Below, in pieces: positions 1 through 64,000 of a stretch of 64,000 bases of DNA. The first letter of the stretch is position 1, and every line of letters starts with the position of its first letter. The position numbers and the translations under genes are program-made. Location: positions 62,961 through 126,960 of the IMG/VR virus record IMGVR_UViG_3300021255_000060; one strand, written 5' to 3'. This stretch comes from a virus. Taxonomy: Duplodnaviria > Heunggongvirae > Uroviricota > Caudoviricetes. The notes below the pieces were generated by a model. That model saw only the letters and a list, made by a program, of their open reading frames with translations. It had not been told where the DNA came from and did no database searches.

Positions 1-284
1 CTAATCTTAAAATAAGATGGAATAGACTGTGTTGATTTTAACTGAATCTTACAAGGTAATTTATCAGCCTTATCAATCAAATCTACTTTATTGTCATCCA
101 TCGATTTAGATTCACTACGTGAAGTTACAACTTCTGTAAATCCAAGCTCTCTTAGTTCTTTTGCTATCTTTGTTTCATAGGCATGTCCTTTTGTTCGAGA
201 ATATGATTTACTTCTCTTACGTTTAGGTTTCTCAATCTCTTCTACACTTGGAAGTTCTATTTCTTGTTTCTTACTTCTCGCCAT
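1..284 (-). CDS. Holliday-junction resolvase-like nuclease (archaeal Hjc / PD-(D/E)xK fold); 3' end outside the window
   Basis: Hand translation from the ATG at 284..282 gives MARSKKQEIELPSVEEIEKPKRKRSKSYSRTKGHAYETKIAKELRELGF..DLIDK...KIQLKS. This matches the Hjc pattern KGsA.E..i...L...GF.....S..DliA...iE.KS. Confidence 0.45.
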   Translation of the reverse strand, partial: MARSKKQEIELPSVEEIEKPKRKRSKSYSRTKGHAYETKIAKELRELGFTEVVTSRSESKSMDDNKVDLIDKADKLPCKIQLKSTQSIPSYFKI

Positions 285-1272
285 AGTACGATTTTACTTT
301 ATTTATTAATTCCAAAGTCTTTCTATAACCGAATGATTTTCGATAATCAGAAATATCCTTTGCATCTTTTGGATCTAATTTTATACATGTAACATCCGGA
401 AATTGTTTCCTTATTTTTCACATAGCAGACATTCCTGGTCTATCATTATCATATAATACCAATATCCGCTTAAATTTCTTTTTTATTTTTTCGTACTGAC
501 TTTCTGTTAAGAATAGATTTTCAGAACATGGAGCTATTGCAGGAATTCCAAATTCGTACAAACACATTACATCTTTTAATGATTTAGTGATTACAATGTA
601 TTCACCACCTTCTTTAGGAAGCATGTGTGCTCCTTGTATTTGTGTAGATTTTCAATTAGAAATAAATTTATATCTTTTCTGATTTGGAAAATAAATTCGT
701 CATTGTTCTATACCATCCTTTATACCACCATAATATCCAAATATAGGTTTATTGGTTATATTCTGATAAAATAGATTACAATTTAATCAAACTGAATCAA
801 CTGGATATACTTTAAACTTCTTTAAGGTAGATTTATTAATTCCATACCTCAATCATCAGTTCAATTCGTTTTGATTAAATTCTCTAGTTTGTATTTGAAT
901 TATGGCAGATTTATTCTCTTCAAATTTGATTCCGGAATATTCATATTTTGGTTTATTTTCTACTAAATCTGGTCTATGAATAATTCCGAAATCGTTTGCT
1001 ATTATTTGAAGAGACATATAATAGGAGACTCCGAATAGTTCTTGGACAAAACCAAAACAATCTAAACACGATCCATCTCCAAAATCTTTAAGCATCAAAC
1101 GTCCTCTTTTATTTTTATAAAATGCCACAGTTGGACGTTTGTCTGGTCTCAACTTAGAACAGAAGAGACCTTTTTGTACTTTTATACCATAATGCTCAAA
1201 GATCTGTTCTTCAGAGACCTTAGAAAGGATTAATTCCTTTGTTATGTTTAGTGGCTCCAGAGTAATCTCCAC
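271..1272 (-). CDS. DNA primase: N-terminal zinc-binding domain plus Toprim domain; at least two in-frame TGA codons (856-858, 418-420)
   Basis: ORFs 856..1272 and 418..624 share a frame (end coordinates 1272 and 624 are both 0 mod 3) and both stop at TGA. Cys/His-rich N-terminus FCSKLRPDKRP...GDGSCLDCFGF. Toprim-like IVITKSLKDVMCLYEFGIPAIA...LVLYDNDRPG. The frame runs on to TAA at 271-273. Confidence 0.6.
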
Positions 1273-1282
1273 TATATTTTAA

Positions 1283-1948
1283 TTAGAACGGAAGATCTGA
1301 ATCTTTATCGTCACTAATACCAAGAGCGTCACTTAGACCATCAAGAGTAGAATCACTCTGAGTAGCCATATTTGTCGGACGAGAGTTCTGAGCAGCTTCA
1401 ATTTTACGCTGTTCTGACTGAGAAAGAGTAAGATTGTGACCAATGAATCTGGTTGCAATTCCAAGAGCACCTACTTTATTAATACGAGCAGGAAAACCAG
1501 GAATGTCATTAAATCCAGTATTCTGAGGAACCAACTTAACTTCAACATCAGTACCAATTGCAGATGCTGTATATTTTGCAGCAAGCTTTACGATTGTGTC
1601 AAAATCACCACCAATCTTAGCAGTTCCATTATCAATTGCTTCACCAATCTTAGGATTTACTGCGTCAAAAATCTGACGAAGTGCAATCATAAAGTGCTCT
1701 ACAGGAGAAGGATTTAGACCAAACTGACTCTCAGTTCTTTCTGCACTTTTTGGTTCAAAGAAGTTGTGCGTAAATTCTCCATAACCATCGATATCAAGCT
1801 TAAGAGACATTACTTTATATGTACTTCCATCCTTTTGTGAAGTAATTTTTCCGAGTTCAAGACCATTAAACTTTGCGTTGTGAATTCCCGCTGTAAGCAT
1901 TTTTCCACCTTCTTTTACGCCGGTGGTAGCACTCATATCAAAATTCAT
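1283..1948 (-). CDS. putative ssDNA-binding / replication accessory protein with an SSB-type acidic C-terminal tip (..DKDSDLPF)
   Basis: Intact 221-aa ORF with a Gly-rich central part. Its last residues, DSDLPF, resemble the bacterial SSB C-terminal tip DDDIPF. Confidence 0.35.
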   Translation of the reverse strand: MNFDMSATTGVKEGGKMLTAGIHNAKFNGLELGKITSQKDGSTYKVMSLKLDIDGYGEFTHNFFEPKSAERTESQFGLNPSPVEHFMIALRQIFDAVNPKIGEAIDNGTAKIGGDFDTIVKLAAKYTASAIGTDVEVKLVPQNTGFNDIPGFPARINKVGALGIATRFIGHNLTLSQSEQRKIEAAQNSRPTNMATQSDSTLDGLSDALGISDDKDSDLPF

Positions 1949-1973
1949 ATAATACTATTTTTAAGTTATTTTA

Positions 1974-2513
1974 TTAAAATGGAAGATCATCTTCCACAGA
2001 GGCCATTAAGGTCTCAATCTCTTTATCTAATTCTTTTGAATCCAGATTGTCAAGATCTTGCTGTTCTTGAGTTAAATCTTCTGGAGTTTCAGTTGTAGGA
2101 ATTAATTTCCAAATACCTTCTTTATATGGTTCAAGTGTAAACAATGAGCCAAAGTCAAGAAGTGTTGTTCTTTTCTCTCCTCTAAAAGATACAGTACCTG
2201 ATTTTGTAAGTCTATTGCCGTCTAGTCTGTCAGTAAAAACTTCTGCTTTACCGATAACAGGACATGATTTTCCTACACCTTCAGATATATATTGAATAGA
2301 AATTCTATCATCTGCTACAGCATTTAGTTTTTCTAATGCTGATTTGGATAACTTCAATTTATTATCAAGAACCTCTAATTCAATGTTTGCATCTGGAACA
2401 GATACTGTTTTATCTACTGATTGAATTTTGACTTCAGAAATAGTTTTTCTCTCTTCGTCAAAAATAAAAGAAATTTTATACATTATGCTAAACTTGGATA
2501 AATTCTTTCCCAA
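1974..2513 (-). CDS. hypothetical protein, acidic C-terminus ending EDDLPF (second SSB-tip-like tail)
   Basis: 179-aa ORF. The C-terminus ...LMASVEDDLPF repeats the D-D-L-P-F tail motif. Confidence 0.35.
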   Translation of the reverse strand: MGKNLSKFSIMYKISFIFDEERKTISEVKIQSVDKTVSVPDANIELEVLDNKLKLSKSALEKLNAVADDRISIQYISEGVGKSCPVIGKAEVFTDRLDGNRLTKSGTVSFRGEKRTTLLDFGSLFTLEPYKEGIWKLIPTTETPEDLTQEQQDLDNLDSKELDKEIETLMASVEDDLPF

Positions 2514-3220
2514 TGAGATGTGAATGTTCCATCTTCATTACGTTCTGCAACAATTATGTCTTTGTTTGCTAAATGTTTGGGTCTAGCACCAGTGAGAACT
2601 TCTCCATCTTGACCAAAATTGATACATAGATTAGAATCTTCATCACGATGTACAAATCCAATTGCATCAGATCTAGCAGATAGAATTCTTTTCAGTTTAC
2701 CAGTTAGATCTAAATCTTTAACTGAACCATCCAATCCTTCGCTAAGCGATACATCTCTAACATGTCCACAAAGAATAATATTATCTGTTGCACTAGCAAT
2801 TAAATCAACAATAGATTCTACGGCTTGCCGAAGAAAAGTATATCCAGAACCATTCGGTAATCTTGTAACATCAGATACATCAGCATATCTATCTGAATAC
2901 ATTGGAGACCTTTTATACAAACTAATAGCTACAGGTTTTGCCATTTCTTCAACTGCTGTGATTGTATCTATTGTAATATATTTATATGGCTTACCTGCGT
3001 CTTTAATTGCTTTAATAGTTTCTTTTAAAGTAGATAAATTATCAATTTTTATTTTAAGTGCATCAACGTATGTTGTTCCGTCTTCAAAATCCAGTATCAG
3101 ATTGTTTTCAAGAGTACTTAAAATCGTAGTCTTTCCTACTTTAGGCAATCCAAATAATATCAAATACTTAGGATCCTGCGTTTCGGCAGGAACTTTTGTT
3201 TTAGGTAATTCAATAGCCAT
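2483..3220 (-). CDS. P-loop NTPase (phage AAA/RecA-like ATPase)
   Basis: Walker A motif FGLPKVGKTT near the N-terminus and a hydrophobic Walker-B-like strand IILCGHVRD. 245 aa. Confidence 0.5.
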   Translation of the reverse strand: MAIELPKTKVPAETQDPKYLILFGLPKVGKTTILSTLENNLILDFEDGTTYVDALKIKIDNLSTLKETIKAIKDAGKPYKYITIDTITAVEEMAKPVAISLYKRSPMYSDRYADVSDVTRLPNGSGYTFLRQAVESIVDLIASATDNIILCGHVRDVSLSEGLDGSVKDLDLTGKLKRILSARSDAIGFVHRDEDSNLCINFGQDGEVLTGARPKHLANKDIIVAERNEDGTFTSHWERIYPSLA

Positions 3221-3376
3221 TTAAAAATTAAATATTATAGGCTGTTTTTCTTCAACTTGTTTGGAAGTTGAAGTATCTTCTTTTAACGTTTCTTTTCTTA
3301 TTTTACAAGGGATATTTTCACGTTCATTATGAAAACGTGTATAATCCGTGATTTGATCTGGAGGTGGTAAAGCCAT

Positions 3377-4906
3377 TCACCATCCAACACTACCAAAAAA
3401 GTTAATATTTATTACTTGATCTGCAATTCCATATCGGTGTTTACTAATTATAATTGAACGATGGTCTCGACCCAATCCATTATCCCCAAGAATTCTATAT
3501 CCACGGTAAGTGGCGAGTTTTTCTCTAAATGGATAAAACAATTGTAATACGACATCTGAATCCTGAGCAACATTTCCAGTCTGTTTAATATCATTGATTC
3601 CAGGTTCTGAAAGATCTGCTTTTCTTCTATCCATAGAAGTAGAATCTCTATTTTGTTGCATTAACATAAATCAAGACATGTTCAATTTATTTTTTAGTGT
3701 CACCATATAAGAAGAACAGATATCTATTTCTTCTTTTACGGTTCTACCTTCAGATGGTTGTAATAACAAACCATGATCAATTACTCCAATTAATAATTGT
3801 TTTGAATTGTTCGGAACATAAAACTTTTTTCCATCTGATTCTTCCCATTTGCCAAATTTTTCTGCAAAAGATAAAGTCTCTTTGTATAGAACTTTACAAT
3901 TACACATTTTATCTACAACATGTAACGAATCAGATATGCTTGCTATTCATTTTCTTGCCGCTTTTAAACATTCATATGCATCATCATTTAATGGAGTCTG
4001 AAATGATAATATATCATCCAATGTTAGATATATTCCAAATTCTTCAGCACAATATAATCCCATTAATTTTGCCAATAAAACAGATTCCGGAATTTCCAAA
4101 CTAAACACTAAAAAATGAATATCATCTTTATCTGTTTTATTTTTAAGCATACTATACATTATAAATTGGAGCAGTGAACTCTTACCTGCAGAACTTTGTG
4201 CTGCAATGGTATAATAGCGAGATGGTTGGATTCCTCCAATCACTTTATCTAATTTTGGAATACCTGTTGATACTCCGATATTTTCACCACGACGACCCTT
4301 GTCTATTTGACTTCATAAAACTTCTAGACCTGTCATTTAAATGCTTTCATAAACATTAAACGTACTTTCCACTTGTCCTTCTTGTGGATGATCTTTAAGA
4401 TATTGTAAATCGTCCCATTTATGAGATAGTACAAATTCAGTAATCCCAAAGTTAATATGATTGTGTTCTTTAGCTCAATCCAATATTTCCATAATTTCTT
4501 TATGTTTTTCTGGATTATGCTTTATTGCTGAACTATAAGCAAAGAAAAATTCATCTAAAGAATCAAATTTCTTACTTATATTTTTAAGTGAGACCATTCT
4601 TCCATTTATTGTTAAATATGGAGGATAGTTATCAAATAATTCTTTCCCAAGTTGTCCTGAACACTTAATTCAGCCTTTAAGGAAATTTTTATTGAACTCA
4701 ATGTCGTCTGGTGAATATTTTTCTGGATTATAATCTTTATGAATAATCCCCTTCTCTTTTAAAGATTCAAATAAATTACGTAATTTAGACTGTCCACCAT
4801 TGCAAAGTCATTTTGCAATATACTCAGGATGTCCTTCTTCTTCTCTGGCTAGAAACGTTAAATATATCAAAAGAAGCTCATCTGCAGTCAAATTATACGT
4901 AATCAT
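3377..4906 (-). CDS. DnaB-like replicative helicase (RecA-like C-terminal domain) with about five in-frame TGA codons
   Basis: ORFs 3377..3667, 3671..3907 and 3947..4243 are all in one frame (ends 1 mod 3) and are separated only by TCA (TGA) triplets. IGGIQPSRYYTIAAQSSAGKSSLLQF matches the DnaB Walker A motif. NMS[W]FMLMQQNRDSTSMDRRKADLSEPGINDIKQ..DSDVVLQLFYP matches the DnaB ALSQLNR...SDLRESG..EQDAD block. Hand translation from the ATG at 4906 stays open except for TGA. Confidence 0.65.
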
Positions 4907-5012
4907 TAAATTTAAAATTGTATTTAATTCCAATTGTTGCTAAATTAATATGTCCAATTTAACAACATGCTCTAGACTGTGCATTTTGTGCATTTTAAGA
5001 GCTTGGTGCGAG

Positions 5013-6230
5013 TTAAAATCTAAATTCTAAGTTTTCTACATATTCTCTTTGTCTAGTTTCAATTCTTTCTCCAGCAAGTACTCTATCTAGTTGATCTTCA
5101 TTAATAGTAATCACTCTAGACGTCTTGCTATTAGCTAGTCAAGTTACTTCTTGTGTACCTTTTAATACAAGTGTAAATATTTCTGCAACTTTTCCTTCTT
5201 CGTACCGAATACTTCTACCAAGAACTTGTGTTTTTCTAATTTTAGATGAATTTGTATATAAAATGATTTCTGTATCAATGCCCGGAATATCCAATCCAGT
5301 TTCAGCAGCTTTTGATGTATGCATTACACCGCTAGTACAAGCATTAAATGCTTCTAAAGTTTCTTGATTTTTCTTCTTTGATTTTTTAGAATGCATTATA
5401 AATCCATCACCAAGTTCTTCTGCCATTTTTATTGTAGCAGAGAATGTTAGACACTTTCGATCTTTTCTTGCAGCAAGAATCTTCTTTGCAACTTCAATCT
5501 TTTTTGGATGATTGAGTATGAAATCTTTTCTTGCTTTCATTGTACGCATGAAGGTCATTGCCATTGCAGTTACTACCTTTGCTTCGTGTCTATTATTTTT
5601 AGCTCAAATATTTCTAGCACGAACATCAGTAGCAAGTCTCATAGCTAAATTAAAATCAAATCCAAAGAATGCAAATGCACTATTGAATTTTTTATTAATT
5701 TCTTTGTATTCTGTTAGATCTACATCTAACATAACAACATATTCTCTGTGTGGTGCAACTCAACCATTGGTTTCTGCTTCTTCAATAGTAATACGGTCAC
5801 AAATAGGTGCATACTTTTCTATAAGAAGATGCCGCATATCCAATCTTTCCATTGTTCCAGTTAAACAAAGAATAAATTTATACTGTACTACTTGAAATAC
5901 TTGTGAGAAAGTTTCTGCACCACACTGGTGTACTTCATCCACTATTAGAAGATCACAAGTCCAATCCAATTTAATTACACTATTAATGATTTCAACACGA
6001 GTATTTAATCCAAGTCCTCTAGCATCAATTTGTTCAATTCATTGATCTTTTAAGACCTGGGTTGGTACAACAACTAAGACTTGAGCAGTAGGATTTTTAG
6101 TAATAAAGGCATCTATAAGGTTTAATGCTACACGAGTTTTACCAAATCCGGTGCATGCAACAACTGAAGCACGACCACCGAATTCTAATCATCGTTTAAG
6201 ACACTCCTTTTGCCTTTGAGTTCTATCCAT
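5013..6230 (-). CDS. superfamily-2 DNA helicase (DEAD/DEAH-like)
   Basis: Motif I ACTGFGKTRVAL (hand translation of 6121-6180). Motif II LLIVDEVHQCG. Motif III LCLTGTMER. Motif VI TQVLGRSIRYEEGK. ORFs 5139..5564 and 5760..5969 are in one frame and are interrupted by TGA. Start ATG at 6230, true stop TAA at 5013-5015. Confidence 0.65.
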
Positions 6231-7148
6231 TTACCACGGGTTTTTCTTACAGTTCATACAGTCATAATCTGTACAATAATGACATGGCAAATCATCATCG
6301 TCATCATACTCTCGAGGACTATCGTCATATGCATCACTTCTCCAATCCCATCCTCCATAAGTTTGAGTTCTAGGAACATATTCAATCTTTATATCATATT
6401 GTTTATCTGTAGGAATTGTCAAAAGTAATTTTTCCATAAAATTTAGACAGTTCTGAAGTTCGGAAATTATAGTATATTCCTTGTCTGTATGTTCTTTATA
6501 ATAACCACAAGAAATATTAACTCCAGATATTTTTAATTCTTCTGCAAGAACACCTATATCTGTTCCTATACCAGGAGCTTCAGAATATCCAAATTCTGCC
6601 ATTACACCAGATGCTTCTTCCAACCATTTGTCTGATGCAGAATCAATTCCATTAGTAAATGTAATTAAATCTGATTTTCCATGTCTATCTGCTTGAATCA
6701 TATATGACACATTATACCAAAAATCTATATTTTCAGCAGCAGAATATGCACCATTATATCCAATTTCTTCTTCGGTAGTAAAACAAACTTTAAGATTTGG
6801 AATGCCTTTTAAAAGTTGAATTGCACAGCAGATACCATTAGCATCATCCATACCCAATCCAATTCTTTTATTTGTTTTAACGTCCTTACCAAAGATTTTA
6901 CCTTGCTGAATATCAACTTGTTTATTCTTATGTGGTAAAACACAATCAGTATGACAGACAACTGCTGGATAATATTCTGGATTTGAACTGTTTTTAGTAA
7001 TAAAAATGTTATTATAACTATCCATTTCAAAATCCAATCCACCTATTTTATAGCACTCATTTATTATAAATGAAAGCATAGGCCATTCTTGTTTTGATGG
7101 ATGATCAATAACAAGTAATCTTTTCAATAATCTTAAATCTAACTTCAT
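6231..7148 (-). CDS. M42/M20-family metallopeptidase-like protein
   Basis: Motifs AVVCHTDCV, GLGMDDANGICCAIQLL and TTEEEIGYNGAYSAA resemble the H.D / G.A.DDr.G / QEEvGlrGA signature of M42 aminopeptidases. 305 aa, ends at TAA. Confidence 0.45.
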   Translation of the reverse strand: MKLDLRLLKRLLVIDHPSKQEWPMLSFIINECYKIGGLDFEMDSYNNIFITKNSSNPEYYPAVVCHTDCVLPHKNKQVDIQQGKIFGKDVKTNKRIGLGMDDANGICCAIQLLKGIPNLKVCFTTEEEIGYNGAYSAAENIDFWYNVSYMIQADRHGKSDLITFTNGIDSASDKWLEEASGVMAEFGYSEAPGIGTDIGVLAEELKISGVNISCGYYKEHTDKEYTIISELQNCLNFMEKLLLTIPTDKQYDIKIEYVPRTQTYGGWDWRSDAYDDSPREYDDDDDLPCHYCTDYDCMNCKKNPW

Positions 7149-9025
7149 AGGGTTAGTTGTTTGGTGTCTAAGACATCAATAATTTTATAAACTTCGTGTA
7201 AATAATACTGATAATTTATTTTACGTTCATTTATTGACTTATCATCAAAAGTGTTATATAGTGTTACGCCAGAATCTGCACATAATGTAGTTGTACGAAT
7301 ACGTCGACCGTTTTCTAATTTAAATTTAATTAAATTTTTACCGTTTGTAGACATATAATATCTATTTATATGCCTTACAGGTTGACCACCATATTCTACA
7401 AAGAAATCCTTTGCAACCTTCTGATATGTACAGAAATCAAGTATATTTGTACAACTTTCAATTGTTTGTTCTGGATCAGTACCATCAATAAGATAAGCAT
7501 TAATTGCTTTTGGCACTATCATTGGAGCCATACCCTTTCCAAGAGATACTTTATCAATAAACAATCCTTTAGTCTTTATAAGTTTTGGATCGTGAGTTTC
7601 ACTTCATCCTTTTTTAATACCAAGATAATCGTTGATTGCGTATTGATAGAATCTTTCAAATTCTTCTCTTTCCAATTCCAATCCAGTTAAATTTTCCCAT
7701 CATTCTTTCACCTGATTAACTGCATCAATTTTATCTTTACTGACACTATACAATAGACCATCAGTATTAGATTGTACAATATGACCTCCTGCAAGCATTA
7801 TAGACTCTGCATACATCAGTAATAATAACTGACCATTGATTCTAATACGTAGTACAGCTTTAGGGTCATATACTCAAGAATAAGGTGATTGAAGGTTACC
7901 AGTTAAACCATTAATTGCTAACTTGTAGGTCTCATTCTTTAACTTATTACCATTGTGTTTTGCTTCAATTCGATCATCTCGAATTTTTTTATACACTTGT
8001 ACAAATTCAGGACCTAAGTGTTGAGGATATATACTATTCTGAATAATAATTGATGGATATAGTGAAGCCACATCGTCATCATATAGAACAATGCTATCAT
8101 CAGGCTCAAACGCTTCTGGTTTATTAACACTATGTAATCCTCCCATACCAAAAGTATGTTCCACTCCTCCTAGAAAGAATTTTCTTTCAAAGGAATTATC
8201 ATTTGGATCTGCACAATGCTGCTTAAGATCAGATAATAACTTTTGTAATTCTGGAGTTTTAAATTCTATATAATCAAATATTATATCGCCAAAACATAAT
8301 CAGTCACATGGACTACGAAGATCTTTTATATCTCTTCACTGTAATCCTGTTGTTTCAAGATATTTTGTCTTGATAATTTCCATACCAAGATTAACTCCAT
8401 CCTTATTTAATGCTGATATACCAAATTCTTCTTCAACCGCTAATCTAAGTTCAATGTCTTTAATTGATTTATTTAACAGTTCTTCGGTAGAATTTACATC
8501 ATTTGCATTATACTCAAGAATTGTTGGTATTTGAGAAGGCGATACTGGTTTTTCAAAATCACCTTCATATTCCTCAACATTTTTATATTGCATTGTAACT
8601 TGCATCTCTTTTAATCCAACTCTCAGCTTCTGAGAAAATCTCATAGCAAGTAAATCTAGACTTGGAAATAAATGAGCATATTTATATTTTGATCATGAGC
8701 TAAAATTATTATCTTTCGACATAATTATTTCATCACTTAAGTCTTTTATAAACCTTAAGATATCTTCTGCAGGTTTAGAAATAAGTGTTGTAAAGTTCAT
8801 AATCAAAGCATTTATGATAGGATCATCATAGTGCAGATTATTAAATCCGCACCATCAGATACTTTTATTTAAAAATAATTTAACAATCGCTGCTAAATCA
8901 TTTTGTCACATAGATATCTGAAAAGAACGTAAATTTTCAGATTCAGTATTTTTTACAGTAATTGTAAATAAATTGGGAAATACTTCAATATCATAAACAA
9001 ATACTGTTTTCCCTTTTATTAGCAT
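7139..9025 (-). CDS. family B DNA polymerase (compact, about 628 aa) with 3'-5' exonuclease motif; several in-frame TGA codons
   Basis: Hand translation from the ATG at 9025 gives MLIKGKTVFVYDIEVFPNLFT (Exo I D.E motif). ORFs 8336..8644, 7874..8164 and 7145..7564 are all in the same frame. YDDDVASLYPSIIIQNSI is motif A (D..SLYPS). KLAINGLTGNLQ is motif B (K...NS.YG-like). LCADSGV is the motif C region. The frame ends at TAG 7139-7141 after a TGA at 7145-7147. Confidence 0.65.
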
Positions 9026-9867
9026 TAATATTCTTTAGTTTTGAGTGTAAAACCTTTTTGTTCAGCTACCTTTTCCAGTTTATACTTTAAATCTTCCCAT
9101 TTATTTACATGATACTCTAAATCTTGATCCAATAGCAACAGTGCTTTATCTCTAAGAAGTTTTAATGTATCTGTAGGGAAACTTGAAAATTTAGGACGCC
9201 CTTCAATTTTTACTAAAGATCTAAACTCATAATATGATAGTCCAGTAGGAACAAATCTCAATTCTACATTTGGATTCAATAACAATCTTTCTTTGATAAC
9301 ATCTTTTCTGTTCCTCATTTTACCAGATTCATCGAATTCCGTTAGTTCTTTCTTTTCTGATTCTGTTAGCCAAATACCTAAAGATAAAATAAATTTATCT
9401 GAAATCAGTCTTCTATTAAACGCCTCAAGTGAGTCTAAACAAGCGGCAAGTAATTTATCAATTGTTACAGTTGTAAATACATCAGGCAATCCATTAAATA
9501 TTGTTACAACTGAATCAGAATTAAGTACTCCGTTTATTTGTTTCTGTGCATTTATAAAATCTAGTAAATCTCTACTAGTCTTAAGTGTATCTATATTACA
9601 ATCATGAAGAACATATCTATGTAGTAATTCAGCATTTGCATTGTCCCACATTTTTCTTATTTGGTCTTTCTTTCTATAAACTCCCGGATGATAGATATCT
9701 TTATTATAAAGCATATCTAATACATGTGTATATGCTTGCTGCAATAAAGCATAATTCATATCCATCATTCTAATTTCCGTCTTATTTGAGTTTACTCAAA
9801 TTCAACGATTAATATCGTTTTGTTTTGCATCAATTGCCTCTGTAAGTTTATAAGCTAAATCACTCAT
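9025..9867 (-). CDS. hypothetical protein immediately upstream of the PolB gene
   Basis: ORF 9025..9768 extends upstream through two TGA codons to the ATG at 9867 (MSDLAYKLTEAIDAKQNDINR W I W VNSNK...). Its stop overlaps the PolB start (TTAATG). Confidence 0.4.
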
Positions 9868-9870
9868 ATC

Positions 9871-10182
9871 TTAAAAATTAAATTCTTTTATTTCTAGTTT
9901 AGGTTGTTCCTTAATAAAATGCAGGAAATAACACACTGTATAATTATACGTTTCTCTATTTCCTGTAGAAGCCTGAAAATATTCATCTCCAGCATTTACG
10001 TATTCACATTCTACAAATCCAATATCATCTATCTCTGGATTGACACCACACCAATTTGGTGGTTTGGTTACTGTGAAATATCTTAATAAACTATTTTCTG
10101 GTTCATCTAAGTTTTTAAACACATATAATGTATATTGTCCAGGCTGTATTGCTACTACTTTTCCTTTGAAGGTTGTTCGCAT
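9871..10182 (-). CDS. hypothetical protein
   Basis: Intact 103-aa ORF. Confidence 0.3.
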   Translation of the reverse strand: MRTTFKGKVVAIQPGQYTLYVFKNLDEPENSLLRYFTVTKPPNWCGVNPEIDDIGFVECEYVNAGDEYFQASTGNRETYNYTVCYFLHFIKEQPKLEIKEFNF

Positions 10183-10661
10183 AGTTGTAGTATATCTGCA
10201 CCATGCTCTACTGCAGCAAGTGCTCTACAACAGATATGGTCTATTCCATCAAGTTTCTTGAGAAGATAATGAAACGCTTGCCAATTTTTATCGTTATATG
10301 CTTGTGTTATAATATCATTTAACTTCTCAATAAAAGTGTCTTCGTATTCAGCCATCTTTTTAAATGGCTCTATATCATCTTTAAAATCTATATTCAGTTT
10401 AGGAATTGTAAAAGCTGGAACATCTTCCATTTGATTGATTAGAAATCCAATCAAACAATGTTTTAATTCTTCACAATTCTTATATAGACATTTGAAGAAT
10501 TTCTTATAATTCATTTGTCCAGTACTATAAAAATAGAGTTTTGCCGAACTAATAAAACTAAGTTTATCTACTTCCATTTGTATAAGTTCAATAAACTTAT
10601 CGTATAGTTCTTTAGACATTCCCTCTTTTTCTACCGGTTGTTCGTTTTGTTTGAACTTCAT
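10155..10661 (-). CDS. hypothetical protein
   Basis: 168-aa ORF. Confidence 0.3.
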   Translation of the reverse strand: MKFKQNEQPVEKEGMSKELYDKFIELIQMEVDKLSFISSAKLYFYSTGQMNYKKFFKCLYKNCEELKHCLIGFLINQMEDVPAFTIPKLNIDFKDDIEPFKKMAEYEDTFIEKLNDIITQAYNDKNWQAFHYLLKKLDGIDHICCRALAAVEHGADILQLCEQPSKEK

Positions 10662-10790
10662 CGTCTAACTTAGTTAGTTTAAAGTATGAATTATTTTTAT
10701 TATAACTTGTTTCTGGTATGTATTTATCAGATTCAAATATTTTTGAATTTACAAGATGATAATAGTCTTCTTCTCAAGCAAATTGTTCAA

Positions 10791-11147
10791 TTAAGTACTG
10801 CATATTTCAATTGTGTACATACTTTTATGCAAATTTAAATTATATTCTGATTCTAAAAGATAGTACATATCTGAAGATATTTCAAACTCATGATCTCTAA
10901 CAGTAAATCTGATATCAAAATCATCGCTTGTAGTAAAATATCTATTTATATCGAATTCGTTTAGATAAATAGTATTTTCTTCAACAATACTAAATACTTC
11001 ATATAATTTAATTTCTATTTCCGAACAATTAAATAAGAAAAAATATTTCTCTATCTTGCTATTAAAGGAAATATCTAATGGACTATTATGATTGACATCT
11101 AAATACCAGTGTTGTCCAAGTCTTTTTGCTGTAAATTTATAGTTCAT
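10791..11147 (-). CDS. hypothetical protein
   Basis: 118-aa ORF. Confidence 0.3.
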   Translation of the reverse strand: MNYKFTAKRLGQHWYLDVNHNSPLDISFNSKIEKYFFLFNCSEIEIKLYEVFSIVEENTIYLNEFDINRYFTTSDDFDIRFTVRDHEFEISSDMYYLLESEYNLNLHKSMYTIEICST

Positions 11148-11159
11148 ACATCTCTTGGT

Positions 11160-11860
11160 AAATTAATACATCTTGCTGCAAAAGTACATCATTTATCTGC
11201 TTCTTCATTTCACTTGTTGCCAATATGTCCTTTTGTTCACTCAAATGTTACATTATGTACTTCAAGCAAATCAACTATTTGAAATCACAAATCTAAGTTT
11301 TTCTTTGAAAGATCATTTTCTTCAATTCATTTCTTTGCAGAACCACTCGTAACACTTCCTATTATATACATAGAATCTGATACAATTTTTAAATTAATGG
11401 GAGTTTTAAAATATTTTAATGTTTCGAGAACTCCCATTAATTCCATTCTATTATTTGTAGTATTTGTGAATCCTTGATATAATTTTGCAACAACGTTTTC
11501 ATTTGAATCTAGGATGATACTTGCTCATCCTCCTGCATTAATGCTGGATTGGTAAGAACCATCGGTGTATGCGATATAGTCAAAATTTGAGTTAGTAGTC
11601 ATTCTTGAATATAACAAAAAACTTCTTGATCTTCACGTAATATTCCAAGGTCTTCCATTAAATCAAATGTACCATGACCCAATTCATGAACTAGAATAGG
11701 AATTGTTATTGATTTTTCATCCCATCATATTCAGGAAGTAGTTCCTTGATGTAAGCAAATTGCATTTGTTTGATTAGGATTAAATGAAAAATCGCCATCG
11801 TATACATCGTGAAGATAATCTTGAACTTCATATGGAGGTCCAAGTACAACTCAAACATCT
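11160..11860 (-). CDS. putative HExxH zinc metallopeptidase-like protein (TGA-rich; boundaries approximate)
   Basis: No six-frame ORF of 60 aa or more is listed here on the minus strand. Hand translation of 11641-11700 gives PILVHELGHGTFDLMEDLGI (HELGH motif), so the gene is fragmented by in-frame TGA. Confidence 0.3.
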
Positions 11861-11863
11861 TGA

Positions 11864-12055
11864 CTAAATATTGGAATCTCCAGTTTCAGTGTCCTTAACA
11901 TCGCATTTTTGATAATCAACATATGGAGCTAATTGATAAATCTGAAATTGTCCTATTTTTGAACCTTTCAATTCATCAATAACCCTATCTACTTCTTGAA
12001 TAAATTTTTCTGCGTCTTCTACTTCAAATGCACCCTTAAATACTACTTGAAACAT
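11864..12055 (-). CDS. hypothetical protein
   Basis: 63-aa ORF. Confidence 0.25.
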   Translation of the reverse strand: MFQVVFKGAFEVEDAEKFIQEVDRVIDELKGSKIGQFQIYQLAPYVDYQKCDVKDTETGDSNI

Positions 12056-12408
12056 TACAACTTAAAAATTCTTTTAGATTCTTTTTCAAAAATTTCAGAA
12101 ATAATTCTATTAGAAACTTCTTTGATTTCAGAAATATCGTTAAGTTCTACTGTAGCATAAGGCTTATTGAGCGCACGAACATAAGATATGTGCTGACCTA
12201 CTTTCTGTTTATAAAGATCTTTCTTTGAACATGTAGTATATCCAAATGAAACTTTATTGCCATCAAGAATGCTACAAATTACAACTCTCGGAATCCATTT
12301 TACAAAAACAGAGTTTCCAGCCTCACCAATAATGTTACCTTCTGCATCAGCAAAACAAGGAACCATTCTAACCTGCGTAGGTTTAGAATAATAATATTTA
12401 ATTCCCAT
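12055..12408 (-). CDS. hypothetical protein
   Basis: 117-aa ORF. Confidence 0.3.
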   Translation of the reverse strand: MGIKYYYSKPTQVRMVPCFADAEGNIIGEAGNSVFVKWIPRVVICSILDGNKVSFGYTTCSKKDLYKQKVGQHISYVRALNKPYATVELNDISEIKEVSNRIISEIFEKESKRIFKL

Positions 12409-12793
12409 CTTTAAATAAATTTTTATAGTTTTTTAATATAAAATAAATTACTAATGTAATTATAAGACTTTCAAAGATAAAACCCAATCCAATTAAACAC
12501 CCTAATGATGCTAAACACCACATCAAAATAGCAGTTGTAACATTTGCAATTTTATCCATGTCTTTTTTAAACACTAATCCGGCGCCAATAAATCCAACAC
12601 CAGATACAACTTGTGCAACTACTCTAGCAGGATCTCCTCCAATTCGTAGTGACAAATAAGAAAACACAAATGCTCCAAGCATTATAAGTGTAACAGATCT
12701 TACACCTACAATTCCATGAGTTTTTTGTCTTTCTAAGCCAATAATTATTCCACAAATTAGAAGAATAATTAGATTGAATAAAAACTTTAACAT
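12398..12793 (-). CDS. MgtC/SapB-family membrane protein
   Basis: IIIGLERQKTHGIVGVRSVTLIMLGAFVFSYLS matches the MgtC N-terminal domain signature (GLERq...GiRT..Li.lGs). Multiple transmembrane helices. Confidence 0.55.
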   Translation of the reverse strand: MLKFLFNLIILLICGIIIGLERQKTHGIVGVRSVTLIMLGAFVFSYLSLRIGGDPARVVAQVVSGVGFIGAGLVFKKDMDKIANVTTAILMWCLASLGCLIGLGFIFESLIITLVIYFILKNYKNLFKDGN

Positions 12794-12851
12794 TTTCTAT
12801 CTATAAAATCCAATCCAAGGTATAAAAACATACCAACAATTAATCCTAAGA

Positions 12852-13589
12852 TTAATCCGATAAAACTTGTGGCCATTGAAAATAAAACGGTTCGTTTACA
12901 AAATCATAATTTTCGTCTAGAATACTAACATTTCTAATCCAACATCCGGGTTTATATTCTGTTAAATTGTGATTTCCAGAATGAATGTGACCGACTAATG
13001 TTAATTTTATATTTTTATCAGTAATTGCTTTTCCAAGAACATCGTTTCCCACTTGTAAAGTACCATCAGACCACATTGTTTTTTGCATAATAGTACCTAC
13101 ATCTTTTATATTTGGAGCATCGTGACTTATAAGAATATCTAGGTTATCTGGAATCTCAGAATATTTTTCTTTCAAAAATTGAGAATTTCCCATAAATGCC
13201 CAATTTCCAAATATTTTACAATACGGTGTACCAAATATACTTATATGTTCTTCTCCTGTAACAAAATCATACAATTCGTTTTCAAGATAAACAAGTCTAT
13301 TATTAGAACGATCCTTTAATGCAACAAGAAATATTTTCTTTCTATTAGGTTTCATTCTATACAAACCCAGATCATGGTTTCCAGCAATTAAAATTACTTT
13401 AGAATCATCATTTTTATACGGAAGGGAGATTATCCAATCCATAAATTCATCAAGATACCAACTTTCTGAATTAGCAGTGGAACTCTGATTATATAAATTT
13501 ACAACGTCACCTGGAAGAAGCATTAAATCGAATGGTTTTTCCACTTTTGGAAGAATTCCATGTAAATCACTTAATGCTATTATATCCAT
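12852..13589 (-). CDS. calcineurin-like metallophosphoesterase
   Basis: Motifs LSDLHG, LLPGDVVN, LIAGNHDLG and GHIHSGNH. Confidence 0.55.
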   Translation of the reverse strand: MDIIALSDLHGILPKVEKPFDLMLLPGDVVNLYNQSSTANSESWYLDEFMDWIISLPYKNDDSKVILIAGNHDLGLYRMKPNRKKIFLVALKDRSNNRLVYLENELYDFVTGEEHISIFGTPYCKIFGNWAFMGNSQFLKEKYSEIPDNLDILISHDAPNIKDVGTIMQKTMWSDGTLQVGNDVLGKAITDKNIKLTLVGHIHSGNHNLTEYKPGCWIRNVSILDENYDFVNEPFYFQWPQVLSD

Positions 13590-13590
13590 A

Positions 13591-15180
13591 TTATATTTCT
13601 TTAAAAACGTCTTTATCTACAATGATACAATTTGTAGAAATAAACATATTTAAAACACTAACTGCATTTTCAAAACTTAATCTATCTGCTTTAGTTGGAT
13701 TGATAATTCCGGACTCTAAAAAATTAACATACTGTTCTGTTTCCGCATTCCAAGATATGTTTTTATCAGGAAATACCTTCCTTCCAATTTCTTTAGGATC
13801 ATATCCGGCATTAGAAACAATTGTATCAAAAATAGAAGTAAGACTTTGTTTTACAATATCAATTCCACGTTGAATTTCGTCATCATCGTTACTTGGCATA
13901 GTTAGAAATGCTTTTAAATAAGATAGACCACCTCCTGCAACAATACCTTCTTCTAATGCTGCTTTTGTGGCACAAACTGCATCGTCAATCCTATCTTTTC
14001 TTTCTCTCATTTCTAATTCAGAATTACCTCCAACTCTTATTACACCAATTCCTCCATTAAGTCTAGCGATACGCTCCTTTAAAAATTTAATTTGAATTTC
14101 TTCTCCAGATTGTATTGACTTTAATTGTTCTTTTAAAGAATTTACTCTTTCTTCAATCATGCTTTTAGTTCCAGAACCTTCCAATATTGTAGTACTATCT
14201 TTTGTAATAATAACCTTGTTGCATGATCCAAGCATTGATCCATCTACTTTTTGAAGTTCTATTCCATTATCATATGTAGAAATTTGAGCTCCAGTTAATA
14301 TTGAAAGATCTTCTAGTATAAATTTTCTAAATTCTCCAAATGACGGGGCTTTAACAAGACAACTTTTTAAAATTCCCTGAAGATGATTAATTCTCATATT
14401 TTGAATGACTTCATCATCAAAATCTTGAGCAATTATTAATAAAGGACGATGATTTTTAGCACAATATTCTGCAGCAGGAACAATATCTCTCGTTAGCTGT
14501 ATTTTTTGATCAGTAATTAGAATTAATGGTTTTTCTAATACACATTCACCTTTTATTTGATCTGTAATAAACCAATGTGAAACAAACCCACGATCAAACT
14601 GCATACCTTTTACTATGTCGATACTTGTTTGATTATTTGAAGATTCTTCTACTGTTATAATTCCATCTTTTCCAATTTCTCTAAACGCATTAGATACAAG
14701 TTTACCTATAGTACTATCGTTATTAGAAGAAATAGAAGCTATTTTTTCAACATCTGATTCTTTTATATCAATAGAAGATTCTAATATAGTCTTTTTAACT
14801 CAATCTACAGCAATATTTATTCCTTGTTTTATAAGAGATATATTTTTAAACCCAGACAAATATTCGTTATATGCATTATTTACCATATTAAACGCAAGTA
14901 CTGTACTAGATGTAGTAGAATCTCCAACACTATTAACAGTATTTAATGCAGCTTGCTTTAATAATGTCGCTCCAACATTTTCAAATTTATCTTCTAAAAA
15001 TATATTTTTTGCTACAGTAACTCCGTCTTTAGTTACATGAGGAAGTCCATTACTATAATCGTCAATTATTACACACTGACCTTTTGGACCAAGTGTAGAA
15101 CCAACAGCTCTTGCTAATTTAGACATTCCTGTTATAAGACTTCCTTTAGCAAAATTATCAAATTTTAGTTCTTTAGCCAT
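13591..15180 (-). CDS. groEL: GroEL-type chaperonin (Cpn60), at least one in-frame TGA at 14800-14802
   Basis: N-terminal part MAKELKFDNFAKGSLITGMSKLARAVGSTLGPKGQCVIIDD...TKDGVTVAKNIFLEDKFENVGATLLKQAA...GDSTTSSTVLA. C-terminal part ...LNGGIGVIRVGGNSELEMRERKDRIDDAVCATKAALEEGIVAGGG. Both ORFs are in the same frame (ends 0 mod 3) and are joined by TGA. Confidence 0.7.
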
Positions 15181-16283
15181 TAAAATCCAATTTTCTTTCT
15201 TTTCTTAGTTTCGGAATATTCCGTCTTATCTGCATTATAGATTTCTGCTAAAGTCATAGGTTTAATTTCTTCTATACCAAGATCATATTTATCGTTAAGT
15301 TTCTGAACTTTTTCTTCCGATAAATCTCCAAATTCGTATTTAGCATAGCATCTTCCTTTTCTTAATAGAGCAGGATCAATTTTATTTACATCTGCATTAA
15401 ATGTACATATGAATTTAATATTCATAATATCAGACAAAAGTCCATCAGACATATTTAAAATATTACTAATTGCTCCATTAAACATGTTTTCACTTCTATC
15501 CATAAGAAGTTGTTCACAATCTTCAAGGACAAATACCGAATCCCTATTACTTACAAGAAATGATATAAAATCTGGATCAGATAATCTAGTTGCCATTGAA
15601 GTTGGTACAACAATATAATCTTTTGGATGTGTAGAACATAGATGCCGAATCATTGAAGTTTTGCCACTTCCCATTTTACCATAAAGGAGAATCAATCCAC
15701 TGTCTCGTTGATCTAAGAAAGAGAGAATGTCTTTATATACAGGTAAGAAGTCATCATTATAGTTTTCTTCCAAATTAATATTAACTTTCTTAATTTTAGA
15801 GTCCATTGTATAATAATCTCCTTGACTATAACAAATTAATTTTACTGTTGCTTCTTTTGGACGTTCTTCAACTTTAGGACAATTTTCCCACAATTTCAGA
15901 CAAAGTTTAGATGCTTCTTCTTCATTTGTACAATAACAACAAATCGAGTTGTCGTCAATTACAAATATTTTTTCATCTGAACAAAATATCCTAATATAAA
16001 TAGCCGAGTTTCCAACAATATATTGCAGTTCTCCACCTTCTTTATACTCTTGAATATCGTCTTCTTCTGATGTTGTACTAGATGAATGGTTTGTACTTCT
16101 AGATACTGATGTTATAGTAGGAATTATAGAGTATAACCAAGAATTATTGATTTTTGATAAGTCTAGATTAACGTCACGATTTACATATTGCACTTTATTT
16201 GGAATTTTTTTCCATAATTCTACAAACGCTTTCTCTGTAATGAAAGTTCCACTTAAATTATAAGCATTTAACCAATTTACCAT
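15180..16283 (-). CDS. AAA+ ATPase
   Basis: GLILLYGKMGSGKTS (Walker A), VFVLEDCEQL (Walker B), FICTFN (sensor 1), DPALLRKGRC (AAA second region of homology). Confidence 0.55.
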   Translation of the reverse strand: MVNWLNAYNLSGTFITEKAFVELWKKIPNKVQYVNRDVNLDLSKINNSWLYSIIPTITSVSRSTNHSSSTTSEEDDIQEYKEGGELQYIVGNSAIYIRIFCSDEKIFVIDDNSICCYCTNEEEASKLCLKLWENCPKVEERPKEATVKLICYSQGDYYTMDSKIKKVNINLEENYNDDFLPVYKDILSFLDQRDSGLILLYGKMGSGKTSMIRHLCSTHPKDYIVVPTSMATRLSDPDFISFLVSNRDSVFVLEDCEQLLMDRSENMFNGAISNILNMSDGLLSDIMNIKFICTFNADVNKIDPALLRKGRCYAKYEFGDLSEEKVQKLNDKYDLGIEEIKPMTLAEIYNADKTEYSETKKRKKIGF

Positions 16284-16582
16284 ATATTAGGCTTATTTAA
16301 ATCAATATCTATTAATTCCGGAGCCCACTTCAAAAGTACTTCTCTGATTTCCTTTTTAGGTGGATTTCCAAGTCGTAACTGAATGTTACCATAACTAAAT
16401 CCATTTAATCTAAGAAGTAAAACACACTTCTCAAACCATGTAGCAGAATCATATTTTTCTGGAATATCATTAAATCCGAAAAAATCTCTTATTTGTTTAT
16501 ATTTTTGTTCCATATTAACGTATAAATAAAATATACCAATCCAATCCAATTTATAAAAGGAACTAAACAAAAAATAGCACAA
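16277..16582 (-). CDS. hypothetical protein
   Basis: 101-aa ORF. Confidence 0.25.
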   Translation of the reverse strand: MCYFLFSSFYKLDWIGIFYLYVNMEQKYKQIRDFFGFNDIPEKYDSATWFEKCVLLLRLNGFSYGNIQLRLGNPPKKEIREVLLKWAPELIDIDLNKPNIW

Positions 16583-16732
16583 AGTTGAGGACTATTCAAT
16601 AAATTCCTTTTATAACATTCGTTCATTATTAAAAACGATACCACTGTTGGTAACGAATATATTATTACATATTCCATAATTTAGATAATTAAAGCCTCAG
16701 ATGCAAATTAGATAGCTTCTGAGGCGGTAGTG

Positions 16733-16803
16733 CGGGCTTGTAAAGACTCGAACTCTAACAAATGGTTTTGAAGACCATTGTCCTACCATTAAACGACAAG
16801 CCC
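16733..16803 (-). tRNA. suppressor-type tRNA with anticodon UCA (reads UGA; Trp-inserting by the paralogue evidence)
   Basis: Minus-strand sense GGGCTTG..AATGGTAGGAC.. anticodon stem ATGGT/ACCAT with loop CTTCAAA (U33, anticodon TCA, A37). T-arm TAGAG-TTCGAGT-CTTTA. Acceptor GGGCTTG/CAAGCCC. The D-arm is non-canonical. Confidence 0.5.
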
Positions 16804-16844
16804 ATAAATAAATGTTACTTTACTTTATAAAATGATTAGTAGTC

Positions 16845-16925
16845 ATTCGCGTAAACCAATTTCGCCATTTTCGTTAAAACGAAAAGTAGGATTCGAACCT
16901 ACATTAGTGTTCTTTTTGTAAGTAA
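16845..16925 (-). ncRNA. tRNA-like element: T-arm hairpin (GTAGG-TTCGAAT-CCTAC) plus a 3' hairpin, preceded by an ACTTACAA motif; no 5' half found
   Basis: Plus strand shows GGATTCGAACC at 16889-16899. The expected 5' acceptor partner is absent. Confidence 0.3.
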
Positions 16926-16950
16926 CATATACAAAATTAATAAATATTTT

Positions 16951-17451
16951 TTAATTTTCCAAATTTATTTTTGATAAAATTTCTACGGCTTTCTGAATGT
17001 CTTCTTGAGTCAATCCTCTATATGAATCAACTTTAACATAATGATTTAACTGTTCAAAATCTTCACGATCGTCAAAAATTACAAAATTTTCTACTTCTGG
17101 ATGCGCATCTAGCCAAAGTTGAATTTCCTCTCCCCTAGTAAAATGTATTTTGTTATTTCTTGTTTGAAAAATTGTAATAGGTGTTGTATCAATAATATTT
17201 CTAACACCTGCATTTTTTAAACGAGGTATACAGTAAGAACTAATTCTCCAATCAGAAGAAATTACAACTTTTAAATCAAATGTTTGTGTAAATTCATTTA
17301 GTAAATTAATTGCTACAGGATCCAAATCTGGATCACCTTGACTTTCTTCAATTGTTTTAGGTCTAACAGTCCATAGATAACTGTTAAGCACACCATCTAC
17401 ATCCAGGAATACTATCCTGGATGTTTCGGTGTTATTATTTTGTTCAATCAT
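16951..17451 (-). CDS. HAD-superfamily phosphatase
   Basis: N-terminal motif I FLDVDGVLN (D.DGV). 166 aa. Confidence 0.5.
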   Translation of the reverse strand: MIEQNNNTETSRIVFLDVDGVLNSYLWTVRPKTIEESQGDPDLDPVAINLLNEFTQTFDLKVVISSDWRISSYCIPRLKNAGVRNIIDTTPITIFQTRNNKIHFTRGEEIQLWLDAHPEVENFVIFDDREDFEQLNHYVKVDSYRGLTQEDIQKAVEILSKINLEN

Positions 17452-17663
17452 AATACTTTATTCACATGTTTAGTTCGTGTACGTAAACGAATCAACGCAT
17501 TAAGAAATACATCGTTTGTAAACGGTAAAAAGTTTTAAAATAATTCGCACTATCTACTCCATGGGTTTCTTCTCTAGTTAGTATTGCTCTAATTGCCTAG
17601 AAGCCGCAAATTAGTACTATAAGCTTTTTATACAAGAACTTATGACTTGTACATGATTTTGAA

Positions 17664-17912
17664 TTATGATTTAAACATTGCAGGGCATTCTCTTTTTCTA
17701 CGTTCATATTCTTCAAGAGAATCTTTTTCTTCTTGTAAATTATTATAAATTATATCTTTTAATTGTGTTATATCTCCATAAGTTGCAGTTGAACACAATC
17801 CTAAAAATACTTCAAACAGTTTTGAAAGATCAGAATCCCATGAACCTTCCCAAGAATATTTGTTTCCATGAGACTCTAAAGTTAACTTCATTGGTTTATC
17901 TATAACTGACAT
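17664..17912 (-). CDS. hypothetical protein
   Basis: 82-aa ORF. Confidence 0.25.
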   Translation of the reverse strand: MSVIDKPMKLTLESHGNKYSWEGSWDSDLSKLFEVFLGLCSTATYGDITQLKDIIYNNLQEEKDSLEEYERRKRECPAMFKS

Positions 17913-18969
17913 TTCCTATAAATTCTTCTAGTGTTCTTTTTCCACAATAACTCATTGTAGAACTAATAGCTGCTACAAATTGTTTTTCAAATTCAGGAAG
18001 TGTATTGTCTACTTCTATCCATTTTTCTTTGCCTTCTGAAAGTTTAATCTTAGTGTTACCCATTTCTTTTTGGGCCCTTTCAGTAGACATTCCATAATAC
18101 TTTCTATATGTCTTACGTTTAAAACTTATTGCACCTGATTCAGATTTAGCTGGAATATTAATAACTCTAGTTTCTCCACAAGCTTCTTCACATGCAGCAA
18201 ATAGTTTACCACACATTACATAATCTGCACCAATAGCAAGAGCTTTAATAATATCAGATATACTATCAATTCCTCCATCTGCTACAATTTTTGGAACAGA
18301 TTTATAAATGCCATCAAAATTCTTTATATTATTCTCAACATAGAATTTTCTATTTCTACAGCTTAGAATTAATTCAATAGGATCAAAATGAATTCCTGTT
18401 AAATCTGTAGTTGCACAAACATTGCCTGTACCAATACCTAATCTAATGTAATCAATTCCTGCTTTTGCATATTCCAAATATGTATTTGGGTTTGCTATAT
18501 TACCTGCCATTAAGATTAAATTCTCTCCAAATTTATTTTTTGCTTCTGTACACATATCAATTAATTTTTTCATGTGGCCATTAGCAATATCAACACAGAT
18601 TCGATATTCATCTTCAAGCGAATCATGTTCATCAATAAATTTTCTAAATTCATCTAATCCAATAGCAATCCAAATTAGTTGCTTTGCAATTTCTAGTCTT
18701 CTTTCATAAGACACCGTTCTTGGAATAATAGTATTAATACTATTTCTATCAAAATCAAGATAATTTTTATCATTTACAATAGATGACATTGGTGCAGTAA
18801 AAATTGGAAGATGTGCACCAGCTAAACACCACGCATCTGCATCATCAGACCAAAAAGCATCATAGTAAGGTAAACATTCAGAACGATGTTCAATATCTGA
18901 AATTACTGCAGGAATAATTTTAATTCTGCTATACTCACTCATAAATTTGTTCTCCGTTATAATTTGCAA
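17896..18969 (-). CDS. guaC: GMP reductase / IMPDH-family enzyme (GuaC-like)
   Basis: PIFTAPMSSIV (cf PIIAANMDTV), CVDIANGH (CIDVANGY), LMAGNIANP (ICAGNVVTG), GIGTGNVCATT (GIGPGSVCTT), ADGGIDSISDIIKALAIGADYVMCG, YYGMSTERAQK (FYGMSSESAMK). Confidence 0.65.
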   Translation of the reverse strand: MQIITENKFMSEYSRIKIIPAVISDIEHRSECLPYYDAFWSDDADAWCLAGAHLPIFTAPMSSIVNDKNYLDFDRNSINTIIPRTVSYERRLEIAKQLIWIAIGLDEFRKFIDEHDSLEDEYRICVDIANGHMKKLIDMCTEAKNKFGENLILMAGNIANPNTYLEYAKAGIDYIRLGIGTGNVCATTDLTGIHFDPIELILSCRNRKFYVENNIKNFDGIYKSVPKIVADGGIDSISDIIKALAIGADYVMCGKLFAACEEACGETRVINIPAKSESGAISFKRKTYRKYYGMSTERAQKEMGNTKIKLSEGKEKWIEVDNTLPEFEKQFVAAISSTMSYCGKRTLEEFIGNVSYR

Positions 18970-19129
18970 TAAAATCCATTTCTGGGATTACTTCATCAGT
19001 AGAAAAATAATTTTGAATTTTATTTTTATAAGATCTTACCAATATAAAATTATCATCTAATACATGACGAATTATGTATTTTACATATCCGTATGTATTT
19101 TTATGATAAACTATTTCTCCTGCATGCAT
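18935..19129 (-). CDS. hypothetical protein
   Basis: 64-aa ORF. Confidence 0.2.
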   Translation of the reverse strand: MHAGEIVYHKNTYGYVKYIIRHVLDDNFILVRSYKNKIQNYFSTDEVIPEMDFIANYNGEQIYE

Positions 19130-19416
19130 GGTTCTTCCAAAAATAATGTTAGATTGTTTTGTTTTAATTGTGTTTGTGTTAAAGGCCGAGTTAATGAAAA
19201 ACGATAGTCTTGATTATTTCCATCACTATCATATACAGTAACAATTATGTGTTTTTTGTTTAAATCAAAAATCCAACCTTTTAAAATCTCTCCATCTGAA
19301 TTTTGAATCCAGATTGTATCAAAAATCTCCAAATCTTGAAGAGTTTTAGAAGGAGGTGTAATAGGAACTTCAAGACCTGGAGATAGCCATTTTATTATTT
19401 TATTTAAAATTTTCAT
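19111..19416 (-). CDS. hypothetical protein
   Basis: 101-aa ORF. Confidence 0.25.
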   Translation of the reverse strand: MKILNKIIKWLSPGLEVPITPPSKTLQDLEIFDTIWIQNSDGEILKGWIFDLNKKHIIVTVYDSDGNNQDYRFSLTRPLTQTQLKQNNLTLFLEEPCMQEK

Positions 19417-19434
19417 AATATTTAATTTAAGTTA

Positions 19435-19521
19435 GGGAGTAGTAACAGATTCGAACTGTTGTGTTACTTTCGTAAAGCAGAGCCACATTCTGCTGGCATC
19501 GACCATCTAGCCGAACTACTC
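19435..19521 (-). tRNA. class II (long variable arm) tRNA; anticodon loop reads ATGTGGC, so the apparent anticodon is GUG (atypical)
   Basis: T-arm AACAG-TTCGAAT-CTGTT. Acceptor GAGTAGT/ACTACTC. Variable-arm hairpin TTAC-GAAA-GTAA. The anticodon stem GCAGA/TCTGC is the same as in E. coli tRNA-Tyr. Confidence 0.45.
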
Positions 19522-19761
19522 CATTACAATTACAGAATAATAATCAATAAAATTATCTGTAAAATCTGACCAATTAATCCACCAATCATAGTTGCACACC
19601 AATCCAATCAATCCCAATGTTCTCAAGATCAATCCTTAATTGGCTTATAATAACTATATTTGGCTTCATCTTTAAATTCCATTCCAGAAGCAAGTCCTGC
19701 TACAAAAAGAATAGTAAATAAAAATCCTGCGGGAATAGCAAACAACAAGTGCTTATCCCTA

Positions 19762-19941
19762 TTACTCTCTTTCAGTCACATCGCTATCTAATGCTTCATA
19801 GTAATCTATCTTCTTTTCCCGACGTCTTTTCTTTTCAGGATACTTTGCTTCTTTTGGTTGTTTTGATTTTTTGCTACGAACTTTCTCGAATGTTACTTCG
19901 TCTTCTTCATGTTCTAGTTCGTAAAGAGAAACTTTAGGCAT
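19762..19941 (-). CDS. small basic protein (59 aa)
   Basis: Hand translation: MPKVSLYELEHEEDEVTFEKVRSKKSKQPKEAKYPEKKRRREKKIDYYEALDSDVTERE. Confidence 0.25.
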   Translation of the reverse strand: MPKVSLYELEHEEDEVTFEKVRSKKSKQPKEAKYPEKKRRREKKIDYYEALDSDVTERE

Positions 19942-20115
19942 TTAAAGAAATATAAATTAAACATAAGACACTGAAAGTTACTTTCCACTTACAAGTCACC
20001 CATAACATAGGGTTTACGTTCTGATTTAGCTCAGACCGCTGCTTGTCCAGCAAGCCACTGGTTACATGTTGTTTAATTAAAATCACCTTTGATTTTGTAA
20101 GTGTCTTCTAATATG

Positions 20116-20190
20116 TCGGAGCACGTAGATTCGAACTACGGACCCTCTGCTTGTAAGGCAGATGCTCTGAACCAACTGAGCTATGCTCCG
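20116..20190 (-). tRNA. tRNA-Val (UAC)
   Basis: Sense CGGAGCA-TAGCTCAGTTGGTTCAGAGC..TCTGC-CTTACAA-GCAGA..CGTAG-TTCGAAT-CTACG..TGCTCCG. Confidence 0.6.
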
Positions 20191-20194
20191 ATAG

Positions 20195-20266
20195 TACTCG
20201 CGCCCAGATTCGAACTGGGGTTACTGCCGTGAAAGGGCAGGGACTTAACCATTGGTCGACACGAGC
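20195..20266 (-). tRNA. tRNA-Glu (UUC)
   Basis: Anticodon arm CTGCC-CTTTCAC-GGCAG. T-arm CCCAG-TTCGAAT-CTGGG. Acceptor GCTCGTG/CGCGAGT with G-U pairs. Confidence 0.5.
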
Positions 20267-20269
20267 ATA

Positions 20270-20600
20270 AATCCAGAGTATTGCACCCTCTGGCATGGAG
20301 ATGAAACCTAACAGCACTCCTAGGAAATTACTCCGTGGTCTGTCGCCTACATGCACTGCAGTCAATTCGGCTCAAGGGCTCTGGTTTGTCTCAATTTAAT
20401 ATAGCCCTTTGTTATAGTGACCCCGACGAGGCTCGAACTCGTGACCCCAACATTAGAACCGTTAACGGGACTTGCACCCGTGCCTCACTTGTTTCCCAAG
20501 TGTTTTCCACTACTCGAATTCTAACGGTTTGGTTCGTTACGGTGAACCACTCCTTATAAAGTGTTGTGCTCTACCAACTGAGCTACGAGGTCTTTCCACA
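20270..20600 (-). ncRNA. GC-richer ORF-free structured region with tRNA-like pieces (unresolved)
   Basis: Contains a canonical tRNA 5' half GACCTCGTAGCTCAGTTGGTAGAGCAC (sense of 20563-20592), a TTCGAGC T-loop-like hairpin at 20432-20448, the direct repeat GTGACCCC twice, and the hairpin CCAGAG..CTCTGG. I could not fold a complete cloverleaf by hand. Confidence 0.3.
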
Positions 20601-20634
20601 CCGTTTAGATGATGTCCAGAAATATTTCAAACAA

Positions 20635-20976
20635 CTATAAATCAAACTCTTCGTTTTCTTGGCCATATTCACCGTAAAAGTTCCTAAGAGCTTTTGTTGC
20701 ATCCATAAGTTCCTTTACTGTATGCGTCTCTGAATCTGTAATTACCACAATGTAATTCTTCACCAATTCGGTATATTTCTCAATCTCTTCATCAGTTGGA
20801 CTTTCAATGTAGTAAAAATCATCTTCCTTTGAAATAGACCAGTCCCCATTATGTTCAACGAGTTGCCCGAATGTTTTTCTTCCACAAGGAAAACCATAAA
20901 AAGTGCGGTTTGCCCATTCGCCGGTCTCAATCCATCCAAGGTTCTTAATAAAATCAAGTTTTTCTTTATAATTCAT
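20635..20976 (-). CDS. hypothetical protein
   Basis: True start probably MNYKEKLDFIKNLGWIETGEW... The N-terminal extension of ORF 20635..21186 is a translation of tRNA sequence. Confidence 0.35.
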   Translation of the reverse strand: MNYKEKLDFIKNLGWIETGEWANRTFYGFPCGRKTFGQLVEHNGDWSISKEDDFYYIESPTDEEIEKYTELVKNYIVVITDSETHTVKELMDATKALRNFYGEYGQENEEFDL

Positions 20977-20999
20977 AAACCTTAAATTTTTTAAATTTG

Positions 21000-21072
21000 T
21001 GATACTACCGGAATTAGAACCAGAGGCCCATACATTAAAAGTATATTGCTCTACCAACTGAGCTACAGGACC
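21000..21072 (-). tRNA. tRNA-Lys (UUU)-like, imperfect stems
   Basis: Sense GGTCCTG-TA-GCTCAGTTGGTAGAGC-A-ATATA-CTTTTAA-TGTAT.. The T-stem and acceptor carry G-U pairs and mismatches. Confidence 0.4.
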
Positions 21073-21077
21073 AATGG

Positions 21078-21150
21078 TGACTCCAGATGGATTCAAACCA
21101 TCGACCCACAGCTTAGAAGGCTGTTGCTCTATTCGCTGAGCTATGGAGCC
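21078..21150 (-). tRNA. tRNA-Arg (UCU)
   Basis: Sense GGCTCCA-TA-GCTCAGCGAATAGAGC-A-ACAGC-CTTCTAA-GCTGT-GGGTC-GATGG-TTTGAAT-CCATC-TGGAGTC. Confidence 0.6.
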
Positions 21151-21195
21151 ATTTAAATGTAACTTAATAATACGTTGCTCTACCAATTGAGCTAC

Positions 21196-21265
21196 TGAAA
21201 ATCTTCAGATGAGGATCGAACTCATAACATACGGGTTTCAGGCCAATTTTGATTTGTAAGTTACA
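21196..21265 (-). ncRNA. tRNA-like element: ACTTACAA motif, T-arm-like hairpin ATGAG-TTCGATC-CTCAT, then a 3' hairpin; no 5' half
   Basis: Same architecture as the elements at 16845-16925 and 28150-28228. Confidence 0.3.
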
Positions 21266-21403
21266 TATAAATTTAAATTACAATCCAATAATAAATTGCA
21301 TGAACTAAACTCTTAGCATATTGTGTTTTGTGTTTATACACAACATAATATTTATATCCAAAACTTCTCAAAAACTGAGTAGCTTTTATGATTCTGGGCA
21401 TTG

Positions 21404-21592
21404 TTAACTAAGTTTATTAATCCACCAACCAATTACGTCTTTATGAGGTTTATATAATGCAGCTACAAGTAGTAAAAATACTACTGCAGGAATAACCCAA
21501 GAAATAGGAGTATATACTGCCCAACATATACAAGCTGCAATTGCAATAATATCAAATAATACAATTAAAATTGTTCCAATAATAGCATCCAT
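21404..21592 (-). CDS. small membrane protein (2 TM helices)
   Basis: 62 aa, hydrophobic. Confidence 0.3.
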   Translation of the reverse strand: MDAIIGTILIVLFDIIAIAACICWAVYTPISWVIPAVVFLLLVAALYKPHKDVIGWWINKLS

Positions 21593-21594
21593 AA

Positions 21595-21816
21595 TTATTT
21601 CTTTTTAAATGGGTTAGAAGAAGACAGTCCGGTCCATCCAACATAAGTCCAAATTGACATAAAAAATATTAGAAGGAGAGAACCAAATACAACAACAACT
21701 TCAGGAAGTGCGTATGTCCAAAGCATAATAAGTCCAACCACTCCACAAATATCCAAAAAAATTACTAATAAAGTAACTAAAATGGCTTTAATTTTGTCTT
21801 TTGTTAAATCAGTCAT
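21595..21816 (-). CDS. small membrane protein (2 TM helices)
   Basis: 73 aa, adjacent to the previous gene. Confidence 0.3.
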   Translation of the reverse strand: MTDLTKDKIKAILVTLLVIFLDICGVVGLIMLWTYALPEVVVVFGSLLLIFFMSIWTYVGWTGLSSSNPFKKK

Positions 21817-21818
21817 TT

Positions 21819-22088
21819 TTATTTAATAAGAGCTCGTTTAGTGAAATCTTTTATAATGGCAACTAAATCATTAGTATCGTTAATAGACCAACCGTTATTT
21901 CCAGTTTTAATATTAATAAATCTTGCTACGCCATTATTTCTAGCAGTTAATGTCAAATCTTGACATTCATCTCTATCTTCTGTACAATCTACAGTCTGTA
22001 TATATGTAATACTAACTTCATCTATACAGACTTCGTAATCTCCATAATTCATTTCCTCGAAAGGAACAATCTTTTGTTTATTTTCCAT
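21819..22088 (-). CDS. hypothetical protein
   Basis: 89-aa ORF. Confidence 0.25.
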   Translation of the reverse strand: MENKQKIVPFEEMNYGDYEVCIDEVSITYIQTVDCTEDRDECQDLTLTARNNGVARFINIKTGNNGWSINDTNDLVAIIKDFTKRALIK

Positions 22089-22106
22089 AATAAATAATTA
22101 ATTTTG

Positions 22107-22177
22107 AGCAGAGTAAGGGAATTGAACCCTCGTATCAAGCTTGGAAGGCTTGCATTCTACCACTGAACTAACTCTGC
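22107..22177 (-). tRNA. tRNA-Gly (UCC)
   Basis: Sense GCAGAGT-TA-GTTCAGTGGTAGAAT-G-CAAGC-CTTCCAA-GCTTG..GAGGG-TTCAATT-CCCTT-ACTCTGC. Confidence 0.6.
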
Positions 22178-22186
22178 TTTATTTAG

Positions 22187-22274
22187 TGCCCATAGCAGGA
22201 CTCAAACCTGCACGCTACTATTACTTCGCACTTGATCCTAAGTCAAGGGTGTCTGTCTATTCCACCATATGGGC
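22187..22274 (-). tRNA. tRNA-Leu (UAG), class II
   Basis: Anticodon arm CTTGA-CTTAGGA-TCAAG. Long variable arm. T-arm GCAGG-TTTGAGT-CCTGC. Acceptor GCCCATA/TATGGGC. Confidence 0.55.
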
Positions 22275-22318
22275 ATAAGCGTTGTTATAAAACCGTGCAA
22301 CGCCACACGTTTGGTTAA

Positions 22319-23461
22319 TTAAAAAGGAATTTCTTCATCAAACATATTCATCTGTTGTTCCAATAAACTTGTTTTGGTGTTTACTGGTTCTTTGAACATT
22401 CTTAAGATATTGTCTTTATTACAATCAACAAATTTCTGAGCAACATCTTTTGTACTATCTTGAACCATTCTATCATATTTTAAATAAATTTGATCAAATA
22501 TGATATTATTGTGCATACCGGGACGTACACTAAAGGTGCAATCTTCTGGATATCTCATGTGAAATGCAATGTATTCTTTATTGCGAATTCTAGAATAATA
22601 ACATCTGTAAAGACAATGACACATCATTTCACTTTCCAGAAAAATATCTTTCTCTGTATTTAGAAGTTTAATGTTATCATCACCAATTACTCTTGTATAA
22701 ATCGGAGTTTCATCTTTTTTAGATAATTCTCCGTTTCTTTTAGCAAGAATTTGCTTTTGGTGTTCTTCATTAATTCTTTTTCCTGACCAAGTAAAATCTA
22801 CAATTTGATTAGATTCACAAGCGTACGTTAATAAATCACGATACAGATGTAGATTAGTAAAATGACGTTTAGCAATAACCTGAATACTTTGTTCTACATT
22901 TTTTGTAAAATCTCGTAAGTCATATATACTAAATTCATAAAAATTAGAATTAGTACAGTATTCTCTAACACTTTTCCATGATACATCTTTTAATTGGAAA
23001 CAAGATGCTCCAATTCGTTTATATAATGTTTCTTCACTATATATTCTTTTTGTAAGAAGTGCTCTAAGTATCGTTGATTTTACAAAATAAAAACTTCTAA
23101 TATATTCAGGAATATCTCTAAACCAATTTAAGTTTAAATGTTTTAAAAGAAGCATAACAGCTTCAGCATTACCTCTGACTATAACTTTATTTGGTTCAAT
23201 ATAGACAGATGAAGAAGTTTCTGATTTTCTAAAAATTCTACAGCCAACTCTATTTACTTTTAGAAAGTTAACTGTTGCATAAATTGCATTGTTTTTTACA
23301 CTTAATTTAAATAATTTGTCACCTTGACCTGCATAGTTATATTTTTCTTTATAACTAAGTTCATTAAAATTAAGTGGAAGTTGTTTACAAAGTACTTCTT
23401 GAAAAGAAGTTAATGGAAAATTCTCTACAAACTTTCTAAGTGTAATAGGTTTCTGTTTCAT
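22319..23461 (-). CDS. hypothetical protein (380 aa) ending DEEIPF (third SSB-tip-like tail)
   Basis: Intact ORF. C-terminus ...QQMNMFDEEIPF. Confidence 0.35.
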   Translation of the reverse strand: MKQKPITLRKFVENFPLTSFQEVLCKQLPLNFNELSYKEKYNYAGQGDKLFKLSVKNNAIYATVNFLKVNRVGCRIFRKSETSSSVYIEPNKVIVRGNAEAVMLLLKHLNLNWFRDIPEYIRSFYFVKSTILRALLTKRIYSEETLYKRIGASCFQLKDVSWKSVREYCTNSNFYEFSIYDLRDFTKNVEQSIQVIAKRHFTNLHLYRDLLTYACESNQIVDFTWSGKRINEEHQKQILAKRNGELSKKDETPIYTRVIGDDNIKLLNTEKDIFLESEMMCHCLYRCYYSRIRNKEYIAFHMRYPEDCTFSVRPGMHNNIIFDQIYLKYDRMVQDSTKDVAQKFVDCNKDNILRMFKEPVNTKTSLLEQQMNMFDEEIPF

Positions 23462-23484
23462 AATAATAAAATGAATATTTATAA

Positions 23485-23560
23485 GTCGGGATAGTGCGAC
23501 TCGAACGCACGACCACGTGGTCCCAAACCACGCATTCTAACCAACTGAACTACATCCCGA
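23485..23560 (-). tRNA. tRNA-Pro (UGG)
   Basis: Sense TCGGGAT-GTAGTTCAGTTGGTTAGAAT-G-CGTGG-TTTGGGA-CCACG..GTGCG-TTCGAGT-CGCAC-TATCCCGA. Confidence 0.6.
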
Positions 23561-24060
23561 TGATGTGATTTTTGTCAACTTTTCACAATACTACTTATTG
23601 ATTATCCGGCTCAACCGTACCTCAGCATTTGTTCTACCCATACGATCCTGCTTCGCATTGTTGTTTAACCATTCCTGAGTTATTTTCACCTTTCAAAACT
23701 CCGAAATCGGCGTTCACATGCCTACTCACTAAAACTAGTTTTAAGGAGTAACGTTACCTCTCCCTTAGTGTTCATTTTACAGTGGTCTCACACATTACCG
23801 CTGATATTAACGCATATCTCCACGACGCGCTTTGAGGACGGCGTAGTCCTTGCGGAAGAGGAGGAATTCGAATCCCCGGAACGTTATTAGCGTTCGCTTG
23901 TTTTCAAGACAAGTGCATTAAACCTCTCTGCCACTCTTCCAAAGCGAGAGACTTTCTGTTCCCAGGCGTCTCTCTAAGCCAACCCGGCTGGAAGACACTC
24001 CAGCAAATGCAAGAATCGCATTTCTACGATTCCGTACCCTTTTCAACAACCTGGTTGATA
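23561..24060 (-). ncRNA. about 500-nt ORF-free, GC-richer region between tRNA-Pro and tRNA-Cys (candidate structured ncRNA)
   Basis: No ORF of 60 aa or more on either strand. Visibly higher GC than the flanks. Contains GGAGGAATTCGAATCCCCGG and several stem-forming segments. Confidence 0.3.
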
Positions 24061-24065
24061 GGATG

Positions 24066-24138
24066 TGGAACGTAGGGGATTTGAACCCCTCCTATAGGCT
24101 TGCAAAGCCCACGTGCTACCAACTATCACTAACGTCCC
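24066..24138 (-). tRNA. tRNA-Cys (GCA)
   Basis: Anticodon arm GGGCT-TTGCAAG-AGCCT. T-arm GAGGGG-TTCAAAT-CCCCT. Acceptor GGGACGT/ACGTTCC. Confidence 0.55.
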
Positions 24139-24756
24139 TTACTCATGTTTAAAATACAACAATGTAGGATTATCTTTGTGAATATCTATATTTGAATATT
24201 CTTGACTAAATTTCTGATAATTAAATGGAGATGTAATTAGATGAACACCATGTAAAGTTGGAACTCTAAACTTTATTTTAGATTCAACAGTGTGTGGTTC
24301 TAGCGAATCAATAAACAGTTCCAAAGATTTTATATCACCTTTATTGATTGCGTTATATTTTGTTTCATCATAATCAATATCAACAATCCATTTCTTATCA
24401 GATTCGTCTGCATATTTACCTACAACAGATGGAATTAAATTAGGAAAATGAAGATAATTATCATCAATTGCCATTTTTGCAGCATCAGCAAGCATATTTA
24501 ACATACACTTCTTATAAGAACGTCTATTAAGAAGAATATATACTCTTGCTCCAGTACAATCAGATAATTTTTTTACTTCATCTTCAATTTTATTATAATA
24601 CTCAAGAGAATAAACAAAATAGTATTTTACCATTCGATTGTTTGCAGGAAAAGAAGAATCATCTTTCTTTCTTTGCATTAGTTCTATAAAATAGAATTTG
24701 TCTTTATCAGAGAAATCTAATTTCTCTCTAATCAAGTTCCAATTATCTACTACCAT
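24139..24756 (-). CDS. hypothetical protein
   Basis: 205-aa ORF. Confidence 0.3.
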   Translation of the reverse strand: MVVDNWNLIREKLDFSDKDKFYFIELMQRKKDDSSFPANNRMVKYYFVYSLEYYNKIEDEVKKLSDCTGARVYILLNRRSYKKCMLNMLADAAKMAIDDNYLHFPNLIPSVVGKYADESDKKWIVDIDYDETKYNAINKGDIKSLELFIDSLEPHTVESKIKFRVPTLHGVHLITSPFNYQKFSQEYSNIDIHKDNPTLLYFKHE

Positions 24757-24762
24757 ATTTCA

Positions 24763-24963
24763 TTAATGGTTTAAAGTATCGTGTAATTCTTGCAAGATCC
24801 GCAATTGATTATCCACTTTAACTTTTATAGAAAAATATGAAAACCAGTTTGGACTAAAAGAACTAGCTTTAAGTAAATTTTTATTCAAATCTTCTATAAT
24901 TTTTCTAGTATCTTTTATAGATGATTGAACATTTTCCTTTAATTTATCTATTGCTGTTTCCAT
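24763..24963 (-). CDS. hypothetical protein
   Basis: 66-aa ORF. Confidence 0.2.
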   Translation of the reverse strand: METAIDKLKENVQSSIKDTRKIIEDLNKNLLKASSFSPNWFSYFSIKVKVDNQLRILQELHDTLNH

Positions 24964-25547
24964 AATTCAATTTGAGAATTAATCTTATTGTTTAATTCTT
25001 CCCAAGAAATAGGAAAATAATTGTTGTTGTCTACTCCAACATCATATTGTGTTGGATATAGATATTGAAGTCTTCCAATATCTGCACCAGTAGAACCTGG
25101 TTGACTATGAACATGTCCAAATGCTTGAATTGCATAGTTATTACCATATAGTACCGAATCACTATGGGCAAAGCATAAAAATGGAAAGTGATTTAAATAA
25201 ACTGTTCTTCCATCAACAGTAATTCTTGCTTGATAAGCAACATCTTCAAACAAATGATACAAAGATTGTTGAAGATTCTTATCATCATGATTACCTTTTA
25301 TGAGAATTATATGCCCATTTAATTGTTCTCTAATACTTTTCCACTTAGGTGCACCAGCAAAACAAAAATCACCAAGATGAAAAATAGTATCATCTTGTTT
25401 AACAACCGAATTCCAATTATCAATTAATGCTTGATCATGTTCTTCAATTGTATTCCAAGGACGATTACAAAATCGTAGAATATTATTATGACAAAAATGA
25501 GAATCGGATGTAAACCACAATCCATCTCCTGTATATTTAGTTATCAT
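24948..25547 (-). CDS. metallophosphoesterase
   Basis: Motifs FTSDSHFCH, IFHLGDFCF, IKGNHD and FGHVHS. Confidence 0.5.
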   Translation of the reverse strand: MITKYTGDGLWFTSDSHFCHNNILRFCNRPWNTIEEHDQALIDNWNSVVKQDDTIFHLGDFCFAGAPKWKSIREQLNGHIILIKGNHDDKNLQQSLYHLFEDVAYQARITVDGRTVYLNHFPFLCFAHSDSVLYGNNYAIQAFGHVHSQPGSTGADIGRLQYLYPTQYDVGVDNNNYFPISWEELNNKINSQIELWKQQ

Positions 25548-25854
25548 TTTCTACATCTTCGTAATCTATAAATTGTATCTTCTCAGACATTTTCTTTTTT
25601 AGATATGTTTGAGCTTCATTATAATCATCGAACTCTGCAGGCCAATCCACCATATGTTCATAAATATTTGTTACTTCAAAGAATGGCCACCAAAGTAAAA
25701 ACCTTTTAAACTGTGGAACATATATAGTTTTACCACCATGATAATGTTCTTTTTTAATCCGGAATTTCATATCTTTTAAACTTTTGTCTATTATAAACTG
25801 TTTTAGGAACATGAATCTTTTTTCTAAAGATAATTTGTTTACCATGAGATTCAA
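25537..25854 (-). CDS. hypothetical protein
   Basis: 105-aa ORF. Confidence 0.25.
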   Translation of the reverse strand: MNLMVNKLSLEKRFMFLKQFIIDKSLKDMKFRIKKEHYHGGKTIYVPQFKRFLLWWPFFEVTNIYEHMVDWPAEFDDYNEAQTYLKKKMSEKIQFIDYEDVENDN

Positions 25855-25923
25855 TTTCCTCTTCTCTAGCTGCCTTTCTATTAGCCAGCATAAAGTCTTT
25901 TTGTGTAATTCTGTATTTCATAG

Positions 25924-25995
25924 AGCCTCCTATCGGAATCGAACCAATATCTACTGATTACAAATCAGTTATAATAACCTTTATACTAAGGAGGC
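25924..25995 (-). tRNA. tRNA-Thr (UGU)
   Basis: Anticodon arm ACTGA-TTTGTAA-TCAGT. T-arm ATTGG-TTCGATT-CCGAT. Acceptor GCCTCCT/AGGAGGC. AT-rich D-arm. Confidence 0.5.
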
Positions 25996-26003
25996 AAGCA
26001 TAA

Positions 26004-26309
26004 TTATCCAATTCTACAACGTGTTATATCAAAAGCAGTCTCAAGCTTTTTATAAATATCAGATAAGACATTATTATATCTAATTTTATACTTTCCAGTT
26101 AAATTTGGTTTTCTTGCAGAATTAAATAAATTTATTATCCAAATTTTACAATTTACATATTGCATGTACGTTTTGCAAGAATCTAGTACTTTACATACAT
26201 AGTCACATTTAACAAACAAACCATTTGGTCCATAAACCTCTTCCATATAAATTTCTTTAGAAGATTTTGGAAGCAGCTTCTTTAATGAGATTTTCATGAT
26301 TAAATGCAA
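26004..26309 (-). CDS. hypothetical protein
   Basis: 101-aa ORF. Confidence 0.25.
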   Translation of the reverse strand: MHLIMKISLKKLLPKSSKEIYMEEVYGPNGLFVKCDYVCKVLDSCKTYMQYVNCKIWIINLFNSARKPNLTGKYKIRYNNVLSDIYKKLETAFDITRCRIG

Positions 26310-26742
26310 ATTGATAGTTATCTATTTCATCAAGTTTAATCCATTTAACTTCTTCTACTTCATCTGGTTCAGAATTAGATGTATCAAATCTTTGAGTAAA
26401 ATATGTAGAAGAATAAAATATAAATCTAAATGTTACATTCTGTCTAGTTTCATTTGGATCGTCATTGTATCCAAGATTATCTTCAATCAATGTATAACTT
26501 ACATCAACTCCGGTTTCTTCCTTAATTTCACGAATGCAACATTCTTTAACTGTTTCATTATAGTCAAGATATCCGCAAGGACAACACCAGTATCCTTGAT
26601 AATTTGGAGTACCTTTTCCTCTTTTCGTTATTAAAACAACTGGTTCTTGTTTTTCGTTTACAGAAAATACAAAACCTACGGTAGCAATTGAACGACTAAT
26701 TCAATATTCTCTACCATCTACTATTACTGGAAAATTATTCAT
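26257..26742 (-). CDS. NUDIX hydrolase (in-frame TGA codons)
   Basis: Hand translation from the ATG at 26742 gives MNNFPVIVDGREY[W]ISRS...GYWCCPCGYLDYNETVKECCIREIKEETGV, a Nudix box G.5E.7REuxEExGu. It is in frame with ORF 26257..26490. Confidence 0.55.
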
Positions 26743-26758
26743 ATTAAAAATGTTTTAG

Positions 26759-26833
26759 AAGCGCAGGTTGGACTCGAACCAACGTACACCTGCTTATGAG
26801 ACAGGGCTGGAACCATCTCCAGTCTACCGCGCT
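26759..26833 (-). tRNA. tRNA-Met/Ile2-type (CAU)
   Basis: Anticodon arm CCTGT-CTCATAA-GCAGG. T-arm GTTGG-TTCGAGT-CCAAC. Acceptor AGCGCGG/CTGCGCT. Confidence 0.5.
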
Positions 26834-26841
26834 ATTTTAAG

Positions 26842-26912
26842 TTGCGCTGCTCTGGTTCGAACAGAGACTAAGGGAACCAAAATCCCTGGTGCTGCCATTA
26901 CACCACAGCGCA
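26842..26912 (-). tRNA. tRNA-Gln (UUG)
   Basis: Anticodon arm AGGGA-TTTTGGT-TCCCT. T-arm CTCTG-TTCGAAC-CAGAG. Acceptor TGCGCTG/CAGCGCA. Confidence 0.5.
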
Positions 26913-26989
26913 ATACAGATTATGTAACTTAAACAAAAATTATCAATTTAAACTCATAATAAAAAGGTTGTAAGTTACATTATTAAACA

Positions 26990-27676
26990 CTAAATAACAG
27001 TTACCAAATATTCAGTAACTATATATCTTCGCCAAGATGCACTAAATATCATTTGTGTACCTTTAGGAAGTTTCCATTTATGGACCATATTATAAATATT
27101 TTTCTTTGTTAATGGTCCTATAACAAATTTAGCAGAAGATGTCCAAGGTAGTTCTTCATCGTTAGTATACCATTCATCAGTATCTTCATTGTACCACATT
27201 GAATCCTTATTTTTACTTCTTTTCCCTTTTACCCAATAAGGTGTTTCAATATGCCAACACATATTAGAATCTCTAAATGGTGTTCCAAGAATTCTTTCTA
27301 TTTTTATTTTCTTACCTGTTTCTGGACGTACATATGTATCATATGGAGATGTTCCATTTTTTATTTGTTCATACAAACTTTCATTGTGATCAGTAAATGC
27401 TGTCTTAGACCATCCACCTCCATATTGTTCTTTTAATCTATTCTGAATAAAATCAAAAGGACAATTTCTAATTAACCAAATATCAAAATATGTTGGAGTG
27501 TTCCAAAGAACTTTTTCTTTGCCAAATTCTTCCTTTGTAATATCTGGATAATAAATAAAATCAGATGGATAGATTACTTGTCCATTCGAAAGTTTGAATG
27601 ATTTATCTTGACACCAATCAATTACTTTCTTGTAATCTTCGTATGATGTAATATATGTCTTATCTATTCCTGCCAT
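26990..27676 (-). CDS. hypothetical protein
   Basis: 228-aa ORF. Confidence 0.3.
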   Translation of the reverse strand: MAGIDKTYITSYEDYKKVIDWCQDKSFKLSNGQVIYPSDFIYYPDITKEEFGKEKVLWNTPTYFDIWLIRNCPFDFIQNRLKEQYGGGWSKTAFTDHNESLYEQIKNGTSPYDTYVRPETGKKIKIERILGTPFRDSNMCWHIETPYWVKGKRSKNKDSMWYNEDTDEWYTNDEELPWTSSAKFVIGPLTKKNIYNMVHKWKLPKGTQMIFSASWRRYIVTEYLVTVI

Positions 27677-28006
27677 ATTCTAATAGACATTGTTTTAAAA
27701 ATTCTTCAATTACTTTTTTATTATTACCATCTGCGTTCTTAAGAAGCATACGATAAAAGTTGATATAGGTAATCAACGTTGTTTTAGCTTGTCCTTGAAA
27801 AATCATAATAAATTAAAAGTCTTATTTCATCAGCCGGAGGAAAGACTTTAAGAAACCCGGAAGTCCGTGAGTGTAGGATTTGTTTTGTATTATGGCCAAG
27901 TACCTACTTTCCTATAGTTAGACAACCAAAATGGAAATTAAAGTCGCTATAGATGGAATTTGCCACTCCCCCACATTTCCTTTTAAAAGTCTAATGCTAC
28001 TTTGGC

Positions 28007-28078
28007 TTAACATGTTGGATTTGAACCAACGTATTCAAGTTCCTGATACTTGCGTGATAACCACTTCACTAATGTTAG
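28007..28078 (-). tRNA. class I tRNA with apparent anticodon CAG (atypical for bacterial tRNA-Leu, which has a long variable arm)
   Basis: Anticodon arm CAAGT-ATCAGGA-ACTTG. D-arm GTGA-AGTGGTTA-TCAC. T-arm GTTGG-TTCAAAT-CCAAC. Short variable loop AATAC. Discriminator G. Confidence 0.4.
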
Positions 28079-28149
28079 ATAGATCTAAATTATTGTAAGT
28101 AGCATAAAATATATTTCTAAAGACACTTAAATCTTTGCTGGAACCATTC

Positions 28150-28228
28150 AGCTATTTGACCTAAAAGATGGCAGTCAAAACCGGATTCGAACCGATATAT
28201 AAGAAATTATTTTATTGTAAGTGTCTTA
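28150..28228 (-). ncRNA. tRNA-like element: ACTTACAA motif, TAnnTTTG-like motif (TTTCTTATATATCGG), T-arm ATCGG-TTCGAAT-CCGGT, then TTTTGACTG-CCA followed by a hairpin
   Basis: Lies immediately downstream of the terminator hairpin of the vWA gene. No 5' acceptor partner was found within 100 nt. Confidence 0.3.
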
Positions 28229-28245
28229 TAACCATTTCGTTTTAC

Positions 28246-28292
28246 AAATTTAGGGATTATTTCTGAAAAATCCAAATTTAATCCCTAAATTT
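28246..28292 (-). terminator. stem-loop terminator of the vWA gene
   Basis: Sense ATTTAGGGATTA-AATTTGGATTTTTCAGAAA-TAATCCCTAAAT, a perfect 12-bp stem directly after the stop codon. Confidence 0.4.
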
Positions 28293-28294
28293 TT

Positions 28295-30121
28295 TTAAAG
28301 AACATTCTGTCGGACTGGTTCATATCTGTTACTCCTATAGAGAGATTGAAGTGGAGTATAAACATCAAAGATGTCAATATCCTTAAAATTGACAAGCATT
28401 TGCTCAATCAATTCAATCTTTCCAGGAATATACATTACCTGATCAAGATCTGCAAAATGATTTACATCATAATTGTTATAGTTCTTGATCTCAATAATTA
28501 CAAGATATGGAGTAAATCCAAGATACTGCTGACATTTATGCTGGAATTCCAGTACGCTTTCCTTAGCGTTCCAACTAGAGTTTATATCACCATCAGAACA
28601 GATAACCCATACAGGATATTCAGCAAGAGCATCCTTAATCTCAGGATCATTCAATCCAATCCTCTTGATTTCATCAGTCATGCCTCCAAGATTGGTTCCA
28701 CCTCCCTTAAAGGCAGCATTGAGATACTTAGAGATTCTCTCATAGTTCTCATACAAACTAAGTTCTGGAACAACAAACGGTTCAGGCTTAATTTGAATTG
28801 CAGGCTGACGATGCCAGAACGAATTAACTTGATTGTGTCCCTGCAAATCAATAGCAGAAAGGAATCTACCCTGATTTGCAAACATTCCAATCAAATTACG
28901 AGCAGTATCATCTGGATTCTTAACAAGAAGAATTGATGCTAGGAACGCTGCAAAATTGAATGGAGCACCTTGCATAGATCCAGATTCATCAATGATTGTC
29001 AAGAAGTTAAATGGAAGGTTTACCTTATTGGCAAAAGACTCCAAACGGAGTTTATCAACATTTCCATTAAGAATATCTTGATAGAGCTCCTTAAATGTTG
29101 TTGCACCAACAGTAACTTTTGCTTCTTTTTTAACTTTCTCAAGACGAACCTGTTCTTCTACAGATGCTGTACCCTGACGAACCTTTTCTTCAAGAACACG
29201 CTGTTCTTTCTGAGCCTCATCTTTATAACGTTCCCAGTTTTCAAACCAAGTCTTCAGTTTAGGCCACTTAAGACCAGATTCAGGTTTATTCTTCTGATTA
29301 TATGAATAGAACACTCTATTCTTTACACGATATCTTGCTTGTGCAGGAAGTTTGTTGAGCCAGTTAGTAAACTCTACCTGATCAAACTCATTAATCTTTC
29401 CAGAGGAGAATAGAACAGACTCAAGATCAGAGTTATACTGCTTACGCCACATTCGATATCCTCTAAAGTTGGCATAATTGCCAGCAAAGATATAATCCCA
29501 TCCAAGCTTATTAGAAATATCCTTAAGGAACTGAGCCTTTTCCATCATATTCCTATAAGTATCAGTAAGCATCTGTTTGTGACCAGAACGCTTACCAAGA
29601 CGAGGAAGAGTCAAGAACTTTGCTACAAGCATCTTATTAAAAGGATTTGAACCATTAATAATACTTACAACATAGTCTGCAAGGTCATTCCTATAAGTCG
29701 GATTGGAAAGCATACGATAAACAGCAGAAACTCTATAAGTTCCAGGGATAGTTTTTACACGATTCCTGAAAAGATGATCAAAGCAAGTATACTCATTAAA
29801 GAGTCCAGCATTAAGAAATACTTTAAACTGTTCATAGTCGTTCTGAATCATCCAATTCATAATCGTAAAGAATCCTTCACGATTCGACTGTCCACCAGTA
29901 TCTTTCTTCTTTCCACGAAAGATATTGTGTTCACGATTAGTAATATCTCCAATAGAGAAGAGAAGAGAATAGAACATCTCTTTCTTTACTTTATCAGATT
30001 TTACTTCATTATATGCAGCAGTGATTGCAGCATCATTAATATTATGTCCCTGGAAAAGAGACAAACAAGCCTTTAGTCCGTAGAACGGATTTTCGTTCTT
30101 CTTGTTAAATTCGATTTGCAT
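28295..30121 (-). CDS. von Willebrand factor A (MIDAS) domain protein with a roughly 370-aa helical N-terminal region; Ro60/TROVE-like architecture suspected
   Basis: 608-aa intact ORF. NFLTIIDESGSMQG (DxSGS MIDAS) lies at about residues 378-383, the same position as the DVSASM MIDAS in 60-kDa Ro proteins. Coiled-coil EEQVRLEKVKKEAK. Confidence 0.45.
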   Translation of the reverse strand: MQIEFNKKNENPFYGLKACLSLFQGHNINDAAITAAYNEVKSDKVKKEMFYSLLFSIGDITNREHNIFRGKKKDTGGQSNREGFFTIMNWMIQNDYEQFKVFLNAGLFNEYTCFDHLFRNRVKTIPGTYRVSAVYRMLSNPTYRNDLADYVVSIINGSNPFNKMLVAKFLTLPRLGKRSGHKQMLTDTYRNMMEKAQFLKDISNKLGWDYIFAGNYANFRGYRMWRKQYNSDLESVLFSSGKINEFDQVEFTNWLNKLPAQARYRVKNRVFYSYNQKNKPESGLKWPKLKTWFENWERYKDEAQKEQRVLEEKVRQGTASVEEQVRLEKVKKEAKVTVGATTFKELYQDILNGNVDKLRLESFANKVNLPFNFLTIIDESGSMQGAPFNFAAFLASILLVKNPDDTARNLIGMFANQGRFLSAIDLQGHNQVNSFWHRQPAIQIKPEPFVVPELSLYENYERISKYLNAAFKGGGTNLGGMTDEIKRIGLNDPEIKDALAEYPVWVICSDGDINSSWNAKESVLEFQHKCQQYLGFTPYLVIIEIKNYNNYDVNHFADLDQVMYIPGKIELIEQMLVNFKDIDIFDVYTPLQSLYRSNRYEPVRQNVL

Positions 30122-30272
30122 GTTACTTCTTTATTTCAACATTTGTCACAAAGACCACAACGGTCAAATAAATTATAAATCGTTCAATATATAGGCTTAG
30201 AGGAGGTCATTACAACCTCCTCTCCACACTCTATACATTTGTACGTATGTGTATAAGATAACATTCTATAGA

Positions 30273-30698
30273 TTACTGCAATGCAGCAATTTGATCTTCG
30301 ATTTCCTTAATTCGATCTTCAGGTGTCTTCTGAGATTCTTTAAGCTCTTCAAGCTTGGAATTAAGTACAGCTAGTTCATGCTCTTTCTTCTGTTCCTCTT
30401 CTTTAGCAAGTTTATAACCAAGTGCCAGATTAACAAATTCCCTCTTGAAGGTAAGATTTTTAATTGCTTCTTCATTAGGATTCTTAACCCATTCATCTTC
30501 AAGAGAAAGAGCATTAATCTGTTTATCCAAGGATTTAATCAAAGATCGAAGTGAATTGATTGTAAGGTTCTTAACAATATCAATTGCTGAATACTGCTGA
30601 CCCATAGGTCCAGTAACAACAATATCATTCATTATTGCATATGCAATTTTGTCTTTAAGCTGAGACATGTGCTCTTCAGTAAAATTAATCTTTCCCAT
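30273..30698 (-). CDS. coiled-coil protein
   Basis: 141-aa ORF. Confidence 0.3.
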   Translation of the reverse strand: MGKINFTEEHMSQLKDKIAYAIMNDIVVTGPMGQQYSAIDIVKNLTINSLRSLIKSLDKQINALSLEDEWVKNPNEEAIKNLTFKREFVNLALGYKLAKEEEQKKEHELAVLNSKLEELKESQKTPEDRIKEIEDQIAALQ

Positions 30699-31452
30699 AG
30701 ATTTTTAATTCTTTAGTTTCTGTATTAAATTCAAATATTTCTCTACTATCTATACAATATGCAGGAACATGATTAGTATTTCTTATTGTAGAAATATTTA
30801 TAAATATTCCTTGATGTTCTAACTGCGTATGTCCAAAAATCTGAATAACTGAAAATGGATTTAACATTTCAGATGCATCACACCAAAATGGTCCACCATA
30901 TGGTGCTTCTCCACCTCTAATGTATCCAATGTCAAATATGGTAGATCTAAAGTTTGTATACCACATCTTTTTAACTAATCCATCATAAGAACATTCTTTG
31001 TTCCATTCAGAATTAATCCAATCCAATAATCCATTTAAGTCTACATCATCTGGAATAAATTTTTCTCTTTTATTTGCATCTATCCAACCTTTACTTATTC
31101 CAGCATGACTAAATATAACTTCAGTAAATTGTTTAAATGGTTTAAATAGTTCTATATTTTCTCTAAACAATGCATGTGCATCATTATAGAATTTCTTATT
31201 AAATCTAGAACAACCATAATCTTCCCAAATATAATGACAATCATGATTACCTGCTAATAGTGTCACATTGCTATTATTCTTAGCAAAATCAATAATTTCT
31301 TTAAGATTTGCTAATCCATCTTCAAAGGAGCATCCTTCATATGAATATGGATCAAGATAATCTCCAAGAAAAACAATTGGAGTATCTTTTACTTCCAATA
31401 CAGGTTTGTAAAAATCCCGACAATGAATGTCTGGGCATATAATAAGCTTCAT
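30685..31452 (-). CDS. PPP-family Ser/Thr phosphatase-like metallophosphoesterase (lambda phosphatase-like)
   Basis: Motifs ICPDIHC, FLGDYLDPYSYEG (GDxVDRG-like) and LAGNHDCHY (GNHE-like). Confidence 0.5.
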   Translation of the reverse strand: MKLIICPDIHCRDFYKPVLEVKDTPIVFLGDYLDPYSYEGCSFEDGLANLKEIIDFAKNNSNVTLLAGNHDCHYIWEDYGCSRFNKKFYNDAHALFRENIELFKPFKQFTEVIFSHAGISKGWIDANKREKFIPDDVDLNGLLDWINSEWNKECSYDGLVKKMWYTNFRSTIFDIGYIRGGEAPYGGPFWCDASEMLNPFSVIQIFGHTQLEHQGIFINISTIRNTNHVPAYCIDSREIFEFNTETKELKIYGKD

Positions 31453-31487
31453 ATTTTTATTTTTTTATTTTAATTAGTCAGCAGGCT

Positions 31488-31588
31488 GGGACTCGAACCC
31501 AGATCACGGCAATCCAAAGAGCAAACTTGAGTTTGTAAGTATCTTATAATATACTTGATACGTGTCCTAACCATTAGACGACCTGCTA
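31488..31588 (-). ncRNA. about 100-nt tRNA-like RNA: canonical acceptor, D-arm and T-arm, but an aberrant 60-nt central region containing the ACTTACAA motif
   Basis: Sense 5' TAGCAGG-TC-GTC-TAATGGTTAG-GAC ... GATACTTACAAACTCAAGTTTG ... CTGGG-TTCGAGT-CCCAG-CCTGCTG. No standard 7-nt anticodon loop could be drawn. Either an intron-containing tRNA or a tRNA mimic. Confidence 0.4.
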
Positions 31589-31598
31589 AATATTTAGT

Positions 31599-32381
31599 TT
31601 ATTTTAAATCTCCGAGACTAATAAACGTATTTGATCCAGTTCCCATAAAAGTTGGAACTTTCCCATCCCATTTTTCAATCCACATCTGCTGAAGGATTTC
31701 TTTAGTCAATGCACGATTCTTAAGTTCATTAGCTTCTTTCTCTGCCTGTGCAGCAACAACTAGCTTTTCTGCTTCTGCTTTAGCAAGTGCTACTTCATTC
31801 TGAGCACGCATAGCATTCTGTTCAGCCTGAACTTTACGATTGATTGATTCCTCAATACTACTAGGATATTTCAATCCACTAGTAAGCTGCTCAAGATGGA
31901 ATCCTTCTTTCTCCAAAGATTCAGATAGATAAGACTCGATATTCTTTTCAAATTCAGCACGCTTAGAAACCAATTCATCTGTAGTATACTGATTTAACTG
32001 AACACGAAATGCATCACGAATATAATTAAAAAGAACACCTTCAATAATTTTATCAAGTTTCAGTCTATATTTCTTAAATACAACTGGAGACTGTCCTTCA
32101 TTAATTCGCAGAGAAATAGTAGGATCTACAATAAACTCTGGACCATCCTTTGCATTAATTGTAAATTCAGGATAATCAATTGTCTGAACAAAAGTAGGAT
32201 ACTCGTATACTTTAGTAGTAAACGGATTAAAGAACACCCATCCAGTGACAGATGCTACATCATCAACACCTTTATTAGATCCATAAAGGTGTACTTTCAT
32301 ACCTTCACAACCTGCATCAATGCGAGTACAACTAGAAATAGCAATAATAATTGTAGTAAGAATAATAATAAACTTTTTCAT
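31599..32381 (-). CDS. SPFH/Band-7 domain lipoprotein
   Basis: Signal peptide with lipobox (..AISSC). C-terminal ..AEQNAMRAQNEVALAKAEAEKLVVAAQAEKEANE. Confidence 0.45.
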   Translation of the reverse strand: MKKFIIILTTIIIAISSCTRIDAGCEGMKVHLYGSNKGVDDVASVTGWVFFNPFTTKVYEYPTFVQTIDYPEFTINAKDGPEFIVDPTISLRINEGQSPVVFKKYRLKLDKIIEGVLFNYIRDAFRVQLNQYTTDELVSKRAEFEKNIESYLSESLEKEGFHLEQLTSGLKYPSSIEESINRKVQAEQNAMRAQNEVALAKAEAEKLVVAAQAEKEANELKNRALTKEILQQMWIEKWDGKVPTFMGTGSNTFISLGDLK

Positions 32382-32382
32382 T

Positions 32383-32577
32383 TTATTTGATAATTGTTGT
32401 TAAACATTTAGTTTTAACACTAAGAATTGCAGCTACGACAATAATAAAAACTCCAATAATGTTGGCCAATGTATCTGCTGCACTAAGTAATGCGAACGCT
32501 CCATCTAAGATAAGAATGACAGCAATAATCCACACTACAAATAATAGGATTTTACTTGTCTTCATAAATCCAATCAA
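32383..32577 (-). CDS. small membrane protein
   Basis: 64 aa, hydrophobic. Confidence 0.25.
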   Translation of the reverse strand: MIGFMKTSKILLFVVWIIAVILILDGAFALLSAADTLANIIGVFIIVVAAILSVKTKCLTTIIK

Positions 32578-32776
32578 TTATAATTTCTTCTAGCCATAAA
32601 ATTGGCCAAGCGATAATGAATAAACAATGTTCCCAACCTTTAAATTCTTCATTAACAATTCTAGATATACAATATCCAGATATTATATAACAAAGAATTC
32701 TGAAAGAGATGAGAATGATTCTTGCGATTTCGATTGACATGATGGAAAAAATACTTTTAAGTGGGATCCGTCCCAA
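32552..32776 (-). CDS. small membrane protein
   Basis: 74-aa ORF. Confidence 0.2.
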   Translation of the reverse strand: MGRIPLKSIFSIMSIEIARIILISFRILCYIISGYCISRIVNEEFKGWEHCLFIIAWPILWLEEIIIDWIYEDK

Positions 32777-32937
32777 TCAAACATGTTATCAATTACATAT
32801 ATCGCACAATTATAGATAGAATCAGGATCTTTACAAAGACTCCAATTACTATCTTGTCTAGCAGATTCTTTAGAAGAATCTCCAGTTCTTACATATCTTA
32901 TAAGAATATTTTCTAAAAGATGTTCTTCATTAGTCAT
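32683..32937 (-). CDS. hypothetical protein
   Basis: 84-aa ORF. Confidence 0.2.
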   Translation of the reverse strand: MTNEEHLLENILIRYVRTGDSSKESARQDSNWSLCKDPDSIYNCAIYVIDNMFDWDGSHLKVFFPSCQSKSQESFSSLSEFFVI

Positions 32938-32969
32938 TTATTTCCTCTAGAATTTTTGTAGATTTTACT

Positions 32970-33542
32970 TTATATTTCATTTTCAAATCTAAAATTCATC
33001 ACCGCATCAGCAAGGTCGTTTCCGTCCGGGCAAAAAGCCATGAGCATGTGAGCAACAAGACCGGCAGACATCCCGCTATGCCCCTGGTCCATAAAAGCTT
33101 TGTAAGCTTTCCGAATCCGTTTATCATAGGACATGCTTTCGTCACGCATAATCTTGCAAAGGTCAAGAGTGTAATCCAGCTCCATTCCGTGATAGAGGTC
33201 TCCAAGGCGGATAGGGACAATTTTATCCCAATAGTCATACTGGTCTTCAAGGATTACACCACGGGCTCTCTCGCAATAGACAGGAACAAGGCTCGGAATG
33301 CTATCTTTATGCTCTTTTTCCTTACGTTCATATTCATCACGCCAATCCTGCACTTCCTTATCATACTGTCCCTTGGTCTTACCCATAATCTTCATATAGG
33401 CTTCATCAAGAGTGTCCGTAGAGAGGATTTCATGGCCGTTGAACTTACCAAAGCAAGTATCTTCGCATTCTGCGCTCTCTTTAAGGAGCCTCTTCCAAGC
33501 GCTGTCAATATTCTCGCCTGGATAAAATTCAATCTCTTTCAT
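32970..33542 (-). CDS. hypothetical protein (markedly GC-richer gene)
   Basis: 190-aa ORF. Local GC is visibly higher than the backbone. Confidence 0.35.
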   Translation of the reverse strand: MKEIEFYPGENIDSAWKRLLKESAECEDTCFGKFNGHEILSTDTLDEAYMKIMGKTKGQYDKEVQDWRDEYERKEKEHKDSIPSLVPVYCERARGVILEDQYDYWDKIVPIRLGDLYHGMELDYTLDLCKIMRDESMSYDKRIRKAYKAFMDQGHSGMSAGLVAHMLMAFCPDGNDLADAVMNFRFENEI

Positions 33543-33608
33543 ATTTATTCCTCCTTTTTTGCGTTATAAACATATCGCTACATAAATTTTCGTATCTCTT
33601 TCGTTAAA

Positions 33609-34001
33609 CTATTTCATATACGGGTCTTTACAACCAATCCATCCGCCAATTTCCTTATCATAGTGCGACCAGTCATTTCCGTTATAATTGGTCATGACAC
33701 CATTCACATAGGCCCTTATTCTCCACAATTTGATGATTCCCTTCTCAAACATATCCAGAAACATCTCCTTTTCTTTTTCACTGGCCAATTTGGTATAAAA
33801 TGTTCCCCAATCGCCATAACTTGATAATGAGAATCCATTCAGACCTTTTGCCTGATAACTACAATCAGAGAGCATTTCCGGTTCGTATCCGAGATTCCTT
33901 ACATAATCGTGATCACCTCCATTAGTGTTGTAATCAATGGTGTCACCTCGGTCAAAGGCGGCGTTAAATGGATATGGTAAACTATTCTCTTCTTTCTTCA
34001 T
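33609..34001 (-). CDS. hypothetical protein
   Basis: 130-aa ORF. Confidence 0.3.
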   Translation of the reverse strand: MKKEENSLPYPFNAAFDRGDTIDYNTNGGDHDYVRNLGYEPEMLSDCSYQAKGLNGFSLSSYGDWGTFYTKLASEKEKEMFLDMFEKGIIKLWRIRAYVNGVMTNYNGNDWSHYDKEIGGWIGCKDPYMK

Positions 34002-34158
34002 TTAATTAATTTTTATTTTTGAAAAAATACCACCACATAAATTCCTTTATATATCCATTATTAAACCACCAACATTTAAAATGGCGATACATGCCAAATT
34101 CTAACTTGCCGATTCTAAATGAAAAAAGTATATCTGCCATTATTCCTCCTTTCTTGTG

Positions 34159-34650
34159 TTAATCCATTGTCGCTTTTGGAAGACTATCATACCATTGCCT
34201 TGCGACATTGGGATATTGATAAAACATTCTCGCAGTGAAAGCCATAGTTGCTTTAATTGGAATATTATCTGGGTGATTATATCTTGCCTTCCAATCGTTC
34301 ATATTTTGGGTGAATTTCTCCAAATCCACCTCTGGCTGCTCCTGCTCTTTCTCACAAAACCCAGTGCATTCGTACACACCATTTTCATTTATCAAACTCC
34401 GCATACCGCCATGTGGATTATAGCAATAGTCATCATCTTTTCCATGATGGATGCATTTTGAACATATTTCTTCGGGCTGCTCCTGCTGGAGAGAGTTGAT
34501 GATTTGAAGAATACTCATATCCTCTCCATTTAAGTCTGACCATAATTGGTCTTGCCTATCAGACCTGTCTATGTTTTTCATCCATTCCTTTCGTTCCTTA
34601 ATTTGAACTTTTATAATGGATTTCAGTTTTTCTGCGTCAATATATCCCAT
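34159..34650 (-). CDS. hypothetical Cys/His-rich protein
   Basis: 163-aa ORF. Confidence 0.3.
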   Translation of the reverse strand: MGYIDAEKLKSIIKVQIKERKEWMKNIDRSDRQDQLWSDLNGEDMSILQIINSLQQEQPEEICSKCIHHGKDDDYCYNPHGGMRSLINENGVYECTGFCEKEQEQPEVDLEKFTQNMNDWKARYNHPDNIPIKATMAFTARMFYQYPNVARQWYDSLPKATMD

Positions 34651-34653
34651 AAT

Positions 34654-34944
34654 CTAAAAAATATCTTCATCTAAGTCAACTATTAAAGATGTCTGAGTTG
34701 TAAGACCTACTATCTCTTTCAGATCATTCTCAGTCTGATGGATATAACCTCTTGTAACTGACTGATAGCCTCCTACATAATAACTATTACCTTTCTTTCT
34801 CCACTCTTCTTCGACCATCTTCCAAGCTTCTTCCTTTGTTTCAGCTGATACAAGATAGTGAGGTGTACCTGCTCCCCAGGTTTGTATATGCCATACTTTC
34901 ATATCAAAGTTTATTAAAAAGGTGCGGCTCCGTATGCGTTGCAA
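34654..34944 (-). CDS. hypothetical protein
   Basis: 96-aa ORF. Confidence 0.3.
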   Translation of the reverse strand: MQRIRSRTFLINFDMKVWHIQTWGAGTPHYLVSAETKEEAWKMVEEEWRKKGNSYYVGGYQSVTRGYIHQTENDLKEIVGLTTQTSLIVDLDEDIF

Positions 34945-35358
34945 CTGACTTAATCCTTATGCCATAAGTTCATCTACGGACTTGTCTCTACCGCACCCTA
35001 TGTTTTATATCAGTCTTCTTTTTCTTTTCTTTCTTCTATAAATCCATGTAAGCATCCAAGAACAAAAGGTAGGAAAAGGAGTAATTTCCAACAATCCTTG
35101 TTGTTAATACACATGATAATGCAAACAAAGATTCCACAGCCTAATATAAATGGGTAAAAGCTATATCTTCTCATTCTTCTTACATCAGTTTCTTTTAAAA
35201 TTCTCAATATCGAGCGTCAATGTATTTACTCATGGTATAGTCTGTCATGTCTTAAAGTTATCAGCCACCACTTTGCTTTCCAGAGAGAACGACAATTAAG
35301 ATGGTTAATTCCATCTCCATAGATGTTTTCTATCCATTCAGCATATCTCTCTGGATAC

Positions 35359-35691
35359 TTACAATTCTTGAATAAAAGTTCTATGATAAGTGTTAATACA
35401 ATCATTGGCTAATTTAAGAAGGTCGTTATAAAGGGATTCTAATGGTACTTGCTGCCTACAAGTCATAGGGACAGTTTCAAGGATATCTTTTAACCATTTC
35501 ATCTGCTCCTCGCTGGGTTTCCAATGAGATTGTCGTTCTTTTTGCCAGTTTGCAAAGTGATGAGCCGTTTTTTCAATGGTTTGTGTTATATCCTCCCAAT
35601 CAAATTCATCAAGTGTACCCTGTCCATTACCAAAGATTTCATTGAATAGTTCTTCCGTGTATCTTTTAATTTCTTCTTCCATATTTTTCAA
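35359..35691 (-). CDS. hypothetical protein
   Basis: 110-aa ORF. Confidence 0.3.
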   Translation of the reverse strand: MKNMEEEIKRYTEELFNEIFGNGQGTLDEFDWEDITQTIEKTAHHFANWQKERQSHWKPSEEQMKWLKDILETVPMTCRQQVPLESLYNDLLKLANDCINTYHRTFIQEL

Positions 35692-36586
35692 TGTATCTGA
35701 TTATCTTATTCCAATCATTCTCCTTAAAAGCCTTGTCTATATCCTCACATTCACCATTTGACAAACACATCTTCCCTTCCGGTCTATTCTCGTCAAGATA
35801 GTTCATAAACTTTATTGCAAGGTCGTGCTTGACGGACTGATAGATTTCTTGCTTTGGTTGTGGACGGAGGGATTTAAGAAAATACTGCAATTCCTTCTTA
35901 TACTCTTTGCTAAGTGTCATTGTTCCACCACTATAAGGGACGGCTGTACAATGTTCGATGATTTCAGAAATGTTATTTATTTTTTCTTCGTCCTCCTCGC
36001 TCCACTCTGTGAGCTTCATACCATCATCACCATTCCACGTTGCGGAATTAGGTTTTTCTTGTACGATCCCATTACAATTGGAGGCACGACAATAACCGAA
36101 TCTAGAACGGATTATATCCAATTGCCCCCTTTCTGTAGATGTAAGTGTATTATTTGTGATTATGGCTTTATTCAAAAGGGCTACATCAGTTTTTGTAGGT
36201 TTCCAACAAAGTTTCTGCTCTTTCTTCAACATCTCATCCACCTCATCAGAGACTCTCTTCATTATCTTCGGGTCACAGTTCTCTACACATTTATCAAAAA
36301 GAGCATTACGCTTGGTGTAGTTTGGCTCTTTCTGCTTTTCGAGGTAGGCAATCCATCTATCTATCATTGGTTGAGCATAATCGCCATCACTTTTCCCAAC
36401 AAGACCAAGATAATTGATAATCTCTTTTCTTATTCTCTCGTCCTCACTCTCAGCAAGCTGTGGAAAGATAAATTCAGCTATGTCTTTCGGAGAATCATCA
36501 ACACTATGTCCCCAAGTACCAGAGGCCCATTCTTTACATCTCTCCAAAGCTTCATCATAAGCTCTTGCTTTTTCTTCTATATTCAT
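35666..36586 (-). CDS. hypothetical protein
   Basis: 306-aa ORF. Confidence 0.35.
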   Translation of the reverse strand: MNIEEKARAYDEALERCKEWASGTWGHSVDDSPKDIAEFIFPQLAESEDERIRKEIINYLGLVGKSDGDYAQPMIDRWIAYLEKQKEPNYTKRNALFDKCVENCDPKIMKRVSDEVDEMLKKEQKLCWKPTKTDVALLNKAIITNNTLTSTERGQLDIIRSRFGYCRASNCNGIVQEKPNSATWNGDDGMKLTEWSEEDEEKINNISEIIEHCTAVPYSGGTMTLSKEYKKELQYFLKSLRPQPKQEIYQSVKHDLAIKFMNYLDENRPEGKMCLSNGECEDIDKAFKENDWNKIIRYIEKYGRRN

Positions 36587-36588
36587 AT

Positions 36589-37056
36589 CTAAATTAAATA
36601 TTCAAGACAATAATAAAGGGCACCATCTACAGCTTGTTCATATGTTGCATATTCAGAATCACTTAGTTGAAAGTCTCTATAATAAATGATGTCTCTATTC
36701 GCATTTCCTTCATCGTCATATGCTATACCTTCAACTGGAAATTTTTTAGGTTTACCGTTCTTTCCAAGACAATATATCTTATAGCAATATGATTTAGAAG
36801 TACATTCATAATTATAGTCAATTACTACTAGAATAGAATGTACTTCTCTAAGTCATTTCATTGCCATTTGAAGAGTTGGAGCGGAACATTCATTCTTGTA
36901 ATCAGTAAAAAGAGTTTCACCTTTATTCCAATTACATGCACATCCCTGTGCTCTTACAAGTTTTCCATTAACATATAGATAATCACATTCTGCATCAAAT
37001 CCTTTTTCTTTCAAAAATTTTGCTGCCTCGTAGGAAACATAATCTTCGGTTATCAT
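36589..37056 (-). CDS. hypothetical protein, paralogue A (in-frame TGA at 36853-36855)
   Basis: ORF 36853..37056 continues through TGA: ..LQMAMK[TGA]LREVHSIL... Ends at TAG 36589-36591. The N-terminus MITEDYVSYEAAKFLKEKGF matches paralogue B. Confidence 0.45.
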
Positions 37057-37058
37057 AA

Positions 37059-37478
37059 CTAAATTAAATTTTCTAGACAGTATTTTATAGCTGCTTCGCA
37101 GGCTTCTTCATAAGTTTGATATTCATGACATGAAGTTCCCTTTGTTCCTTGGATTAAATCCATTGTATTGGAGCAACTAAATGTGTAACAAATACCATCT
37201 TGTGAAAACGATGTGACAATATCAATATAGAGACTGTGTACTTCCCTCAACCATTTCATAGCCATTGCCTGCGTCATTAGCCGATATCCGTTTTTGGGCC
37301 TTTGAAAACTTTCAGTTGGAGCGTCTACATAATCATAAGCGCCGATACGACTTATCCAATACATTTTATTATCAGCATCAATGAGCCAATAACTTTCGTC
37401 CGGATTATATTCGAACCCTTTTTCTTTCAGGAGTTTCGCTGTCTCATAAGAGACGTAATCTTCGGTAATTTGTGCCAT
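37059..37478 (-). CDS. hypothetical protein, paralogue B
   Basis: MAQITEDYVSYETAKLLKEKGF ... QAMAMKWLREVHSLY, with TGG at the position where paralogue A has TGA. Confidence 0.45.
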   Translation of the reverse strand: MAQITEDYVSYETAKLLKEKGFEYNPDESYWLIDADNKMYWISRIGAYDYVDAPTESFQRPKNGYRLMTQAMAMKWLREVHSLYIDIVTSFSQDGICYTFSCSNTMDLIQGTKGTSCHEYQTYEEACEAAIKYCLENLI

Positions 37479-37490
37479 AATTATTCATTT

Positions 37491-37712
37491 TTATAAAATA
37501 CTTCCGACAATTGCACCGATTATTCCAGTTATTATCATGACTGCTGTACAAAGAAGAATAAAAATACAAAGCCATATTTTTAAATTCATAACTGTTTCCC
37601 AATGAGTCTTTCTTAATTCACGAAAAACATTTGAATTTGTTATTATGTTATCAATCATATAGCAGAGTAACGCAAGTACAAATGCAATGGTTACAATAAT
37701 AACATAAGTCAT
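37491..37712 (-). CDS. small membrane protein
   Basis: 73 aa, 2 TM helices. Confidence 0.3.
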   Translation of the reverse strand: MTYVIIVTIAFVLALLCYMIDNIITNSNVFRELRKTHWETVMNLKIWLCIFILLCTAVMIITGIIGAIVGSIL

Positions 37713-37732
37713 ACTCTATTCTGTTTTATAAT

Positions 37733-38089
37733 CTATTCATCTACAAAATCCTCAAAATCGTATGGATTGTCATCCAGCGAACGTTGCCTGAACGTTCTGC
37801 ATAACTTCTCCCTATCCATCCCATCGTAAAAACTATAAGTTCTGAAACTATCCATCAGTTCTTCATATGACACCCCTTTCAATCCGCCATTTCCAACGGC
37901 TGACCTATAGTCATTGTATTCCTTGTATAATACCCATTCGTAGACGTTATATTCAGGAACACACAGCCAATAGGCATAGGGTTCATCGTTGAAATATAAA
38001 TTTGTAGCATCAAAGTATTGAGGACACAGCGTTTCAAATCTATCTATCATACATTCCTTCAGGTGCTTCAATGGCAAGTCCCTTCTCAA
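37733..38089 (-). CDS. hypothetical protein
   Basis: 118-aa ORF. Confidence 0.3.
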   Translation of the reverse strand: MRRDLPLKHLKECMIDRFETLCPQYFDATNLYFNDEPYAYWLCVPEYNVYEWVLYKEYNDYRSAVGNGGLKGVSYEELMDSFRTYSFYDGMDREKLCRTFRQRSLDDNPYDFEDFVDE

Positions 38090-38435
38090 TTAAACCACGG
38101 AAGTCAAAATGATGAGAAAGAAGCCAATCAAACATATTCAGTTCATTTGCAAGATTGCACATCATTGGTTGAAAATCAGGATGCAGTTCATATACACAAT
38201 GACATGCTTGAAATTCTTTCTTCTCTTCCTCCGTCATACTTGACATCGGGCGAAGATAAGGCTTAAACGAACTATCTCCTGTTGAGTATAGCGACAAATA
38301 TAATTCATCATACAGCCTACCATCAAGTTCCCTATCAAATGGTACATTACCCTTCCACTGATATAATCCTATAACAAGGTAAGGCAACCTTGCACAAAGG
38401 TCCTTCAATAATAGTTGCTTTTCTTTCTGTGTCAT
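38040..38435 (-). CDS. hypothetical protein
   Basis: 131-aa ORF. Confidence 0.3.
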   Translation of the reverse strand: MTQKEKQLLLKDLCARLPYLVIGLYQWKGNVPFDRELDGRLYDELYLSLYSTGDSSFKPYLRPMSSMTEEEKKEFQACHCVYELHPDFQPMMCNLANELNMFDWLLSHHFDFRGLIEKGLAIEAPEGMYDR

Positions 38436-38588
38436 GATTAGTCTAAATTAAATGGAAGTTCACTGATTACTTCTCCTTCCAATTTAAGAACAAGTATAGA
38501 TCTATGATTAATATAATCGTAATCCCAAGTAATTTTAAGATTATTTTTAAGATATTTTCTTATTTCTTCCATAATATATAATTTTTTG

Positions 38589-38663
38589 TACTCTGGGTAG
38601 GCTTTGAACCTACGACCTTCACATTATAAGTGTGCTGCTCTGACCAGGCTGAGCTACCAGAGT
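38589..38663 (-). tRNA. tRNA-Ile (UAU), decodes AUA
   Basis: Sense ACTCTGG-TA-GCTCAGCCTGGTCAGAGC-A-GCACA-CTTATAA-TGTGA-AGGTC-GTAGG-TTCAAAG-CCTAC-CCAGAGT. Confidence 0.5.
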
Positions 38664-38674
38664 ATTTCCAGTAT

Positions 38675-38968
38675 CTACAATACAATTAGTTTCGTAGCTT
38701 TGCTCTTCCTATCAATAATGATTGCATAGATTGGCTTTCTATTAAATCGCTGATACACTTTATGTCTAACTACAGACTGTTTGTTAGACATATAAATTTC
38801 TCCATCATATTCAGCAAAATATTCAATTCGAATCTTTCCTGCCTTATTGATAGACTGTTCTTCAAAGAACGTTATACTTGCAGTATCTTTAAGAACAAGT
38901 GTATCTTTCTGAGCATATCCAATCAAACACACAAATAAGGTAATAATAGTAATGATAAACTTTTTCAT
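38675..38968 (-). CDS. secreted protein (signal peptide)
   Basis: 97 aa. N-terminal MKKFIITIITLFVCLIGYA. Confidence 0.3.
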   Translation of the reverse strand: MKKFIITIITLFVCLIGYAQKDTLVLKDTASITFFEEQSINKAGKIRIEYFAEYDGEIYMSNKQSVVRHKVYQRFNRKPIYAIIIDRKSKATKLIVL

Positions 38969-39053
38969 TTAATAAAGCATATAAATTAGATTGTTTGCAA
39001 TCAAAAAATCAAGAAGTAATTCTGGATCAGTATCATGAAATAAATTATGATAC

Positions 39054-39464
39054 CTAACGCTTCCAAAACTTAAAAGTCTTTTTCGAAGCAAGTTTCTCAT
39101 ATCTTACATCACTAGTAATAACTTCATCGTGATCATTTATTGCATAAAAAGCTCCCTTGGGCACAATTGCTTTAACAATAATATACTTATAGGAACTATT
39201 TGCCAAAGATTCTGCTGATTTTCTATTTTTGAATAAATGAAAAACACCAGAACCTACAGTCATATCAGAATTACAAAATTCAACTGTTGCAGAATCCGAA
39301 CTATACCACTTTCCAAGACAAACCTCCATTTCTATATATGGCGTTCTGTATTTGTAATATCTTTTGCCATTAATTGGATATGTATCAATCTGTTCAAGAA
39401 TTTTGTAAAATACTTTATTCCTTTTAGCTTGTTTTAAAACGAGCTTCTTTGTAGAAAAACACAT
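39054..39464 (-). CDS. hypothetical protein
   Basis: 136-aa ORF. Confidence 0.3.
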   Translation of the reverse strand: MCFSTKKLVLKQAKRNKVFYKILEQIDTYPINGKRYYKYRTPYIEMEVCLGKWYSSDSATVEFCNSDMTVGSGVFHLFKNRKSAESLANSSYKYIIVKAIVPKGAFYAINDHDEVITSDVRYEKLASKKTFKFWKR

Positions 39465-39467
39465 GTC

Positions 39468-39902
39468 TTAAAGTTCTTCAGGAGATTCTAATTTTTCAAG
39501 ATTGTATTTACCATTAGTTGTACGGAATACAACATCGTTAAGAGTATCAATATAGATGTAATCATCATAACAGAAGAAGACAAGAACTACTTTATTAATG
39601 CAACCATCAACTTTGTTTGCATAACGTTCATCACCACCAGTTGCAAAGATCAACTGTTTGATAATATCAATTTCTTCCTGATTTTTAGGAATACAAACCA
39701 ATACACGATTTTCAGAATTTCCACAATTAAAGATAGCCTCTTCATCAGCATCTTTAATTGCCATTTCTTTTACTCGACCTTTGAGTACTCCTACTGCACT
39801 TTTATCATATTTTTCACATTCGGTACGATCATCGAATTCTGTACCATCTGCTGCCACATATACAGTTTTATATGACAGCTGTTCAATTTTCTTTTCTTTC
39901 AT
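39468..39902 (-). CDS. hypothetical protein
   Basis: 144-aa ORF. Confidence 0.3.
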   Translation of the reverse strand: MKEKKIEQLSYKTVYVAADGTEFDDRTECEKYDKSAVGVLKGRVKEMAIKDADEEAIFNCGNSENRVLVCIPKNQEEIDIIKQLIFATGGDERYANKVDGCINKVVLVFFCYDDYIYIDTLNDVVFRTTNGKYNLEKLESPEEL

Positions 39903-39904
39903 AT

Positions 39905-40144
39905 TTATTCAGATTCAGGGTTCCACATTGGAGCAGTAATACCTCCCTTCTTAGCAGAAGAGACAAGATCCTGATGAAGAGTTGCAGATTTAACATCTAC
40001 ATGCTTTCCATCAATAAAGAAGCCACGATTTGTCTGGACAAGAATTCCAGGAACAAACTTATGGGAAGGATAACGCTTATAGAAGCGTTCATTATGACGA
40101 ACAGTTTTGTTCGAAACTACAGAGTAAAGATTGTAAAGTTTCAT
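39905..40144 (-). CDS. hypothetical basic protein
   Basis: 79-aa ORF. Confidence 0.3.
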   Translation of the reverse strand: MKLYNLYSVVSNKTVRHNERFYKRYPSHKFVPGILVQTNRGFFIDGKHVDVKSATLHQDLVSSAKKGGITAPMWNPESE

Positions 40145-40261
40145 AATTTATTATGATTTAAGATTGGATACACTTTATAAGTAAAATGTAATTGAAAACT
40201 TTAATTGATACTTAGATTAAACAATAAATGATAGTTTTTCTAATTTTAATTGTAAGTATCA

Positions 40262-40545
40262 GATAGTACCCAAGTGCAGTAATGAACTGCTTACTCCCAG
40301 TAAAATCCGGGGCTTCATCAATAAAAGCCTACTTGGGTATGGTCGTTCTGGTCACCACCCAGAACTTTGATTTTATGTCGGTAAAATCACAAAACCCGAA
40401 AAGACTCCCAATATCGATCTTACAGCGTTCCTATGCTTCTCGTTGTAGGCACGGTTGTTTTGGGTTAAACAACAACCCGATCCCTTTGTGGTGTTTAGGC
40501 TGGATCGATTGCCTAACTATTTTTGTGAATGTATATACCAAGATT
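40262..40545 (-). ncRNA. GC-richer ORF-free structured region (candidate ncRNA), flanked 3' by the ACTTACAA motif
   Basis: Long-range complementarity ACCCAAGT..ACTTGGGT. Only a spurious plus-strand ORF (40282..40554) covers it. No tRNA cloverleaf could be drawn. Confidence 0.3.
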
Positions 40546-40692
40546 AAACGGTAAGAGAATTGGAGCAAAAATAAGTGCTAAAACAATTCCACCGAGTATA
40601 ATCCAAGCATTTTCTTCATCAGTATCTGTTATATATCCAGACATGAAGAAAACGCTAAATAAATAATAAAATATGAAAAAAAGTGTAATCAT
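40513..40692 (-). CDS. small membrane protein
   Basis: MITLFFIFYYLFSVFFMSG... The listed ORF 40513..40752 has an N-terminal extension that is a translation of tRNA-Leu sequence. Confidence 0.3.
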   Translation of the reverse strand: MITLFFIFYYLFSVFFMSGYITDTDEENAWIILGGIVLALIFAPILLPFNLGIYIHKNS

Positions 40693-40709
40693 AATAAAAA
40701 TGTTTTTAG

Positions 40710-40795
40710 TAGCCCCGACTGGACTTGAACCAGCACGGACCTTGCGGTCCAAGGGATTTTAAGTCCCTCATGTCTACCTATTCCATCACGAGGCC
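40710..40795 (-). tRNA. tRNA-Leu (UAA), class II
   Basis: Anticodon arm AGGGA-CTTAAAA-TCCCT. Variable arm TGGACC-GCAA-GGTCC. T-arm GCTGG-TTCAAGT-CCAGT. Acceptor GGCCTCG/CGGGGCT. Confidence 0.55.
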
Positions 40796-40802
40796 GTAAA
40801 TA

Positions 40803-41078
40803 CTAATATACTTTCTTACCAGTTAATTTTTCAAACCAGTTTTTCCAGTAATCGTATTGTTGATCATTAACTAATTTTATGAATTTCATTAGATTTTCTT
40901 CACTTGGAAACCAAGGAAATACTCCATCTCTAGAATACTCACAAGCCAATCCAGACTGTTCTGCAAGAGAATGTAAATCTACTTCATCTGTAGTAAAAGG
41001 ATGACCTGATGATTCTTCTATTAGATAGTAACCTTTCCATTCCTTTATTATTTTGCATTCTTTACCTAATAGTCGCAT
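40803..41078 (-). CDS. hypothetical protein, paralogue pair member 1
   Basis: ..GYYLIEESSGHPF..GVFPWFPSEENLMKFIKLVND..YWKNWFEK. Confidence 0.35.
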   Translation of the reverse strand: MRLLGKECKIIKEWKGYYLIEESSGHPFTTDEVDLHSLAEQSGLACEYSRDGVFPWFPSEENLMKFIKLVNDQQYDYWKNWFEKLTGKKVY

Positions 41079-41373
41079 TTTCTTTTACTTTATCCCAGAT
41101 TTCCTTTCCAAACTTCTCTTCAAAATATTTATCCCAATATGTAACCATATCTGGGGCATTGTTTAGAAGATTTATAAATTTGAGAATTGATTCTTCATCT
41201 TTGATCCATGGAAATATTCCACCTTCAGCACCTTTCCAACCATTTACAACTGCAATTTCTTCAAGATCTAAAGTTGGATGTACAAAAGATCCACGTGAAT
41301 CATCATCATAGAGATAGTATCCTCCACTACCTCTTCTAATTTCGCAATTCTTTCCGCATACTATCATAATCAA
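41062..41373 (-). CDS. hypothetical protein, paralogue pair member 2
   Basis: ..GYYLYDDDSRGSF..GIFPWIKDEESILKFINLLNN..YWDKYFEE. Confidence 0.35.
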   Translation of the reverse strand: MIMIVCGKNCEIRRGSGGYYLYDDDSRGSFVHPTLDLEEIAVVNGWKGAEGGIFPWIKDEESILKFINLLNNAPDMVTYWDKYFEEKFGKEIWDKVKENATIR

Positions 41374-41623
41374 ACAATTCTATAATTTCTGCATCAAGAT
41401 ATTTAGTAAATTCTTCTTGATGTTCCACTTCAAAATAATACGGAGATCTCTCTGCTACATCTAAAAAGAGATAGTGAATCTGAGAATCTCGAATGTAATT
41501 AATTTGAAGTGTACGCTTCATTGGTTTAAACTTATTCTGATTCAAACCAATACCGATTCCTGTAATAAAACTAAGAATCAGTACTGCTATCATCACTACT
41601 AGATTGAATACTTTGGAGCTCAT
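41336..41623 (-). CDS. membrane-anchored hypothetical protein
   Basis: 95-aa ORF with an N-terminal TM helix. Confidence 0.3.
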   Translation of the reverse strand: MSSKVFNLVVMIAVLILSFITGIGIGLNQNKFKPMKRTLQINYIRDSQIHYLFLDVAERSPYYFEVEHQEEFTKYLDAEIIELFDYDSMRKELRN

Positions 41624-41903
41624 TGTATATTCTTTCTATATCTTTTCTTTGATTAGATGAAAGAGAAGAGATCTTCTCCTGAATTCTGTAATATTCATTG
41701 GCTAAAGAGAAATAAGTAAGATTATACTTAGGTTTCTTTTTAGCAATTACAAAAATAAGATAATCCGATGCTGAAATAAGAGGGAGATGTGCATACTTCT
41801 CCTTAAGCTCATCTAATGTGATGAGTTCAGAATCTTTCGTAATTTCAGTCGGATTTAATTCTGTATCATACAGAACAAATTCTTTGTTTACTAATGCTAG
41901 CAT
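41571..41903 (-). CDS. hypothetical protein
   Basis: 110-aa ORF. Confidence 0.3.
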   Translation of the reverse strand: MLALVNKEFVLYDTELNPTEITKDSELITLDELKEKYAHLPLISASDYLIFVIAKKKPKYNLTYFSLANEYYRIQEKISSLSSNQRKDIERIYNELQSIQSSSDDSSTDS

Positions 41904-42032
41904 AGCATACGATGATCAAGTGGAACACCAGCATTTACTTTACAAGGAAAAAGTCTAACTCTTTTCTGCTTTTTTACTTGTCCGTTTTTGTCAATAATTT
42001 CAATTTCTTCAGTACGAAGGATGGAGATGTTT

Positions 42033-42407
42033 CTAGTTTTCATATTTAAAGATATATGTTATTGAAATGTCACTATAATCAATATAAATTTGATTGTTAT
42101 TTTCTGCATGGAATTCAAATCGAATAGTTACTCTTTTACCATTTTTGTCTATTCCTTTATATGCTACTCGAATTGAATTTTGAAGTTCCTTTTGATATAT
42201 AAGGTCTAAGACAATATAAACTTGTTTTGAAGAAGAATATATTTCTATAACTTTGTCTTTTATGTCCAATTTCAGATTTGATTCTTTCCAATCAGACCAA
42301 TAATATTCTGTATCTGTTATAACTGCTGTATTAAATGCAGTAGTTCTATATTGTGCAAATGCAGATATAGAAATAAAAATTGCTAAAATAGCAAAAATGT
42401 GTTTCAT
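42033..42407 (-). CDS. secreted protein
   Basis: Signal peptide MKHIFAILAIFISISAFA. Confidence 0.3.
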   Translation of the reverse strand: MKHIFAILAIFISISAFAQYRTTAFNTAVITDTEYYWSDWKESNLKLDIKDKVIEIYSSSKQVYIVLDLIYQKELQNSIRVAYKGIDKNGKRVTIRFEFHAENNNQIYIDYSDISITYIFKYEN

Positions 42408-42664
42408 AATCTTTGTATTTGATGCATTAATGTTGTAATGTCGTCTTCAGAACAATATCCAATATTATCATCTGAAATTCTTTGATCAATGACTGGAACA
42501 TTATTCCTAAGAAGTTCTAGTTCGTAAGGAAGTTCTTTGTTTGTTGCAGAAGAACGATAGTATATGTTTACTCCAAATCCATTTGGAAAATTCAATGTTG
42601 CTTTTGCTGGTTTTCCTTCAGAAAATTTAAGATCTGAGAATGAAAGAAACTTTCTTTTTGGCAT
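42404..42664 (-). CDS. hypothetical protein
   Basis: 86-aa ORF, first gene after the divergent region. Confidence 0.3.
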   Translation of the reverse strand: MPKRKFLSFSDLKFSEGKPAKATLNFPNGFGVNIYYRSSATNKELPYELELLRNNVPVIDQRISDDNIGYCSEDDITTLMHQIQRL

Positions 42665-42904
42665 GGCAGATATATATTTTAATGGGTAGATTGGGATTTT
42701 GAGAGTTGGAAGAATTGGAGAGGATTGGAGAGGAAAGGAGAGTGTCCCAAAGCCTATCCAATGTCGATCAACCCAAAAATTCAGCTACAAAGATAGCATG
42801 AATTTTTTAAATTTCCAAAAAATAAAATGATAATTTTTAATCTTAAAAATCTATAATTAGAATAGAAGGGGTAACTATTTAACTTATTGAAAATCAATAT
42901 TTTA

Positions 42905-42975
42905 ACCCTATTTTTTGATTCACCTGTGAACCTTTTTGAGTCATCTATGACCCCTTTTGATTCATCTGTGATTCA
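42905..42975. repeat. iteron-like tandem direct repeats, set 1 (about 20 nt x3)
   Basis: TCACCTGTGAACCTTTTTGA / TCATCTATGACCCCTTTTGA / TCATCTGTGATTCAAAAG. Confidence 0.5.
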
Positions 42976-43079
42976 AAAGTTGCAAAAATTTGCAACAAAA
43001 TTTTTTTATGACCCAATGGCGAAGCCATTAAGTATAGTTCCTTTTATTTATTTTATATAGTTCGTGTCCTTTTTTGGCG

Positions 43080-43150
43080 CGAACCTATACCGTTTTTGTC
43101 GTCAACCTATGTCATTTTTGTCGTCAACCTATACCGTTTTTGTCGCGGCA
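43080..43150. repeat. iteron-like tandem direct repeats, set 2 (22 nt x3)
   Basis: AACCTATACCGTTTTTGTCGTC / AACCTATGTCATTTTTGTCGTC / AACCTATACCGTTTTTGTCGCG. Confidence 0.55.
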
Positions 43151-43227
43151 GTCCAATTTTTCAAAACTGGTGTAAAATTTGGACATGTTATTTTTTATTA
43201 TTATATTTGTAAAAATAAAAATAATGT

Positions 43228-43962
43228 ATGGAAGAACAAAAAACTAAACAACATGTACAAGTACCAAATCCAAAACAAAACGATGGTACTAAACTTAAAT
43301 CAATTGATTATCTTATATATGCAAATATAAGACGCTTTATGAATAAAGAAACGATGTCTTGCTATCCATCAATAGATACAATTGCATCCGTATCTAATTG
43401 TAATAGGAAAACTGTAATGGCATCGATTAAGAGATTAGAAGAATTGAATATGCTAACTACAATTAAAAGAAAAGGGGCTTCTACTATTTATAAGTTTGAT
43501 AAATTGAATAAATTTGAAATGTTTACTCCAGAATTCTTAGATAATGAAGATATGACTCCTGAAGAAAAAGCATATCTAATTGGATTGCAATCACAATCTT
43601 ATAAAAATGAGGATTATGCTGTAACTACATATAGTAATACAGAATTATCTGAAAATTTAAACATTCCTATTAGAAATATTCAAAGATACAATAAGTCTCT
43701 TAAAGAAAAAGAAATTATGATGGAAATAGATACGCAAATCAAAGATGAAGCTGGATTTAATGTACCTGCTAAAGCTGTAGATTTGCATAAGATTGGGCAA
43801 GCAATTCTCTTTATAAGTAAAAGAGTAGATGATCATGAAGATCGTATTACCAGATTAGAGAAAATGATAGATCTTCTTAGTAAAGAAAATAAATCTCTTA
43901 AAAAAGAAAATGAACTTCTTAAAACATCTAAAACTGTAGAACCAATCAACATTGATTTCTAA
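43228..43962 (+). CDS. replication initiator / replisome-organiser-like protein (N-terminal winged-HTH) with a C-terminal coiled coil
   Basis: ETMSCYPSIDTIASVSNCNRKTVMASIKRLEELNMLTT is typical of the DnaD / phage replication-O / RepA HTH. Preceded by two iteron arrays. Intact ORF with no TGA. Confidence 0.45.
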   Translation: MEEQKTKQHVQVPNPKQNDGTKLKSIDYLIYANIRRFMNKETMSCYPSIDTIASVSNCNRKTVMASIKRLEELNMLTTIKRKGASTIYKFDKLNKFEMFTPEFLDNEDMTPEEKAYLIGLQSQSYKNEDYAVTTYSNTELSENLNIPIRNIQRYNKSLKEKEIMMEIDTQIKDEAGFNVPAKAVDLHKIGQAILFISKRVDDHEDRITRLEKMIDLLSKENKSLKKENELLKTSKTVEPINIDF

Positions 43963-43971
43963 AAAAATAAT

Positions 43972-44005
43972 CCCCAGCGACCTTCACAGGTGGCCGGGGA
44001 TTTTT
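43972..44005 (+). terminator. rho-independent terminator
   Basis: AATCCCCAGCGACC..GGTGGCCGGGGATTTTTAATT directly after the stop codon. Confidence 0.45.
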
Positions 44006-45100
44006 AATTATTGAGTCCGCAAAAACTAATATTTCATTTTAATGGATTACGGACATCCTTTGCACTTTTATATGGAAACTAACAAAATCTTTCAGTCTCA
44101 ATGAAACTGCAACACTTAGTACTCGATAGCCGATTCAAACAGCTGTTTCCGACTGGAGAAGTCGATGTCCTAGATCGCTAGACGAATCGAGCATATTTTA
44201 TCACTTGGTATCTTTGTCAAGATCCATAATGTGTTTGGATACAACATGCCCATATGAAATGACATGCGAATAATTTCGATTTACAGTCTGTTTGTAAACC
44301 GGATTTGGATTGAATTGTTTGGTTGTTTTCTTGAGTCCCATATAAATTTTGATTTGGATTTTTCTCTTTATCTGTTGCCCTGAGCGTAGCGAAGGGCTTA
44401 TATAAAAACTGGAGAACACACTAAACTCCAGTTATATACACTCTGAAAACCACTACCTATGACAAAGAACGCTGTGTGTTTTTACTTTGCACCTGGGCAA
44501 ACGATCAAGTTCACCCAGGCATAACTACTACTAACCGGATTGGAGGACTCCCTAGAGATAACAGAGCCGTATGTTATCAATCCTTGAACTCGTTTCACCT
44601 TAAACTGTCTAGGGACAGGCGTACAACCAGTTCTATTGTACGACTACGGAATAGTTTTATCACCGTTTATGCCACTCCCAACGACCCTGGCTTTGTATGG
44701 ATCTTACAAACTCTTTACTATGTCCATCAGTTCATAAAGAGCGGGTGACCAGTCCATCAAAAAACACAAGACGCGACCCTTGTGTAGTCAAGATTTTAAA
44801 AACCATATGGGCAGTTCATTCTCCTTATATGAACTGGTGTTCCCTTAAATCTTGGATAATGGAGTTACCCTATTTAGTACTAAATTAAGGAGTAGTACCA
44901 TCTCCTATTGACCTTATGCAGGTATTATAAGCCCTCCGGTTTCTAAATAAATGTCTCATCTTTAAATGAGACCCATGATGAAATACTTGTCATCTATTAG
45001 ATGGAGAACTCAAAATCCAGTACAAGTATTCCATTTGTTGGCATTTTTAATTCGGAGGGTACCGGCATTGGATAGTAAATAATCACCGTACAAGCGACCT
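44006..45100. other. 1.1-kb ORF-free convergent intergenic region rich in hairpins (candidate ncRNA or cis element)
   Basis: Hairpins GCCCTGAGCGTAGCGAAGGGC, CTGGAG..CTCCAG, CCTGGGCAAACGATCAAGTTCACCCAGG, GTACAACCAGTTCTATTGTAC and TCTCATCTTTAAATGAGA. Only short spurious ORFs. Confidence 0.3.
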
Positions 45101-45118
45101 CATACGGTGATTATAAAA

Positions 45119-45688
45119 CTATTCGGTAGGTCCAACATACTCGCTGATGAGGACAACTTTTTGCTTCTTTACAGCGGGTTCACTTACCTGCTTGCCATCT
45201 TTGATTACAGGGTTACCTGCATCATCGAATACATCGGTATAGATTCGATTCCCATCAGCATCAAATGCAGGAACATCGATTTCGATAGTACCAGCACCAG
45301 TGATTTCACCGACAGCAGCAAGAGCCTTCAGGCGAGCGAGATTGTTACCAAGGTCATACCAGGTAGGATTCACAGGCGTGTTGTTAGCATCACGCTTTGA
45401 AAGTGCAGGCAGACCGAACCAAGTAGCCTTCTTACGGCCATTGTATTCGGATTCACATTTCACAATGTGATAGCCAGCCTTCTGACCTTTACGAACTGCG
45501 ACCCATTCAACTTCCATGTCCTCGAATTTAGGGAACCGAAGGGTCTCACCTTCACGAATAGTGTAAGTGTCAAAATTTACACCATCATTCTGCAGGGCAT
45601 TAAGGTTAGTGACGCGTTTGTGCTCACGTGCATTCTGCCCAGTAGTGCCAAAGATAGGCACCTCAACGTTAATCTTTTCAATATTCAT
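45119..45688 (-). CDS. hypothetical protein (first gene of the GC-rich island)
   Basis: 189-aa intact ORF ending TAG. Preceded 3' by the hairpin ACCGTACAAGCGACCTCATACGGT. Confidence 0.35.
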   Translation of the reverse strand: MNIEKINVEVPIFGTTGQNAREHKRVTNLNALQNDGVNFDTYTIREGETLRFPKFEDMEVEWVAVRKGQKAGYHIVKCESEYNGRKKATWFGLPALSKRDANNTPVNPTWYDLGNNLARLKALAAVGEITGAGTIEIDVPAFDADGNRIYTDVFDDAGNPVIKDGKQVSEPAVKKQKVVLISEYVGPTE

Positions 45689-45778
45689 ATTCTTTAATTG
45701 AGCATTTAGTTGCTCTTCCAGTATGGGTGCTTGGTCTTAGTTAAATTAAGAAAAAAATAAGGGTAGCCGAAGCCACCC

Positions 45779-46003
45779 TTACTTGATAAGACGGAGAGAG
45801 AACAACTCTCCATCCTTGCAAACAAACCAGCGATAGTGCCATCTTTGGATGAAACCCTCGCTGTTCTCAATAGTAGAACCATCCTCCATTGCTAGAAGAT
45901 CCTCGTTGTCTTCCTCACGGATAGCATAAGTAGGCACATCAAACGTGTCTCCGTCCACAGTAATCATGAACGGAGACATCTTGATGTCAGTAGTGTACCG
46001 CAT
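45779..46003 (-). CDS. hypothetical protein (GC-rich island)
   Basis: 74-aa ORF. Confidence 0.25.
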   Translation of the reverse strand: MRYTTDIKMSPFMITVDGDTFDVPTYAIREEDNEDLLAMEDGSTIENSEGFIQRWHYRWFVCKDGELFSLRLIK

Positions 46004-46533
46004 TACTCCGGATTGACAGAGATTGCGGCAATAAAGATTTTGCGAAGGCGGTCAGTACGATGAACCTTGCCCTCAGAATCTGTCTCAAAGACAGGCTGAT
46101 GGGCCTCGAAGAGGTCATCACACTTGATACTTCCAATCTGGCAGAGCTTGATGAAGCGCTGCAGATCAGTTGCCATCATCGCCAACTCGCAATTGAGCGG
46201 CCGAACAGACTCATCATAGAAGGAGTCAAGTTCTCCTTCTCCTGACGGAATTCTGCGGAATGTAGAGATAGGGATCTCCACAAACCGCTTTCTCTGGACA
46301 GAATAGCCAGAGATGTACAGGACTTCTGCTCCTTTGAATTCCTTCACGAACGGAAAAGCCTCCTCCTCTTTAGGGAAGATGATTTCCTCGTCCTTCCGGA
46401 ATGAGAAGGCGAGTCCACGGCCTTCGCCAAGTTTTGCAATCTTGGCGTTCTTCTTTGCATCAGCAAGAGACACGCCCTTGTTGTTGCGAATCTGGTTCTC
46501 CTTCGAAAAGGAGATTTCACTACGATTGATCAT
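46003..46533 (-). CDS. hypothetical protein (GC-rich island)
   Basis: 176-aa ORF ending TAA. Confidence 0.3.
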   Translation of the reverse strand: MINRSEISFSKENQIRNNKGVSLADAKKNAKIAKLGEGRGLAFSFRKDEEIIFPKEEEAFPFVKEFKGAEVLYISGYSVQRKRFVEIPISTFRRIPSGEGELDSFYDESVRPLNCELAMMATDLQRFIKLCQIGSIKCDDLFEAHQPVFETDSEGKVHRTDRLRKIFIAAISVNPE

Positions 46534-46597
46534 GTTGCGATGTGTTTATTGAACCTTGTAAACTCCTATCAAGAGAATCTAAGCAAACCTGTTAAGA

Positions 46598-46855
46598 CTA
46601 GATGGCTTGACCATTGCAGTCAAACATCTTCTTCTTGAAGCCAAAATCCCAGACGATCTTGGCAACAACGATCCAGTTACGGCCAATGCCGCGAGAATCG
46701 AGTCTCTCAACAATTTGGAAATCCGCATCCGGATGTTCCGTCATGTAGAGAAGATTCTCGTTGGTGATGAACGCGTGTTCACCATTGCACAGGCGAACAA
46801 CGAAGGAGCAGCGGCATGCGCGCTCAACTTTAAAAGGAAGGTTGTAATTGAACAT
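46598..46855 (-). CDS. hypothetical protein (GC-rich island)
   Basis: 85-aa ORF. Confidence 0.25.
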   Translation of the reverse strand: MFNYNLPFKVERACRCSFVVRLCNGEHAFITNENLLYMTEHPDADFQIVERLDSRGIGRNWIVVAKIVWDFGFKKKMFDCNGQAI

Positions 46856-47039
46856 CGTTAGATAGTTTTGTGGTTGAACATTTTCCCAGTGATCTCCGAA
46901 TGACGGAAATCGTTAGGACTTGAATAATTTGTCTTGCGAAGGCTCATGAAGATGCCTTCTTTGCGCATGTCGCGCATTGCAGCCTTATAGGCCGCATTGG
47001 TGGATTTTGTGTGCATAATATAAGTAAATAATGGTTGAG

Positions 47040-47107
47040 AGTCCTACCGCAGAATCGAACTGCGGTTTACTCCAAGGAGCTGTTCTAGCCATCTGAACTA
47101 GTAGGAC
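47040..47107 (-). ncRNA. tRNA-like element lacking a normal anticodon arm
   Basis: Acceptor GTCCTAC/GTAGGAC. D-arm GTTC-AGATGGCTA-GAAC. T-arm CGCAG-TTCGATT-CTGCG. Only a short GCTCC-TTG-GAGT hairpin sits where the anticodon arm should be. Confidence 0.3.
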
Positions 47108-47138
47108 TTACAGATCTTCAGTTTGAAGAGGTTTCAAG

Positions 47139-47456
47139 CTAATAATAACTTGGTTTAAACTCTTCTCTGAACTGGAGATTTATGCGGAATTCGTCATATT
47201 CCAGGAGTTTTACTCCAAATACATAACGATGACTAACTGTCTCCGCAGGATTCTCCACAGACATTAATATTGATCCACAAATGGCATCAATACTATTAAT
47301 CTTAACAGATTTCCAATCCATCATTGAAGTGATGGCATTCTCGATATCAGGAAGCATATCCTGAAGAATCTGTTTTCTCTGTTCAAGCAGAGCTTTAATC
47401 TGCTTTTGCGTGTCTTTAAATTCTAAGACTTTTGTTGAATACGGCATATTTAGCAA
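47139..47456 (-). CDS. hypothetical protein (GC-rich island)
   Basis: 105-aa ORF. Confidence 0.25.
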   Translation of the reverse strand: MLNMPYSTKVLEFKDTQKQIKALLEQRKQILQDMLPDIENAITSMMDWKSVKINSIDAICGSILMSVENPAETVSHRYVFGVKLLEYDEFRINLQFREEFKPSYY

Positions 47457-47779
47457 ATATTAAACGATTCGACATCATAGAATGCGTGATGATAAGGTTC
47501 ACACGAAACATTGAAGTTTCGCATGATTTCTTTATTATCGCATACATAATCAGGACCAAGAATTACTTTAAGTTTCTTGTGGATGGCATCATACTCAACA
47601 GCACGAATGTCGTTTGAGTATCGGATAGACACATAACCTCTCGAATCATGTATCTCAAAACGAAGTTCACTTATCATGGTTGTATTCAACTGCACGGTTA
47701 TACAAGTATTGCAAATCTTTACCCTCACGAACCCATCCCATTGAAATAGGATACCAAGCCGTTTCCCATTTCTTAGCAA
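47450..47779 (-). CDS. hypothetical protein (GC-rich island; true start may be the internal Met near 47680)
   Basis: 109-aa ORF that overlaps the next gene by 113 nt. Confidence 0.25.
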   Translation of the reverse strand: MLRNGKRLGILFQWDGFVRVKICNTCITVQLNTTMISELRFEIHDSRGYVSIRYSNDIRAVEYDAIHKKLKVILGPDYVCDNKEIMRNFNVSCEPYHHAFYDVESFNIC

Positions 47780-48011
47780 AATCAGGATGCTCTTTAATAG
47801 TTTTCTCTAAATAGAGATACATATAAGCGCATTCGTGATCATAGAGAGTTTTACTAGCAGTAAGTACTGTTTCAAGTGCTTTCTGCAGTTCTTTTGCCGA
47901 ATCGCCAGCAGAATGGCGGCCACGATTACTGAAACCGTTCTTATTAATCCAGTCTTGTATTTCGTACAGACGATTAATAATTGATTCAGGAGTGAAGATC
48001 TGTGTTTTCAT
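47667..48011 (-). CDS. hypothetical protein (GC-rich island), ORF ends at TGA
   Basis: 114-aa ORF. Confidence 0.3.
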   Translation of the reverse strand: MKTQIFTPESIINRLYEIQDWINKNGFSNRGRHSAGDSAKELQKALETVLTASKTLYDHECAYMYLYLEKTIKEHPDFAKKWETAWYPISMGWVREGKDLQYLYNRAVEYNHDK

Positions 48012-48316
48012 TAGAATCGCATTTTAAGTGTTGCACGTTCCTCCTCAAGATAGGTAATGAATTTCTCCTCTACCTTATCCAGAGTATTTCTACACAAAGG
48101 TCCGTTCCAATGATAACTTCCATCAGAATTGACTACGATTGAAGCACCGACATAGCCGATAATAGTATACTGCTTGCGGTTTCTTGCCATCCACTCACAG
48201 ATGGCGTTAACGAGTTCTTCACGCTCTACTTCGAAAGCACGAAGATCCATCTCCAGACCCTTGATCTGAGTCTGGAGATTCTTAATAGTTTGAATGTTAT
48301 TTTTCATATATCCCAA
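48011..48316 (-). CDS. hypothetical coiled-coil protein (GC-rich island)
   Basis: 101-aa ORF. Confidence 0.3.
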   Translation of the reverse strand: MGYMKNNIQTIKNLQTQIKGLEMDLRAFEVEREELVNAICEWMARNRKQYTIIGYVGASIVVNSDGSYHWNGPLCRNTLDKVEEKFITYLEEERATLKMRF

Positions 48317-48552
48317 TAATTATCAGGTATTTCAGAACTTTCAAGTAATTCATACTCAATGTCGCTTTTCAGTTTCTTGAGCATGCTGAGAAGAGCTTCG
48401 CATTCAGCAATTGCATTTCTGCACTGCTTATATGCTCCGCAGAGGTCAGTGCGAGGTTCGCACTCAAGAGACTTGATCACATCTTCGGTGATAAGTCTCT
48501 GATCGGATAGAGTTAATTGTTTCATATTATATGAATTTGGTTTGGCACCCAC
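48304..48552 (-). CDS. hypothetical protein (GC-rich island)
   Basis: 82-aa ORF. Confidence 0.25.
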   Translation of the reverse strand: MGAKPNSYNMKQLTLSDQRLITEDVIKSLECEPRTDLCGAYKQCRNAIAECEALLSMLKKLKSDIEYELLESSEIPDNYWDI

Positions 48553-48604
48553 TCAACCCCATCAGGATTATTACATAGAATTCTACTAAAGTGGGTAAAC
48601 TACA

Positions 48605-48877
48605 TCAGACTCCGAGAGCCTGGAAGATGTTAGCGCATGACTCAGAAGCCATGGGGACAATCCTCTTGCTTCTGAGAGTTGCACGAATTGCAATCATTCT
48701 CTCCAGCTCTTTGGAGAGAAGTTCAATTCTTGTAAAGTTCTTGAACCCATACTGATAGGTCAGAACTTTAACATTGATCTGCTCAGGCTTGAGCTGAGCC
48801 TTCTCACGCATCCTAACGTAAGCGGCTGCAATGAGAACGATGCGTTTTCTCATCTCGCTGTTCTTAACGTGGCACAT
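48605..48877 (-). CDS. hypothetical protein (GC-rich island)
   Basis: 90-aa ORF. Confidence 0.25.
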   Translation of the reverse strand: MCHVKNSEMRKRIVLIAAAYVRMREKAQLKPEQINVKVLTYQYGFKNFTRIELLSKELERMIAIRATLRSKRIVPMASESCANIFQALGV

Positions 48878-49085
48878 AGTCTTAAGCCTTGTTAGAAGTT
48901 AATAATGTAACAGACCCTGCAAGAATGCAAGTAAAGAGGATTACTCCGAAGAATCCAAAGATCTTCAGAAGATACAGACCGAGTGCAGCAATAGCGCAGA
49001 CTCCAAAGAGTCCCAGGATTAATCCCAGGACTCCGAAGATACAAAATAAAAGATCTTTCATGATAAAACGTCTTTAAGAGAAGCC

Positions 49086-49457
49086 TTATCCATTGGGATT
49101 GATACCTTTAATATAATCATCATAAGCATCACTGTACTCTTCCATATGCTGTCTCCAGCTAGGAAGGATTTCAGGAACATCCACGAAGAACATCTGTTTG
49201 ATATCTTCACGAATCTGGAAATCATTGAAACTAGAGAGACACGCAATCTCAAGATACTCCTTGACAGGAGCGACTTGCATTACGTATGCCTCAGCATCAA
49301 TAATGTTGATCCAGCCTGCTTTGTCGTCGGCCAAGCGAGCCCCAATGAAGTAATCTTCGCACTGATTGAATGCGTTGATCACCTCAATGTAGGCATCGAA
49401 CGTGCTGTTGAAGACCCTATCGGTTTCTCCATCAGCAAATACGAATTTAAATGTCAT
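49086..49457 (-). CDS. hypothetical protein (GC-rich island)
   Basis: 123-aa ORF. Confidence 0.3.
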   Translation of the reverse strand: MTFKFVFADGETDRVFNSTFDAYIEVINAFNQCEDYFIGARLADDKAGWINIIDAEAYVMQVAPVKEYLEIACLSSFNDFQIREDIKQMFFVDVPEILPSWRQHMEEYSDAYDDYIKGINPNG

Positions 49458-49542
49458 AGCGTGGTTGCTATTTAGTACTCAAGGCATGACTCGAACATGC
49501 TGATCTCCTATCGGATTCCTCCTTGATACATGAGTATTCCTA

Positions 49543-49770
49543 CTAGTAGCAAATCGCAGTGTCCCCCTCGAGATAATCAATCTCGTAATCGTTGTCATTA
49601 GCAACGTAATTCATGAACATGAGCATAGACATGCCAGCTCTGTTTACGTACGTTTTGACAACGTTATCGTTGACTACCAGGTTAACTGCCGGTTCGCCCT
49701 CGTAGACGGTTCCAACAAGCTCTACCATAATAGACCATGTTGCGGCTGTATCAGTACTCTTATTCTGCAC
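49543..49770 (-). CDS. hypothetical protein (GC-rich island)
   Basis: 75-aa ORF. Confidence 0.25.
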   Translation of the reverse strand: MQNKSTDTAATWSIMVELVGTVYEGEPAVNLVVNDNVVKTYVNRAGMSMLMFMNYVANDNDYEIDYLEGDTAICY

Positions 49771-49822
49771 AATACAGCCTTACCTATGCAGAATAAGTTT
49801 TGGACTATTGAAAGATTGATAC

Positions 49823-50173
49823 CTATTTGAGATACCAATCTTTCACTTTGAACTGCCGACCACTATACCAGCGGTCGCAGATATCCCGAACTTCAGGATA
49901 ATTCATGCCAGTCTCCAGGAGACAAACACGATTATCCTTAAATCCTCGACAATAATCATCGAGGATTTTGGAATCGGTCCATCCAGAACAGTATCCTCCT
50001 AAGAGGTAACTAGTCTCTTCGGAGATTAGCTCAACGTCATCTATTGTGACGTTGTAATAATCTGCGAGGATGCAGATTATATTCTCCTTGGGGATTATGT
50101 CACCTTTGCTTGTTCTCTCGGCAATAACACCGAGAATTACTTCAAAGTTGTTGATAGCAAAATACTTTGCCAT
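49823..50173 (-). CDS. hypothetical protein (GC-rich island), preceded by leader repeat A
   Basis: 116-aa ORF. Confidence 0.3.
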   Translation of the reverse strand: MAKYFAINNFEVILGVIAERTSKGDIIPKENIICILADYYNVTIDDVELISEETSYLLGGYCSGWTDSKILDDYCRGFKDNRVCLLETGMNYPEVRDICDRWYSGRQFKVKDWYLK

Positions 50174-50350
50174 AACATTTTACTAGCCAGGCCTAGATTT
50201 ATTGCGATCCTGGAAGGACACGAATTATCAGTACTTAATGGATCATGCCGCACACCTACCTTGTAGGCGGGTCCCCATCGTTCCACGACTCTTCGTGGTT
50301 TGCCAGAAGCAAAACGCCTTATTATAATGGAAAAGGCTCCTGGCTAGTGC
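50174..50350 (-). promoter_or_regulatory. about 180-nt conserved structured leader, copy A
   Basis: Starts immediately upstream of the ATG at 50173. ACTAGCCAGG ... CCTGGCTAGT form a long-range inverted repeat enclosing CCACGAC..TTATAATGGAA. Homologous to copy B. Confidence 0.4.
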
Positions 50351-50556
50351 TTTACTCAAGCAGAGACGATCCTTATATAGATCGAGAGATTACAGCCTCT
50401 GTCGCAGCTGAGCCGCTCCATGTTTGGAGAACATAGACCCCAATGCAGGAATCGGACCTGCCAACATATAATGTTGCCACTTAAAGGGGTTTGGACATTT
50501 CTATACGCTTAGATTCACCTACGAGCAAAGCTATGAACTCTTGTAGGTGTAAAATG

Positions 50557-50781
50557 TTATTTAGGTAAGCGATATCTCCGCATTCTGCGAAGGTACGCTG
50601 TGAACAGTGTACCACCCTTGCGAGTACGTAAGGGCATTTGAGCCCTCATAGCCAAAGGGTCCACATTATTCACCTTGCGGTGAAGTCTAGCTCTTCGCAG
50701 AGCTTCTTCGAACCTTGAACGGAGACAACCGTCTCCGTTGATGATGTCGTTGACATTGATAATGATGTTTTTGTACATCAT
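50557..50781 (-). CDS. hypothetical basic protein, preceded by leader repeat B
   Basis: 74-aa ORF. Confidence 0.25.
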   Translation of the reverse strand: MMYKNIIINVNDIINGDGCLRSRFEEALRRARLHRKVNNVDPLAMRAQMPLRTRKGGTLFTAYLRRMRRYRLPK

Positions 50782-50960
50782 AGTGCTTTACTAGCCAGGT
50801 CTAGATTCATTAAAGCCCTGGGAAATCACAACTCATCAGTACTAAACGGATCTTGGCTCACGCTTACTATTATTCAGCGGCTCCCCGTTATTCCACGACT
50901 TGTTGTGACGCCAAAAGGCAAACAGCCATTGTTATAATGGAATGCCTTTTGGCTAGTTTG
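50782..50960 (-). promoter_or_regulatory. about 180-nt conserved structured leader, copy B
   Basis: TTTACTAGCCAGGTCTAGATTCATT...CCACGACTTGTTGTGACG...TTATAATGGAATGCCTTTTGGCTAGTTTG, collinear with copy A. Confidence 0.4.
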
Positions 50961-51160
50961 ATCAGCTTTCACGTGGCTGCTGTGCTGATCAGTTACCCTT
51001 GTAGCTCAAGGTACCATATCAGTTGACCCTACCCGGGCCTCGTTGGAATTCAAAACGAATTTCCCATTGGAGGTGGGGAGGGGTCGTTGTGTATGATACT
51101 CCTATCATCCCCGCAATATACACAAATTCCGTAATTTCAACATCTCAGCTCTCTTTTATA

Positions 51161-51197
51161 TGTTTTTGAAATTTTCAAAAATTTTCTTATATTCGCA
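51161..51197 (+). promoter_or_regulatory. Bacteroidetes-type promoter (TTTG -33 element, then TAnnTTTG-like -7 element TTATATTCG)
   Basis: TTTTTGAAATTTTCAAAAATTTTCTTATATTCGCA lies about 22 nt before the ATG at 51219. The same motif recurs at 52647-52680. Confidence 0.4.
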
Positions 51198-51218
51198 CAA
51201 AACTAAAACAATAATATT

Positions 51219-52097
51219 ATGAAAATTAAAAAATATCAAAATGGAAGTAAAGTACAAGAATTTGTAATAAACAAAATAAAGAATACTTTAAAAGACGAAG
51301 ATAAAACACAAAGAATTTTAGATTTTGCCAGAAATCATCCAAAACTAGTAAATTGAGTAATGCCGGAAATAAGAAGAAGGCTTTACGACTACGTTGATCC
51401 ATACGGATACGATGATTTTGGGTCAAGAATTAATACAGCACTATCTGGTAATCAGGGAGAGTACCCAATGCATCTACATGGTAGAGATGATATTTTTGCA
51501 GAATATTTGGGAATTCCAAAAGATAAAAGACACAATTATGAAGATTCTATCAAAGTAATACCTTCTAAATATAGACCTACAAAAGGAGATGATCCAAATT
51601 CAAATTACAAAGCGTTGGATATTGATGATAATACAAAATTTAATCTGATATTTGATGCTTTGTATGATGGAAGAACAAATAAACTTTCTCGAAATAATAG
51701 CAGTTTAACTGACTTATTATCTACTCATACTATTGGAACAGGATTTGATGATAAAGGTCAGTATGTTTCGTATTATGATTTATGAGACATTAACCCAAAA
51801 GTTGGGGAAAGTGCGGTAGATCTTAACAATAGTCCAGAAGAAAAAACAATTAACAAAATAATTGGAAATAATAAAAAAGATGTATCTCTTGGAATAGGGA
51901 AGCCCGTAGAATTTTACGATCGAATATATCTCAATGATTACTTTAATGTAACTCCAGAAGTAGAAAAAAATGCATATTATGGAGGATACATTCGTCCTGC
52001 ATTTTTAGAAGATAGTAGAAAATACAATTCTCCAATTACTGGAGATGAATACTATCAATCAGAAGGTTCTATTCCAATAGTTAAAAATTTAAGATAG
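51219..52097 (+). CDS. hypothetical late protein (2 in-frame TGA)
   Basis: ORF 51360..51785 is in frame with the ATG at 51219 (..PKLVN[W]VMPEIRRR..). It continues through TGA to TAG 52095-52097. 292 aa. Confidence 0.45.
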
Positions 52098-52263
52098 TGA
52101 AATTAATAAAATTACAAAATGCAGATTCTATACCTGCATCTACAGTAATGCACGCGCTCCTAGTATAAACACAAACAAAGTAGAAATATCCAATAATACA
52201 TAAGTTAATATACTTTTGTTGATCAACACTCAAAATTATGTTTAACTTTTAAATTTTAGTATT

Positions 52264-52611
52264 ATGGAAACACTTTTTAACGGTTGAGGAAGTCAACAAT
52301 TTGGTTCTTCACTTTTAGGTTTATTTTTAGCATTATTATTTGCACCAGAAGATTCATTATTTGTAAAGCACCCTTTCTTTCCTTCAGATGTTGTTGTTCC
52401 TGAAGATTTCTCAGAATGATCAGAAGATAAAAAGAAAGCATTTATGGATGAACATTTAGATGAATATTGAAAGAAGTATTTCGATAAAATAGTAAATCCA
52501 AATAAAGAAGAAACTGATAAACTAGAGGAATCTTTAAAGGACATAAATGCGGAAATTAAAACTTTAAATGATGAAAAACAAGAAATTGTAGATGATTGAA
52601 TTCTCAAATAA
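52264..52611 (+). CDS. small secreted/membrane protein (4 in-frame TGA)
   Basis: METLFNG[W]GSQQFGSSLLGLFLALLFA.. with a hydrophobic N-terminus. Hand-translated to TAA 52609-52611. Confidence 0.35.
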
Positions 52612-52615
52612 CGAA

Positions 52616-52644
52616 AATCCCGACTCTTATGAGCCGGGATTAAT
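52616..52644 (+). terminator. rho-independent terminator
   Basis: AATCCCGACTCTTATGAGCCGGGATT followed by AATTATTTT. Confidence 0.45.
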
Positions 52645-52646
52645 TA

Positions 52647-52680
52647 TTTTGAAAATCCAAAAAATTTTCTTATATTCGCA
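52647..52680 (+). promoter_or_regulatory. Bacteroidetes-type promoter, second copy
   Basis: TTTTGAAAATCCAAAAAATTTTCTTATATTCGCA. Confidence 0.4.
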
Positions 52681-52708
52681 GCGATATAAATATTAAAATT
52701 AAAAAATT

Positions 52709-53257
52709 ATGAAAGAAGTAAATAAAGTTTTTGGAGAATACATTGATTCTTATAGCACAGAAACAGAATATAATTGAGCATATAAATTACTTCCACATGT
52801 TTCTGAAATAAACGGAAAGATTAAATACATTCCTCTTGGATATTTTGATAATAAATACATATATCATATATTAGTGATAAATGATTTTGGAGATAGATAC
52901 TCATCTTTTAATCCAAATGAATACATAAGAGATAATATAGAAAGGATAGGTACTGTTTATGAAGAAGGAACCGGAACATTAGTTGGAAAGATATGTATTT
53001 CTGATAAAACATATTATCTTTGAAGAATTAATATTACAGGAGGAACAATGTTTATATCCGATAGCTCAAAAGACGATGGTATAAGAGATGTATGCTGAGG
53101 ATTAACAGAAGAACTATTTCCAAATGATGAAGAGTATTATGATACTAATACACTATGGAAAGATGCAGAAAGAATAATATTAATAGATGATAACAAGAAA
53201 CATTCTTATTCTGAAGGAAAACACAGAGTGGCCGCAATATGAAAAACTTTACGGTAG
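52709..53257 (+). CDS. hypothetical late protein (4 in-frame TGA)
   Basis: MKEVNKVFGEYIDSYSTETEYN[W]AYKLLPH..., ends at TAG 53255-53257. Confidence 0.4.
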
Positions 53258-53433
53258 GTTCAACTCAATTCTTCTATAAATATCCAGATTTTAAATCAAA
53301 AGATATAGATATCCTATCAATACAACCAGAATTACCAACTACTTGTTTACATCACGAGTTTGGACAATTAGATGTGTTCTTATATAAAGATTTATCAAAA
53401 GAAGAATGAATAAAAGATGCATTTGACTATCCA

Positions 53434-53661
53434 ATGAAAATGATAAAATTCTTAAATCCGGAATTTTGTAAATATATAAACTTTACAGTTGAAGAATTAC
53501 CTGTATTTCAAGAATTAATAGATAAAATGGACGAAATGCATAAATACGTTAAGATTATATATGACGCTTATTTAAAGAATAAAGATTTTACTTTAACAGA
53601 CGAACAATTAGATTCTGCTTATAAGGAATATAAATTAGAAAGAAAAAATCCAGATTCATAA
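53434..53661 (+). CDS. hypothetical protein (possibly joined to the upstream gene by a frameshift; its frame is open from 53293)
   Basis: ORF MKMIKFLNPEF... The +2 frame is open from 53293 with no ATG before 53434. Confidence 0.3.
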   Translation: MKMIKFLNPEFCKYINFTVEELPVFQELIDKMDEMHKYVKIIYDAYLKNKDFTLTDEQLDSAYKEYKLERKNPDS

Positions 53662-53704
53662 TTAATCTGGATTTTTATTTTATCTGAATTTTGTTATTAG
53701 CAAA

Positions 53705-53724
53705 ATTTTTATTATTTTTGCGAC
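53705..53724 (+). promoter_or_regulatory. Bacteroidetes-type -7 promoter element (TATTTTTG)
   Basis: TTTTTATTATTTTTGCGACA lies about 40 nt upstream of the ATG at 53765. Confidence 0.3.
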
Positions 53725-53764
53725 AAAATGAAGATGTGTTTAAAAATTAAAAATAAAATTAGAA

Positions 53765-54892
53765 ATGGCAAGAAACTTAACTGGTAATGATATAAAGCTA
53801 ACTAGAAAAAGATCTAGAGAGTTAGCAAACGAAAACATGGGTTTTTCAAACGCCCAATATAATATTGCACTTGCAAATGCAAAAGCTAGCTTGAGAAAAC
53901 AAGGACTTCGTGGAAGAGAATTACGTGATAATGCAAAAGCACTAGTTACTGGAATACAAGTAGAAGATCCAAAGGGTTTAACTGTACCACCAATACAGGT
54001 GGCATTAAATTCTAATGAATTTGTTGGTCCTGCAAGATCTTGAACAGAAGCTATTACAACTACTGGTCCATTAACAGAAACTGCAGAAAGCGTTGCTAAT
54101 AGAAAAGCAATTGATAATCAAATTGTTAAACAACTGGTTGAAAATAAAAAAGATGTTAGAGATGGATTTGAACGTCCTACCGTAACAGTATCCTTAGATG
54201 AATTAAAAGAAATAGGTAGGGGTGTATCTGACACCTATATGAAGGACAGAGAAACAAAAGAAGCAGAAAATCCAAATAATTGGGCACAATATCAAGGTGA
54301 ATTCTGAAAAGCAATGAATAAAGCTAATGCATATCGTCCTTATACAGATTTAGCGGCAATTCAGAATTGAATGTGGGATGATTATAACAGAAATTGGAAA
54401 CCTTATGATAATGCTCACCCTAATTATCGTTGGCACTTACCTACTGAAGCAGAGCTTGCTCCTTATAAGAATTTAACTGGAGTTCCAGCTGGTACACTTA
54501 CTGGTCCAATGGGAACTTGATATGAACAAGGATATAATCCGAATGTTAATTATTTTGATTTTACTAATGCAAAATATGGAGAGCTTGGAGGAAGTAAAAA
54601 AGCATATAATCAAGGTGCAGCTGCTACCGGTGCAATGGTGTTAACTCCAGTTGTCGCTGGAATTGCATCCGATGTCATTGCTGGAGGTCTTCCTGAAACT
54701 ACTGGATATAATCCTGTTGGTGTACAGATGAAACGGCCTGGAGTTATAGGACAAACACGATTACCAAATGGACAATTTGGTTTAAATAAACAAGGCTCTT
54801 GATATATGGACATCTTTAATGGTCAAAGAGTTCCAGGATGAAGAGTTGGAGGTTTTAAATTTGGTGGCAAGCTAGTTAAAAATTTGAAGTAA
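53765..54892 (+). CDS. hypothetical virion/late protein, Gly-rich C-terminus (6 in-frame TGA)
   Basis: ORF 53765..54043 continues through TGA codons (..GPARS[W]TEAIT.., QN[W]MWDDY, GT[W]YEQGY, GS[W]YMD, PG[W]RVGGFKFGGK) to TAA at 54890-54892. TGG Trp codons are also present. Confidence 0.5.
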
Positions 54893-55233
54893 TGAATGAT
54901 ATTAAAACAATATACGAAGCAATCCTTAAAAGAAAAAGTGGTAATTGTGAAGAAACAGAATTACCAATAGATATAGGATATGGTATTGCAGTTGCTCCAT
55001 CTATACCAGTTGAAGATCCGAGATACGATATAATACCTTGAGAAGAAGTTAATCAAAATGACATTAATAAAATTATAGAGATTGTATATAGTGGAGAACC
55101 AGAAAGTAAAGGAAAATTAACACTTGTTAAAACTAGTAATGATATAAAAGTTGATTTAGATTATGATTTAGAATTGAAAACCGATCATTTGCCAGTTGGA
55201 TTTTATTACTTTTACAAACCTTCTATAGCCTAA
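54892..55233 (+). CDS. hypothetical protein
   Basis: MNDIKTIYEAILKRK.., 1 TGA, 113 aa. Confidence 0.35.
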
Positions 55234-55234
55234 T

Positions 55235-55876
55235 ATGAAAAACTATTTAAATTCTTTTAATCCAAGTATTACGTACACTCCATATATTGTACAACAAAAT
55301 CCAATCAAACTTGAAACTCCAGAATTTAAATTTGACACATATAAACCAGAATATAAACTTAAAGATCTTAAAGATGAAGTAATAGAACCTGTAGCAAAAC
55401 CAGCAGATGTTCCAGTTCCTTTATCTCCAAGTATGGAAGGTAAAATTTCATTATCCAATTTAGGTAGTGTGAATTACGATAATCTAAATTATATAGGTGA
55501 AAAATTAAGAAACGCTGGAATTAAAAATAATCAATTAGCGGCCATTCTCGCTACAGTTGTTGCAGAGTCTGGTGCAAATCCGAAAGCGGTAGGAGATGCA
55601 GGAAAAGCAAAAGGTTTGTGACAATGGCATCCCGATAGGTATAAAGCTGGAGAAGATTTAGATTCTCAAGTGCAATTAATGTTAGATGAATTGTCTAATG
55701 TTAAAAGTGGAGGATGATTAGGTAGACAAAATTATATGGATGCGTTTAATGGAGATGATCTATGAACAAGTGTGGATACACTAACTAGAAGATTTATACG
55801 TCCTGCAGATGGTCACGGCCAAGCAAGGAAACGATATGAAATAGCACAAAAAATATTAAAACAATTAAATGGCTAA
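55235..55876 (+). CDS. lytic transglycosylase (SLT-domain) protein; probable lysin or virion-associated murein hydrolase
   Basis: ..LAAILATVVAESGANPKAVGDAGKAKGL[W]QWHP.. matches the SLT motif ES...NP.A...GA.GLMQ. The Trp is encoded by TGA at 55619-55621. 213 aa. Confidence 0.5.
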
Positions 55877-57704
55877 CATAAAAGATATATTAAATAGTAT
55901 AAAACTTGCTATTAGATCTAAAGGTGTTAGTGTTGCAGATTGTGATTCTCCAGAAGTTTATCCAGAGAAAATACTACAAATAAAAAGAACAGTAAGCGAT
56001 GCAACAGATACAGTTTGTATACATGCTTACTGTTCTTCTCAAAATACTCCTTCTAAGCCTACTGGAAATCCATATAATTTTAGTACTGGAGCTATAACTT
56101 ATCCAGAAGGATGATCTAATCCAGATAATTTATCTGGCAATATATGGGAATCACATATTGTTGTAACATCTAATACAAGTGTGCAAGACGGTATAGTTGA
56201 AAATTGAACAAGACCGATAAAACTAATTGCAAGTTATAACTTAGAAGACATTCTTGATTATGACGCTTTAAATGAAGAAATTTCTCAGAAAATTGCAGAA
56301 GATTATCAAGAGGTATATGAAGATTATCAAACTGCATTATCTGAACTTCAAAGTGATGTTGAAAGATATAAAAATAAAACAGATACTTTAGAAGGAGAAT
56401 ACGAAAACCTTGTAATTAAAACTACAGAAGATTTAAATGGTGTAACTAGAGATATTGCTGAACAAGTACTTAATTCTGAAAGCTTTTCAACTAAAGTTAC
56501 TCAGATTGTTGGTGAGGATTACGTAACTCAATCTACTTTTAATCAAACTGCGAATTCTATTACATCTAGAATTACAGAACTAGATGGAGAAAATGGAAGA
56601 ATGTCTCAGTTAGAACAATCTGTTAATGGTATTGAATCGGAAGTATTTGATTCCGAAACAGGGGCGTCTAAAATCACACAGTTAGCAAATTCCGTTTCGA
56701 CAACAATTAGTAATGAAACATCTGCAGCTGCTATTGTAGCAAAAGTGAATGAATCTGGATCAGAAATTACTTTAAACGCAGATAAAATAAATCTTACTGG
56801 AGGGCAAACTTTTATAGACAAGCTTGTAAACAATAATTCGTTTATAAATAATCTCCAAGTAAAAAAATTGAACACCGTTTCAACCGAAGCCAAAATCCTC
56901 ATAGAAAACGGAGAACTGATTGTTTATCAATATATAAATAATACTTGGATAAAAAGATTATCATTAGGTTTCGATACATTTAGAAATAAGGTAGCAATTG
57001 TAATATATGATGAAAATGGAGTTGCAATTAAAGATCTAACTGATGCTGGATTAAATGATAGAACCGGAACTGCATCTCATGTAGTAGTACGACAAGCATC
57101 TACTATGGAACTTGGAGAGTATAAACAAATTCCAGAAACTACAGAACAAACTGTAGGATGACCAAACTATGTAGCTGGAGGTTTAGTTCCGTGTGTTTGT
57201 GATGGAAGCATGTTATATAAATACGTTGCAGAAAAAGTTGAAAGATACATAGATGGAGTTAGTACTGGAGAAATATTATATAATGATCCTACAATAAATT
57301 CAAGCGTTACAGAAGATCACTATGTTTCATCTTGTTATGTAGATGGTAAGATATTTACATCACAAAATGTAGATTGAAATAACTATCAAGATTATTTAGC
57401 TGATGGTTACTATAGATATAAAGCAGACACACCATGTGATTATCGACAAAATTCGCAAGATGAGTTATTAACAACAATGCATGAATTTGATGTATTAACA
57501 ATTGATAATGGAGTTATTACAAATACTAGAACTTGTGTATTTGATACATTTGAAAATATACAATATACTGATCGTACAACTAATATTTGTGATGAAGTTT
57601 CTACTCCATCTCAATGAAATATTTTGATTGATCACATATCTGATTCTTCAACACAAGTAGACTTTGTGCCATCTGAAGAAAACATTGAACAAGGTACGCC
57701 ATAA
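55869..57704 (+). CDS. tail fibre / tail-associated structural protein with coiled-coil segments
   Basis: 611 aa. ORFs 55869..56114 and 56601..57161 are in one frame joined by TGA codons. Coiled-coil EDYQEVYEDYQTALSELQSDVERYKNKTDTLEGEYENL. Ser/Thr/Asn-rich. Confidence 0.45.
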
Positions 57705-57709
57705 ACAAA

Positions 57710-57750
57710 AAAAATCCCAGACTCTTAATTGAGCCTGGGATTTTTATTTT
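57710..57750 (+). terminator. rho-independent terminator (same hairpin family as 52616-52644)
   Basis: AATCCCAGACTCTTAATTGAGCCTGGGATT followed by TTTATTTT. Confidence 0.45.
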
Positions 57751-57921
57751 ATTTTGGTACTGCATCATCTCCTCCTTCATCATCGCTCTCTTCATCTTCT
57801 TTTGGATTTTCTACTGTGTAAGGAAAGTGTTTATATTCATCATATAGTTCTTTTTCCATTTCAATTGATATTGGTATTTCTCTACCAATGATTTTGTTAT
57901 AAAGTGTTTTTAAATCGTTCA
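57748..57921 (-). CDS. small acidic protein
   Basis: Hand translation: MNDLKTLYNKIIGREIPISIEMEKELYDEYKHFPYTVENPKEDEESDDEGGDDAVPK. Confidence 0.3.
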
Positions 57922-58032
57922 TTTTATTTTAATTGTTTTATAGTTGAAATTATCTTTTAATTTTATTCCTTTGACGAAGGAAAATAAGGTCCCACAAGTT
58001 TATATGCAAAGAACCATAATTATTTAATTGTC

Positions 58033-59478
58033 TTATGCAGTTTCAACTGTCCAACCAGTAGGAATACCATTAGCACCAGTTACATCCCATGTAGCTTCGG
58101 AGTTCTTGACGAACGTACCAGTTGCAGATACGTTTGCCAGCCAATTGTTTGTATATGAAGTCCCAGGCGTTGTTGTAAAAGCACACTTAACAAAGCTGAG
58201 GTTGGCACAATCACTGAACATGAATTCGTAGCACTTATTTGCCAAAGTTATAGCAGGAAGCTCTGGAGCAGTAGTGAGACCGGTGCAGCGATCGAACATG
58301 TGGGCATAGCAAAAACTACTTAAAGTAGTAGCAGGAAGTTCCGGAGCTGTAATCAGATTTGTGCAATGATAGAACATTTCTTTGTAACAATTATCAGTTA
58401 ATGTAGTAGCAGGAAGTTCCGGAGCAACTGTTAATGATGTACAATTTCTGAACATAGATGAGTAACAATATTCAGCTAACGTAGTAGCCGGAAGTTCTGG
58501 AGCATTGGTTAAACTAGTGCAACTGCTAAACATGTTGCTGTAGCAGCTATGTGCAAGTATAGTAGCAGGTAATTCAGGTGTAGTAATTAAACTAGTGCAA
58601 CCGCCAAACATGTTGCTGTAGCAACCCTCAGCCAAAGTAGTTGCAGGAAGTTCTGGAGCAATGGTAATGCTGGTACAATCATTGAACATGGAGCTGTAGC
58701 ACGAAATTGCTAGCGAAGTCGCAGGAAGTTTAGGCGCAATATTTAAATATTTGCAACTACGGAACATACCACAATAACAACTGTTTGCTAGCGTAGTGGC
58801 TGGTAGCTCAGGGGCGATGGTTAACCCAGTGCAACCAGAGAACATGTATGCGTAGCAAGACTTAGCTAGCGTAGTAGCTGGTATAAGTAATTTCTTTATT
58901 GGATGAGAAAATAACGAATGTTCGTTTGTCCACTCATAATTATCGTAATTTTCGAATAAAGAAGGGAATGCATATTCCGGCACTTCTTTCATAGATGCAA
59001 AATTCTCCTTACTTAATAAACTCATTATGTTACCATAAACATAAGTTTCACCAACAATCTGAAATGAACCAGCGCTACAAAAATCATCTTCGCCCATCCC
59101 CATCCCATTAGGATTATTTCCACGAACCAACGCTTTCTGACCCATATTCAGAGTTGCAATAGGAGTATTATTACCTTCGTCGTAATTCTCAGATGTAAAT
59201 TCAGTCCAAGTCTCACCATTATCCGTGCTAACCTCTATCGTCCTTGTCTGTGACTCTGCATCATACGCCAAAAAGTAAATCTCAGTGTTATCTGCTTTTG
59301 CTTCAAATGTAAGCGGAATATTGATATCAACAGCATCTGATTGATTACTTTTCTCCAATATATAAGGAAAATGTGCGTATTCAAATCAAAGATCTTTATC
59401 ATTCGCAAACTTTCCTTGTTTTTCAATAGGTATATTCAAATTTACTATTGCGTCATATAATGTTTTATAATCTGTCAT
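58033..59478 (-). CDS. tail fibre / receptor-binding protein with BspA-type leucine-rich repeats (about 11 tandem 23-aa repeats)
   Basis: Repeats LPATTLAxxCYSxMFxxCTSLTxAPE (LRR_5/BspA-like, Cys-containing). The listed ORF starts at a TTG. Extending upstream through one TGA reaches the ATG at 59478 (MTDYKTLYDAIVNLNIPIEKQGKFANDKDL[W]FEYAHFPYILEKSNQ..). Confidence 0.55.
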
Positions 59479-59495
59479 AATTATTTAAATTCTAT

Positions 59496-59945
59496 TCAAA
59501 TTTTTTCGCCCTTATCATGGGCTTTTTTCATCTTCTTATATAGTTTCTCAAAAGTATCTTTAGACTGAGTTACTCGGCCAACTTGCGTATTCTTTCCAAC
59601 AAGTAAACAACCATATGTATCAATTGGAGAGTTTCCAGTATGTATAAGAATTCCTTCAAAACCTGGAACATTCATAATTCTTGGAACCATTCCATTACAA
59701 AGTTTCTTAAAGAAAGACACGGTGTTGTACTTAGGCGAAACAATATCCATTCTTACTTGATATGTGCCTGTTGGTATTGCGGTTTCTCCGTATACTTTCT
59801 TCTTTTTAATTTCTTCTAAAGAATCCGTCTGTTTCAATCCTCTATCAGTGTCTTCTAAAGTATTACAGAATTTAACTCCATCTACATAAAGATTGCCGAT
59901 TGTATAGGCAGTCTTTTTTCATTTTCTATCTACTGTTAGCTTCAT
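59496..59945 (-). CDS. L,D-transpeptidase-like (YkuD-fold) protein?
   Basis: ILIHTGNSPIDTYGCLLVG resembles the H..(n)..S.GC catalytic motif. ORF 59496..59837 extends through a TGA to the ATG at 59945. Confidence 0.3.
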
Positions 59946-59969
59946 AATACAATTTCTTTAATTGTTTTT

Positions 59970-60411
59970 CTATTTTATATTGTTCTTTTCTTGCTTCAAT
60001 TTCTCAAGGTCTAGATCAATAGTTTATGTTATTGTACTCCATACCTTTTCAAGAAAAAGTTGTACCTTTCAAACTTAAATCACCTCTATAATATTGGCTT
60101 AAATGTACCATTTCATGACAAATAATAGGAATGATGTCTGTAATATCACTTCTTAAATGAAGTGTATACATATTAGTTTTACCTGCTCTACTTAAAATAG
60201 CTTGCATTTTAACATCATCTGTATCAAACCTTTTTAATGCAGTATCGTTAGTAAAAACATTTAAAATAACATCTGTTATACCTAATATTTCAGTAAGTAT
60301 TATTTTACATACAATCTGTAAATCATATTTTGATTTTACTCTTGCATGTCAATTTACTTCTGGTTTTAAGCCAAACTCTCATTTTCGAGGTTGTTTCTTT
60401 TTAAAAAACAT
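59970..60411 (-). CDS. HExxH zinc metallopeptidase-like (SprT/ImmA-type) protein, several TGA
   Basis: Hand translation from the ATG at 60411 gives MFFKKKQPRK[W]EFGLKPEVN[W]HARVKS.. ..IIPIICHEMVHLSQYY. Confidence 0.35.
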
Positions 60412-60431
60412 TATACACATTATTTATGATG

Positions 60432-60626
60432 TCAAGATCTTGCATTACGTGCGAAATTGGCCTTCTTTCGAATTTTTGGATTCGGAGATCTTAAGCCTTT
60501 TGCTATACACGCCTCTGTTACTTTACCGTTACAATATTTTGTAAACGATCCTTTTTGAGACTCTTTTATTTTAATCTTAGAGCCTTTCTTAAATTTTTGT
60601 ACTAAGTATTCTATTTTCTCATTCAT
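60432..60626 (-). CDS. small basic protein
   Basis: 64-aa ORF. Confidence 0.3.
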   Translation of the reverse strand: MNEKIEYLVQKFKKGSKIKIKESQKGSFTKYCNGKVTEACIAKGLRSPNPKIRKKANFARNARS

Positions 60627-60711
60627 AATATTCTATTTTTATTTATTATTTGCAAATATAAATATTTTTGATTATATTTCAAAATACAGATTTTGAATTG
60701 CGAATAAAAAT

Positions 60712-60727
60712 GATTATATTTGCGCGG
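60712..60727 (+). promoter_or_regulatory. Bacteroidetes-type -7 promoter element TATATTTG
   Basis: GATTATATTTGCGCGG lies about 55 nt upstream of the ATG at 60781. Divergent promoter region 60627-60780. Confidence 0.3.
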
Positions 60728-60780
60728 AAAATAATAAGAATATAAGAACATAAAATAAATAAACTTAAACTAATATATAA

Positions 60781-61161
60781 ATGGATATTACATCAATACT
60801 AATTGCAATTATTGGAGCTCTTGCTGGAGGCGGCCTTGTATCTCTTTTAACAATACGTGAAACTAGAAAAAGTATGAAAATAGATAATAAAGCAAAAGAA
60901 GATGATCGTTGAAGTAAATTAGCAGATGAACTTCAAGATCAAAATGAAACTTTGAACGAAAGAATTGATAAAAAAGATGCAAGAATCATTGAACTTGAAG
61001 ATAGAAATGCTACTTTGCGAGAACAATTGGATAAATCTAGAAGTAAGTGTATTGCTGCGGAACTAATAAAATGTGTAAAATTAGAATGCACAGATAGAGT
61101 GCCTAAAATAGGTACAAAATATTTAGATGTAGATCAAATTGTTAAACAAAGCGAAGAATAA
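60781..61161 (+). CDS. type-II membrane protein with periplasmic coiled coil (spanin/holin-like?)
   Basis: MDITSILIAIIGALAGGGLVSLLTI (TM helix), then a coiled coil. 1 TGA. 126 aa. Confidence 0.35.
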
Positions 61162-61196
61162 AAGATGATTATGATAATGCTAAATGTTAATGAATT

Positions 61197-62144
61197 ATGC
61201 CAGCTGCAAAGAATATTGAAGAAAAATACATAAACGGAATTAAGGTAGACAAAGAAGATGATAACGTTTTCTTTAACGATGAAACACACACATATTATGA
61301 TAAGAAGACTTTAAAAAAATATATTTCAGTTACTACACTTATAAATGCTTATTCACAAGAATTTGATGAAGAATTTTGATCTGCATATAAGGCTCTAGAG
61401 GAACTTATGGATGGAGACAAATGGTCTATCGTAAAACCAATGTTACTTAATACAAAAAAAGTAAAATTGGAATTACTTCCAAAATGAGGTATAAACGAAG
61501 AACAATTTAAACTTACTCAGGACGCAATTAAAGCAGAATATAAAAGAAAGCGTGATGAATCTTGTGATAGAGGAACTAAAATCCACGAAGAATTTGAAAT
61601 GGGATTTTATAATAATAAAAAATTTGATTTTGAATTATATAAACTTCCAAATCTTTGTGGAGAATTTGAGTGTAGACAAAACTATTATAAACTAGATCTT
61701 AAAAAAGGTGTTTATCCGGAATTACTATTGTCTTGCATATTTGATAATGTATATATATCTGGACAGATTGATCTTTGCATTGTAGATGGTACTGATGTTT
61801 ACATCATAGATCACAAAACTAACGCAGAGATTAAAAAACACTCGTTCTTTGACAGTAGAAGAAAGAAAAGAATAATGATGAAGGCACCTTTACAAAATCT
61901 AGAAGATTGTTCATGGTCTCATTATTGTTTGCAATTATCTTTATATGCTTATATGATTGAAACGCTCTATCCGCATTTAAAAATCAAAGAGCTGAAAATA
62001 AATCATATAGATCATAATGATGTAGAAACAATATTGGACGTTCCATATTTAAAAGATGATGTACAAAGAATGATAAAAGATTATTCTAAGAAACTTAGAA
62101 TAAAGGAACAATTAGATAGAAATGAACCATATAAATTAGGTTAA
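61197..62144 (+). CDS. PD-(D/E)xK family nuclease (RecB/Cas4-like exonuclease)
   Basis: ORFs 61197..61379 and 61599..62144 are in frame, joined through 2 TGA. Motifs YISVTTLI ... GQIDLCIVDGTDVYIIDHKT (D...D.K). Confidence 0.45.
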
Positions 62145-62145
62145 T

Positions 62146-62361
62146 ATGACTTCTGAAGAAAGAATGGCAATATGTAAAGCATGCCCTATTAGGAAAGAGG
62201 ATCCTACATACGGCATTATATGTGATAGTAGTAAGTATATGAATAAAGATACAGGAGAAGTATCCAGACTTCCTCATGCTGGGTGAATTAAAGGCTGCGG
62301 ATGTAAAATGAACTATAAAACAAAAAGTCCATCTGCTAAATGCACTGCTGGAAAATGGTAG
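62146..62361 (+). CDS. zinc-ribbon protein
   Basis: MTSEERMAICKACPIRKEDPTYGIICDSS...GCGCKMNYK, Cys pairs. Confidence 0.35.
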
Positions 62362-62582
62362 TGACTGATTTGTTTGCAGAAGTAGATAATCATGCAAAGA
62401 ACCTTGATTTTCAATTTATGGATACCAAGCATTGTTTAGGAAAAGATTTAAATAGATTATATAAGGATTTAAATATACATTCTTACTATAGTTTAGATTT
62501 TCCAATAGGTCATACAAATGATGGAGAACCAATATATTTGGTAAGTGTTCCTAAGAATTGTAATTTGGATTATATATGATAA
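62355..62582 (+). CDS. hypothetical protein
   Basis: MVVTDLFAEVDNHAKNLDFQF.. ends ..DYI[W] then TAA. Confidence 0.3.
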
Positions 62583-62803
62583 GGTTTTTTAATTGGTTCA
62601 AAAGAGTATACGAAGGATGAAAAAATGTAATTCTTGGTATAAATACAGAAGAATATCAGAAAAGGTATGATATTTGTATGGCTTGTGATAAAAAAATAAG
62701 ATTAACTCGTAATCACTATATATGTTCTATTTGTGGTTGCGAATTAAAAGCTAAGTCTAGATCTAAAGACGAAGTATGTGATTTAAATAAATGATAATAT
62801 GGA
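62576..62803 (+). CDS. zinc-ribbon protein
   Basis: MIRFFNWFKRVYEG[W]KNVILG..YDICMACDKKIRLTRNHYICSICGCELKAK.. (CxxC...CxxC). Confidence 0.3.
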
Positions 62804-63215
62804 AATAAATGATTTTAATAAGTTAATGTCTGATAATGTGCTATCTAAACAATTAGATGGAATTAAAACCGAAGAGGTTGATATAATCCCATGTAATACT
62901 GGGGTATTAATTAAATTTTATGATGAAAATCCTTATAGAAATATTGAAAGAACTGAATCTGGTTTAATCATAGGTATACAAAGTTCTCAAAAATATCAAT
63001 CTACTGATTCAGGAGAAATTGAAGAAAATGAAGAATATGTAGCTTGTGCTAAGGTGATAGCCGTTGGACCAAAATGTCAGAATGTGCAACCTGGAGAAGA
63101 TGTATATGTAATAAAGCATATTGCTCAGCCAGTGCCATTTCGTAAGAAAGGTTATTTTAATATTTCTGAACAAAATATAATGTGTCGAATTGTTCCAAAA
63201 GGAACAAATGTTTAA
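62799..63215 (+). CDS. GroES-like co-chaperonin (T4 gp31-like)
   Basis: TESGLIIGIQ is identical to TESGLIIGK of T4 gp31. IIPCNTGVLIKF, ACAKVIAVGPK and GEDVYV..NIMCRIV follow the GroES/gp31 beta-barrel pattern. Confidence 0.5.
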   Translation: MEINDFNKLMSDNVLSKQLDGIKTEEVDIIPCNTGVLIKFYDENPYRNIERTESGLIIGIQSSQKYQSTDSGEIEENEEYVACAKVIAVGPKCQNVQPGEDVYVIKHIAQPVPFRKKGYFNISEQNIMCRIVPKGTNV

Positions 63216-63236
63216 TTTAAAAATTAATTGTAAAAT

Positions 63237-63476
63237 GTATAATGAATTAGATGACTATCGTGTATTTTTTAATCCTGGAGATGTATGCACAATTAAACAT
63301 GATATTCCAAATAAACCACTTATGTGAGTTGTTGAAAAATCTACACGTACTATGTTAAATAAAACAACTAACGAGAAGGAAAATATATTTTTAGGTATTA
63401 AATGCAGATGATTTGATGTAAATCAAGTTATGCATGAAGAATTATTTTCTACTAAAGATCTTTTAAAAGTATAAAC
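63237..63476 (+). CDS. hypothetical protein
   Basis: MYNELDDYRVFFNPGDVCTIKHD.., 2 TGA. Confidence 0.3.
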
Positions 63477-63477
63477 A

Positions 63478-64000
63478 ATGATAAAGCCGATAAAATTCGA
63501 AAAAGGTGGAAAGTCTGTAAAAAGAGCTAAAGATGCAGATATGATCAAAGGAATACAAGATGCTCTTGGTGTAGATGAACAACAAATGGTACAACTATGG
63601 CAGTCTGGTATTGAAAAATATGGTTCTGAAGAAGGTCTATATGATGCAATTGGTCAAGCAATGTCTGGGTTTGATGAAACTACACCAAGAGAAGAAGTTG
63701 GAAAAGCGTTAATGCAAGTATTCTCTCCAGAAGAATCACAAATGTTTAAATGCGGAGGAAAAATGCAGCAACTTGTTGCTAAACACTCTAAAGGGAAGAA
63801 AGTAGATTGTGGTTGTGGTGGTACTAAGATTGCATTCGGAGAAGATGGATTTTCAGATGGAATGCCAAAAGGCACAAGAAGAATCACTGCACAAAAAGAT
63901 ACTATTGAAACATATCCATTAGGAAATATTGCAGAAGTTACAAGAAGATCATATTTTGGAAAACCCGATATAGATTATAATGTAATGTATGATAATGCAA
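63478..64000 (+). CDS. hypothetical protein, partial (continues beyond the window)
   Basis: MIKPIKFEKGGKSVKRAKDADMIKGIQDALG.. is open to the end of the window. Confidence 0.35.
   Translation, partial: MIKPIKFEKGGKSVKRAKDADMIKGIQDALGVDEQQMVQLWQSGIEKYGSEEGLYDAIGQAMSGFDETTPREEVGKALMQVFSPEESQMFKCGGKMQQLVAKHSKGKKVDCGCGGTKIAFGEDGFSDGMPKGTRRITAQKDTIETYPLGNIAEVTRRSYFGKPDIDYNVMYDNA

Follow-up and report, generated by a model that had tools for sequence, protein, structure and literature searches.

Three unrelated proteins of a gut phage end in a short acidic-hydrophobic peptide resembling the C-terminal tip of bacterial SSB. The three ORFs lie on the minus strand of the window (the whole 64,000-nucleotide stretch of phage DNA that was analyzed), and their products, here termed F1, F2, and F3, end in DSDLPF, EDDLPF, and DEEIPF, respectively. 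The explanation that we favor, and hold to be fairly probable, is that F1 is an SSB with a docking tip and that F2 and F3 carry the same portable peptide, all three addressing a common pocket or pockets.

1283 to 1948, minus strand: F1, 221 aa, probable SSB, ending DDKDSDLPF (tip codons 1286-1297, TAA 1283-1285)
1974 to 2483, minus strand: F2, 169 aa, predicted MraZ/AbrB-like protein, ending ASVEDDLPF (tip codons 1977-1988, tandem stops TAA TAA)
22319 to 23461, minus strand: F3, 380 aa by translation, putative PcfJ-like protein, ending NMFDEEIPF (tip codons 22322-22333)

The Shared C-Terminal Tip

All three C termini described in the initial annotation were found in the minus-strand translations. 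The pattern given there, D-(D/E)-(L/I)-P-F, does not cover F1, which ends S-D-L-P-F and fits [DE][LI]PF. In a scan of the C termini of all 329 ORFs of at least 40 aa in the window, F1, F2, and F3 alone (3/329) ended in PF or in [DE][LIVMF]P[FWY]. Using the amino acid composition of the 111 code-4 ORFs, we calculated a chance expectation of 0.004 for C-terminal [DE][LI]PF and a probability of ∼1e-8 for three or more.

Three trivial origins of the tip were considered and rejected. Chance is ruled out by the 0.004 endings expected against the three observed. A DNA repeat is ruled out because the three 3′ ends use differing codons and have unrelated flanks. An artifact of a recoded TGA stop is ruled out because F1, F2, and F3 all stop at TAA, so that the gene ends are the same under code 4.

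The tips also have the layout of an SSB C terminus. In each protein, [IL]-P-F directly precedes the true TAA stop, and acidic residues stand just before the hydrophobic tip (D-S-D in F1, E-D-D in F2, and D-E-E in F3). Averaged over each family, the net charge of the C-terminal 15 residues is −3.7 for F1, −4.6 for F2, and −2.3 for F3, and the low pLDDT of the modeled F1 and F2 tails is consistent with the flexible linker of SSBs. None of the three proteins matched the Pfam profile of canonical SSB (PF00436), and their predicted folds or families differ from one another, in agreement with the earlier description of them as unrelated. For comparison, three proteins end in LPF in the whole genome of Streptococcus mutans UA159, and two of these are SSBs (PMC5143411).

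Conservation among orthologues, which had been proposed as a check, was strong for F1, held largely for F2, and held in part for F3. The tip is conserved in F1 and F2, and partly in F3, though the rest of the proteins diverges to 36-60% identity. Enrichment and conservation together support the proposal that the tails are selected SSB-tip-like motifs rather than chance endings.

Genetic Code and Gene Order

The source is a large gut phage in which TGA is a sense codon. Greedy ORF coverage of the window is 0.90 with code 4 vs. 0.74 with code 11, and a tRNA with anticodon tca explains the recoding, which alters ORF calls regionwide. Searches of annotated phages with the window DNA gave no near match, and protein searches against phages returned unannotated fecal phage records only. 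Contigs holding relatives of the phage were binned to Bacillota metagenome-assembled genomes, the host assignment thus being one made by metagenomic binning alone.

16732 to 16803, minus strand: tRNA with anticodon tca, reading UGA (ARAGORN; Rfam tRNA, 60.1 bits)
271 to 1272, minus strand: Toprim primase, 333 aa with code 4 (Pfam Toprim_2, 1.3e-5; PHROG DNA primase)
2483 to 3220, minus strand: Sak4-like AAA_24 ATPase, an ssDNA-annealing RecA relative (Pfam AAA_24, 3.2e-21; PHROG 124, Sak4-like, 4.9e-24)
3221 to 4336, minus strand: DnaB-type helicase, 371 aa with code 4 and with in-frame TGA codons, ending QPIIFNF (Pfam DnaB_C, 5.7e-21)
5013 to 6230, minus strand: SNF2/DEAD-type helicase, 405 aa, ending ENLEFRF (ResIII and Helicase_C on orthologues)

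The replication module runs in the order SNF2 helicase, a 198-aa protein, DnaB, Sak4-like ATPase, F2, F1, and Toprim primase, the last lying immediately downstream of F1. This gene order confirms the placement of F1 and F2 in the replication module, near the primase and an ATPase.

F1 Is Probably the Phage’s Own SSB

F1 is probably the phage’s own SSB, of the noncanonical type that accompanies Sak4 recombinases. The structure models of F1 and F2 are of moderate confidence only; F1 is modeled as an OB fold rich in helices, its nearest structural matches being PrgE and viral DUF669 models, so that the suggestion of an OB fold at 1283-1948 is borne out in the predicted structure. PrgE, encoded by plasmid pCF10, shares 12% identity with F1, has 144 aa, and also binds dsDNA. 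The modeled F1 core resembles DUF669/N4-type members, and F1 has in addition an acidic C-terminal tail (residues 190-221, pLDDT ∼46-51) and a location in the vicinity of sak4. DUF669/N4-type proteins are SSBs with acidic C-terminal tails, and ∼80% of sak4 genes adjoin an ssb gene (PMC4889955; PMC5928155). At all loci examined, the order sak4, F2, F1 is kept, which places F1 one gene from sak4, not adjacent to it.

The tip of F1 is nearly invariant: it is retained in 116/120 protein clusters, the DLPF ending is present at 76/82 loci, and D218 does not vary in the alignment. If F1 is the phage’s own SSB, as is most likely, its tip is a native feature, of a kind usual in Sak4-associated phage SSBs (PMC4889955, PMC5928155). 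The idea that the tails mimic the SSB tip is therefore not supported for F1, and only F2 and F3 are non-SSB carriers.

Profile searches did not place F1 in a known family. Pfam and PHROG searches with the window protein gave no match, nor did Pfam searches (DUF669 and PF00436 included) with 51 close family members. Thirty remote relatives had no Pfam match and no meaningful PHROG match, one of them matching an uncharacterized PHROG marginally (E 0.0058), and a PDB profile search with F1 found nothing. Aligned by hhalign with the HK620 SSB, F1 scored a probability of <1% against a shallow template (Neff 1.15, relatives 87-100% identical). As a control, the experimentally validated HK620 SSB itself had no Pfam match at E ≤ 0.01. 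A locus search with a small remote-F1 alignment returned three loci. With the assignment proposed here, the F1 family, at least 243 protein clusters and currently unannotated, gains a likely function (SSB, predicted).

F2 Combines a Predicted DNA-Binding Core with a Less Constant Tip

The extent of 1974-2513 first given for F2 was too long: an alignment with 50 homologues places the start at the ATG at 2483 (MYKISF...). The sak4 (AAA_24) gene lies upstream, and its stop codon overlaps this start. The F2 core (residues ∼36-129) is predicted to adopt an MraZ/AbrB-like swapped-hairpin fold, which would bind DNA, and the acidic tail (residues 130-169) has a pLDDT of 54-60. The SpoVT_AbrB and MraZ Pfam profiles matched none of 51 F2 members, 33 of which gave a subthreshold match to Big_14, and a PDB sequence search with F2 found no match.

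LPF ends the protein in 86/111 F2 clusters, and the tip is present at 51/89 loci, x-LPF being kept in most lineages, not all. A 28-locus clade and several smaller lineages have lost the LPF tip from F2 and kept it on F1, which indicates that the tip is dispensable for the core function of F2. For the small tip variants DLPL, ALPF, and DLPF, no covariation was seen between the F1 and the F2 of one contig. At two loci (L006 and L047), the tails of F1 and F2 both extend beyond the Phe; three other F2 proteins with one or two extra residues accompany normal F1 tips, in pairs made solely by equal-sized contigs. In some lineages, the F2 ending drifts to LLKI, DFNNL, FNL, or DYEF, all acidic-hydrophobic.

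This drift would also suit an alternative that we consider unlikely, in which the acidic tails act mainly in cis as DNA mimics, folding back onto the DNA-binding surface of the protein that bears them, and the common ending reflects similar physicochemical needs instead of a shared partner. Tails that regulate the protein’s own DNA-binding surface are known in E. coli SSB, T7 gp2.5, and T4 gp32. A weak affinity of the SSB tail for the DNA-binding site of its own protein is cited in PMC5928155, and F1 and F2 both combine a predicted nucleic acid-binding fold with the strongly negative tail charge given above. However, self-inhibition needs acidity, not a near-invariant terminal D-L-P-F, and F3, whose tail is far less acidic and for which no DNA-binding fold is predicted, bears the tip all the same. 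Moreover, the same tip doubles as a partner-docking site in all studied SSBs, so that action in cis would mostly add to the docking explanation.

F3, a Putative PcfJ-Like Protein, Has a More Variable Tip

By profile similarity, F3 appears to be a divergent PcfJ-like protein. PF14284 (PcfJ) scored 13.6 bits on the window protein (E 0.058; cutoff 25) and was matched by all 51 aligned relatives at E ≤ 0.1, the best at 1e-11; three homologues also carry a precomputed PcfJ annotation. The gene lies ∼20 kb from the replication module between tRNA genes (22106-22274 and 23485-23559). The ending [DE]-hydrophobic-P-[FYW] occurs in 20/62 relatives and degenerate forms of it in ∼20 more; in most relatives, the tip is degenerate, and LPY and LPW endings are tolerated.

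Such tolerance bears on a second alternative, that C-terminal LPF is a degradation signal for a host ClpXP-type protease, which would give the proteins a joint turnover and might, for example, time early functions. [quoted passage not shown] The LPY and LPW endings in the F3 family and the putative host phylum, Bacillota, are in line with such a signal. However, its recognition is strain dependent within S. mutans and absent in E. coli and Streptococcus gordonii, and all three LPF positions mattered, LPY alone being tolerated among LDF, DPF, and LPY (PMC5143411), whereas F3 of the window ends in IPF. The degron needs no acidic residues, yet those before LPF are conserved here, F1 D218 without exception, and an unstable SSB would bring the phage little gain. 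We therefore regard degradation as an improbable reason for the shared ending.

Proposed Mechanism and Candidate Partners

The docking explanation builds on a motif that is real, terminal, nonrandom, and conserved, on the gene order, and on the predicted folds; from these, we infer ssDNA binding by F1 and DNA binding by F2, and all partners named here are candidates. The near-invariant D-L-P-F of F1, on its flexible acidic tail, would serve for docking. If it works like the tips of bacterial SSB and the HK620 SSB, the acidic residues and the terminal Phe with its free carboxyl end would enter a pocket of the partner, and the F1 tail would thereby bring partners to SSB-coated ssDNA. Because F2 and F3 carry the portable peptide of F1, they could, although not SSBs, reach the pocket or pockets that F1 uses. 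F2 may do so while bound to DNA, and would then either bring the partner to that DNA or compete with SSB for it. This arrangement suggests that the replication proteins are assembled via a small set of portable docking peptides.

The most likely receptors, proposed by analogy, are one phage protein and a group of host proteins. In HK620, both the binding of Sak4 to SSB-coated ssDNA and its stimulation require the last six residues of SSB (PMC5928155), which makes the Sak4-like ATPase (2483 to 3220) a candidate phage-encoded receptor. S. mutans SsbA ends in DDDLPF (PMC5143411), and the match of the phage tip to Firmicutes SsbA (DDLPF) makes host proteins that read the SsbA tip the other candidates.

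Identity with the Firmicutes SsbA tip would also be expected if F2 and F3 were decoys that block the SSB-tip pockets of host repair or restart proteins or of an SSB-sensing defense, instead of recruiting these proteins to phage DNA. The F3 gene sits apart from the replication module, with tRNA and accessory genes around it, and the tips of F2 and F3 vary more than that of F1, as expected of an arms-race interface. However, the F2 gene forms part of the replication operon, and every lineage shows its translational coupling to sak4, so that a replisome or recombination component fits F2 better, and we consider the decoy role quite unlikely.

Comparison with Known Systems

In bacterial genome maintenance, recruitment centers on the SSB tip, a hub on a flexible tail for many of the proteins involved and an antibiotic target under study. 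Like that tip (DDDIPF in E. coli and DDDLPF in Firmicutes SsbA), the phage tips consist of acidic residues followed by [IL]-P-F at a free C terminus. The bacterial tip sits on the canonical tetrameric OB fold of PF00436, whereas F1, F2, and F3 give no match to this family.

In work from the Richardson laboratory, the acidic, Phe-ending tails of T7 gp2.5 (SSB) and gp4 (helicase-primase) reportedly dock T7 DNA polymerase; the phage studied here likewise has an acidic tail with terminal Phe common to unrelated proteins. T7 differs in its peptide, which lacks LPF, in the folds that bear it, and in having a known partner. Unlike gp4, the helicases here bear F-x-F, and the proteins that share the tip are MraZ-like and PcfJ-like. 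The T7 SSB tail is discussed in PMC12339929.

A close parallel in layout is the HK620 SSB (HkaK, DUF669/N4-type), in which a terminal hexapeptide, NDYPPF, both puts Sak4 onto SSB-coated ssDNA and stimulates annealing (PMC5928155). As in HK620, a noncanonical phage SSB (here predicted) with an acidic tail and a terminal aromatic residue is encoded near a Sak4 AAA_24 ATPase. F1 differs from the HK620 SSB in carrying a bacterial-type DLPF and has no detectable sequence similarity to it; moreover, a tip-bearing gene, F2, sits between sak4 and ssb, and a third, unlinked protein, F3, also bears the tip.

As far as our literature search reached, the SSB tip has been described on SSBs only, and its presence on unrelated non-SSB proteins would mark it as a portable module. 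F2 and F3 would then be two new proteins whose partners simple peptide pull-downs could find. The case could also reveal how an uncultured, TGA-recoded phage of the gut that encodes PolB, DnaB, and primase itself still joins the host clamp and SSB networks.

Other Conserved C-Terminal Peptides in the Module

A broader reading, which we put forward tentatively as possible but doubtful, is that the replisome is wired by a code of interchangeable C-terminal peptides. DLPF would mark the SSB, the MraZ-like DNA-binding protein, and the PcfJ-like protein; F-x-F would mark DnaB, the SNF2 helicase, and a 103-aa protein; and a clamp-type QLSLF would mark PolB. F2 would be an adaptor whose tail was swapped in evolution, with LPF vs. 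FNL, FKL, or LLKI by lineage, and the SSB tip would let the non-SSB proteins either draw on the SSB interactome of the host or obstruct it.

The helicase endings are well conserved. DnaB ends in F-x-F at 68/81 loci and in [FY]-x-[FL] at 75/81, and the SNF2 helicase, of the same F-x-F class, ends in RF at 47/51. The polymerase was recognized by its motifs, a Pfam search with it giving no match.

7139 to 9025, minus strand: family-B DNA polymerase (PolB), 628 aa with code 4, ending KQLTLWS (DIE, SLYPS, and NTDG motifs)

The PolB ending appears, by its sequence, to be β-clamp-binding-like: the clamp-binding consensus is QL[S/D]LF, and Bacillus subtilis PolC carries QLSLF at its C terminus (PMC12309361). 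Like the DLPF tip, the clamp-binding motif is a portable C-terminal peptide by which unrelated proteins reach one hub; the two differ in peptide and in hub, which for the clamp motif is DnaN, not the SSB partners. QL[STM]L[FW] stands at the C terminus of PolB or at most three residues from it in 69/79 relatives, and this PolC-type motif is an independent sign that the phage uses host-hub peptides.

Tip-bearing genes and the genetic code of the phage

Three minus-strand ORFs were initially annotated as ending in D-(D/E)-(L/I)-P-F, resembling the C-terminal tip of bacterial SSBs. All three C-termini are present, but F1 has Ser at position −5 and so matches [DE][LI]PF while falling outside the stricter hexapeptide. 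The F2 start, first placed at 2513, was corrected to the ATG at 2483 by alignment with 50 homologues; this start codon overlaps the stop of the upstream gene.

Tip-bearing genes, replication module (read under code 4) and TGA-reading tRNA
271-1272, minus: Toprim primase
1283-1948, minus: F1, candidate phage SSB, 221 aa, C-terminus ...DDKDSDLPF
1974-2483, minus: F2, predicted MraZ/AbrB-like fold, start ATG 2483, 169 aa, N-terminus MYKISF..., C-terminus ...ASVEDDLPF
2483-3220, minus: Sak4-like AAA_24 ATPase
3221-4336, minus: DnaB
between DnaB and the SNF2/DEAD helicase, minus: 198-aa protein
5013-6230, minus: SNF2/DEAD helicase
6231-7148, minus: M20-like peptidase
7139-9025, minus: PolB with DIE, SLYPS and NTDG motifs
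16732-16803, minus: tRNA, anticodon tca (Rfam, 60 bits)
22319-23461, minus: F3, divergent PcfJ-like protein, 380 aa, C-terminus ...NMFDEEIPF

The tip finding is real. Among the 329 window ORFs of at least 40 aa, only F1, F2 and F3 end in PF or [DE][LIVMF]P[FWY], and they are also the sole tip-bearing ORFs under code 4; composition predicts 0.004 such termini in 111 code-4 ORFs (P for three or more, ~1e-8). As a yardstick, the whole genome of Streptococcus mutans UA159 encodes three proteins with an LPF end, two of them SSBs (PMC5143411). Copying of a DNA repeat was ruled out as the origin of the tips, because the 3′ ends of the three genes differ in codons and have unrelated flanks.

The phage decodes TGA as a sense codon. 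Under code 11, DnaB and primase seem broken up, and in-frame TGA codons lie within DnaB, primase, PolB and other genes; greedy ORF coverage of the window was 0.90 with TGA as sense (code 4) vs. 0.74 under code 11, and a tRNA with anticodon tca is encoded. Of the 111 complete code-4 ORFs, 78 terminate at TAA; the three tip genes are among them, and their ends are therefore unaffected by the recoding. A second suppressor-type tRNA (20999-21073, minus; anticodon tta; Rfam tRNA, 42.6 bits) would read UAA, and any such read-through would bury the tips, adding 20 aa to F1 and 26 aa to F3; F2, unlike these two, ends in tandem TAA TAA. The window carries an array of 18 tRNA genes (16732-44192, minus), and F3 is flanked directly by tRNA-Leu/Gly (22106-22274) and tRNA-Pro (23485-23559).

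F1 and its conserved tail

Very probably, F1 is this phage's own SSB. DUF669/N4-type proteins have acidic C-tails and are considered divergent OB-fold SSBs (PMC4889955), and an ssb gene adjoins ~80% of sak4 genes (PMC5928155). F1 itself had no Pfam or PHROG match, and a PDB sequence search returned none; DUF669 was not matched in Pfam by 51 close relatives, nor in Pfam or PHROGs by 30 remote ones, and hhalign of F1 against the HK620 SSB gave a probability below 1%. The validated HK620 SSB likewise has no Pfam match, which makes the HMM test of F1-DUF669 kinship a weak one.

Clustered at 50% identity, the F1 family comprises at least 243 clusters. Of 120 protein clusters, 116 have a D-[LM]-P-F C-terminus; D218 and P220 do not vary, and DLPF ends the protein at 76 of 82 loci; remote relatives carry other acidic-hydrophobic ends instead (e.g., DLDFDL, DFNL). 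The module order (PolB, M20-like peptidase, SNF2/DEAD, 198-aa protein, DnaB, Sak4-like, F2, F1, primase) is shared by relatives as distant as ~40% identity (contigs of 85-180 kb). DNA and protein searches of annotated phages found no close annotated phage. Contigs of F1 relatives were binned to Bacillota MAGs (unclassified Bacillota bacterium, Faecalibacillus, Roseburia), a weak hint of a Bacillota host.

F2 and F3 carry the tip on non-SSB proteins

Mimicry of the SSB tip by three proteins, as originally proposed, holds for two: F2 and F3 are true cases of an SSB tip on non-SSB proteins, whereas the F1 tip is most likely a native SSB tip. An LPF end is found in 86 of 111 F2 clusters, preceded by D, A, S, I, V, K or Y. 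In a 28-locus clade F2 ends in ...NSDLLKI while F1 still ends in DLPF, and smaller F2 lineages have DFNNL, FNL or FKL, DYEF and DLENL ends, again beside an F1 with DLPF. The F2 changes and the remote F1 ends were seen across L006, L047, L053-L087, L088-L090 and L092-L094. Among the F2 changes are the ELKFNL and ELQFKL ends of the homologues in the remote loci L088-L090, and F2 seems to have changed its C-terminal peptide class in evolution.

All 51 aligned F3 relatives match Pfam PcfJ (PF14284) at E ≤ 0.1 (best, 1e-11), with the window F3 itself below the cut-off; no solved relative of this PcfJ-like family was found. Of 62 F3 tails, 20 are [DE]-hydrophobic-P-[FYW], 10 [DE]-hydrophobic-P and 9 [DE]-hydrophobic-x-[FYW], and some relatives bear two tandem copies (e.g., DLPLWNQDLPY). 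Lack of tail conservation, named at the outset as grounds against the tip reading, is contradicted by F1, mostly by F2 and partly by F3.

What the tips may bind

The strongest precedent is the HK620 DUF669 SSB, whose last six residues are required for Sak4 binding to SSB-coated ssDNA and for annealing stimulation in vitro and in vivo (PMC5928155). If F1 works in a similar way, its tip would be what loads the adjacent Sak4-like ATPase, and F2 and F3 would reach the same pocket or pockets through the same peptide. Receptors among the host's SSB partners are just as plausible, since the phage tip matches the Firmicutes SsbA tip, DDDLPF (PMC5143411). F2 and F3 might instead be decoys blocking those partners; F3 could play this part, whereas F2, whose gene sits within the operon, is a less likely decoy. 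The tails may also act in cis as DNA mimics, probably alongside docking, as the tails of known SSBs do. LPF serves as a ClpXP degron in some S. mutans strains (PMC5143411); this function is unlikely here, as that recognition is strain-specific, F3 carries IPF, and conservation extends to the acidic residues, which degradation does not need.

Docking on host hub proteins draws independent support from PolB, which ends in ...KQLTLWS; QL[STM]L[FW] lies at or within three residues of the C-terminus in 69 of 79 PolB relatives (L095-L174). This peptide matches the bacterial clamp-binding consensus, QL[S/D]LF, and the C-terminal QLSLF of Bacillus subtilis PolC (PMC12309361), suggesting that the phage PolB uses the host beta clamp. 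A conserved F-x-F C-terminus is common to DnaB (...[TI]F[SNK]F across loci, ...IIFNF in the window; F-x-F in 68 of 81 loci), the SNF2 helicase (...[FY]RF, window ...LEFRF; RF in 47 of 51) and a 103-aa protein (9871-10182, minus; ...KEFNF). Given these ends and the F-x-F-type F2 of L088-L090, the module seems to employ at least three C-terminal peptide classes, with F2 switching between classes. The SSB-Ct hub, Sak4-SSB tail dependence and shared T7 tails are already known, and the present case is a variation on these: as tails are shared between proteins in T7, the tip is shared here by F1, F2 and F3.

Other features of the window

Region 44000-52000 has a G+C content of 0.40-0.42 vs. ~0.31 elsewhere; its GC skew is flat, and neither code yields more than a few convincing ORFs there; an Rfam search of it found no RNA family. 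A 529-aa GroEL-like chaperonin with a GroEL-like N-terminus lies at 13591-15180 (minus), and its orthologues in L005 and L006 match Pfam Cpn60_TCP1. The 280-aa protein adjoining PolB (9025-9867, minus) has a weak match (E 5e-4; 20.6 bits, below the cut-off of 27) to the second palm domain of Cas10/Cmr2. PolB is intact (628 aa) in the window and in L002 (3454-5340); in the close relative L001 (2364-5345), a LAGLIDADG endonuclease gene separates 148-aa and 484-aa parts, and L004 and L007 have GIY-YIG gene insertions close to DnaB or the helicase.

Follow-up and report, generated by a model that had tools for sequence, protein, structure and literature searches.

The DNA analysed here, a stretch of 64,000 nucleotides to which we refer as the window, carries on its minus strand a tRNA-Trp-like gene with the anticodon UCA (16733..16803; 71 nt, discriminator G73), which is found both by ARAGORN and by the Rfam tRNA family RF00005. 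Its upstream neighbour encodes a HAD phosphatase of the “Swiss-army-knife RNA repair” type (HAD_SAK_2; 16951-17451, minus strand), whereas downstream lie an AAA ATPase (15180-16283, minus strand) and a GroEL-like chaperonin (13591..15180, minus strand; Pfam Cpn60_TCP1, E = 5e-56), the latter being the first gene 3′ of the tRNA with an in-frame TGA (codon 127). Two minus-strand hairpins flank the tRNA gene. The first, read from the sequence (16694..16725), begins 8 nt past the 3′ end of the tRNA and consists of an 8-bp stem, GCCUCAGA/UCUGAGGC, with a 16-nt loop and a following UUUAAUU; it could be a terminator or a signal for processing, and was missed by our consensus terminator scan because its loop exceeds 8 nt. 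The second (16886..16902) lies in the spacer that separates the tRNA from the HAD gene, and was detected by that same scan, which returned 2 sites against 0.2 expected. Its sequence, GUAGG-UUCGAAU-CCUAC with UUUUCGUUUU behind it, gives the impression of a T-arm left over from a tRNA and put to new use as an intrinsic terminator.

The order HAD phosphatase, tRNA(UCA), AAA ATPase and GroEL recurs in seven related loci (L275, L023, L105, L106, L103, L108 and L109), whose orthologous genes also contain in-frame TGA codons. In the corresponding locus of another relative (L104), ARAGORN calls no tRNA(UCA), and a tRNA-like gene upstream of the AAA ATPase homologue (3712-3789) is folded by this program with a four-base anticodon (taag) in an enlarged loop.

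All 18 tRNA genes called by ARAGORN in the window map to the minus strand, and the UCA tRNA is the last of them in the direction of transcription, at the downstream (3′) edge of a 28-kb block of 37 ORFs (15180..43000, minus strand). Sixteen of the other 17 calls fall within this block, and the seventeenth, a Glu-CUC, is found outside it at 44.1 kb. Three of the calls, an 87-nt “His” (19435-19521), a Pro-UGG (23485-23559) and the Glu-CUC (44119-44192), all on the minus strand, score below the Rfam gathering score, and may be aberrant, intron-bearing or false. A putative second suppressor, called by ARAGORN as “tRNA-Stop (tta)” (20999-21073, minus strand), was rejected, as in the Rfam register it is a tRNA-Lys(UUU) (21000-21072; 42.6 bits, anticodon loop CUUUUAA, A73), with mismatches in the acceptor and T stems. 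Neither a tRNA-Trp(CCA) nor a CCA hairpin standing alone occurs in the 64,000-nt window. Besides the HAD_SAK_2, GroEL-like and AAA ATPase genes, the tRNA block and its edge (12852-18942 and 24948-31452, minus strand) encode three calcineurin-like metallophosphoesterases, a GMP-reductase/IMPDH-like protein and a 608-aa protein with a weak match to a PHROG “RNA-binding protein”, which could together form a tRNA or RNA maintenance module. A TrpRS, a release factor or a tRNA-modification enzyme was not found among about 35 window proteins compared with Pfam and PHROGs.

Regarding the phage itself, the window encodes a family-B DNA polymerase (PolB) with 47% amino-acid identity over its full length to that of the crAss-like phage cr115_1 (Suoliviridae), together with a Sak4-like ATPase (42%), a primase (32%) and a DnaB-like helicase that also have homologues in cr115_1, in the same gene order. 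Judged by this homology and collinearity of the replication module, the window belongs to a crAss-like phage of the gut type, the capsid, portal and terminase hallmarks of the group being outside the window. There is no near-identical record among 50,697 phage genomes. In IMG/VR, the closest PolB is that of a 10.7-kb contig (L076, 95% identity), followed by those of contigs of 145-180 kb (50-61%), a length within the size range published for Zeta-group crAss-like phages (PMC12386605).

The GC content stays at 29-36% across the window except for one island of 6.5 kb (~44400-51100), where it rises to 40-49%, compared with 26-34% in its flanks. No long ORF appears in the island under any stop-codon reassignment, its six longest ORFs have no Pfam match, and no Rfam match was obtained at E<=0.1. 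A search of the phage database gave no blastn match for the whole island and no tblastn match for its longest ORF. The island contains a few short protein-like ORFs, such as one of 205 aa (45122-45736, minus strand), and a diverged direct repeat of ~155 nt (50179-50340 and 50787-50948; 74-77% identity, 608-nt spacing). A template/variable pair of a diversity-generating retroelement (DGR) was considered for this repeat and rejected because the mismatches are not adenine-specific.

Translation of the window with table 11 breaks the replication genes, whilst reading TGA as sense restores PolB, the primase, the helicases and the tail-region genes of the plus strand. In-frame TGA codons are found in PolB (7139..9025, minus strand; nine), in an SF2 helicase (5013..6230, minus strand; five; Pfam ResIII and Helicase_C), in the DnaB-like helicase (3221..4336, minus strand; four; Pfam DnaB_C, E = 3e-21) and in the primase (271..1278, minus strand; six; Pfam Toprim_2). 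The eight ORFs of the tail or virion-associated region (51219..57704, plus strand), one of which matches a PHROG tape-measure/lysozyme-like domain, all contain them as well, 26 codons in total. Two other reassignments were tried and discarded: TAG as sense does not lengthen the ORFs, and TAA as sense yields no protein-like ORFs.

To learn which amino acid these codons specify, the window proteins were aligned, with TGA masked as X, to homologues from 80 or more loci. Among the resulting 36 TGA columns, the majority residue is tryptophan in nine, an in-frame TGA in five, tyrosine in six and phenylalanine in four, and tryptophan accounts for 22% of the pooled cells against a background of 0.7%. 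At the best conserved positions, tryptophan is practically invariant: it occupies PolB column 111 in 77 of 80 homologues and column 230 in 64 of 80, and primase column 142 in all 56. Four of the five columns of the SF2 helicase show either tryptophan or TGA in the homologues. Three columns do not follow from tryptophan conservation, since the homologues have a conserved arginine there (PolB 40, primase 287, GroEL 127); such codons would most simply be CGA-to-TGA substitutions.

The frequency of TGA plus TGG per residue is nearly constant in the replication, tRNA and plus-strand blocks (1.55%, 1.85% and 1.63%, respectively), whereas the ratio TGA:TGG varies widely, with 41:32 for the replication genes, 5:107 for the block that bears the tRNA genes and 43:18 for the wider plus-strand block (51219-63474; 18 ORFs). 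From first ATG to TAA or TAG, 34 of the 37 ORFs of the tRNA block are free of TGA. This is not an effect of composition, since off-frame TGA, which makes up 4.0% of the off-frame codons of the block, is as frequent there as elsewhere. The tRNA block therefore uses TGA almost neither as sense nor as terminator. In the recoded blocks, as the alignments and these counts indicate, TGA is a regular tryptophan codon and not a terminator.

The UCA tRNA is placed by ARAGORN at 16732-16803 of the minus strand (anticodon tca), and Rfam RF00005 aligns to 16733-16803 over all of its model positions (1-71/71) with 60.1 bits (E = 1.6e-10), the gathering score being 29 bits. Its acceptor stem GGGCUUG/CAAGCCC is followed by U8 and C9, the D-stem GUUU/GGAC closes a loop AAUGGUA (with A14, G18 G19 and A21) and precedes A26, and the anticodon stem AUGGU/ACCAU carries the loop C32-U33-UCA-A37-A38. 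The variable loop has only 4 nt (UUGU), and the T-stem UAGAG/CUUUA bears the loop UUCGAGU. The stems are thus of 7/4/5/5 bp, and the universal U8, A14, G18G19, U33, A37 and T-loop UUCGA are all present; the 21 pairs of the cloverleaf are standard without exception (18 Watson-Crick and three G-U), and the 3′ CCA end is not encoded.

A preliminary description of this DNA, made from its letters, had already proposed a tRNA with anticodon UCA, a good anticodon stem, T-arm and acceptor stem, and these features hold in full, with both tRNA models scoring at the locus and the loop CUUCAAA as described. The D-arm, which had been considered non-canonical, is an ordinary 4-bp stem (G-C, U-A, U-G and U-G) with a standard loop, and the warning that automated tools might overlook the gene was unfounded, as ARAGORN and Rfam both find it easily. 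Its placement in a tRNA cluster is correct to the extent that there are 17 other calls on the same strand (19.4-44.2 kb), although the UCA tRNA is the most downstream of all and stands 2.6 kb away from its nearest neighbour, a tRNA-His.

Comparative data also support the cloverleaf. We aligned the window tRNA with the phage tRNA(UCA) of L275, L288 and L279 and with one crAss-phage tRNA-Trp(CCA). In these five homologous sequences, 99% of the cells are paired and both bases have changed in 15 of the 21 pairs; not one shuffle in 500 did as well, and slid controls pair at 38-53%. For the unmodified RNA, the minimum-free-energy fold (-20.5 kcal/mol, z = -2.95) is more stable than the cloverleaf (-16.4 kcal/mol), and pairs the D and anticodon regions in a different way. 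It is common for the minimum-free-energy fold of AT-rich tRNAs to differ from the cloverleaf, and the energy fold is outweighed here by the covariation, so that the region 16733-16803 of the minus strand is a real, canonical class I tRNA gene. An exact match to it was sought in JGI metagenomes and none was found, and an exact search of IMG/VR with its anticodon arm returned mostly unrelated Sec-type tRNAs.

When compared with the 50,697 phage genomes, the UCA tRNA matched only annotated tRNA-Trp genes (80.4% over 51 nt, E = 3e-4), which belong to the crAss-like phages cr112_1 and Kehishuvirus “tikkala” and have the anticodon CCA. The anticodon arm of this crAss-phage tRNA-Trp(CCA), AUGGU-CUCCAAA-ACCAU, differs from the one in the window at a single position, 34 (C->U), so that U34-C35-A36 stands in place of the C34-C35-A36 of tRNA-Trp. 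The D-loop, the type of T-loop and G73 are common to the two tRNAs, whereas their acceptor stems are unrelated in sequence (MT774388, OQ198717). G73 is kept in the window tRNA, in the matched tRNA-Trp genes and in each of 36 related tRNA(UCA) genes. The main identity elements for bacterial TrpRS are G73 and the anticodon, and E. coli tRNA-Trp has in addition an A1-U72 first pair as an identity element; this first pair is G1-C72 in the window tRNA versus A1-U72 in 32 of the 36 related phage tRNA(UCA). On these sequence comparisons, C34U is the change that defines a UGA-reading derivative of tRNA-Trp, and we regard the window gene as such a derivative, neither a tRNA-Sec nor a tRNA-Gly.

Some positions outside the anticodon deserve mention. 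C9 is shared by the window tRNA and its short-form relatives (L275, L288 and L279), and the pair U11-A24 is found in the window tRNA, L275 and L288, with G11-C24 in L279. In E. coli tRNA-Trp, the changes A9C and G24A (Hirsh) boost the reading of UGA (PMC13092985). The C9 and A24 of the phage tRNA correspond to these two changes, perhaps by coincidence.

Taken as a whole, the gene very probably encodes a functional tRNA-Trp in which the wobble base C34 has been replaced by U34, and which lets the phage translate its TGA-containing genes. The anticodon UCA would pair with UGA, and probably also with UGG through U-G wobble. The preliminary description was right in taking it for the decoder of the in-frame TGA codons, since UCA lies in a canonical loop in a phage with abundant in-frame TGA. 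Its term “suppressor” undersells a system where TGA is the regular tryptophan codon and not a terminator, and the check it had proposed between tryptophan and glycine identity came out for tryptophan on G73, the anticodon arm and the TGA columns. In the mechanism that we propose, the tRNA would be transcribed from the end of a 28-kb block, the genes of which need no help to be translated in a standard-code host. The host would add the 3′ CCA, and its TrpRS would charge the tRNA with tryptophan through G73 and C35-A36. The charged tRNA would then compete with release factor 2 at UGA, and this decoding would open the translation of the downstream replication and tail-region genes, where TGA is the commoner tryptophan codon, in a presumed early-to-late succession. 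Since C34 is itself an identity element for TrpRS and has now changed, the efficiency of charging by the TrpRS of a standard-code host is uncertain.

A different main role has been proposed for suppressor tRNAs of crAss-like phages, some of which carry such tRNAs without any recoding (PMC7886860, PMC12386605): read-through of the UGA stops of the host, either as shut-off or as anti-defence, with the decoding of phage genes as a secondary benefit. Damage to the host as the main selected role is, in our opinion, unlikely for the window, because TGA is the majority tryptophan codon in essential genes (nine in PolB, six in the primase) and occurs at invariant tryptophan positions, which makes decoding indispensable whatever else the tRNA may do. 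The two roles are in any case compatible and not exclusive.

It is still less probable that the tRNA is dispensable, with a host that itself reads UGA as tryptophan (code 4) and a phage that merely mirrors its usage. Code-4 bacteria do exist in gut lineages (PMC13462651); but the 28-kb block, with 37 ORFs, contains almost no TGA and as many as 107 TGG. Such avoidance would be pointless in a code-4 host, and is to be expected if these genes must be translated before the decoder exists. Moreover, diverged relatives have kept both the tRNA, with compensatory changes, and its locus. The avoidance of TGA in the tRNA block suggests that the host uses the standard code.

Returning to decoding as tryptophan, two other amino acids were weighed for the same tRNA. 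The preliminary description had raised glycine, in which case the gene would be a tRNA-Gly(UCA) of code 25, as in Gracilibacteria/Absconditabacteria and their phages. The pairs G1-C72 and G3-C70 of the window tRNA are indeed found in bacterial tRNA-Gly too. Nevertheless, not one of the 36 TGA columns has mostly glycine, and despite a background of 5.4% it is not among the 12 commonest residues of the pooled cells. The discriminator is G73 and not the U73 of bacterial tRNA-Gly; past the universal tRNA positions there is little similarity to the tRNA-Gly(UCC) of the window, and the anticodon arm is that of tRNA-Trp. Glycine is therefore rejected on the residues at the TGA columns and on G73, as a very improbable identity. 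Arginine was also discarded, since the D-loop lacks A20 and nine TGA columns are tryptophan, in spite of the three columns with a conserved arginine.

Finally, the chance that the gene is a selenocysteine tRNA inserting Sec at particular UGA codons is negligible, and both its structure and the pattern of TGA codons lead us to reject it. The label “tRNA-SeC” is what ARAGORN gives to every tca anticodon, which alone accounts for it. The window gene, of 71 nt, has a 7/5 domain (7-bp acceptor, 5-bp T stem), a D stem of 4 bp and a variable loop of 4 nt. A tRNA-Sec has ~90-100 nt, with 13 bp in its acceptor and T domain (8/5), a D stem of 6 bp and a long variable arm, and true Sec-type tRNAs of phage contigs have 93-98 nt, long D stems and long variable arms. 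Rfam places the window gene in the general tRNA family, and the 80-90 TGA codons, at tryptophan or aromatic columns of ordinary enzymes, do not resemble the pattern of selenoproteins.

A tRNA-Trp derivative that decodes TGA fits a phenomenon already well documented, and the window tRNA is a further case of the published TGA = Trp recoding of crAss-like phages. Yutin et al. (2021) described 243 crAss-like phages with TAG = Gln or TGA = Trp, with suppressor tRNAs that often lie within tRNA clusters and that in some cases arose by single anticodon mutations (PMC7886860), and recoding of TGA to tryptophan with a phage suppressor tRNA is known from crAss-like phages (PMC7886860, PMC12386605). As with the tRNA-Sup(TCA) of the Zeta and other crAss-like phages (phage Lera, PMC12386605), the UCA tRNA lies among many tRNA genes, in-frame TGA occurs at tryptophan positions of conserved genes, blocks of standard-code and recoded genes coexist, and a PolB polymerase is combined with a GC content of ~30-33%. 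In contrast to these phages, no second (CUA) suppressor is seen in the window, and recoding is heavy in the replication module and not mainly in late or structural genes.

The timing model of Borges et al., in which standard-code genes come first (bioRxiv 10.1101/2021.08.26.457843), agrees with the window in several respects: standard-code-compatible DNA carries the decoder, immediately 5′ of the genes that depend on it, few or no genes terminate at TGA, and the GC content is low. However, there is no phage TrpRS or RF1 beside the window tRNA as in their Jade “code change module”, and the genes just 3′ of it are a chaperonin and replication genes, and not a lysis cassette. Recoding is not confined mostly to late (structural or lysis) genes here, as PolB, the primase and two helicases are heavily recoded; a simple “late genes only” timing model thus fits inexactly, and the reach of recoding into replication genes narrows that version of the model. 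The same authors detected TGA suppressors in only 35% of the code-4 phages (bioRxiv 10.1101/2021.08.26.457843).

Outside the phages, the tRNA-Trp(UCA) of code-4 organisms (Mycoplasmatales, mitochondria and Eggerthellaceae MAGs; PMC13462651) shares with the window tRNA the anticodon, the reassignment and the origin from tRNA-Trp. In those organisms RF2 has been lost and code 4 applies to the whole genome (PMC13462651), whereas the decoder of the window is borne by a virus and presumably has to work against the RF2 of the host. The window constitutes a clean example of a split code, where the decoder marks the very point at which code-neutral genes give way to recoded ones. For annotation, the window needs table 4, as table 11 fragments the polymerase, the primase, the helicases and the tail-region genes, and the ARAGORN labels “SeC” and “Stop” would be misleading.

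A different form of this tRNA was found in some relatives of the phage. In L103 (4374-4467), L108 (3122-3214), L109 (4634-4726) and L152 (6865-6915), the slot of the 71-nt tRNA of the window is taken by a tRNA(UCA) of 93-94 nt, and about 40 further IMG/VR loci (L112-L161) contain Trp-like tRNA(UCA) of 93-98 nt with a CCA-bearing arm. The long form has an extra stem-loop between the UCA arm and the T arm, in the position of the variable arm, which copies the anticodon arm of tRNA-Trp, with a 5-bp stem and a loop C/G-U-CCA-A-A. In L103, for example, the UCA arm GCGGU-CUUCAAA-ACCGC is followed by CAACG, the second arm CCGGU-CUCCAAA-ACCGG and AUAU. Rfam scores the long forms as ordinary tRNAs (52-54 bits); it takes the arm with UCA for the anticodon arm and treats the one with CCA as an insertion in the variable region.

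A scan of IMG/VR anchored on the UCA arm and the T arm only, with CCA not required, returned 81 loci with long spacing versus 18 with short spacing, so the long form appears to be the commoner one in this database. CCA occurs in the loop of the extra hairpin in 45 of 70 distinct long sequences, most often as CUCCAAA (14) or GUCCAAA (12); it is present in all but one of the Trp-like long sequences (A1-U72, G73, D-arm GUGU/GCAC), and absent from those of classic Sec type. The five-helix structure is well supported, as 97.7% of the cells pair in 36 sequences and double changes affect 22 of 25 pairs; for the extra helix, 93% of the cells pair and three of four pairs covary.

A tRNA with two anticodon arms was not described in the full-text literature that we searched, which was mostly without subscription journals, and its novelty is therefore not proven. 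As a tentative and rather doubtful scenario, the anticodon arm could have been duplicated within a tRNA-Trp gene, followed by C34U in one copy, with the retained CCA arm functional and the plain tRNA of the window as a pared-down form that lost it. The CCA arm may serve for recognition by the host TrpRS, may allow two decoding conformers, or may be only a long-lived duplication. Borges et al. have asked how the TrpRS of a standard-code host is made to charge a tRNA with a changed anticodon (bioRxiv 10.1101/2021.08.26.457843); the CCA arm, if functional, would be a new answer. A few copies of the long form occur on contigs binned with gut bacterial MAGs, including Phoenicibacter, Coriobacteriia, Treponema, Clostridiales and Bacilli.

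Follow-up and report, generated by a model that had tools for sequence, protein, structure and literature searches.

Predicted Small RNAs Closed by a Repeated Helix, Several of Them Shaped Like tRNAs, Lie beside the Gene of a Candidate Divergent Ro60-like Protein in a Tailed Phage

Introduction

In the 64,000-nucleotide stretch of DNA analysed here (the window; positions 62,961 to 126,960 of the Caudoviricetes record IMGVR_UViG_3300021255_000060), a short motif, TTGTAAGT, recurs on the plus strand at 16916, 20095, 21254, 28215, 31533, and 40250, and the question is what it does in the tRNA region of a phage. A preliminary description of the sequence placed the motif at these six positions, all of which we found, and offered tRNA-mimic RNAs, processed tRNA halves, 3′-end processing signals, and relics of recombination among its possible roles.

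A few bacteria and phages have Y RNAs that imitate tRNA, as a rule no more than one or two in each genome. The gene for one of them, YrlA, sits less than 4 kb from that for Ro60 and shares its strand; a second Y RNA, YrlB, is short (PMC4201824). Ro60 with Y-RNA-like RNAs is already known from phages, an example being the Ro60 of Thermus phage phiLo with Yrl1 and Yrl2 (PMC12135203). What we describe is probably a greatly and unusually expanded set of such tRNA mimics, known as Y RNAs in bacteria, encoded next to a candidate Ro60-like protein of divergent sequence.

Results

The Repeated Motif Supplies One Side of a Closing Helix

In terms of frequency, the exact 8-mer TTGTAAGT occurs 13 times on the two strands of the window, whereas shuffled sequence yields 3.85 ± 2.15 occurrences and none of 100 shuffles reaches 13. 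Two further copies, at 26968 and 28093, had been overlooked beside the six listed. The 15–17-nt identity previously ascribed to the copies extends to only three of them (at most two mismatches); the element that is conserved is GNNACTTACAA on the minus strand, which has nine matches in the window (0.62 expected), eight of them on the minus strand. The eight copies read GNNACUU-ACAA as RNA. Related phages conserve the motif as well, with 145 copies on the strands that carry the system and 6 on the opposite strands.

Six of the eight window copies are followed, 40–110 nt downstream, by the complementary sequence AAGUN′N′C; in one of the remaining two the partner lies upstream, so that a hairpin forms, and in the other it is split. 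The helix comprises about 9 bp, with the 5′ strand A-A-G-N-N-A-C-U-U, which continues into an unpaired ACAA, and the 3′ strand A-A-G-U-N′-N′-C-U-U. Both the unpaired ACAA and one G-C pair of the helix are invariant. At the related loci, a strict complementary partner accompanies 72 of 145 motifs, compared with 17 of 1306 control ACTT sites. When partners were chosen by the invariant bases only, Watson-Crick pairing at both variable positions was seen in 65 of 98 cases versus 25.7 ± 3.6 in 2000 shuffles (maximum 39), and this covariation spans six dinucleotide types. Unconstrained RNAfold predicts the closing helix in all six units whose partner lies downstream, and, in the permuted units described below, the stems of the tRNA-like domain. 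The motif thus contributes one side of a conserved helix by which a family of predicted small phage RNAs is closed.

It is very improbable that the motif acts instead as DNA, whether as a promoter of the phage (TATAAG..ACTTACAA) or by forming the inverted repeats at the ends of a small cassette that moves or recombines. Such a role would suit a motif that is strand-specific, intergenic, and AT-rich, has a TATA-like stretch 5′ of some copies, and encloses a cargo that varies between the inverted repeats or is missing altogether. The TATA-like upstream part is not conserved across units, however (positions −12 to −6 vary), the region has no more sigma-70-like promoter matches than chance predicts (76 versus 77), and the motif also occurs inside colinear tRNA-like genes. 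Covariation of the variable pairs favors recognition of a folded strand over that of a duplex, and the cargo is conserved structured RNA. Covariation at the variable helix positions, together with the compensatory changes that maintain the structure in diverged phages, likewise disfavors the earlier proposal of a recombination relic.

The Cargo Is Modular

All units lie on the minus strand. The unit P1 (16812–16928) opens with the helix 5′ strand ATGTTACTT (16928–16920) and ACAA (16919–16916), followed by a T arm (16902–16886), an acceptor 3′ strand (16885–16879), the linker TTTA, an acceptor 5′ strand (16874–16868), a D arm (16865–16849), and an anticodon-type arm, AATGA/CTACTAA/TCATT (16847–16831), before the helix 3′ strand AAGTAACAT (16820–16812). 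The statement that such elements have no usable anticodon arm fails for this unit, in which the arm is a canonical one of 5 bp and 7 nt; P1 is called as tRNA-Ser(act) by ARAGORN when re-circularised in silico. In P2 (21157–21266), the helix strands (21266–21258 and 21165–21157) enclose a small hairpin, GG-CCTGAAA-CC (21244–21234), a stem CGTATGTT (21233–21226), a T arm (21225–21209), a closed acceptor, CTGAAGA/TTTTCAG (21208–21195), a D arm (21192–21177), and a stem, AACGTAT (21176–21170), an arrangement that is YrlA-like. P3 (28120–28227; helix strands 28227–28219 and 28128–28120) contains a T arm (28196–28180), an acceptor 3′ strand with G-CCA (28179–28169), a 7-nt linker, an acceptor 5′ strand (28161–28155), and a D arm (28152–28137).

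The order in these three units is permuted with respect to a tRNA, running from T arm through acceptor 3′ strand, a linker of 0–11 nt, and acceptor 5′ strand to D arm. The combination of a perfect T arm, 7/7 acceptor closure, and a D arm is found at three sites in 128 kb (both strands), all behind the motif. A T arm had been reported after four copies, and these three and a fourth (31502–31486) are indeed present; the element limits then proposed were too short, since the partner strand, acceptor 5′ strand, and D arm lie beyond them, and the supposed second hairpin is a closed acceptor stem followed by the D arm.

The fourth T arm belongs to a colinear tRNA-like gene (31478–31588), in which the motif helix forms an internal hairpin, AAGTAT (31556–31551) pairing with ATACTT-ACAA (31542–31533), between the acceptor 5′ strand (31588–31582) and D arm (31579–31564) on one side and the T arm and acceptor 3′ strand (31485–31479) on the other; homologous colinear units occur at five related loci (L026, L067, L070, L072, and L079). 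At 27994–28105, the helix ATGCTACTT (28105–28097)/AAGTAGCAT (28002–27994) surrounds a colinear tRNA(cag) (28078–28003) with an encoded CCA. The copy at 20095 directly follows tRNA-Val, as described, and its unit (19963–20109) consists of the leader AGAAGACACTTACAA (20109–20095), about 100 nt of structured cargo, and a split partner, with TTGTAAGT at 19994–19987, a hairpin at 19986–19971, and TGTCTTAT at 19970–19963. Two units are "empty": one at 26922–26980, which is YrlB-like and has the helix ATGTAACTT/AAGTTACAT around a 41-nt AT-rich loop, and one at 40206–40261, with the helix TGATACTT/AAGTATCA and a 40-nt loop, which holds the copy at 40250 and lies, again as described, after the structured region 40262–40545. 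The cargo is modular, then: some units hold a permuted tRNA-like domain, to which an anticodon-type arm may be added, others enclose an ordinary tRNA, and the "empty" ones have no cargo at all.

Permuted Domains Compared with tRNA Genes

When P3 is aligned with four relatives, compensatory changes are seen in 15 of 26 pairs and NCCA is kept in all five sequences; among the ordinary tRNAs of the window, only 2 of 18 encode CCA. One explanation would be genuine circularly permuted, intron-containing, or split tRNA genes, with helix-ACAA as a processing signal analogous to the bulge-helix-bulge of archaea and algae, which would direct cleavage and ligation, or unligated use, and so furnish the TGA-recoded phage with aminoacylatable tRNAs. 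We regard this as fairly unlikely, despite several features that agree with it. The 3′ half precedes the 5′ half across a linker of 0–12 nt, N-CCA is encoded and conserved in one class of units although ordinary tRNAs of the phage mostly do without it, and many units have N-CCA and anticodon-type arms with canonical 7-nt loops (U33, R37), the class-II-like bodies often carrying Ser or Leu anticodons. In Thr-like and Gln/His-like classes, the anticodon stem is complete only on joining 5′ "..ACG" to 3′ "GN-loop-NCCGT", and the joined bases covary. The module is an internal hairpin in colinear genes and a leader/trailer stem in permuted ones, as is the archaeal bulge-helix-bulge. ARAGORN calls tRNAs in 24 of 36 parsed candidates once these are re-circularised with the helix removed, both numbers including several ordinary tRNAs inside or beside a unit.

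The helix itself, however, lacks bulge-helix-bulge geometry, being a continuous 9 bp with unpaired ACAA on one strand only and unpaired flanks; C6 and position −2, which flank it, combine to CG in just 1 of 72 units. Splicing endonuclease, RtcB, Rnl, and PNK were not recognised among the approximately 40 window proteins scanned, and a literature search found no such tRNAs described for phages. After rotation, the window copies have odd or redundant anticodons (act and aaa, with none from P2, whose loop CCTGAAA has C33), and the copy at 31533 is degenerate. Ordinary Thr, Gln, Ser, and His tRNAs are already present in the window, and the "empty" units hold nothing to mature. The nearest match in sequence and structure is YrlA, a stable unspliced RNA, which shares even the junction bases UGUU and UAU.

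The Adjacent Gene Encodes a Candidate Ro60-like Protein

P3 lies 68 nt downstream of the gene for a 608-aa vWA/MIDAS protein on the same strand (28295–30121, minus), an arrangement that is kept in relatives. We refer to this candidate Ro60-like partner as Ro608. Ro60 structures are its best PDB fold matches, with a low global TM-score, and a sequence profile search found the TROVE Pfam signature neither in Ro608 nor in its most distant relatives. The C-terminal region matches the vWA fold, and the MIDAS residues D378, S380, G381, and S382 are invariant in the family. Directly upstream, a gene for a 141-aa coiled-coil protein (30273–30698, minus) is likewise conserved in related phages. The Ro608 gene adjoins units in about 15 related ~170-kb phage contigs, and homologs of 41–68% identity are found directly beside units at at least 10 loci. 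A homolog is present at 15 of 21 loci with units and at 3 of 58 without (counts drawn from related phages, so that the loci are not independent). The family is small, with 191 clusters at 50% identity, and confined to these ~170-kb contigs.

The Rfam YrlA model (RF02553) matches P2 at 21170–21233 (39.1 bits, E = 1.1e-5, model positions 23–88 only), and full-model matches were obtained at four related loci (L067, L070, L079, and L011; 39–49 bits, E = 6e-8 to 5e-5), each adjoining a homolog of the 608-aa gene. Every score is below the Rfam gathering score of 69 bits, and the covariance model gave no YrlA match for P1 and P3, which counts against a Y-RNA assignment. So does the rarity of the putative Ro60 contact GNCGAAN0-1G, which YrlA has near its 5′ end and which is found in only 1 of 72 units, there away from the 5′ end; GNNACUUACAA occupies its place here. 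The lack of a TROVE match also counts against the assignment. Of the roles first proposed, that of a tRNA-mimic non-coding RNA is supported by complete permuted tRNA-like domains in the YrlA architecture, one of them YrlA-like also in sequence, a processing signal being a less probable alternative.

A helix of this kind might also be a generic processing or stability element (an RNase III/E site or an exonuclease block) in a polycistronic tRNA/mRNA transcript, acting without a dedicated protein, and the permuted cargo a by-product of tandem tRNA duplication and decay. The units are spread over 24 kb between genes and tRNAs, some away from the 608-aa gene; some flank ordinary tRNAs, one abutting the 3′ end of tRNA-Val, and "empty" units exist. 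Tandem duplicates can give rise to the permuted order, and are an established model for the origin of permuted tRNA genes. Classical RNase III, however, requires a longer helix than an AU-rich one of 9 bp, and the invariance of the unpaired ACAA and of one G-C pair suggests that the sequence itself is recognised. Structural selection on the permuted domains, evident in the compensatory changes and the conserved CCA, does not fit decay, and adjacency to the 608-aa gene is conserved across the divergence of its homologs. We consider a generic element quite unlikely.

Discussion

A Probable Phage Ro60-like/Y-RNA-like System

We think it reasonably probable that the units and Ro608 constitute an expanded, divergent phage Ro60-like/Y-RNA-like system. 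Predicted small non-coding RNAs, read from the minus strand of the phage tRNA region, are closed by the helix and its ACAA or, in the case of colinear genes, decorated by them, and this module may be the binding site of the adjacent Ro608. Where a unit combines a 7-bp acceptor with an encoded N-CCA and a U-rich linker, host RNase P would cleave just where the acceptor 5′ strand begins, and the product would be trimmed back to CCA. This would leave a tRNA-shaped RNA in two pieces that stay associated through the acceptor stem and the motif helix, for which M. smegmatis YrlA is an experimental precedent. The RNP might then act on tRNA metabolism in infection, in quality control or repair or as a decoy for tRNA-targeting enzymes, although this is speculation. 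The canonical anticodon loops and N-CCA of many units would not be needed by a pure protein-binding scaffold and count against a Y-RNA assignment, as does the number of units, which at 6 to at least 13 per genome far exceeds that of known Y RNAs.

A bolder possibility, which we hold to be unlikely, is that the units represent the first case of circularly permuted or split tRNA genes in a bacteria-infecting virus, with an RNase P-opened acceptor, a helix-held two-piece tRNA with encoded CCA that is aminoacylated and used, and Ro608 as chaperone or assembly factor. Uses that can be named for a two-piece tRNA in a phage that reads TGA as sense are extra Ser/Leu-type decoders and nuclease-resistant substitutes for host tRNAs.

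The lineage consists of ~170-kb, TGA-recoded metagenomic phage contigs in which a helix "tag" is placed on many tRNA-shaped RNAs of several topologies, beside a protein so diverged that sequence profiles do not place it with Ro60, Ro608 being Ro60-like by fold only. This picture would also account for the failure of standard tRNA and Rfam annotation to find such genes. If the Ro60-like/Y-RNA-like assignment is right, the system extends to a large group of uncultivated phages, and many natural variants would help to dissect the tRNA-like module in repair, quality control, or as a decoy against tRNA-targeting defenses; two-piece or permuted tRNAs in bacteria-infecting viruses would become testable.

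Comparison with Known Systems

Circularly permuted and split tRNA genes occur in Cyanidioschyzon merolae, other algae, Thermofilum pendens, and Nanoarchaeum. The phage units resemble them in the 3′ half placed before the 5′ half with a short linker, in the complementary leader and trailer, and in the reuse of one module at colinear intron positions and permuted termini. They differ in that the bulge-helix-bulge is missing, splicing endonuclease and ligase were not found among the ~40 window proteins, the host is bacterial, and the junctions fall in the variable arm or at anticodon-stem positions 29/30.

The Ro60/Rsr RNPs, including that of phiLo (PMC12135203), likewise combine a vWA/MIDAS protein, phage-encoded in phiLo as here and with a helical part that is putative in Ro608, with Y-RNA-like genes alongside, and Ro60 structures head the fold matches of Ro608. 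Ro608 is longer (608 versus ~460–530 aa), lacks a TROVE Pfam match, and has the conserved coiled-coil partner gene upstream.

In terms of the RNAs, the two ends pair with each other in the phage units as in YrlA/YrlB (RF02553, PMC4201824), and both kinds share the tRNA-like order (V)–T arm–closed acceptor-like stem–D arm, the conserved junction bases UGUU, UA, and UAU, and a position beside, and on the same strand as, the gene of a Ro60-type protein (here a candidate, Ro60-like by fold only). The phage units differ from YrlA in having the GNNACUU-ACAA helix instead of the GNCGAAN0-1G site, in keeping a full anticodon-type arm in many cases, and in using the module also to surround ordinary tRNAs and, inside colinear tRNA-like genes, to form a hairpin. 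The window holds 8 units, and a relative carries up to 13 motifs within 15 kb, against the one or two copies known for Y RNAs. The "empty" units correspond to YrlB, a short companion that has no tRNA domain. YrlA is characterised by Ro60 binding and tRNA-type modifications. With its 7-bp acceptor, the YrlA of M. smegmatis is cleaved by RNase P and acquires CCA, and its two halves remain bound to Rsr (PMC4201824); phage units show the sequence prerequisites, a 7-bp acceptor, N-CCA, and a U-rich linker, with the CCA encoded rather than added. In YrlA and YrlB, the terminal stem is the protein-binding site and the tRNA-like domain an effector or mimic module.

A Covarying Helix Closes the Recurrent Element

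The 8-mer TTGTAAGT, which reads ACTTACAA on the minus strand, occurs 13 times on the two strands of the window, compared with 3.85 ± 2.15 times in dinucleotide shuffles, so that the enrichment over shuffled sequence on which the preliminary description depended is borne out; nine of the 13 copies have the orientation described there. The truly conserved element is GNNACTTACAA, with nine matches in the window against 0.62 expected, eight of which lie on the minus strand (16916, 20095, 21254, 26968, 28093, 28215, 31533, and 40250). The positions listed previously are all recovered, but the copies at 26968 and 28093 had been overlooked, and the extended 17-mer identity then described holds for just three copies at two or fewer mismatches. 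A lone plus-strand copy of GATACTTACAA at 35354–35364, which has no complementary partner and lies in a region of minus-strand ORFs, is probably a chance occurrence.

Also missed in the earlier anatomy was a partner strand complementary to the motif. In six of the eight minus-strand copies, AAGU and four to five further bases are found 40–99 nt downstream, and unconstrained RNAfold predicts the resulting closing helix in all six of these units. The 5′ and 3′ strands of the helix, read on the minus strand, are ATGTTACTT and AAGTAACAT for the copy at 16916, ATGTAACTT and AAGTTACAT for those at 21254 and 26968, ATGCTACTT and AAGTAGCAT for that at 28093, AAGACACTT and AAGTGTCTT for that at 28215, and TGATACTT and AAGTATCA for that at 40250. 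The copy at 31533 has its partner, AAGTAT, upstream and forms a hairpin, and the partner of the copy at 20095 is split into TTGTAAGT, a hairpin, and then TGTCTT.

There is no close cultured relative of this phage, since a 16-kb megablast query returned only tRNA-sized matches among isolated phages. An IMG/VR pattern scan followed by scripts showed the system to recur on 21 locus strands, on contigs mostly of ~90–185 kb. These strands carry 145 motifs, compared with six on the opposite strands, and the consensus A-A-G-N-N-ACUU-ACAA pairs with AAGU-N′-N′-C-U-U, the G at position −3 being invariant (72/72). A strict partner accompanies 72 of the 145 motifs, compared with 17 of 1306 control ACTT sites. 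With the partner picked by its invariant bases alone, both variable pairs are Watson–Crick in 65 of 98 cases, compared with 25.7 ± 3.6 in shuffles (maximum 39, n = 2000). The units share a conserved secondary structure, a helix whose variable pairs covary and which is accompanied by an invariant unpaired ACAA. When the helix scan was relaxed to 8 of 9 complementarity and one mismatch in ACAA, it gave 359 sites compared with ~300 in shuffles, which is noise, and was discarded.

Recognition of the covarying partner strand led us to reject two readings of ACTTACAA, as the anticodon loop of tRNA-Val and as a promoter. Sigma-70 promoter matches were no more frequent than expected by chance. That the motif acts at the DNA level, as a promoter or mobile element, is highly improbable, and covariation, invariant unpaired bases, and conserved cargo are likewise a poorer fit to a generic processing or stability element, which we consider quite unlikely.

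Three Units Carry Permuted tRNA-Like Cargo

Both window strands were scanned for a T arm followed by an acceptor 3′ strand and, within 0–14 nt, by a complementary acceptor 5′ strand. Only three perfect sites (5/5 T stem, TTCGA loop, 7/7 acceptor) were found, all of them behind the motif and each with a D arm after it; the T arms of the preliminary description are real. These units, P1 (16928–16812), P2 (21266–21157), and P3 (28227–28120), all on the minus strand, are circularly permuted tRNA-like genes. P1 also contains a canonical anticodon-type arm, and in P3 the acceptor 3′ strand is followed by G-CCA and then by a 7-nt U-rich linker. The other minus-strand units include a helix-enclosed, CCA-ended ordinary tRNA(cag) at 28105–27994, empty units at 26980–26922 and 40261–40206, and a colinear tRNA-like gene at 31588–31478 that holds the helix as an internal hairpin. 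The intron mode of ARAGORN cannot handle an insertion at position 29/30 and is uninformative for this last unit, that of the 31533 copy.

Alignment of P3 with four relatives yields 26 consensus pairs, 15 of which show compensatory double changes; the changes cover six of the seven acceptor pairs, and N-CCA is kept in all five sequences. The cargo is modular and includes permuted tRNA-like domains that are under structural selection. Because CCA is encoded by only two of the 18 tRNAs that ARAGORN calls in the window, one of them the helix-flanked tRNA(cag), encoded CCA is a trait of the motif-associated units. Bacterial RNase P binds 3′-RCCA, and encoded CCA in these units is consistent with recognition by this enzyme and with a CCA-ended product.

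The tRNA(cag) itself (28003–28078, minus strand) has the anticodon CAG, for the Leu codon CUG, without a long variable arm, and combines a C1×A72 mismatch with an encoded CCA and the surrounding motif helix. Several helix-flanked colinear tRNAs of the related loci have unusual anticodons too (AAG, ATG, GAT). The ~100-nt cargo of the unit that follows tRNA-Val (19995–20094, minus strand) folds into several hairpins without a T arm and has CCCTATGTTATGGG in common with CCCGTATGTTATGAG, the junction of P2. A GC-richer, apparently structured segment of ~280 nt (40262–40545, minus strand) separates a small ORF from the empty unit at 40261–40206; for this segment, an Rfam search at E up to 1 gave no match.

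The phage encodes more than 18 tRNAs and has TGA reassigned as a sense codon: its GroEL-like gene (13591–15180) reaches 529 aa only with TGA readthrough, and ORFs under code 4 cover 81% of the window. Two tRNAs, UCA (16732–16803; "SeC" according to ARAGORN) and UUA (20999–21073; "Stop"), lie nearby on the minus strand, as does the GroEL-like gene.

Related Loci Reveal Several Unit Topologies

Three classes of permuted unit are seen in the related loci. In the first, the junction falls in the variable arm of a class-II-like body with an intact anticodon arm (e.g., Ser UGA/CGA, Leu CAA/UAA); in the second, which is Thr-like, it falls inside the 5′ strand of the anticodon stem ("..ACG" + "GN-loop-NCCGT"); and the third combines a 7-bp acceptor with NCCA and a U-rich linker. 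In colinear Gln/His-like units the hairpin occupies the same 29/30 position as the Thr-like junction, and helix-flanked colinear tRNAs and empty units complete the set. After in silico re-circularization with the helix removed, 24 of the 36 candidates that were parsed yield a tRNA call from ARAGORN; several ordinary tRNAs inside or beside a unit are included in this set.

The units might instead be true permuted or intron-containing tRNA genes, as their canonical anticodon loops, their composite anticodon stems, and the recurrence of the module in intron-like positions would suggest. However, bulge–helix–bulge geometry is absent, scanning of window proteins turned up no RNA ligase, kinase, or endonuclease, and the RNA most closely related to the units is unspliced; we judge this reading unlikely. 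Literature searches on permuted or split tRNAs in phages returned nothing specific.

An 87-nt tRNA at 19435–19521 (minus strand), called by ARAGORN and not by Rfam, combines a His anticodon (GTG) with a class-II-like body whose variable arm is long; a permuted unit of locus L079, also with a class-II-like body, shares this anticodon. Loci L026 (9966–10391), L008 (2531–2650 and 2768–2906), and L010 (~3230–3350) hold sub-threshold tmRNA matches (33 bits, E = 1.5e-9 in L026) as well as units that have a GGGG...CCCC acceptor, a T arm, and the motif hairpin but no D or anticodon arm. These are tmRNA-TLD-like RNAs bearing the same tag.

A Candidate Ro60-Like vWA Protein Is Encoded beside the Units

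P3 starts 68 nt past the stop of an ORF (28295–30121, minus strand) encoding a 608-aa vWA protein, the DxSGS MIDAS motif of which is invariant. A Pfam search assigns this protein to no family, TROVE is found neither in it nor in its most distant relatives at E up to 10, and phmmer and profile searches against PDB sequences gave no match; there is a weak PHROG match to "RNA-binding protein". More than 1200 close homologs are present on contigs of ~160–178 kb, but when 1.84 billion representatives were searched with a profile, only 191 clusters (50% identity) emerged; they form a small, closed family that nothing connects to TROVE. The top PDB match of its AlphaFold model (pLDDT 82) in Foldseek is Deinococcus radiodurans Rsr (586 columns, E = 2.9e-5, TM 0.25–0.28), and the best full-length matches in a viral structure library are vWA/DUF7788 proteins of unknown function. 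On account of the Rsr fold match and the gene context, and without a TROVE sequence signature, we call the protein Ro60-like: a candidate Ro60, not a demonstrated one.

The linkage of the units to this protein is conserved. Genes for homologs of 41–68% identity directly adjoin motif units, which lie downstream of the gene in L008, L010, L011, L026, L054, L067, and L071 and upstream of it in L036, L040, and L060. The protein accompanies the units in 15 of 21 loci, whereas among loci that lack units it is present in 3 of 58 (Fisher p = 6e-9), counts that are not independent because the phages are related. A gene for a 141-aa coiled-coil protein is conserved just upstream of the 608-aa gene, directly so in at least 10 loci, and a 73%-identical relative retains the Band-7 and metallophosphoesterase neighborhood, with a P3 ortholog 210 nt downstream. 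The conserved neighborhood comprises a Band-7/SPFH protein, a metallophosphoesterase, the 141-aa coiled-coil protein, and the 608-aa vWA protein (window 30273–32381, minus strand; L080/L081 1729–7827). In three loci (L055 1060–4087, L046 6338–9376, L037 4963–7971), a ~1.2-kb insertion splits the 608-aa gene between residues ~510 and ~511; an intron, an intein, or a homing endonuclease might account for it.

The helix–ACAA module is the predicted binding site of the 608-aa protein. In the units with a 7-bp acceptor and NCCA, RNase P may open the closed acceptor to leave a two-piece, tRNA-shaped RNA. The role of such an RNP in infection, more speculatively, might be in tRNA quality control, in repair, or as a decoy.

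Comparison with YrlA RNAs

At the gathering threshold, Rfam detects nothing but tRNAs. Below it, the YrlA model RF02553 (gathering score 69) matches 21170–21233 of P2 with 39.1 bits (E = 1.1e-5 for 15.5 kb searched), spanning model positions 23–88, the tRNA-like domain; the conserved unpaired bases UGUU, UA, and UAU agree almost perfectly, as does the D loop. For the Thr-like units of L067, L070, L079, and L011 the match extends over the entire model, at 39–49 bits, again below the gathering score. According to Chen et al. 2014 (PMC4201824), YrlA is a Ro60-bound RNA with paired ends and a tRNA-like middle ordered V, T, acceptor-like stem-loop, D. In 254 bacteria and 22 phages its gene shares a strand with that of Ro60 and lies within 4 kb of it, and YrlA has a shorter companion RNA, YrlB (PMC4201824). 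In Mycobacterium smegmatis YrlA, RNase P cuts the 7-bp acceptor, CCA is added to the upstream piece, and the two pieces remain with Rsr (PMC4201824).

The permuted units, NCCA, and empty units of the window map onto this published picture of YrlA and YrlB, whereas the YrlA 5′ motif GNCGAAN0-1G is found in only one of 72 units here. Y-RNA-like tRNA mimics beside Ro60 are already known, phages included (PMC4201824, PMC12135203, PMC7824862). Literature searches on Ro60 or Y RNA in crAss-like or gut phages returned nothing specific, and judged against these and the searches on permuted or split phage tRNAs, several features appear to be new: the different recognition module, the family scale (eight units here) and range of topologies, the retained anticodon arms and encoded CCA, a partner protein unseen by TROVE profiles, and the setting in TGA-recoded, uncultivated phages of ~170 kb.

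Follow-up and report, generated by a model that had tools for sequence, protein, structure and literature searches.

A recurrent 9-bp RNA module marking the breaks in unusual tRNA genes of a phage clade that encodes a Ro60-like vWA protein

In the phage DNA studied here, a stretch of 64,000 nucleotides referred to below as the window, and in related loci, tRNA genes of unusual organization are broken at sites marked by a reusable RNA module. The finding points to an undescribed phage tRNA-processing or ribonucleoprotein (RNP) system rather than to a standard Ro/Y-RNA pair. The module is a 9-bp helix (RWGNYACUU/AAGURNCWY, then ACAA) with covarying stems: its inner half (ACUU/AAGU) is fixed and its outer half covaries. 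Formed by the transcript ends, it closes circularly permuted genes (called permuted below) in which the acceptor stem is a hairpin; capped by a loop, it interrupts tRNA genes that are otherwise normal, in most cases within the 5' anticodon-stem strand. It also flanks complete tRNAs on both sides or precedes a tRNA by a few nucleotides as an independent hairpin. Window coordinates given in descending order denote the minus strand.

In the window and 11 related loci, stems in which 8 or all 9 bp form number 59 on the coding strand and 4 on the other. An exact partner of its own accompanies 43 of 124 motifs (2% in a cross-control), and the variable 5-mer takes 16 distinct forms. Of 45 distinct stems, 24 have a mismatch at the tenth position, mostly T.T, whereas 11 are paired there. 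The motif ACTTACAA is found 13 times (3.7 expected), a count attained in no shuffle, and all 21 strict T-arm matches of the window lie on the minus strand, eight of them outside the tRNAs found by ARAGORN. This strand bias and the excess of ACTTACAA over shuffles exclude a chance origin of the tRNA-like elements and the motif. When 17 permuted cassettes were aligned, RNAalifold revealed compensatory changes in 15 of 20 pairs; acceptor and terminal stems covary, and acceptor, T and terminal stems are kept paired by compensatory change. As a means of telling RNA from DNA, a comparison of G.U with A.C mismatches was abandoned, internal mismatches being too scarce to decide. A literature search for the motif string returned unrelated papers only.

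The initial annotation had drawn attention to three tRNA-like RNAs around a vWA gene, and all three are members of the module family. The first, described as a T-arm/CCA element, is real and larger than had been noted, spanning 28227-28120 as a permuted tRNA-like cassette without an anticodon arm. It begins with the 5' module strand AAGACACUU (28227-28219), ACAA (28218-28215) and a T-arm (28196-28180), continues with the 3' acceptor strand followed by G and CCA (28179-28169) and a 7-nt linker, and ends with the 5' acceptor strand (28161-28155), a D-arm (28152-28137) and the 3' module strand AAGUGUCUU (28128-28120). Its minimum free energy fold is exactly this structure (z = -2.6), and the orthologue at L005:12029-12139 has T and acceptor stems with compensatory changes. 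The second, a complete class-I tRNA with a CAG anticodon and encoded CCA (28078-28003), was recognized by both ARAGORN and Rfam (55.8 bits). It lies within a module (28105-27994) whose 5' strand AUGCUACUU (28105-28097) is followed by ACAA and a 14-nt spacer and whose 3' strand AAGUAGCAU (28002-27994) abuts the CCA; the orthologous cassettes of loci L001 and L005 possess different yet complementary stems (ACGACACUU/AAGUGUCGU). The third, the proposed tRNA mimic upstream of the vWA gene, was likewise confirmed as a non-permuted tRNA-like gene (31588-31478) that folds with a 7-bp acceptor stem (UAGCAGG/CCUGCUG), a D-arm and a T-arm (31502-31486). Between its D-arm and a degenerate anticodon region, at the expected start of the anticodon arm, it carries a loop-capped module hairpin (ACUUACAA at 31540-31533). 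Homologous genes with capped modules are present in locus L003.

In the permuted cassettes the 3' half precedes the 5' half, the acceptor strands come in reversed order and can pair, and the parts follow each other as T-arm, looped acceptor (often encoding CCA) and D-arm, which is the layout of YrlA RNAs. Four permuted elements (five with a one-base shift) have an encoded N-CCA at the 3' end of the acceptor, compared with about 0.15 expected. When the module was removed in silico, 11 of 39 elements regained a perfect anticodon arm (0.7 expected), as judged by a strict anticodon-arm criterion and a null of mismatched halves; this test was adopted because ARAGORN accepts nearly any anticodon arm if the other arms fit and is thus non-discriminating at junctions. 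ARAGORN also missed every permuted or module-interrupted gene described here. Eight of the 11 restored arms have their junction after nucleotides 27-30, and examples of restored arms, with the junction at the slash, are ACG/GG-CUUGUAA-CCCGU (L003:6399), CG/GCA-CUUUUAA-UGCCG (L005) and ACG/GC-UUUGUAA-GCCGU (L009). Further permuted cassettes of the window are split in the anticodon stem (21266-21157; AUGUAACUU ... AAGUUACAU) or between anticodon arm and T-arm (16928-16812, T-arm at 16902-16886; AUGUUACUU ... AAGUAACAU), the former representing the permuted form of the gene found unpermuted at L003:6399. No canonical anticodon arm resulted from module removal in 28227-28120 or 31588-31478, and the existence of cassettes with a missing or degenerate anticodon arm, respectively, counts against the explanation that we favor below. 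Group I introns of bacterial and phage tRNA genes likewise interrupt the anticodon region; the modules, by contrast, sit in the anticodon stem, are far too small (20-60 nt) and gave no match to Rfam introns or ribozymes. A group I intron reading was rejected because of this size and the missing Rfam matches.

The vWA gene (30121-28295) encodes a protein of 608 amino acids whose DxSxS MIDAS, noted previously, is complete (D378-x-S380-x-S382, T476, D510); these residues and M383 are invariant in the 64 relatives compared. An AF2 model (pLDDT 88.8) shows a helical N-terminal region of about 370 amino acids followed by a C-terminal alpha/beta vWA domain. The Ro60-like layout claimed earlier is thus borne out as far as a helical N-terminus and a vWA domain with MIDAS are concerned, but the N-terminal domain matches no recognizable family, and TROVE (Pfam PF05731, a ring of HEAT-like repeats) was not detected in it by any test. 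The vWA domain was matched over its whole length to the Ro60 type by hhalign (probability 85%, E 7e-6). A match to vWA_Ro60, weak in each case, was given by two of 64 relatives. The Ro60 family phrog_850 is the sole PHROG match of the protein, and Ro60 proteins are the nearest full-length structures. Searches of the PDB with phmmer and of 50,697 GenBank phages with tblastn gave no match, the latter result meaning that the protein has no annotated relative in that collection.

The vWA gene is the last in a string of genes headed by that of a calcineurin-like metallophosphoesterase (31452-30685), which is located upstream of the vWA gene in L001 too; the tRNA-like gene 31588-31478 lies 26 nt upstream of this string. 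Directly upstream of the vWA gene is a conserved gene for a coiled-coil protein of 141 amino acids (30698-30273) that shares 35% identity with its L003 equivalent, and this position is also occupied in other related loci. The vWA leader (30265-30121) contains a degenerate module-like pair, AUGUUAUCUUAUACA (30264-30250) and AAGAAGUAACA (30131-30121), which ends at the start codon; this window copy was judged by eye only, and the leaders of relatives contain exact ACUUACAA.

Ro60/Rsr proteins and YrlA-class Y RNAs occur together in bacteria, mycobacteriophages and the Thermus phage phiLo. The system described here resembles them in its helical N-terminus plus C-terminal vWA domain with MIDAS and in the side-by-side arrangement of the genes. 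YrlA RNAs consist of a terminal stem formed by the 5' and 3' ends that encloses a T-arm, a looped acceptor-like stem and a D-arm (PMC4201824), and the same architecture is evident in single folds and in the RNAalifold covariation of the phage cassettes. In Mycobacterium smegmatis, YrlA is cut by RNase P and receives CCA. The proposal of a Ro/Y-RNA-type RNP is partly supported: it agrees with the layout of RNAs and protein but not with Rfam class or TROVE. Covariance models for Y RNA and YrlA (RF00019, RF02553) gave no match at E <= 10 in the region 27700-31800, and the best YrlA match (21233-21170, within the permuted cassette 21266-21157) scored 39.1 bits, the gathering score being 69, and covered only model positions 23-88; the stem portion of the model was unmatched, and the conserved Ro-binding sequence is absent from the terminal stem. 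Moreover, the stem motif (ACUU/AAGU plus ACAA) bears no relation to the Ro-binding helix or to GNCGAAN0-1G, it is present in many copies per genome, and the same stem brackets true tRNAs and interrupts anticodon stems.

Several observations connect the module with the vWA protein. In seven of 11 loci the 120 nt preceding the vWA start contain an exact motif, compared with four of 351 other ORFs, one of these four being the metallophosphoesterase gene at the head of the vWA string in the window. When IMG/VR was searched for the module pattern and nothing else, 11 stretches were retrieved; the short flanks of five include the vWA gene, and another stretch derives from a contig already known to carry it. 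We consider the vWA protein a likely but unproven partner of the module-marked tRNAs; their co-occurrence could also reflect shared ancestry inside one phage clade.

Judging from sequence, we tentatively favor a joint reading, which we hold to be possible rather than probable, in which the module marks split or permuted tRNAs and the Ro-like protein serves as a module-binding scaffold. The helix would be recognized at the RNA level, with the result that the tRNAs are matured, joined, stabilized or gated. By one route, excision or end-joining might be followed by RNase P cleavage and 3' maturation at the acceptor loop, in the way known for permuted tRNAs elsewhere; by another, the helix might keep the two pieces of a tRNA joined, in the manner of two-piece tmRNA. 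With less assurance, we speculate that the vWA protein binds the module as the scaffold of a Ro/Y-RNA-like RNP, because of its Ro60-like layout, the location of its gene on the border of the cassette array and the module in its own leader. The conserved 141-amino-acid protein and the metallophosphoesterase would be its partners, and the protein would probably autoregulate its own mRNA.

Alternatively, the module may be an RNA-level signal of split and permuted tRNAs on which other enzymes of host or phage act, the vWA protein being merely co-located and co-regulated, for example as a cochaperone or adaptor that works with an AAA+ ATPase in assembly. We regard this as rather doubtful, even though the N-terminal domain matches nothing and an intact MIDAS usually binds protein ligands. 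Pairs of MoxR-type AAA+ ATPases and vWA proteins are documented in jumbo phages and, more generally, phage and archaeal virus pairs share with our protein a vWA domain with MIDAS and a long N-terminal extension. An AAA+ gene adjacent to the vWA gene, suggestive of a chaperone-type pairing, is found in L003, L004 and L016; it belongs, however, to PF00004 and not to the MoxR families, and it is absent from the window, L001, the P0038 contig and most loci. The AAA-like ORF of the window (15180-16283) is just 24% identical to the vWA-adjacent AAA+ protein. The most distant vWA locus, L015, encodes the protein, and an inverted-repeat scan disclosed no consistent module there. By contrast, MoxR-vWA systems involve no tRNA-like RNAs, the vWA gene is almost alone among protein genes in following the module, and Ro60 is both the nearest structure and the only PHROG family matched.

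A more far-reaching version of the joint reading is that phages of this clade run a protein-dependent maturation of hairpin-interrupted and permuted tRNA genes that is functionally similar to archaeal or eukaryal tRNA splicing, where the vWA protein would recognize the helix and, along with the phosphoesterase and a putative nuclease and ligase, excise or join it. We consider this unlikely. The permuted, split and intron-containing tRNAs of archaea and Cyanidioschyzon merolae do share with the phage genes a 3' half that comes first, transcript ends that pair at the break, breaks located either in the variable region or within the anticodon arm (stem or loop), and the coexistence of intron-containing and permuted versions of one tRNA. 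There, however, a bulge-helix-bulge is cut by a splicing endonuclease, whereas the phage genes feature a helix of the 9-mer plus ACAA; as judged by eye, distances to the helix vary (3-9 nt/11-18 nt) and no bulge-helix-bulge is formed at the junctions, and neither an endonuclease nor an RNA ligase was identified within the window. These last points weigh against the joint reading as well. Two-piece tmRNA of alpha-proteobacteria and cyanobacteria, in which the intervening loop is excised and two base-paired RNA chains function, provides a bacterial precedent for a permuted tRNA-like gene, yet it is one housekeeping gene that includes an mRNA-like portion, as opposed to many tRNA-sized cassettes with one module.

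In archaea and a few algae, tRNA genes that are permuted, split or interrupted by something other than a group I intron are a known curiosity; in bacteria they are, to our knowledge, represented by two-piece tmRNA only, and a literature search yielded no report of them in phages. If dozens of such genes, with one sequence-specific helix in common, are present in abundant uncultivated phages, standard tRNA finders undercount phage tRNAs, and phages may gate tRNA activity via RNA processing, which bears on the switching-on of stop-codon recoding. Protein-dependent maturation, if it takes place, could enable a phage to time the activation of tRNAs, including suppressors for such recoding. A Ro60-like protein may also have gained a new RNA partner, offering a tractable model for Ro-type RNPs and tRNA-like RNAs. 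The idea is directly testable in vitro because the module is short and defined.

That ACTTACAA and its flanks serve mainly as a phage-specific promoter, used by a phage RNA polymerase or σ factor for the tRNA cassettes and the vWA operon, with a secondary role of the complement in transcript-end protection or at the DNA level, seems quite improbable to us. The motif is part of a compact, strand-specific conserved block of about 18 nt (AWGWY-ACUUACAA-WAWYA) without a -35-like signal upstream, it is located 17-25 nt upstream of the vWA ATG in L006-L009, and distant relatives (26-28% identity) possess a lineage-specific variant, ACUUAGAA. A promoter does not explain, however, the covarying complement of 43 of 124 copies or the fixed helix length of 9 bp, and, among the copies of one genome, the block is free to vary at positions -5 to -1. 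Loop-capped copies inside tRNA genes, both strands of which must be co-transcribed, and stem covariation led us to reject a promoter alone as the main explanation. Bacteroides phage DAC16, considered as a relative devoid of the vWA gene, proved too distant (first 50 kb with 23% GC, no tRNAs and no motif enrichment).

Selfish palindromic DNA, either MITE-like or homing-associated, or debris of tandem tRNA duplication with decaying pseudogenes as the tRNA-like pieces, is a very improbable source of the cassettes. Cassette order and content do vary among close relatives, indicating that cassettes shuffle, the L003 array contains a faint HNH_3 match, and some cargos have no anticodon arm; yet the ends of transposons have a conserved sequence and show no pairwise covariation, and such an origin is at odds with the compensatory pairing of acceptor, T and terminal stems, CCA at the exact acceptor end, the precise restoration of anticodon arms upon joining and the strict strand bias. 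Least plausible is a highly diverged genuine Ro60 orthologue with YrlA-class Y RNAs as in Deinococcus and Salmonella, where the Y RNA tethers Ro to a nuclease in RNA quality control.

The window contains further copies of the module. A stand-alone hairpin with a 9-bp stem, ACAA and a 37-nt loop (26980-26922) ends 9 nt upstream of tRNA-Gln (26912-26841), an arrangement matched at L001:15842-15903. Another module with 8 of 9 bp and a structured cargo of 121 nt (20107-19965) begins 8 nt after tRNA-Val, and a further stand-alone hairpin (GAUACUU ACAA ... AAGUAUC) is located at 40262-40205.

The octamer ACTTACAA, read from the sequence as common to both odd elements flanking the gene of the 608-aa vWA protein, has 13 copies in the window where 3.7 would be expected, most of them near tRNAs on the coding strand. 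Each coding-strand copy completes, on the 3' side, a strand of 9 nt that has its perfect complement 40-130 nt further downstream. The five outer positions of this strand vary from copy to copy, as in the pairs ATGTTACTT/AAGTAACAT, ATGTAACTT/AAGTTACAT, ATGCTACTT/AAGTAGCAT, and AAGACACTT/AAGTGTCTT. In the window and 11 loci carrying relatives of the protein, 59 stems of this module (a 9-bp helix followed by ACAA, with cargo or a loop between its strands) lie on the coding strand and four on the opposite one. An exact partner of its own was found for 43 of 124 motifs, compared with 2% when variable parts were swapped between copies. The helix mostly ends at 9 bp: of 45 distinct stems, 24 have a mismatch, chiefly T.T, at the tenth position. 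AWGWY-ACTTACAA-WAWYA is the conserved block, and conservation is absent further upstream. Covariation, fixed helix length and the presence of capped copies within genes argue, with good though not full confidence, that the module works as folded RNA. A possible variant at 38752-38905 (minus strand), upstream of tRNA-Ile(UAU), has a perfect 9-bp stem (GATACACTT ... AAGTGTATC), a 136-nt loop and GTTC in place of ACAA after the 5' strand.

The cargo falls into distinct classes. Members of class 1 are permuted tRNA or tRNA-like genes in which the T-arm comes first, then the acceptor 3' strand, a short linker, the acceptor 5' strand and the D-arm; some also have an anticodon arm. Folding of single sequences gives the same order. 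RNAalifold applied to 17 such cassettes yielded a terminal stem, an acceptor hairpin and the T-arm, and 15 of the 20 pairs show compensatory changes. N-CCA directly follows the acceptor 3' strand in four class 1 elements (five if a one-base shift is allowed), as opposed to about 0.15 expected. The T-arm/CCA element noted at 28150-28228 in the initial annotation is real and belongs to such a permuted cassette, 28227-28120 (minus strand), which carries GCCA. Class 2 comprises whole tRNAs inside a module. Here belongs the odd tRNA(CAG) reported beside the vWA gene, which is likewise genuine (28078-28003 within 28105-27994); the L001 and L005 orthologues are enclosed in the same way, by a stem of different yet complementary sequence. 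Class 3 consists of stand-alone hairpins with short A/U-rich loops, which usually begin 1-8 nt after the preceding tRNA and end 3-9 nt before the 5' end of the next. Class 4 shows the reverse topology, a loop-capped helix inside an otherwise normal tRNA gene, between D-arm and anticodon region. The tRNA mimic described upstream of the vWA gene (31488-31588) turned out to be such a gene (31588-31478, minus strand), and at least seven more are present in L003, L006, L008, and L009.

The module-enclosed orthologues 28003-28078, L005:16258-16329 and L001:16580-16650 have the body in common, but the anticodon is UGG in L005 and CAG in the other two. Hence the "class-I tRNA-Leu(CAG)" resembles a Pro-type tRNA whose anticodon has been switched. 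Long module-bounded stretches at L006:15308-15594 and L008:13394-13578 begin inside a tRNA-like gene and reach past it by about 230 and 110 nt, respectively. ARAGORN also predicted tmRNA genes within the tRNA/cassette arrays at L008:19133-19527 and L010:8686-9196.

The permuted cassette 21266-21157 and the unpermuted L003:6399 agree in sequence on either side of the module and, judged by these flanks, are one tRNA in two gene topologies. In a removal test, the sequence after nt 26 of each orphan tRNA-like element was joined to that preceding the variable loop at every possible position, and a perfect anticodon arm was defined as five Watson-Crick pairs, U33 and purine 37, needing both sides of the junction. 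Such an arm was restored in 11 of 39 elements, with 0.7 predicted from a null of mismatched halves; eight of the 11 junctions lie after nt 27-30, in the anticodon stem, and the restored anticodons are UGU, UUU, GUG, CAU, AAG, and AAU. ARAGORN was dropped as scorer for being too permissive. The likeliest role of the module would be to mark where a split or permuted tRNA is broken and to hold the break together for maturation. The module might be excised or the ends joined, after which RNase P and 3' processing would act on the acceptor loop; alternatively, the product might be a two-piece tRNA analogous to two-piece tmRNA, which is among the closest known systems. Permuted or intron-containing tRNA genes of archaea and red algae resemble those described here in topology but differ in signal and host, and searching the literature for such tRNAs in phages gave nothing relevant. 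The module system is widespread, sharply defined and directly testable.

Two tRNA-like genes of the window deserve separate mention. The tRNA-Arg(UCU) gene at 20417-20592 (minus strand) has, in the intron mode of ARAGORN, a 102-nt insert in the anticodon loop that holds a T-arm-like hairpin (CACGGG UGCAAGU CCCGU) and a CACUUG...CAAGUG hairpin; the insert is below the size of a group I intron, and no Rfam model matches it. The element at 47040-47107 (minus strand), missed by ARAGORN and Rfam alike, combines a perfect 7-bp acceptor stem (GUCCUAC/GUAGGAC), a D-arm and a T-arm (47064-47048), with only 17 nt between the two arms, where a normal anticodon arm cannot fit.

Assignment of the RNAs next to the vWA gene to the Y RNA/YrlA families is not borne out by Rfam, a search of 27700-31800 having returned neither family even at E <= 10. 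The YrlA model matched 21233-21170 with 39 bits (gathering score, 69), covering the tRNA-like core and leaving the stem unmatched; this is expected because YrlA has the same T/acceptor-loop/D order as the permuted cassettes (PMC4201824). A second weak match (21013-21130, minus strand; 27 bits) joins the T-arm of tRNA-Arg to the D-arm of the adjacent tRNA(UUA) and was discarded as a dimeric-tRNA false positive of the kind the YrlA authors warn of (PMC4201824). Members lacking a usable anticodon arm, such as 28227-28120 and 31588-31478, may be tRNA mimics in their own right, at a Y-RNA-like end of the spectrum.

For the 608-aa protein (ORF 28295-30121, minus strand), the 90%-identity clusters contain over 1,200 relatives at E <= 0.001, and the 50%-identity representatives gave 158 matches, mostly of 590-680 aa; tblastn found none in 50,697 GenBank phage records. 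The MIDAS of the protein is complete, with D378, S380, S382, M383, T476, and D510 invariant across 64 diverse family members. The AF2 model (pLDDT 88.8, pTM 0.83) has a helical region of about 370 residues ahead of a vWA fold, and in Foldseek its best and only full-length match is Rsr of D. radiodurans (E 5e-5, TM about 0.3). No significant Pfam match was obtained with the protein itself; VWA_2 was matched by 17 of the 64 relatives and vWA_Ro60 weakly by two, and TROVE is absent among the best 25 of the 41 Pfam families that they matched. Ro60 proteins of phages are already known, and the sole PHROG match (phrog_850; E 4e-4, residues 335-554) is to a family which, given its match to mammalian Ro60 at E 9e-69, is the phage Ro60 family by sequence. 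Against PDB sequences the family profile gave weak matches confined to the MIDAS region, three of six being TROVE/Ro60 entries. In profile-profile comparisons the vWA domain alone aligned, with a probability of 57% to vertebrate Ro60 and of 85% to a mixed bacterial-plus-vertebrate Ro60 alignment. Taken together, these comparisons uphold the Ro60-like layout and a Ro60-type vWA domain, but not the proposed TROVE-like N-terminal region, the helical domain matching no recognised family, and the protein is therefore not called a TROVE member: it is like Ro60/YrlA RNPs in layout, not in family. AAA+-vWA chaperone pairs, also among the closest known systems, are a rival model for it; a PF00004 AAA+ gene is additionally present in L003, L004, and L016.

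In all loci examined, the tRNA/cassette array has the vWA gene at its edge, and in five (the window, L001, L003, L005, and L009) no more than about 80 nt separate the vWA stop codon from the start of a cassette. Exact ACTTACAA is found 17-88 nt upstream of the vWA start in seven of 11 loci as compared with four of 351 other ORFs, one of the four being the window phosphoesterase gene that heads the gene string ending in vWA. Since in several loci the start codon or first codons coincide in part with the complementary strand, the vWA leader could fold into the module helix. A search of IMG/VR by module pattern alone retrieved 11 stretches; the vWA gene is present in the short flanks of five, and one more comes from a contig on which it was already known. 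The distant relatives L014 and L016 (26-28% identity) have a variant module, ACTTAGAA-TTAAACAA, with covarying stems flanking tRNAs, including a UCA suppressor; no module was seen in L015 (25% identity, 45% GC). These associations are consistent with a cognate protein-RNA pair and autoregulation, and would result equally from transcriptional control that is common to a single phage clade. That the vWA protein is the partner of the module is a tentative inference, somewhat less likely than not.

Directly upstream of the vWA gene lies a conserved gene for a 141-aa coiled-coil protein (35% identity to the L003 copy), preceded by that of a calcineurin-like phosphoesterase (30685-31452, minus strand). 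The latter would fit an RNA end-healing context as described for phage RNA repair sets; a nuclease or ligase was not identified in the window. Two further, separate calcineurin-like metallophosphoesterase genes (12852-13589 and 24948-25547, both minus strand) lie within or beside the tRNA-rich region.

The window is phage-like DNA of 33% GC, and relatives of the 608-aa protein are found on metagenomic contigs of 160-180 kb. With a GroEL-like gene that shares about 41% identity with counterparts in Bacteroides, Flavobacterium, Cellulophaga, and Vibrio phages, the host probably belongs to the Bacteroidota. In the interval from about 16 to 45 kb, the minus strand carries the genes and 18 ARAGORN tRNAs, two of which have suppressor-type anticodons: UCA, reading UGA (16732-16803), and UUA, reading UAA (20999-21073), both on the minus strand. 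From about 46.5 to 56.6 kb no standard-code ORF reaches 150 aa, which, together with these tRNAs, suggests stop-codon recoding of a gene block. Finally, a 190-aa ORF at 32970-33542 (minus strand) shows a sub-threshold Pfam match (E 7e-5; 23 bits, cutoff 27) to the Thoeris inhibitor Tad3.
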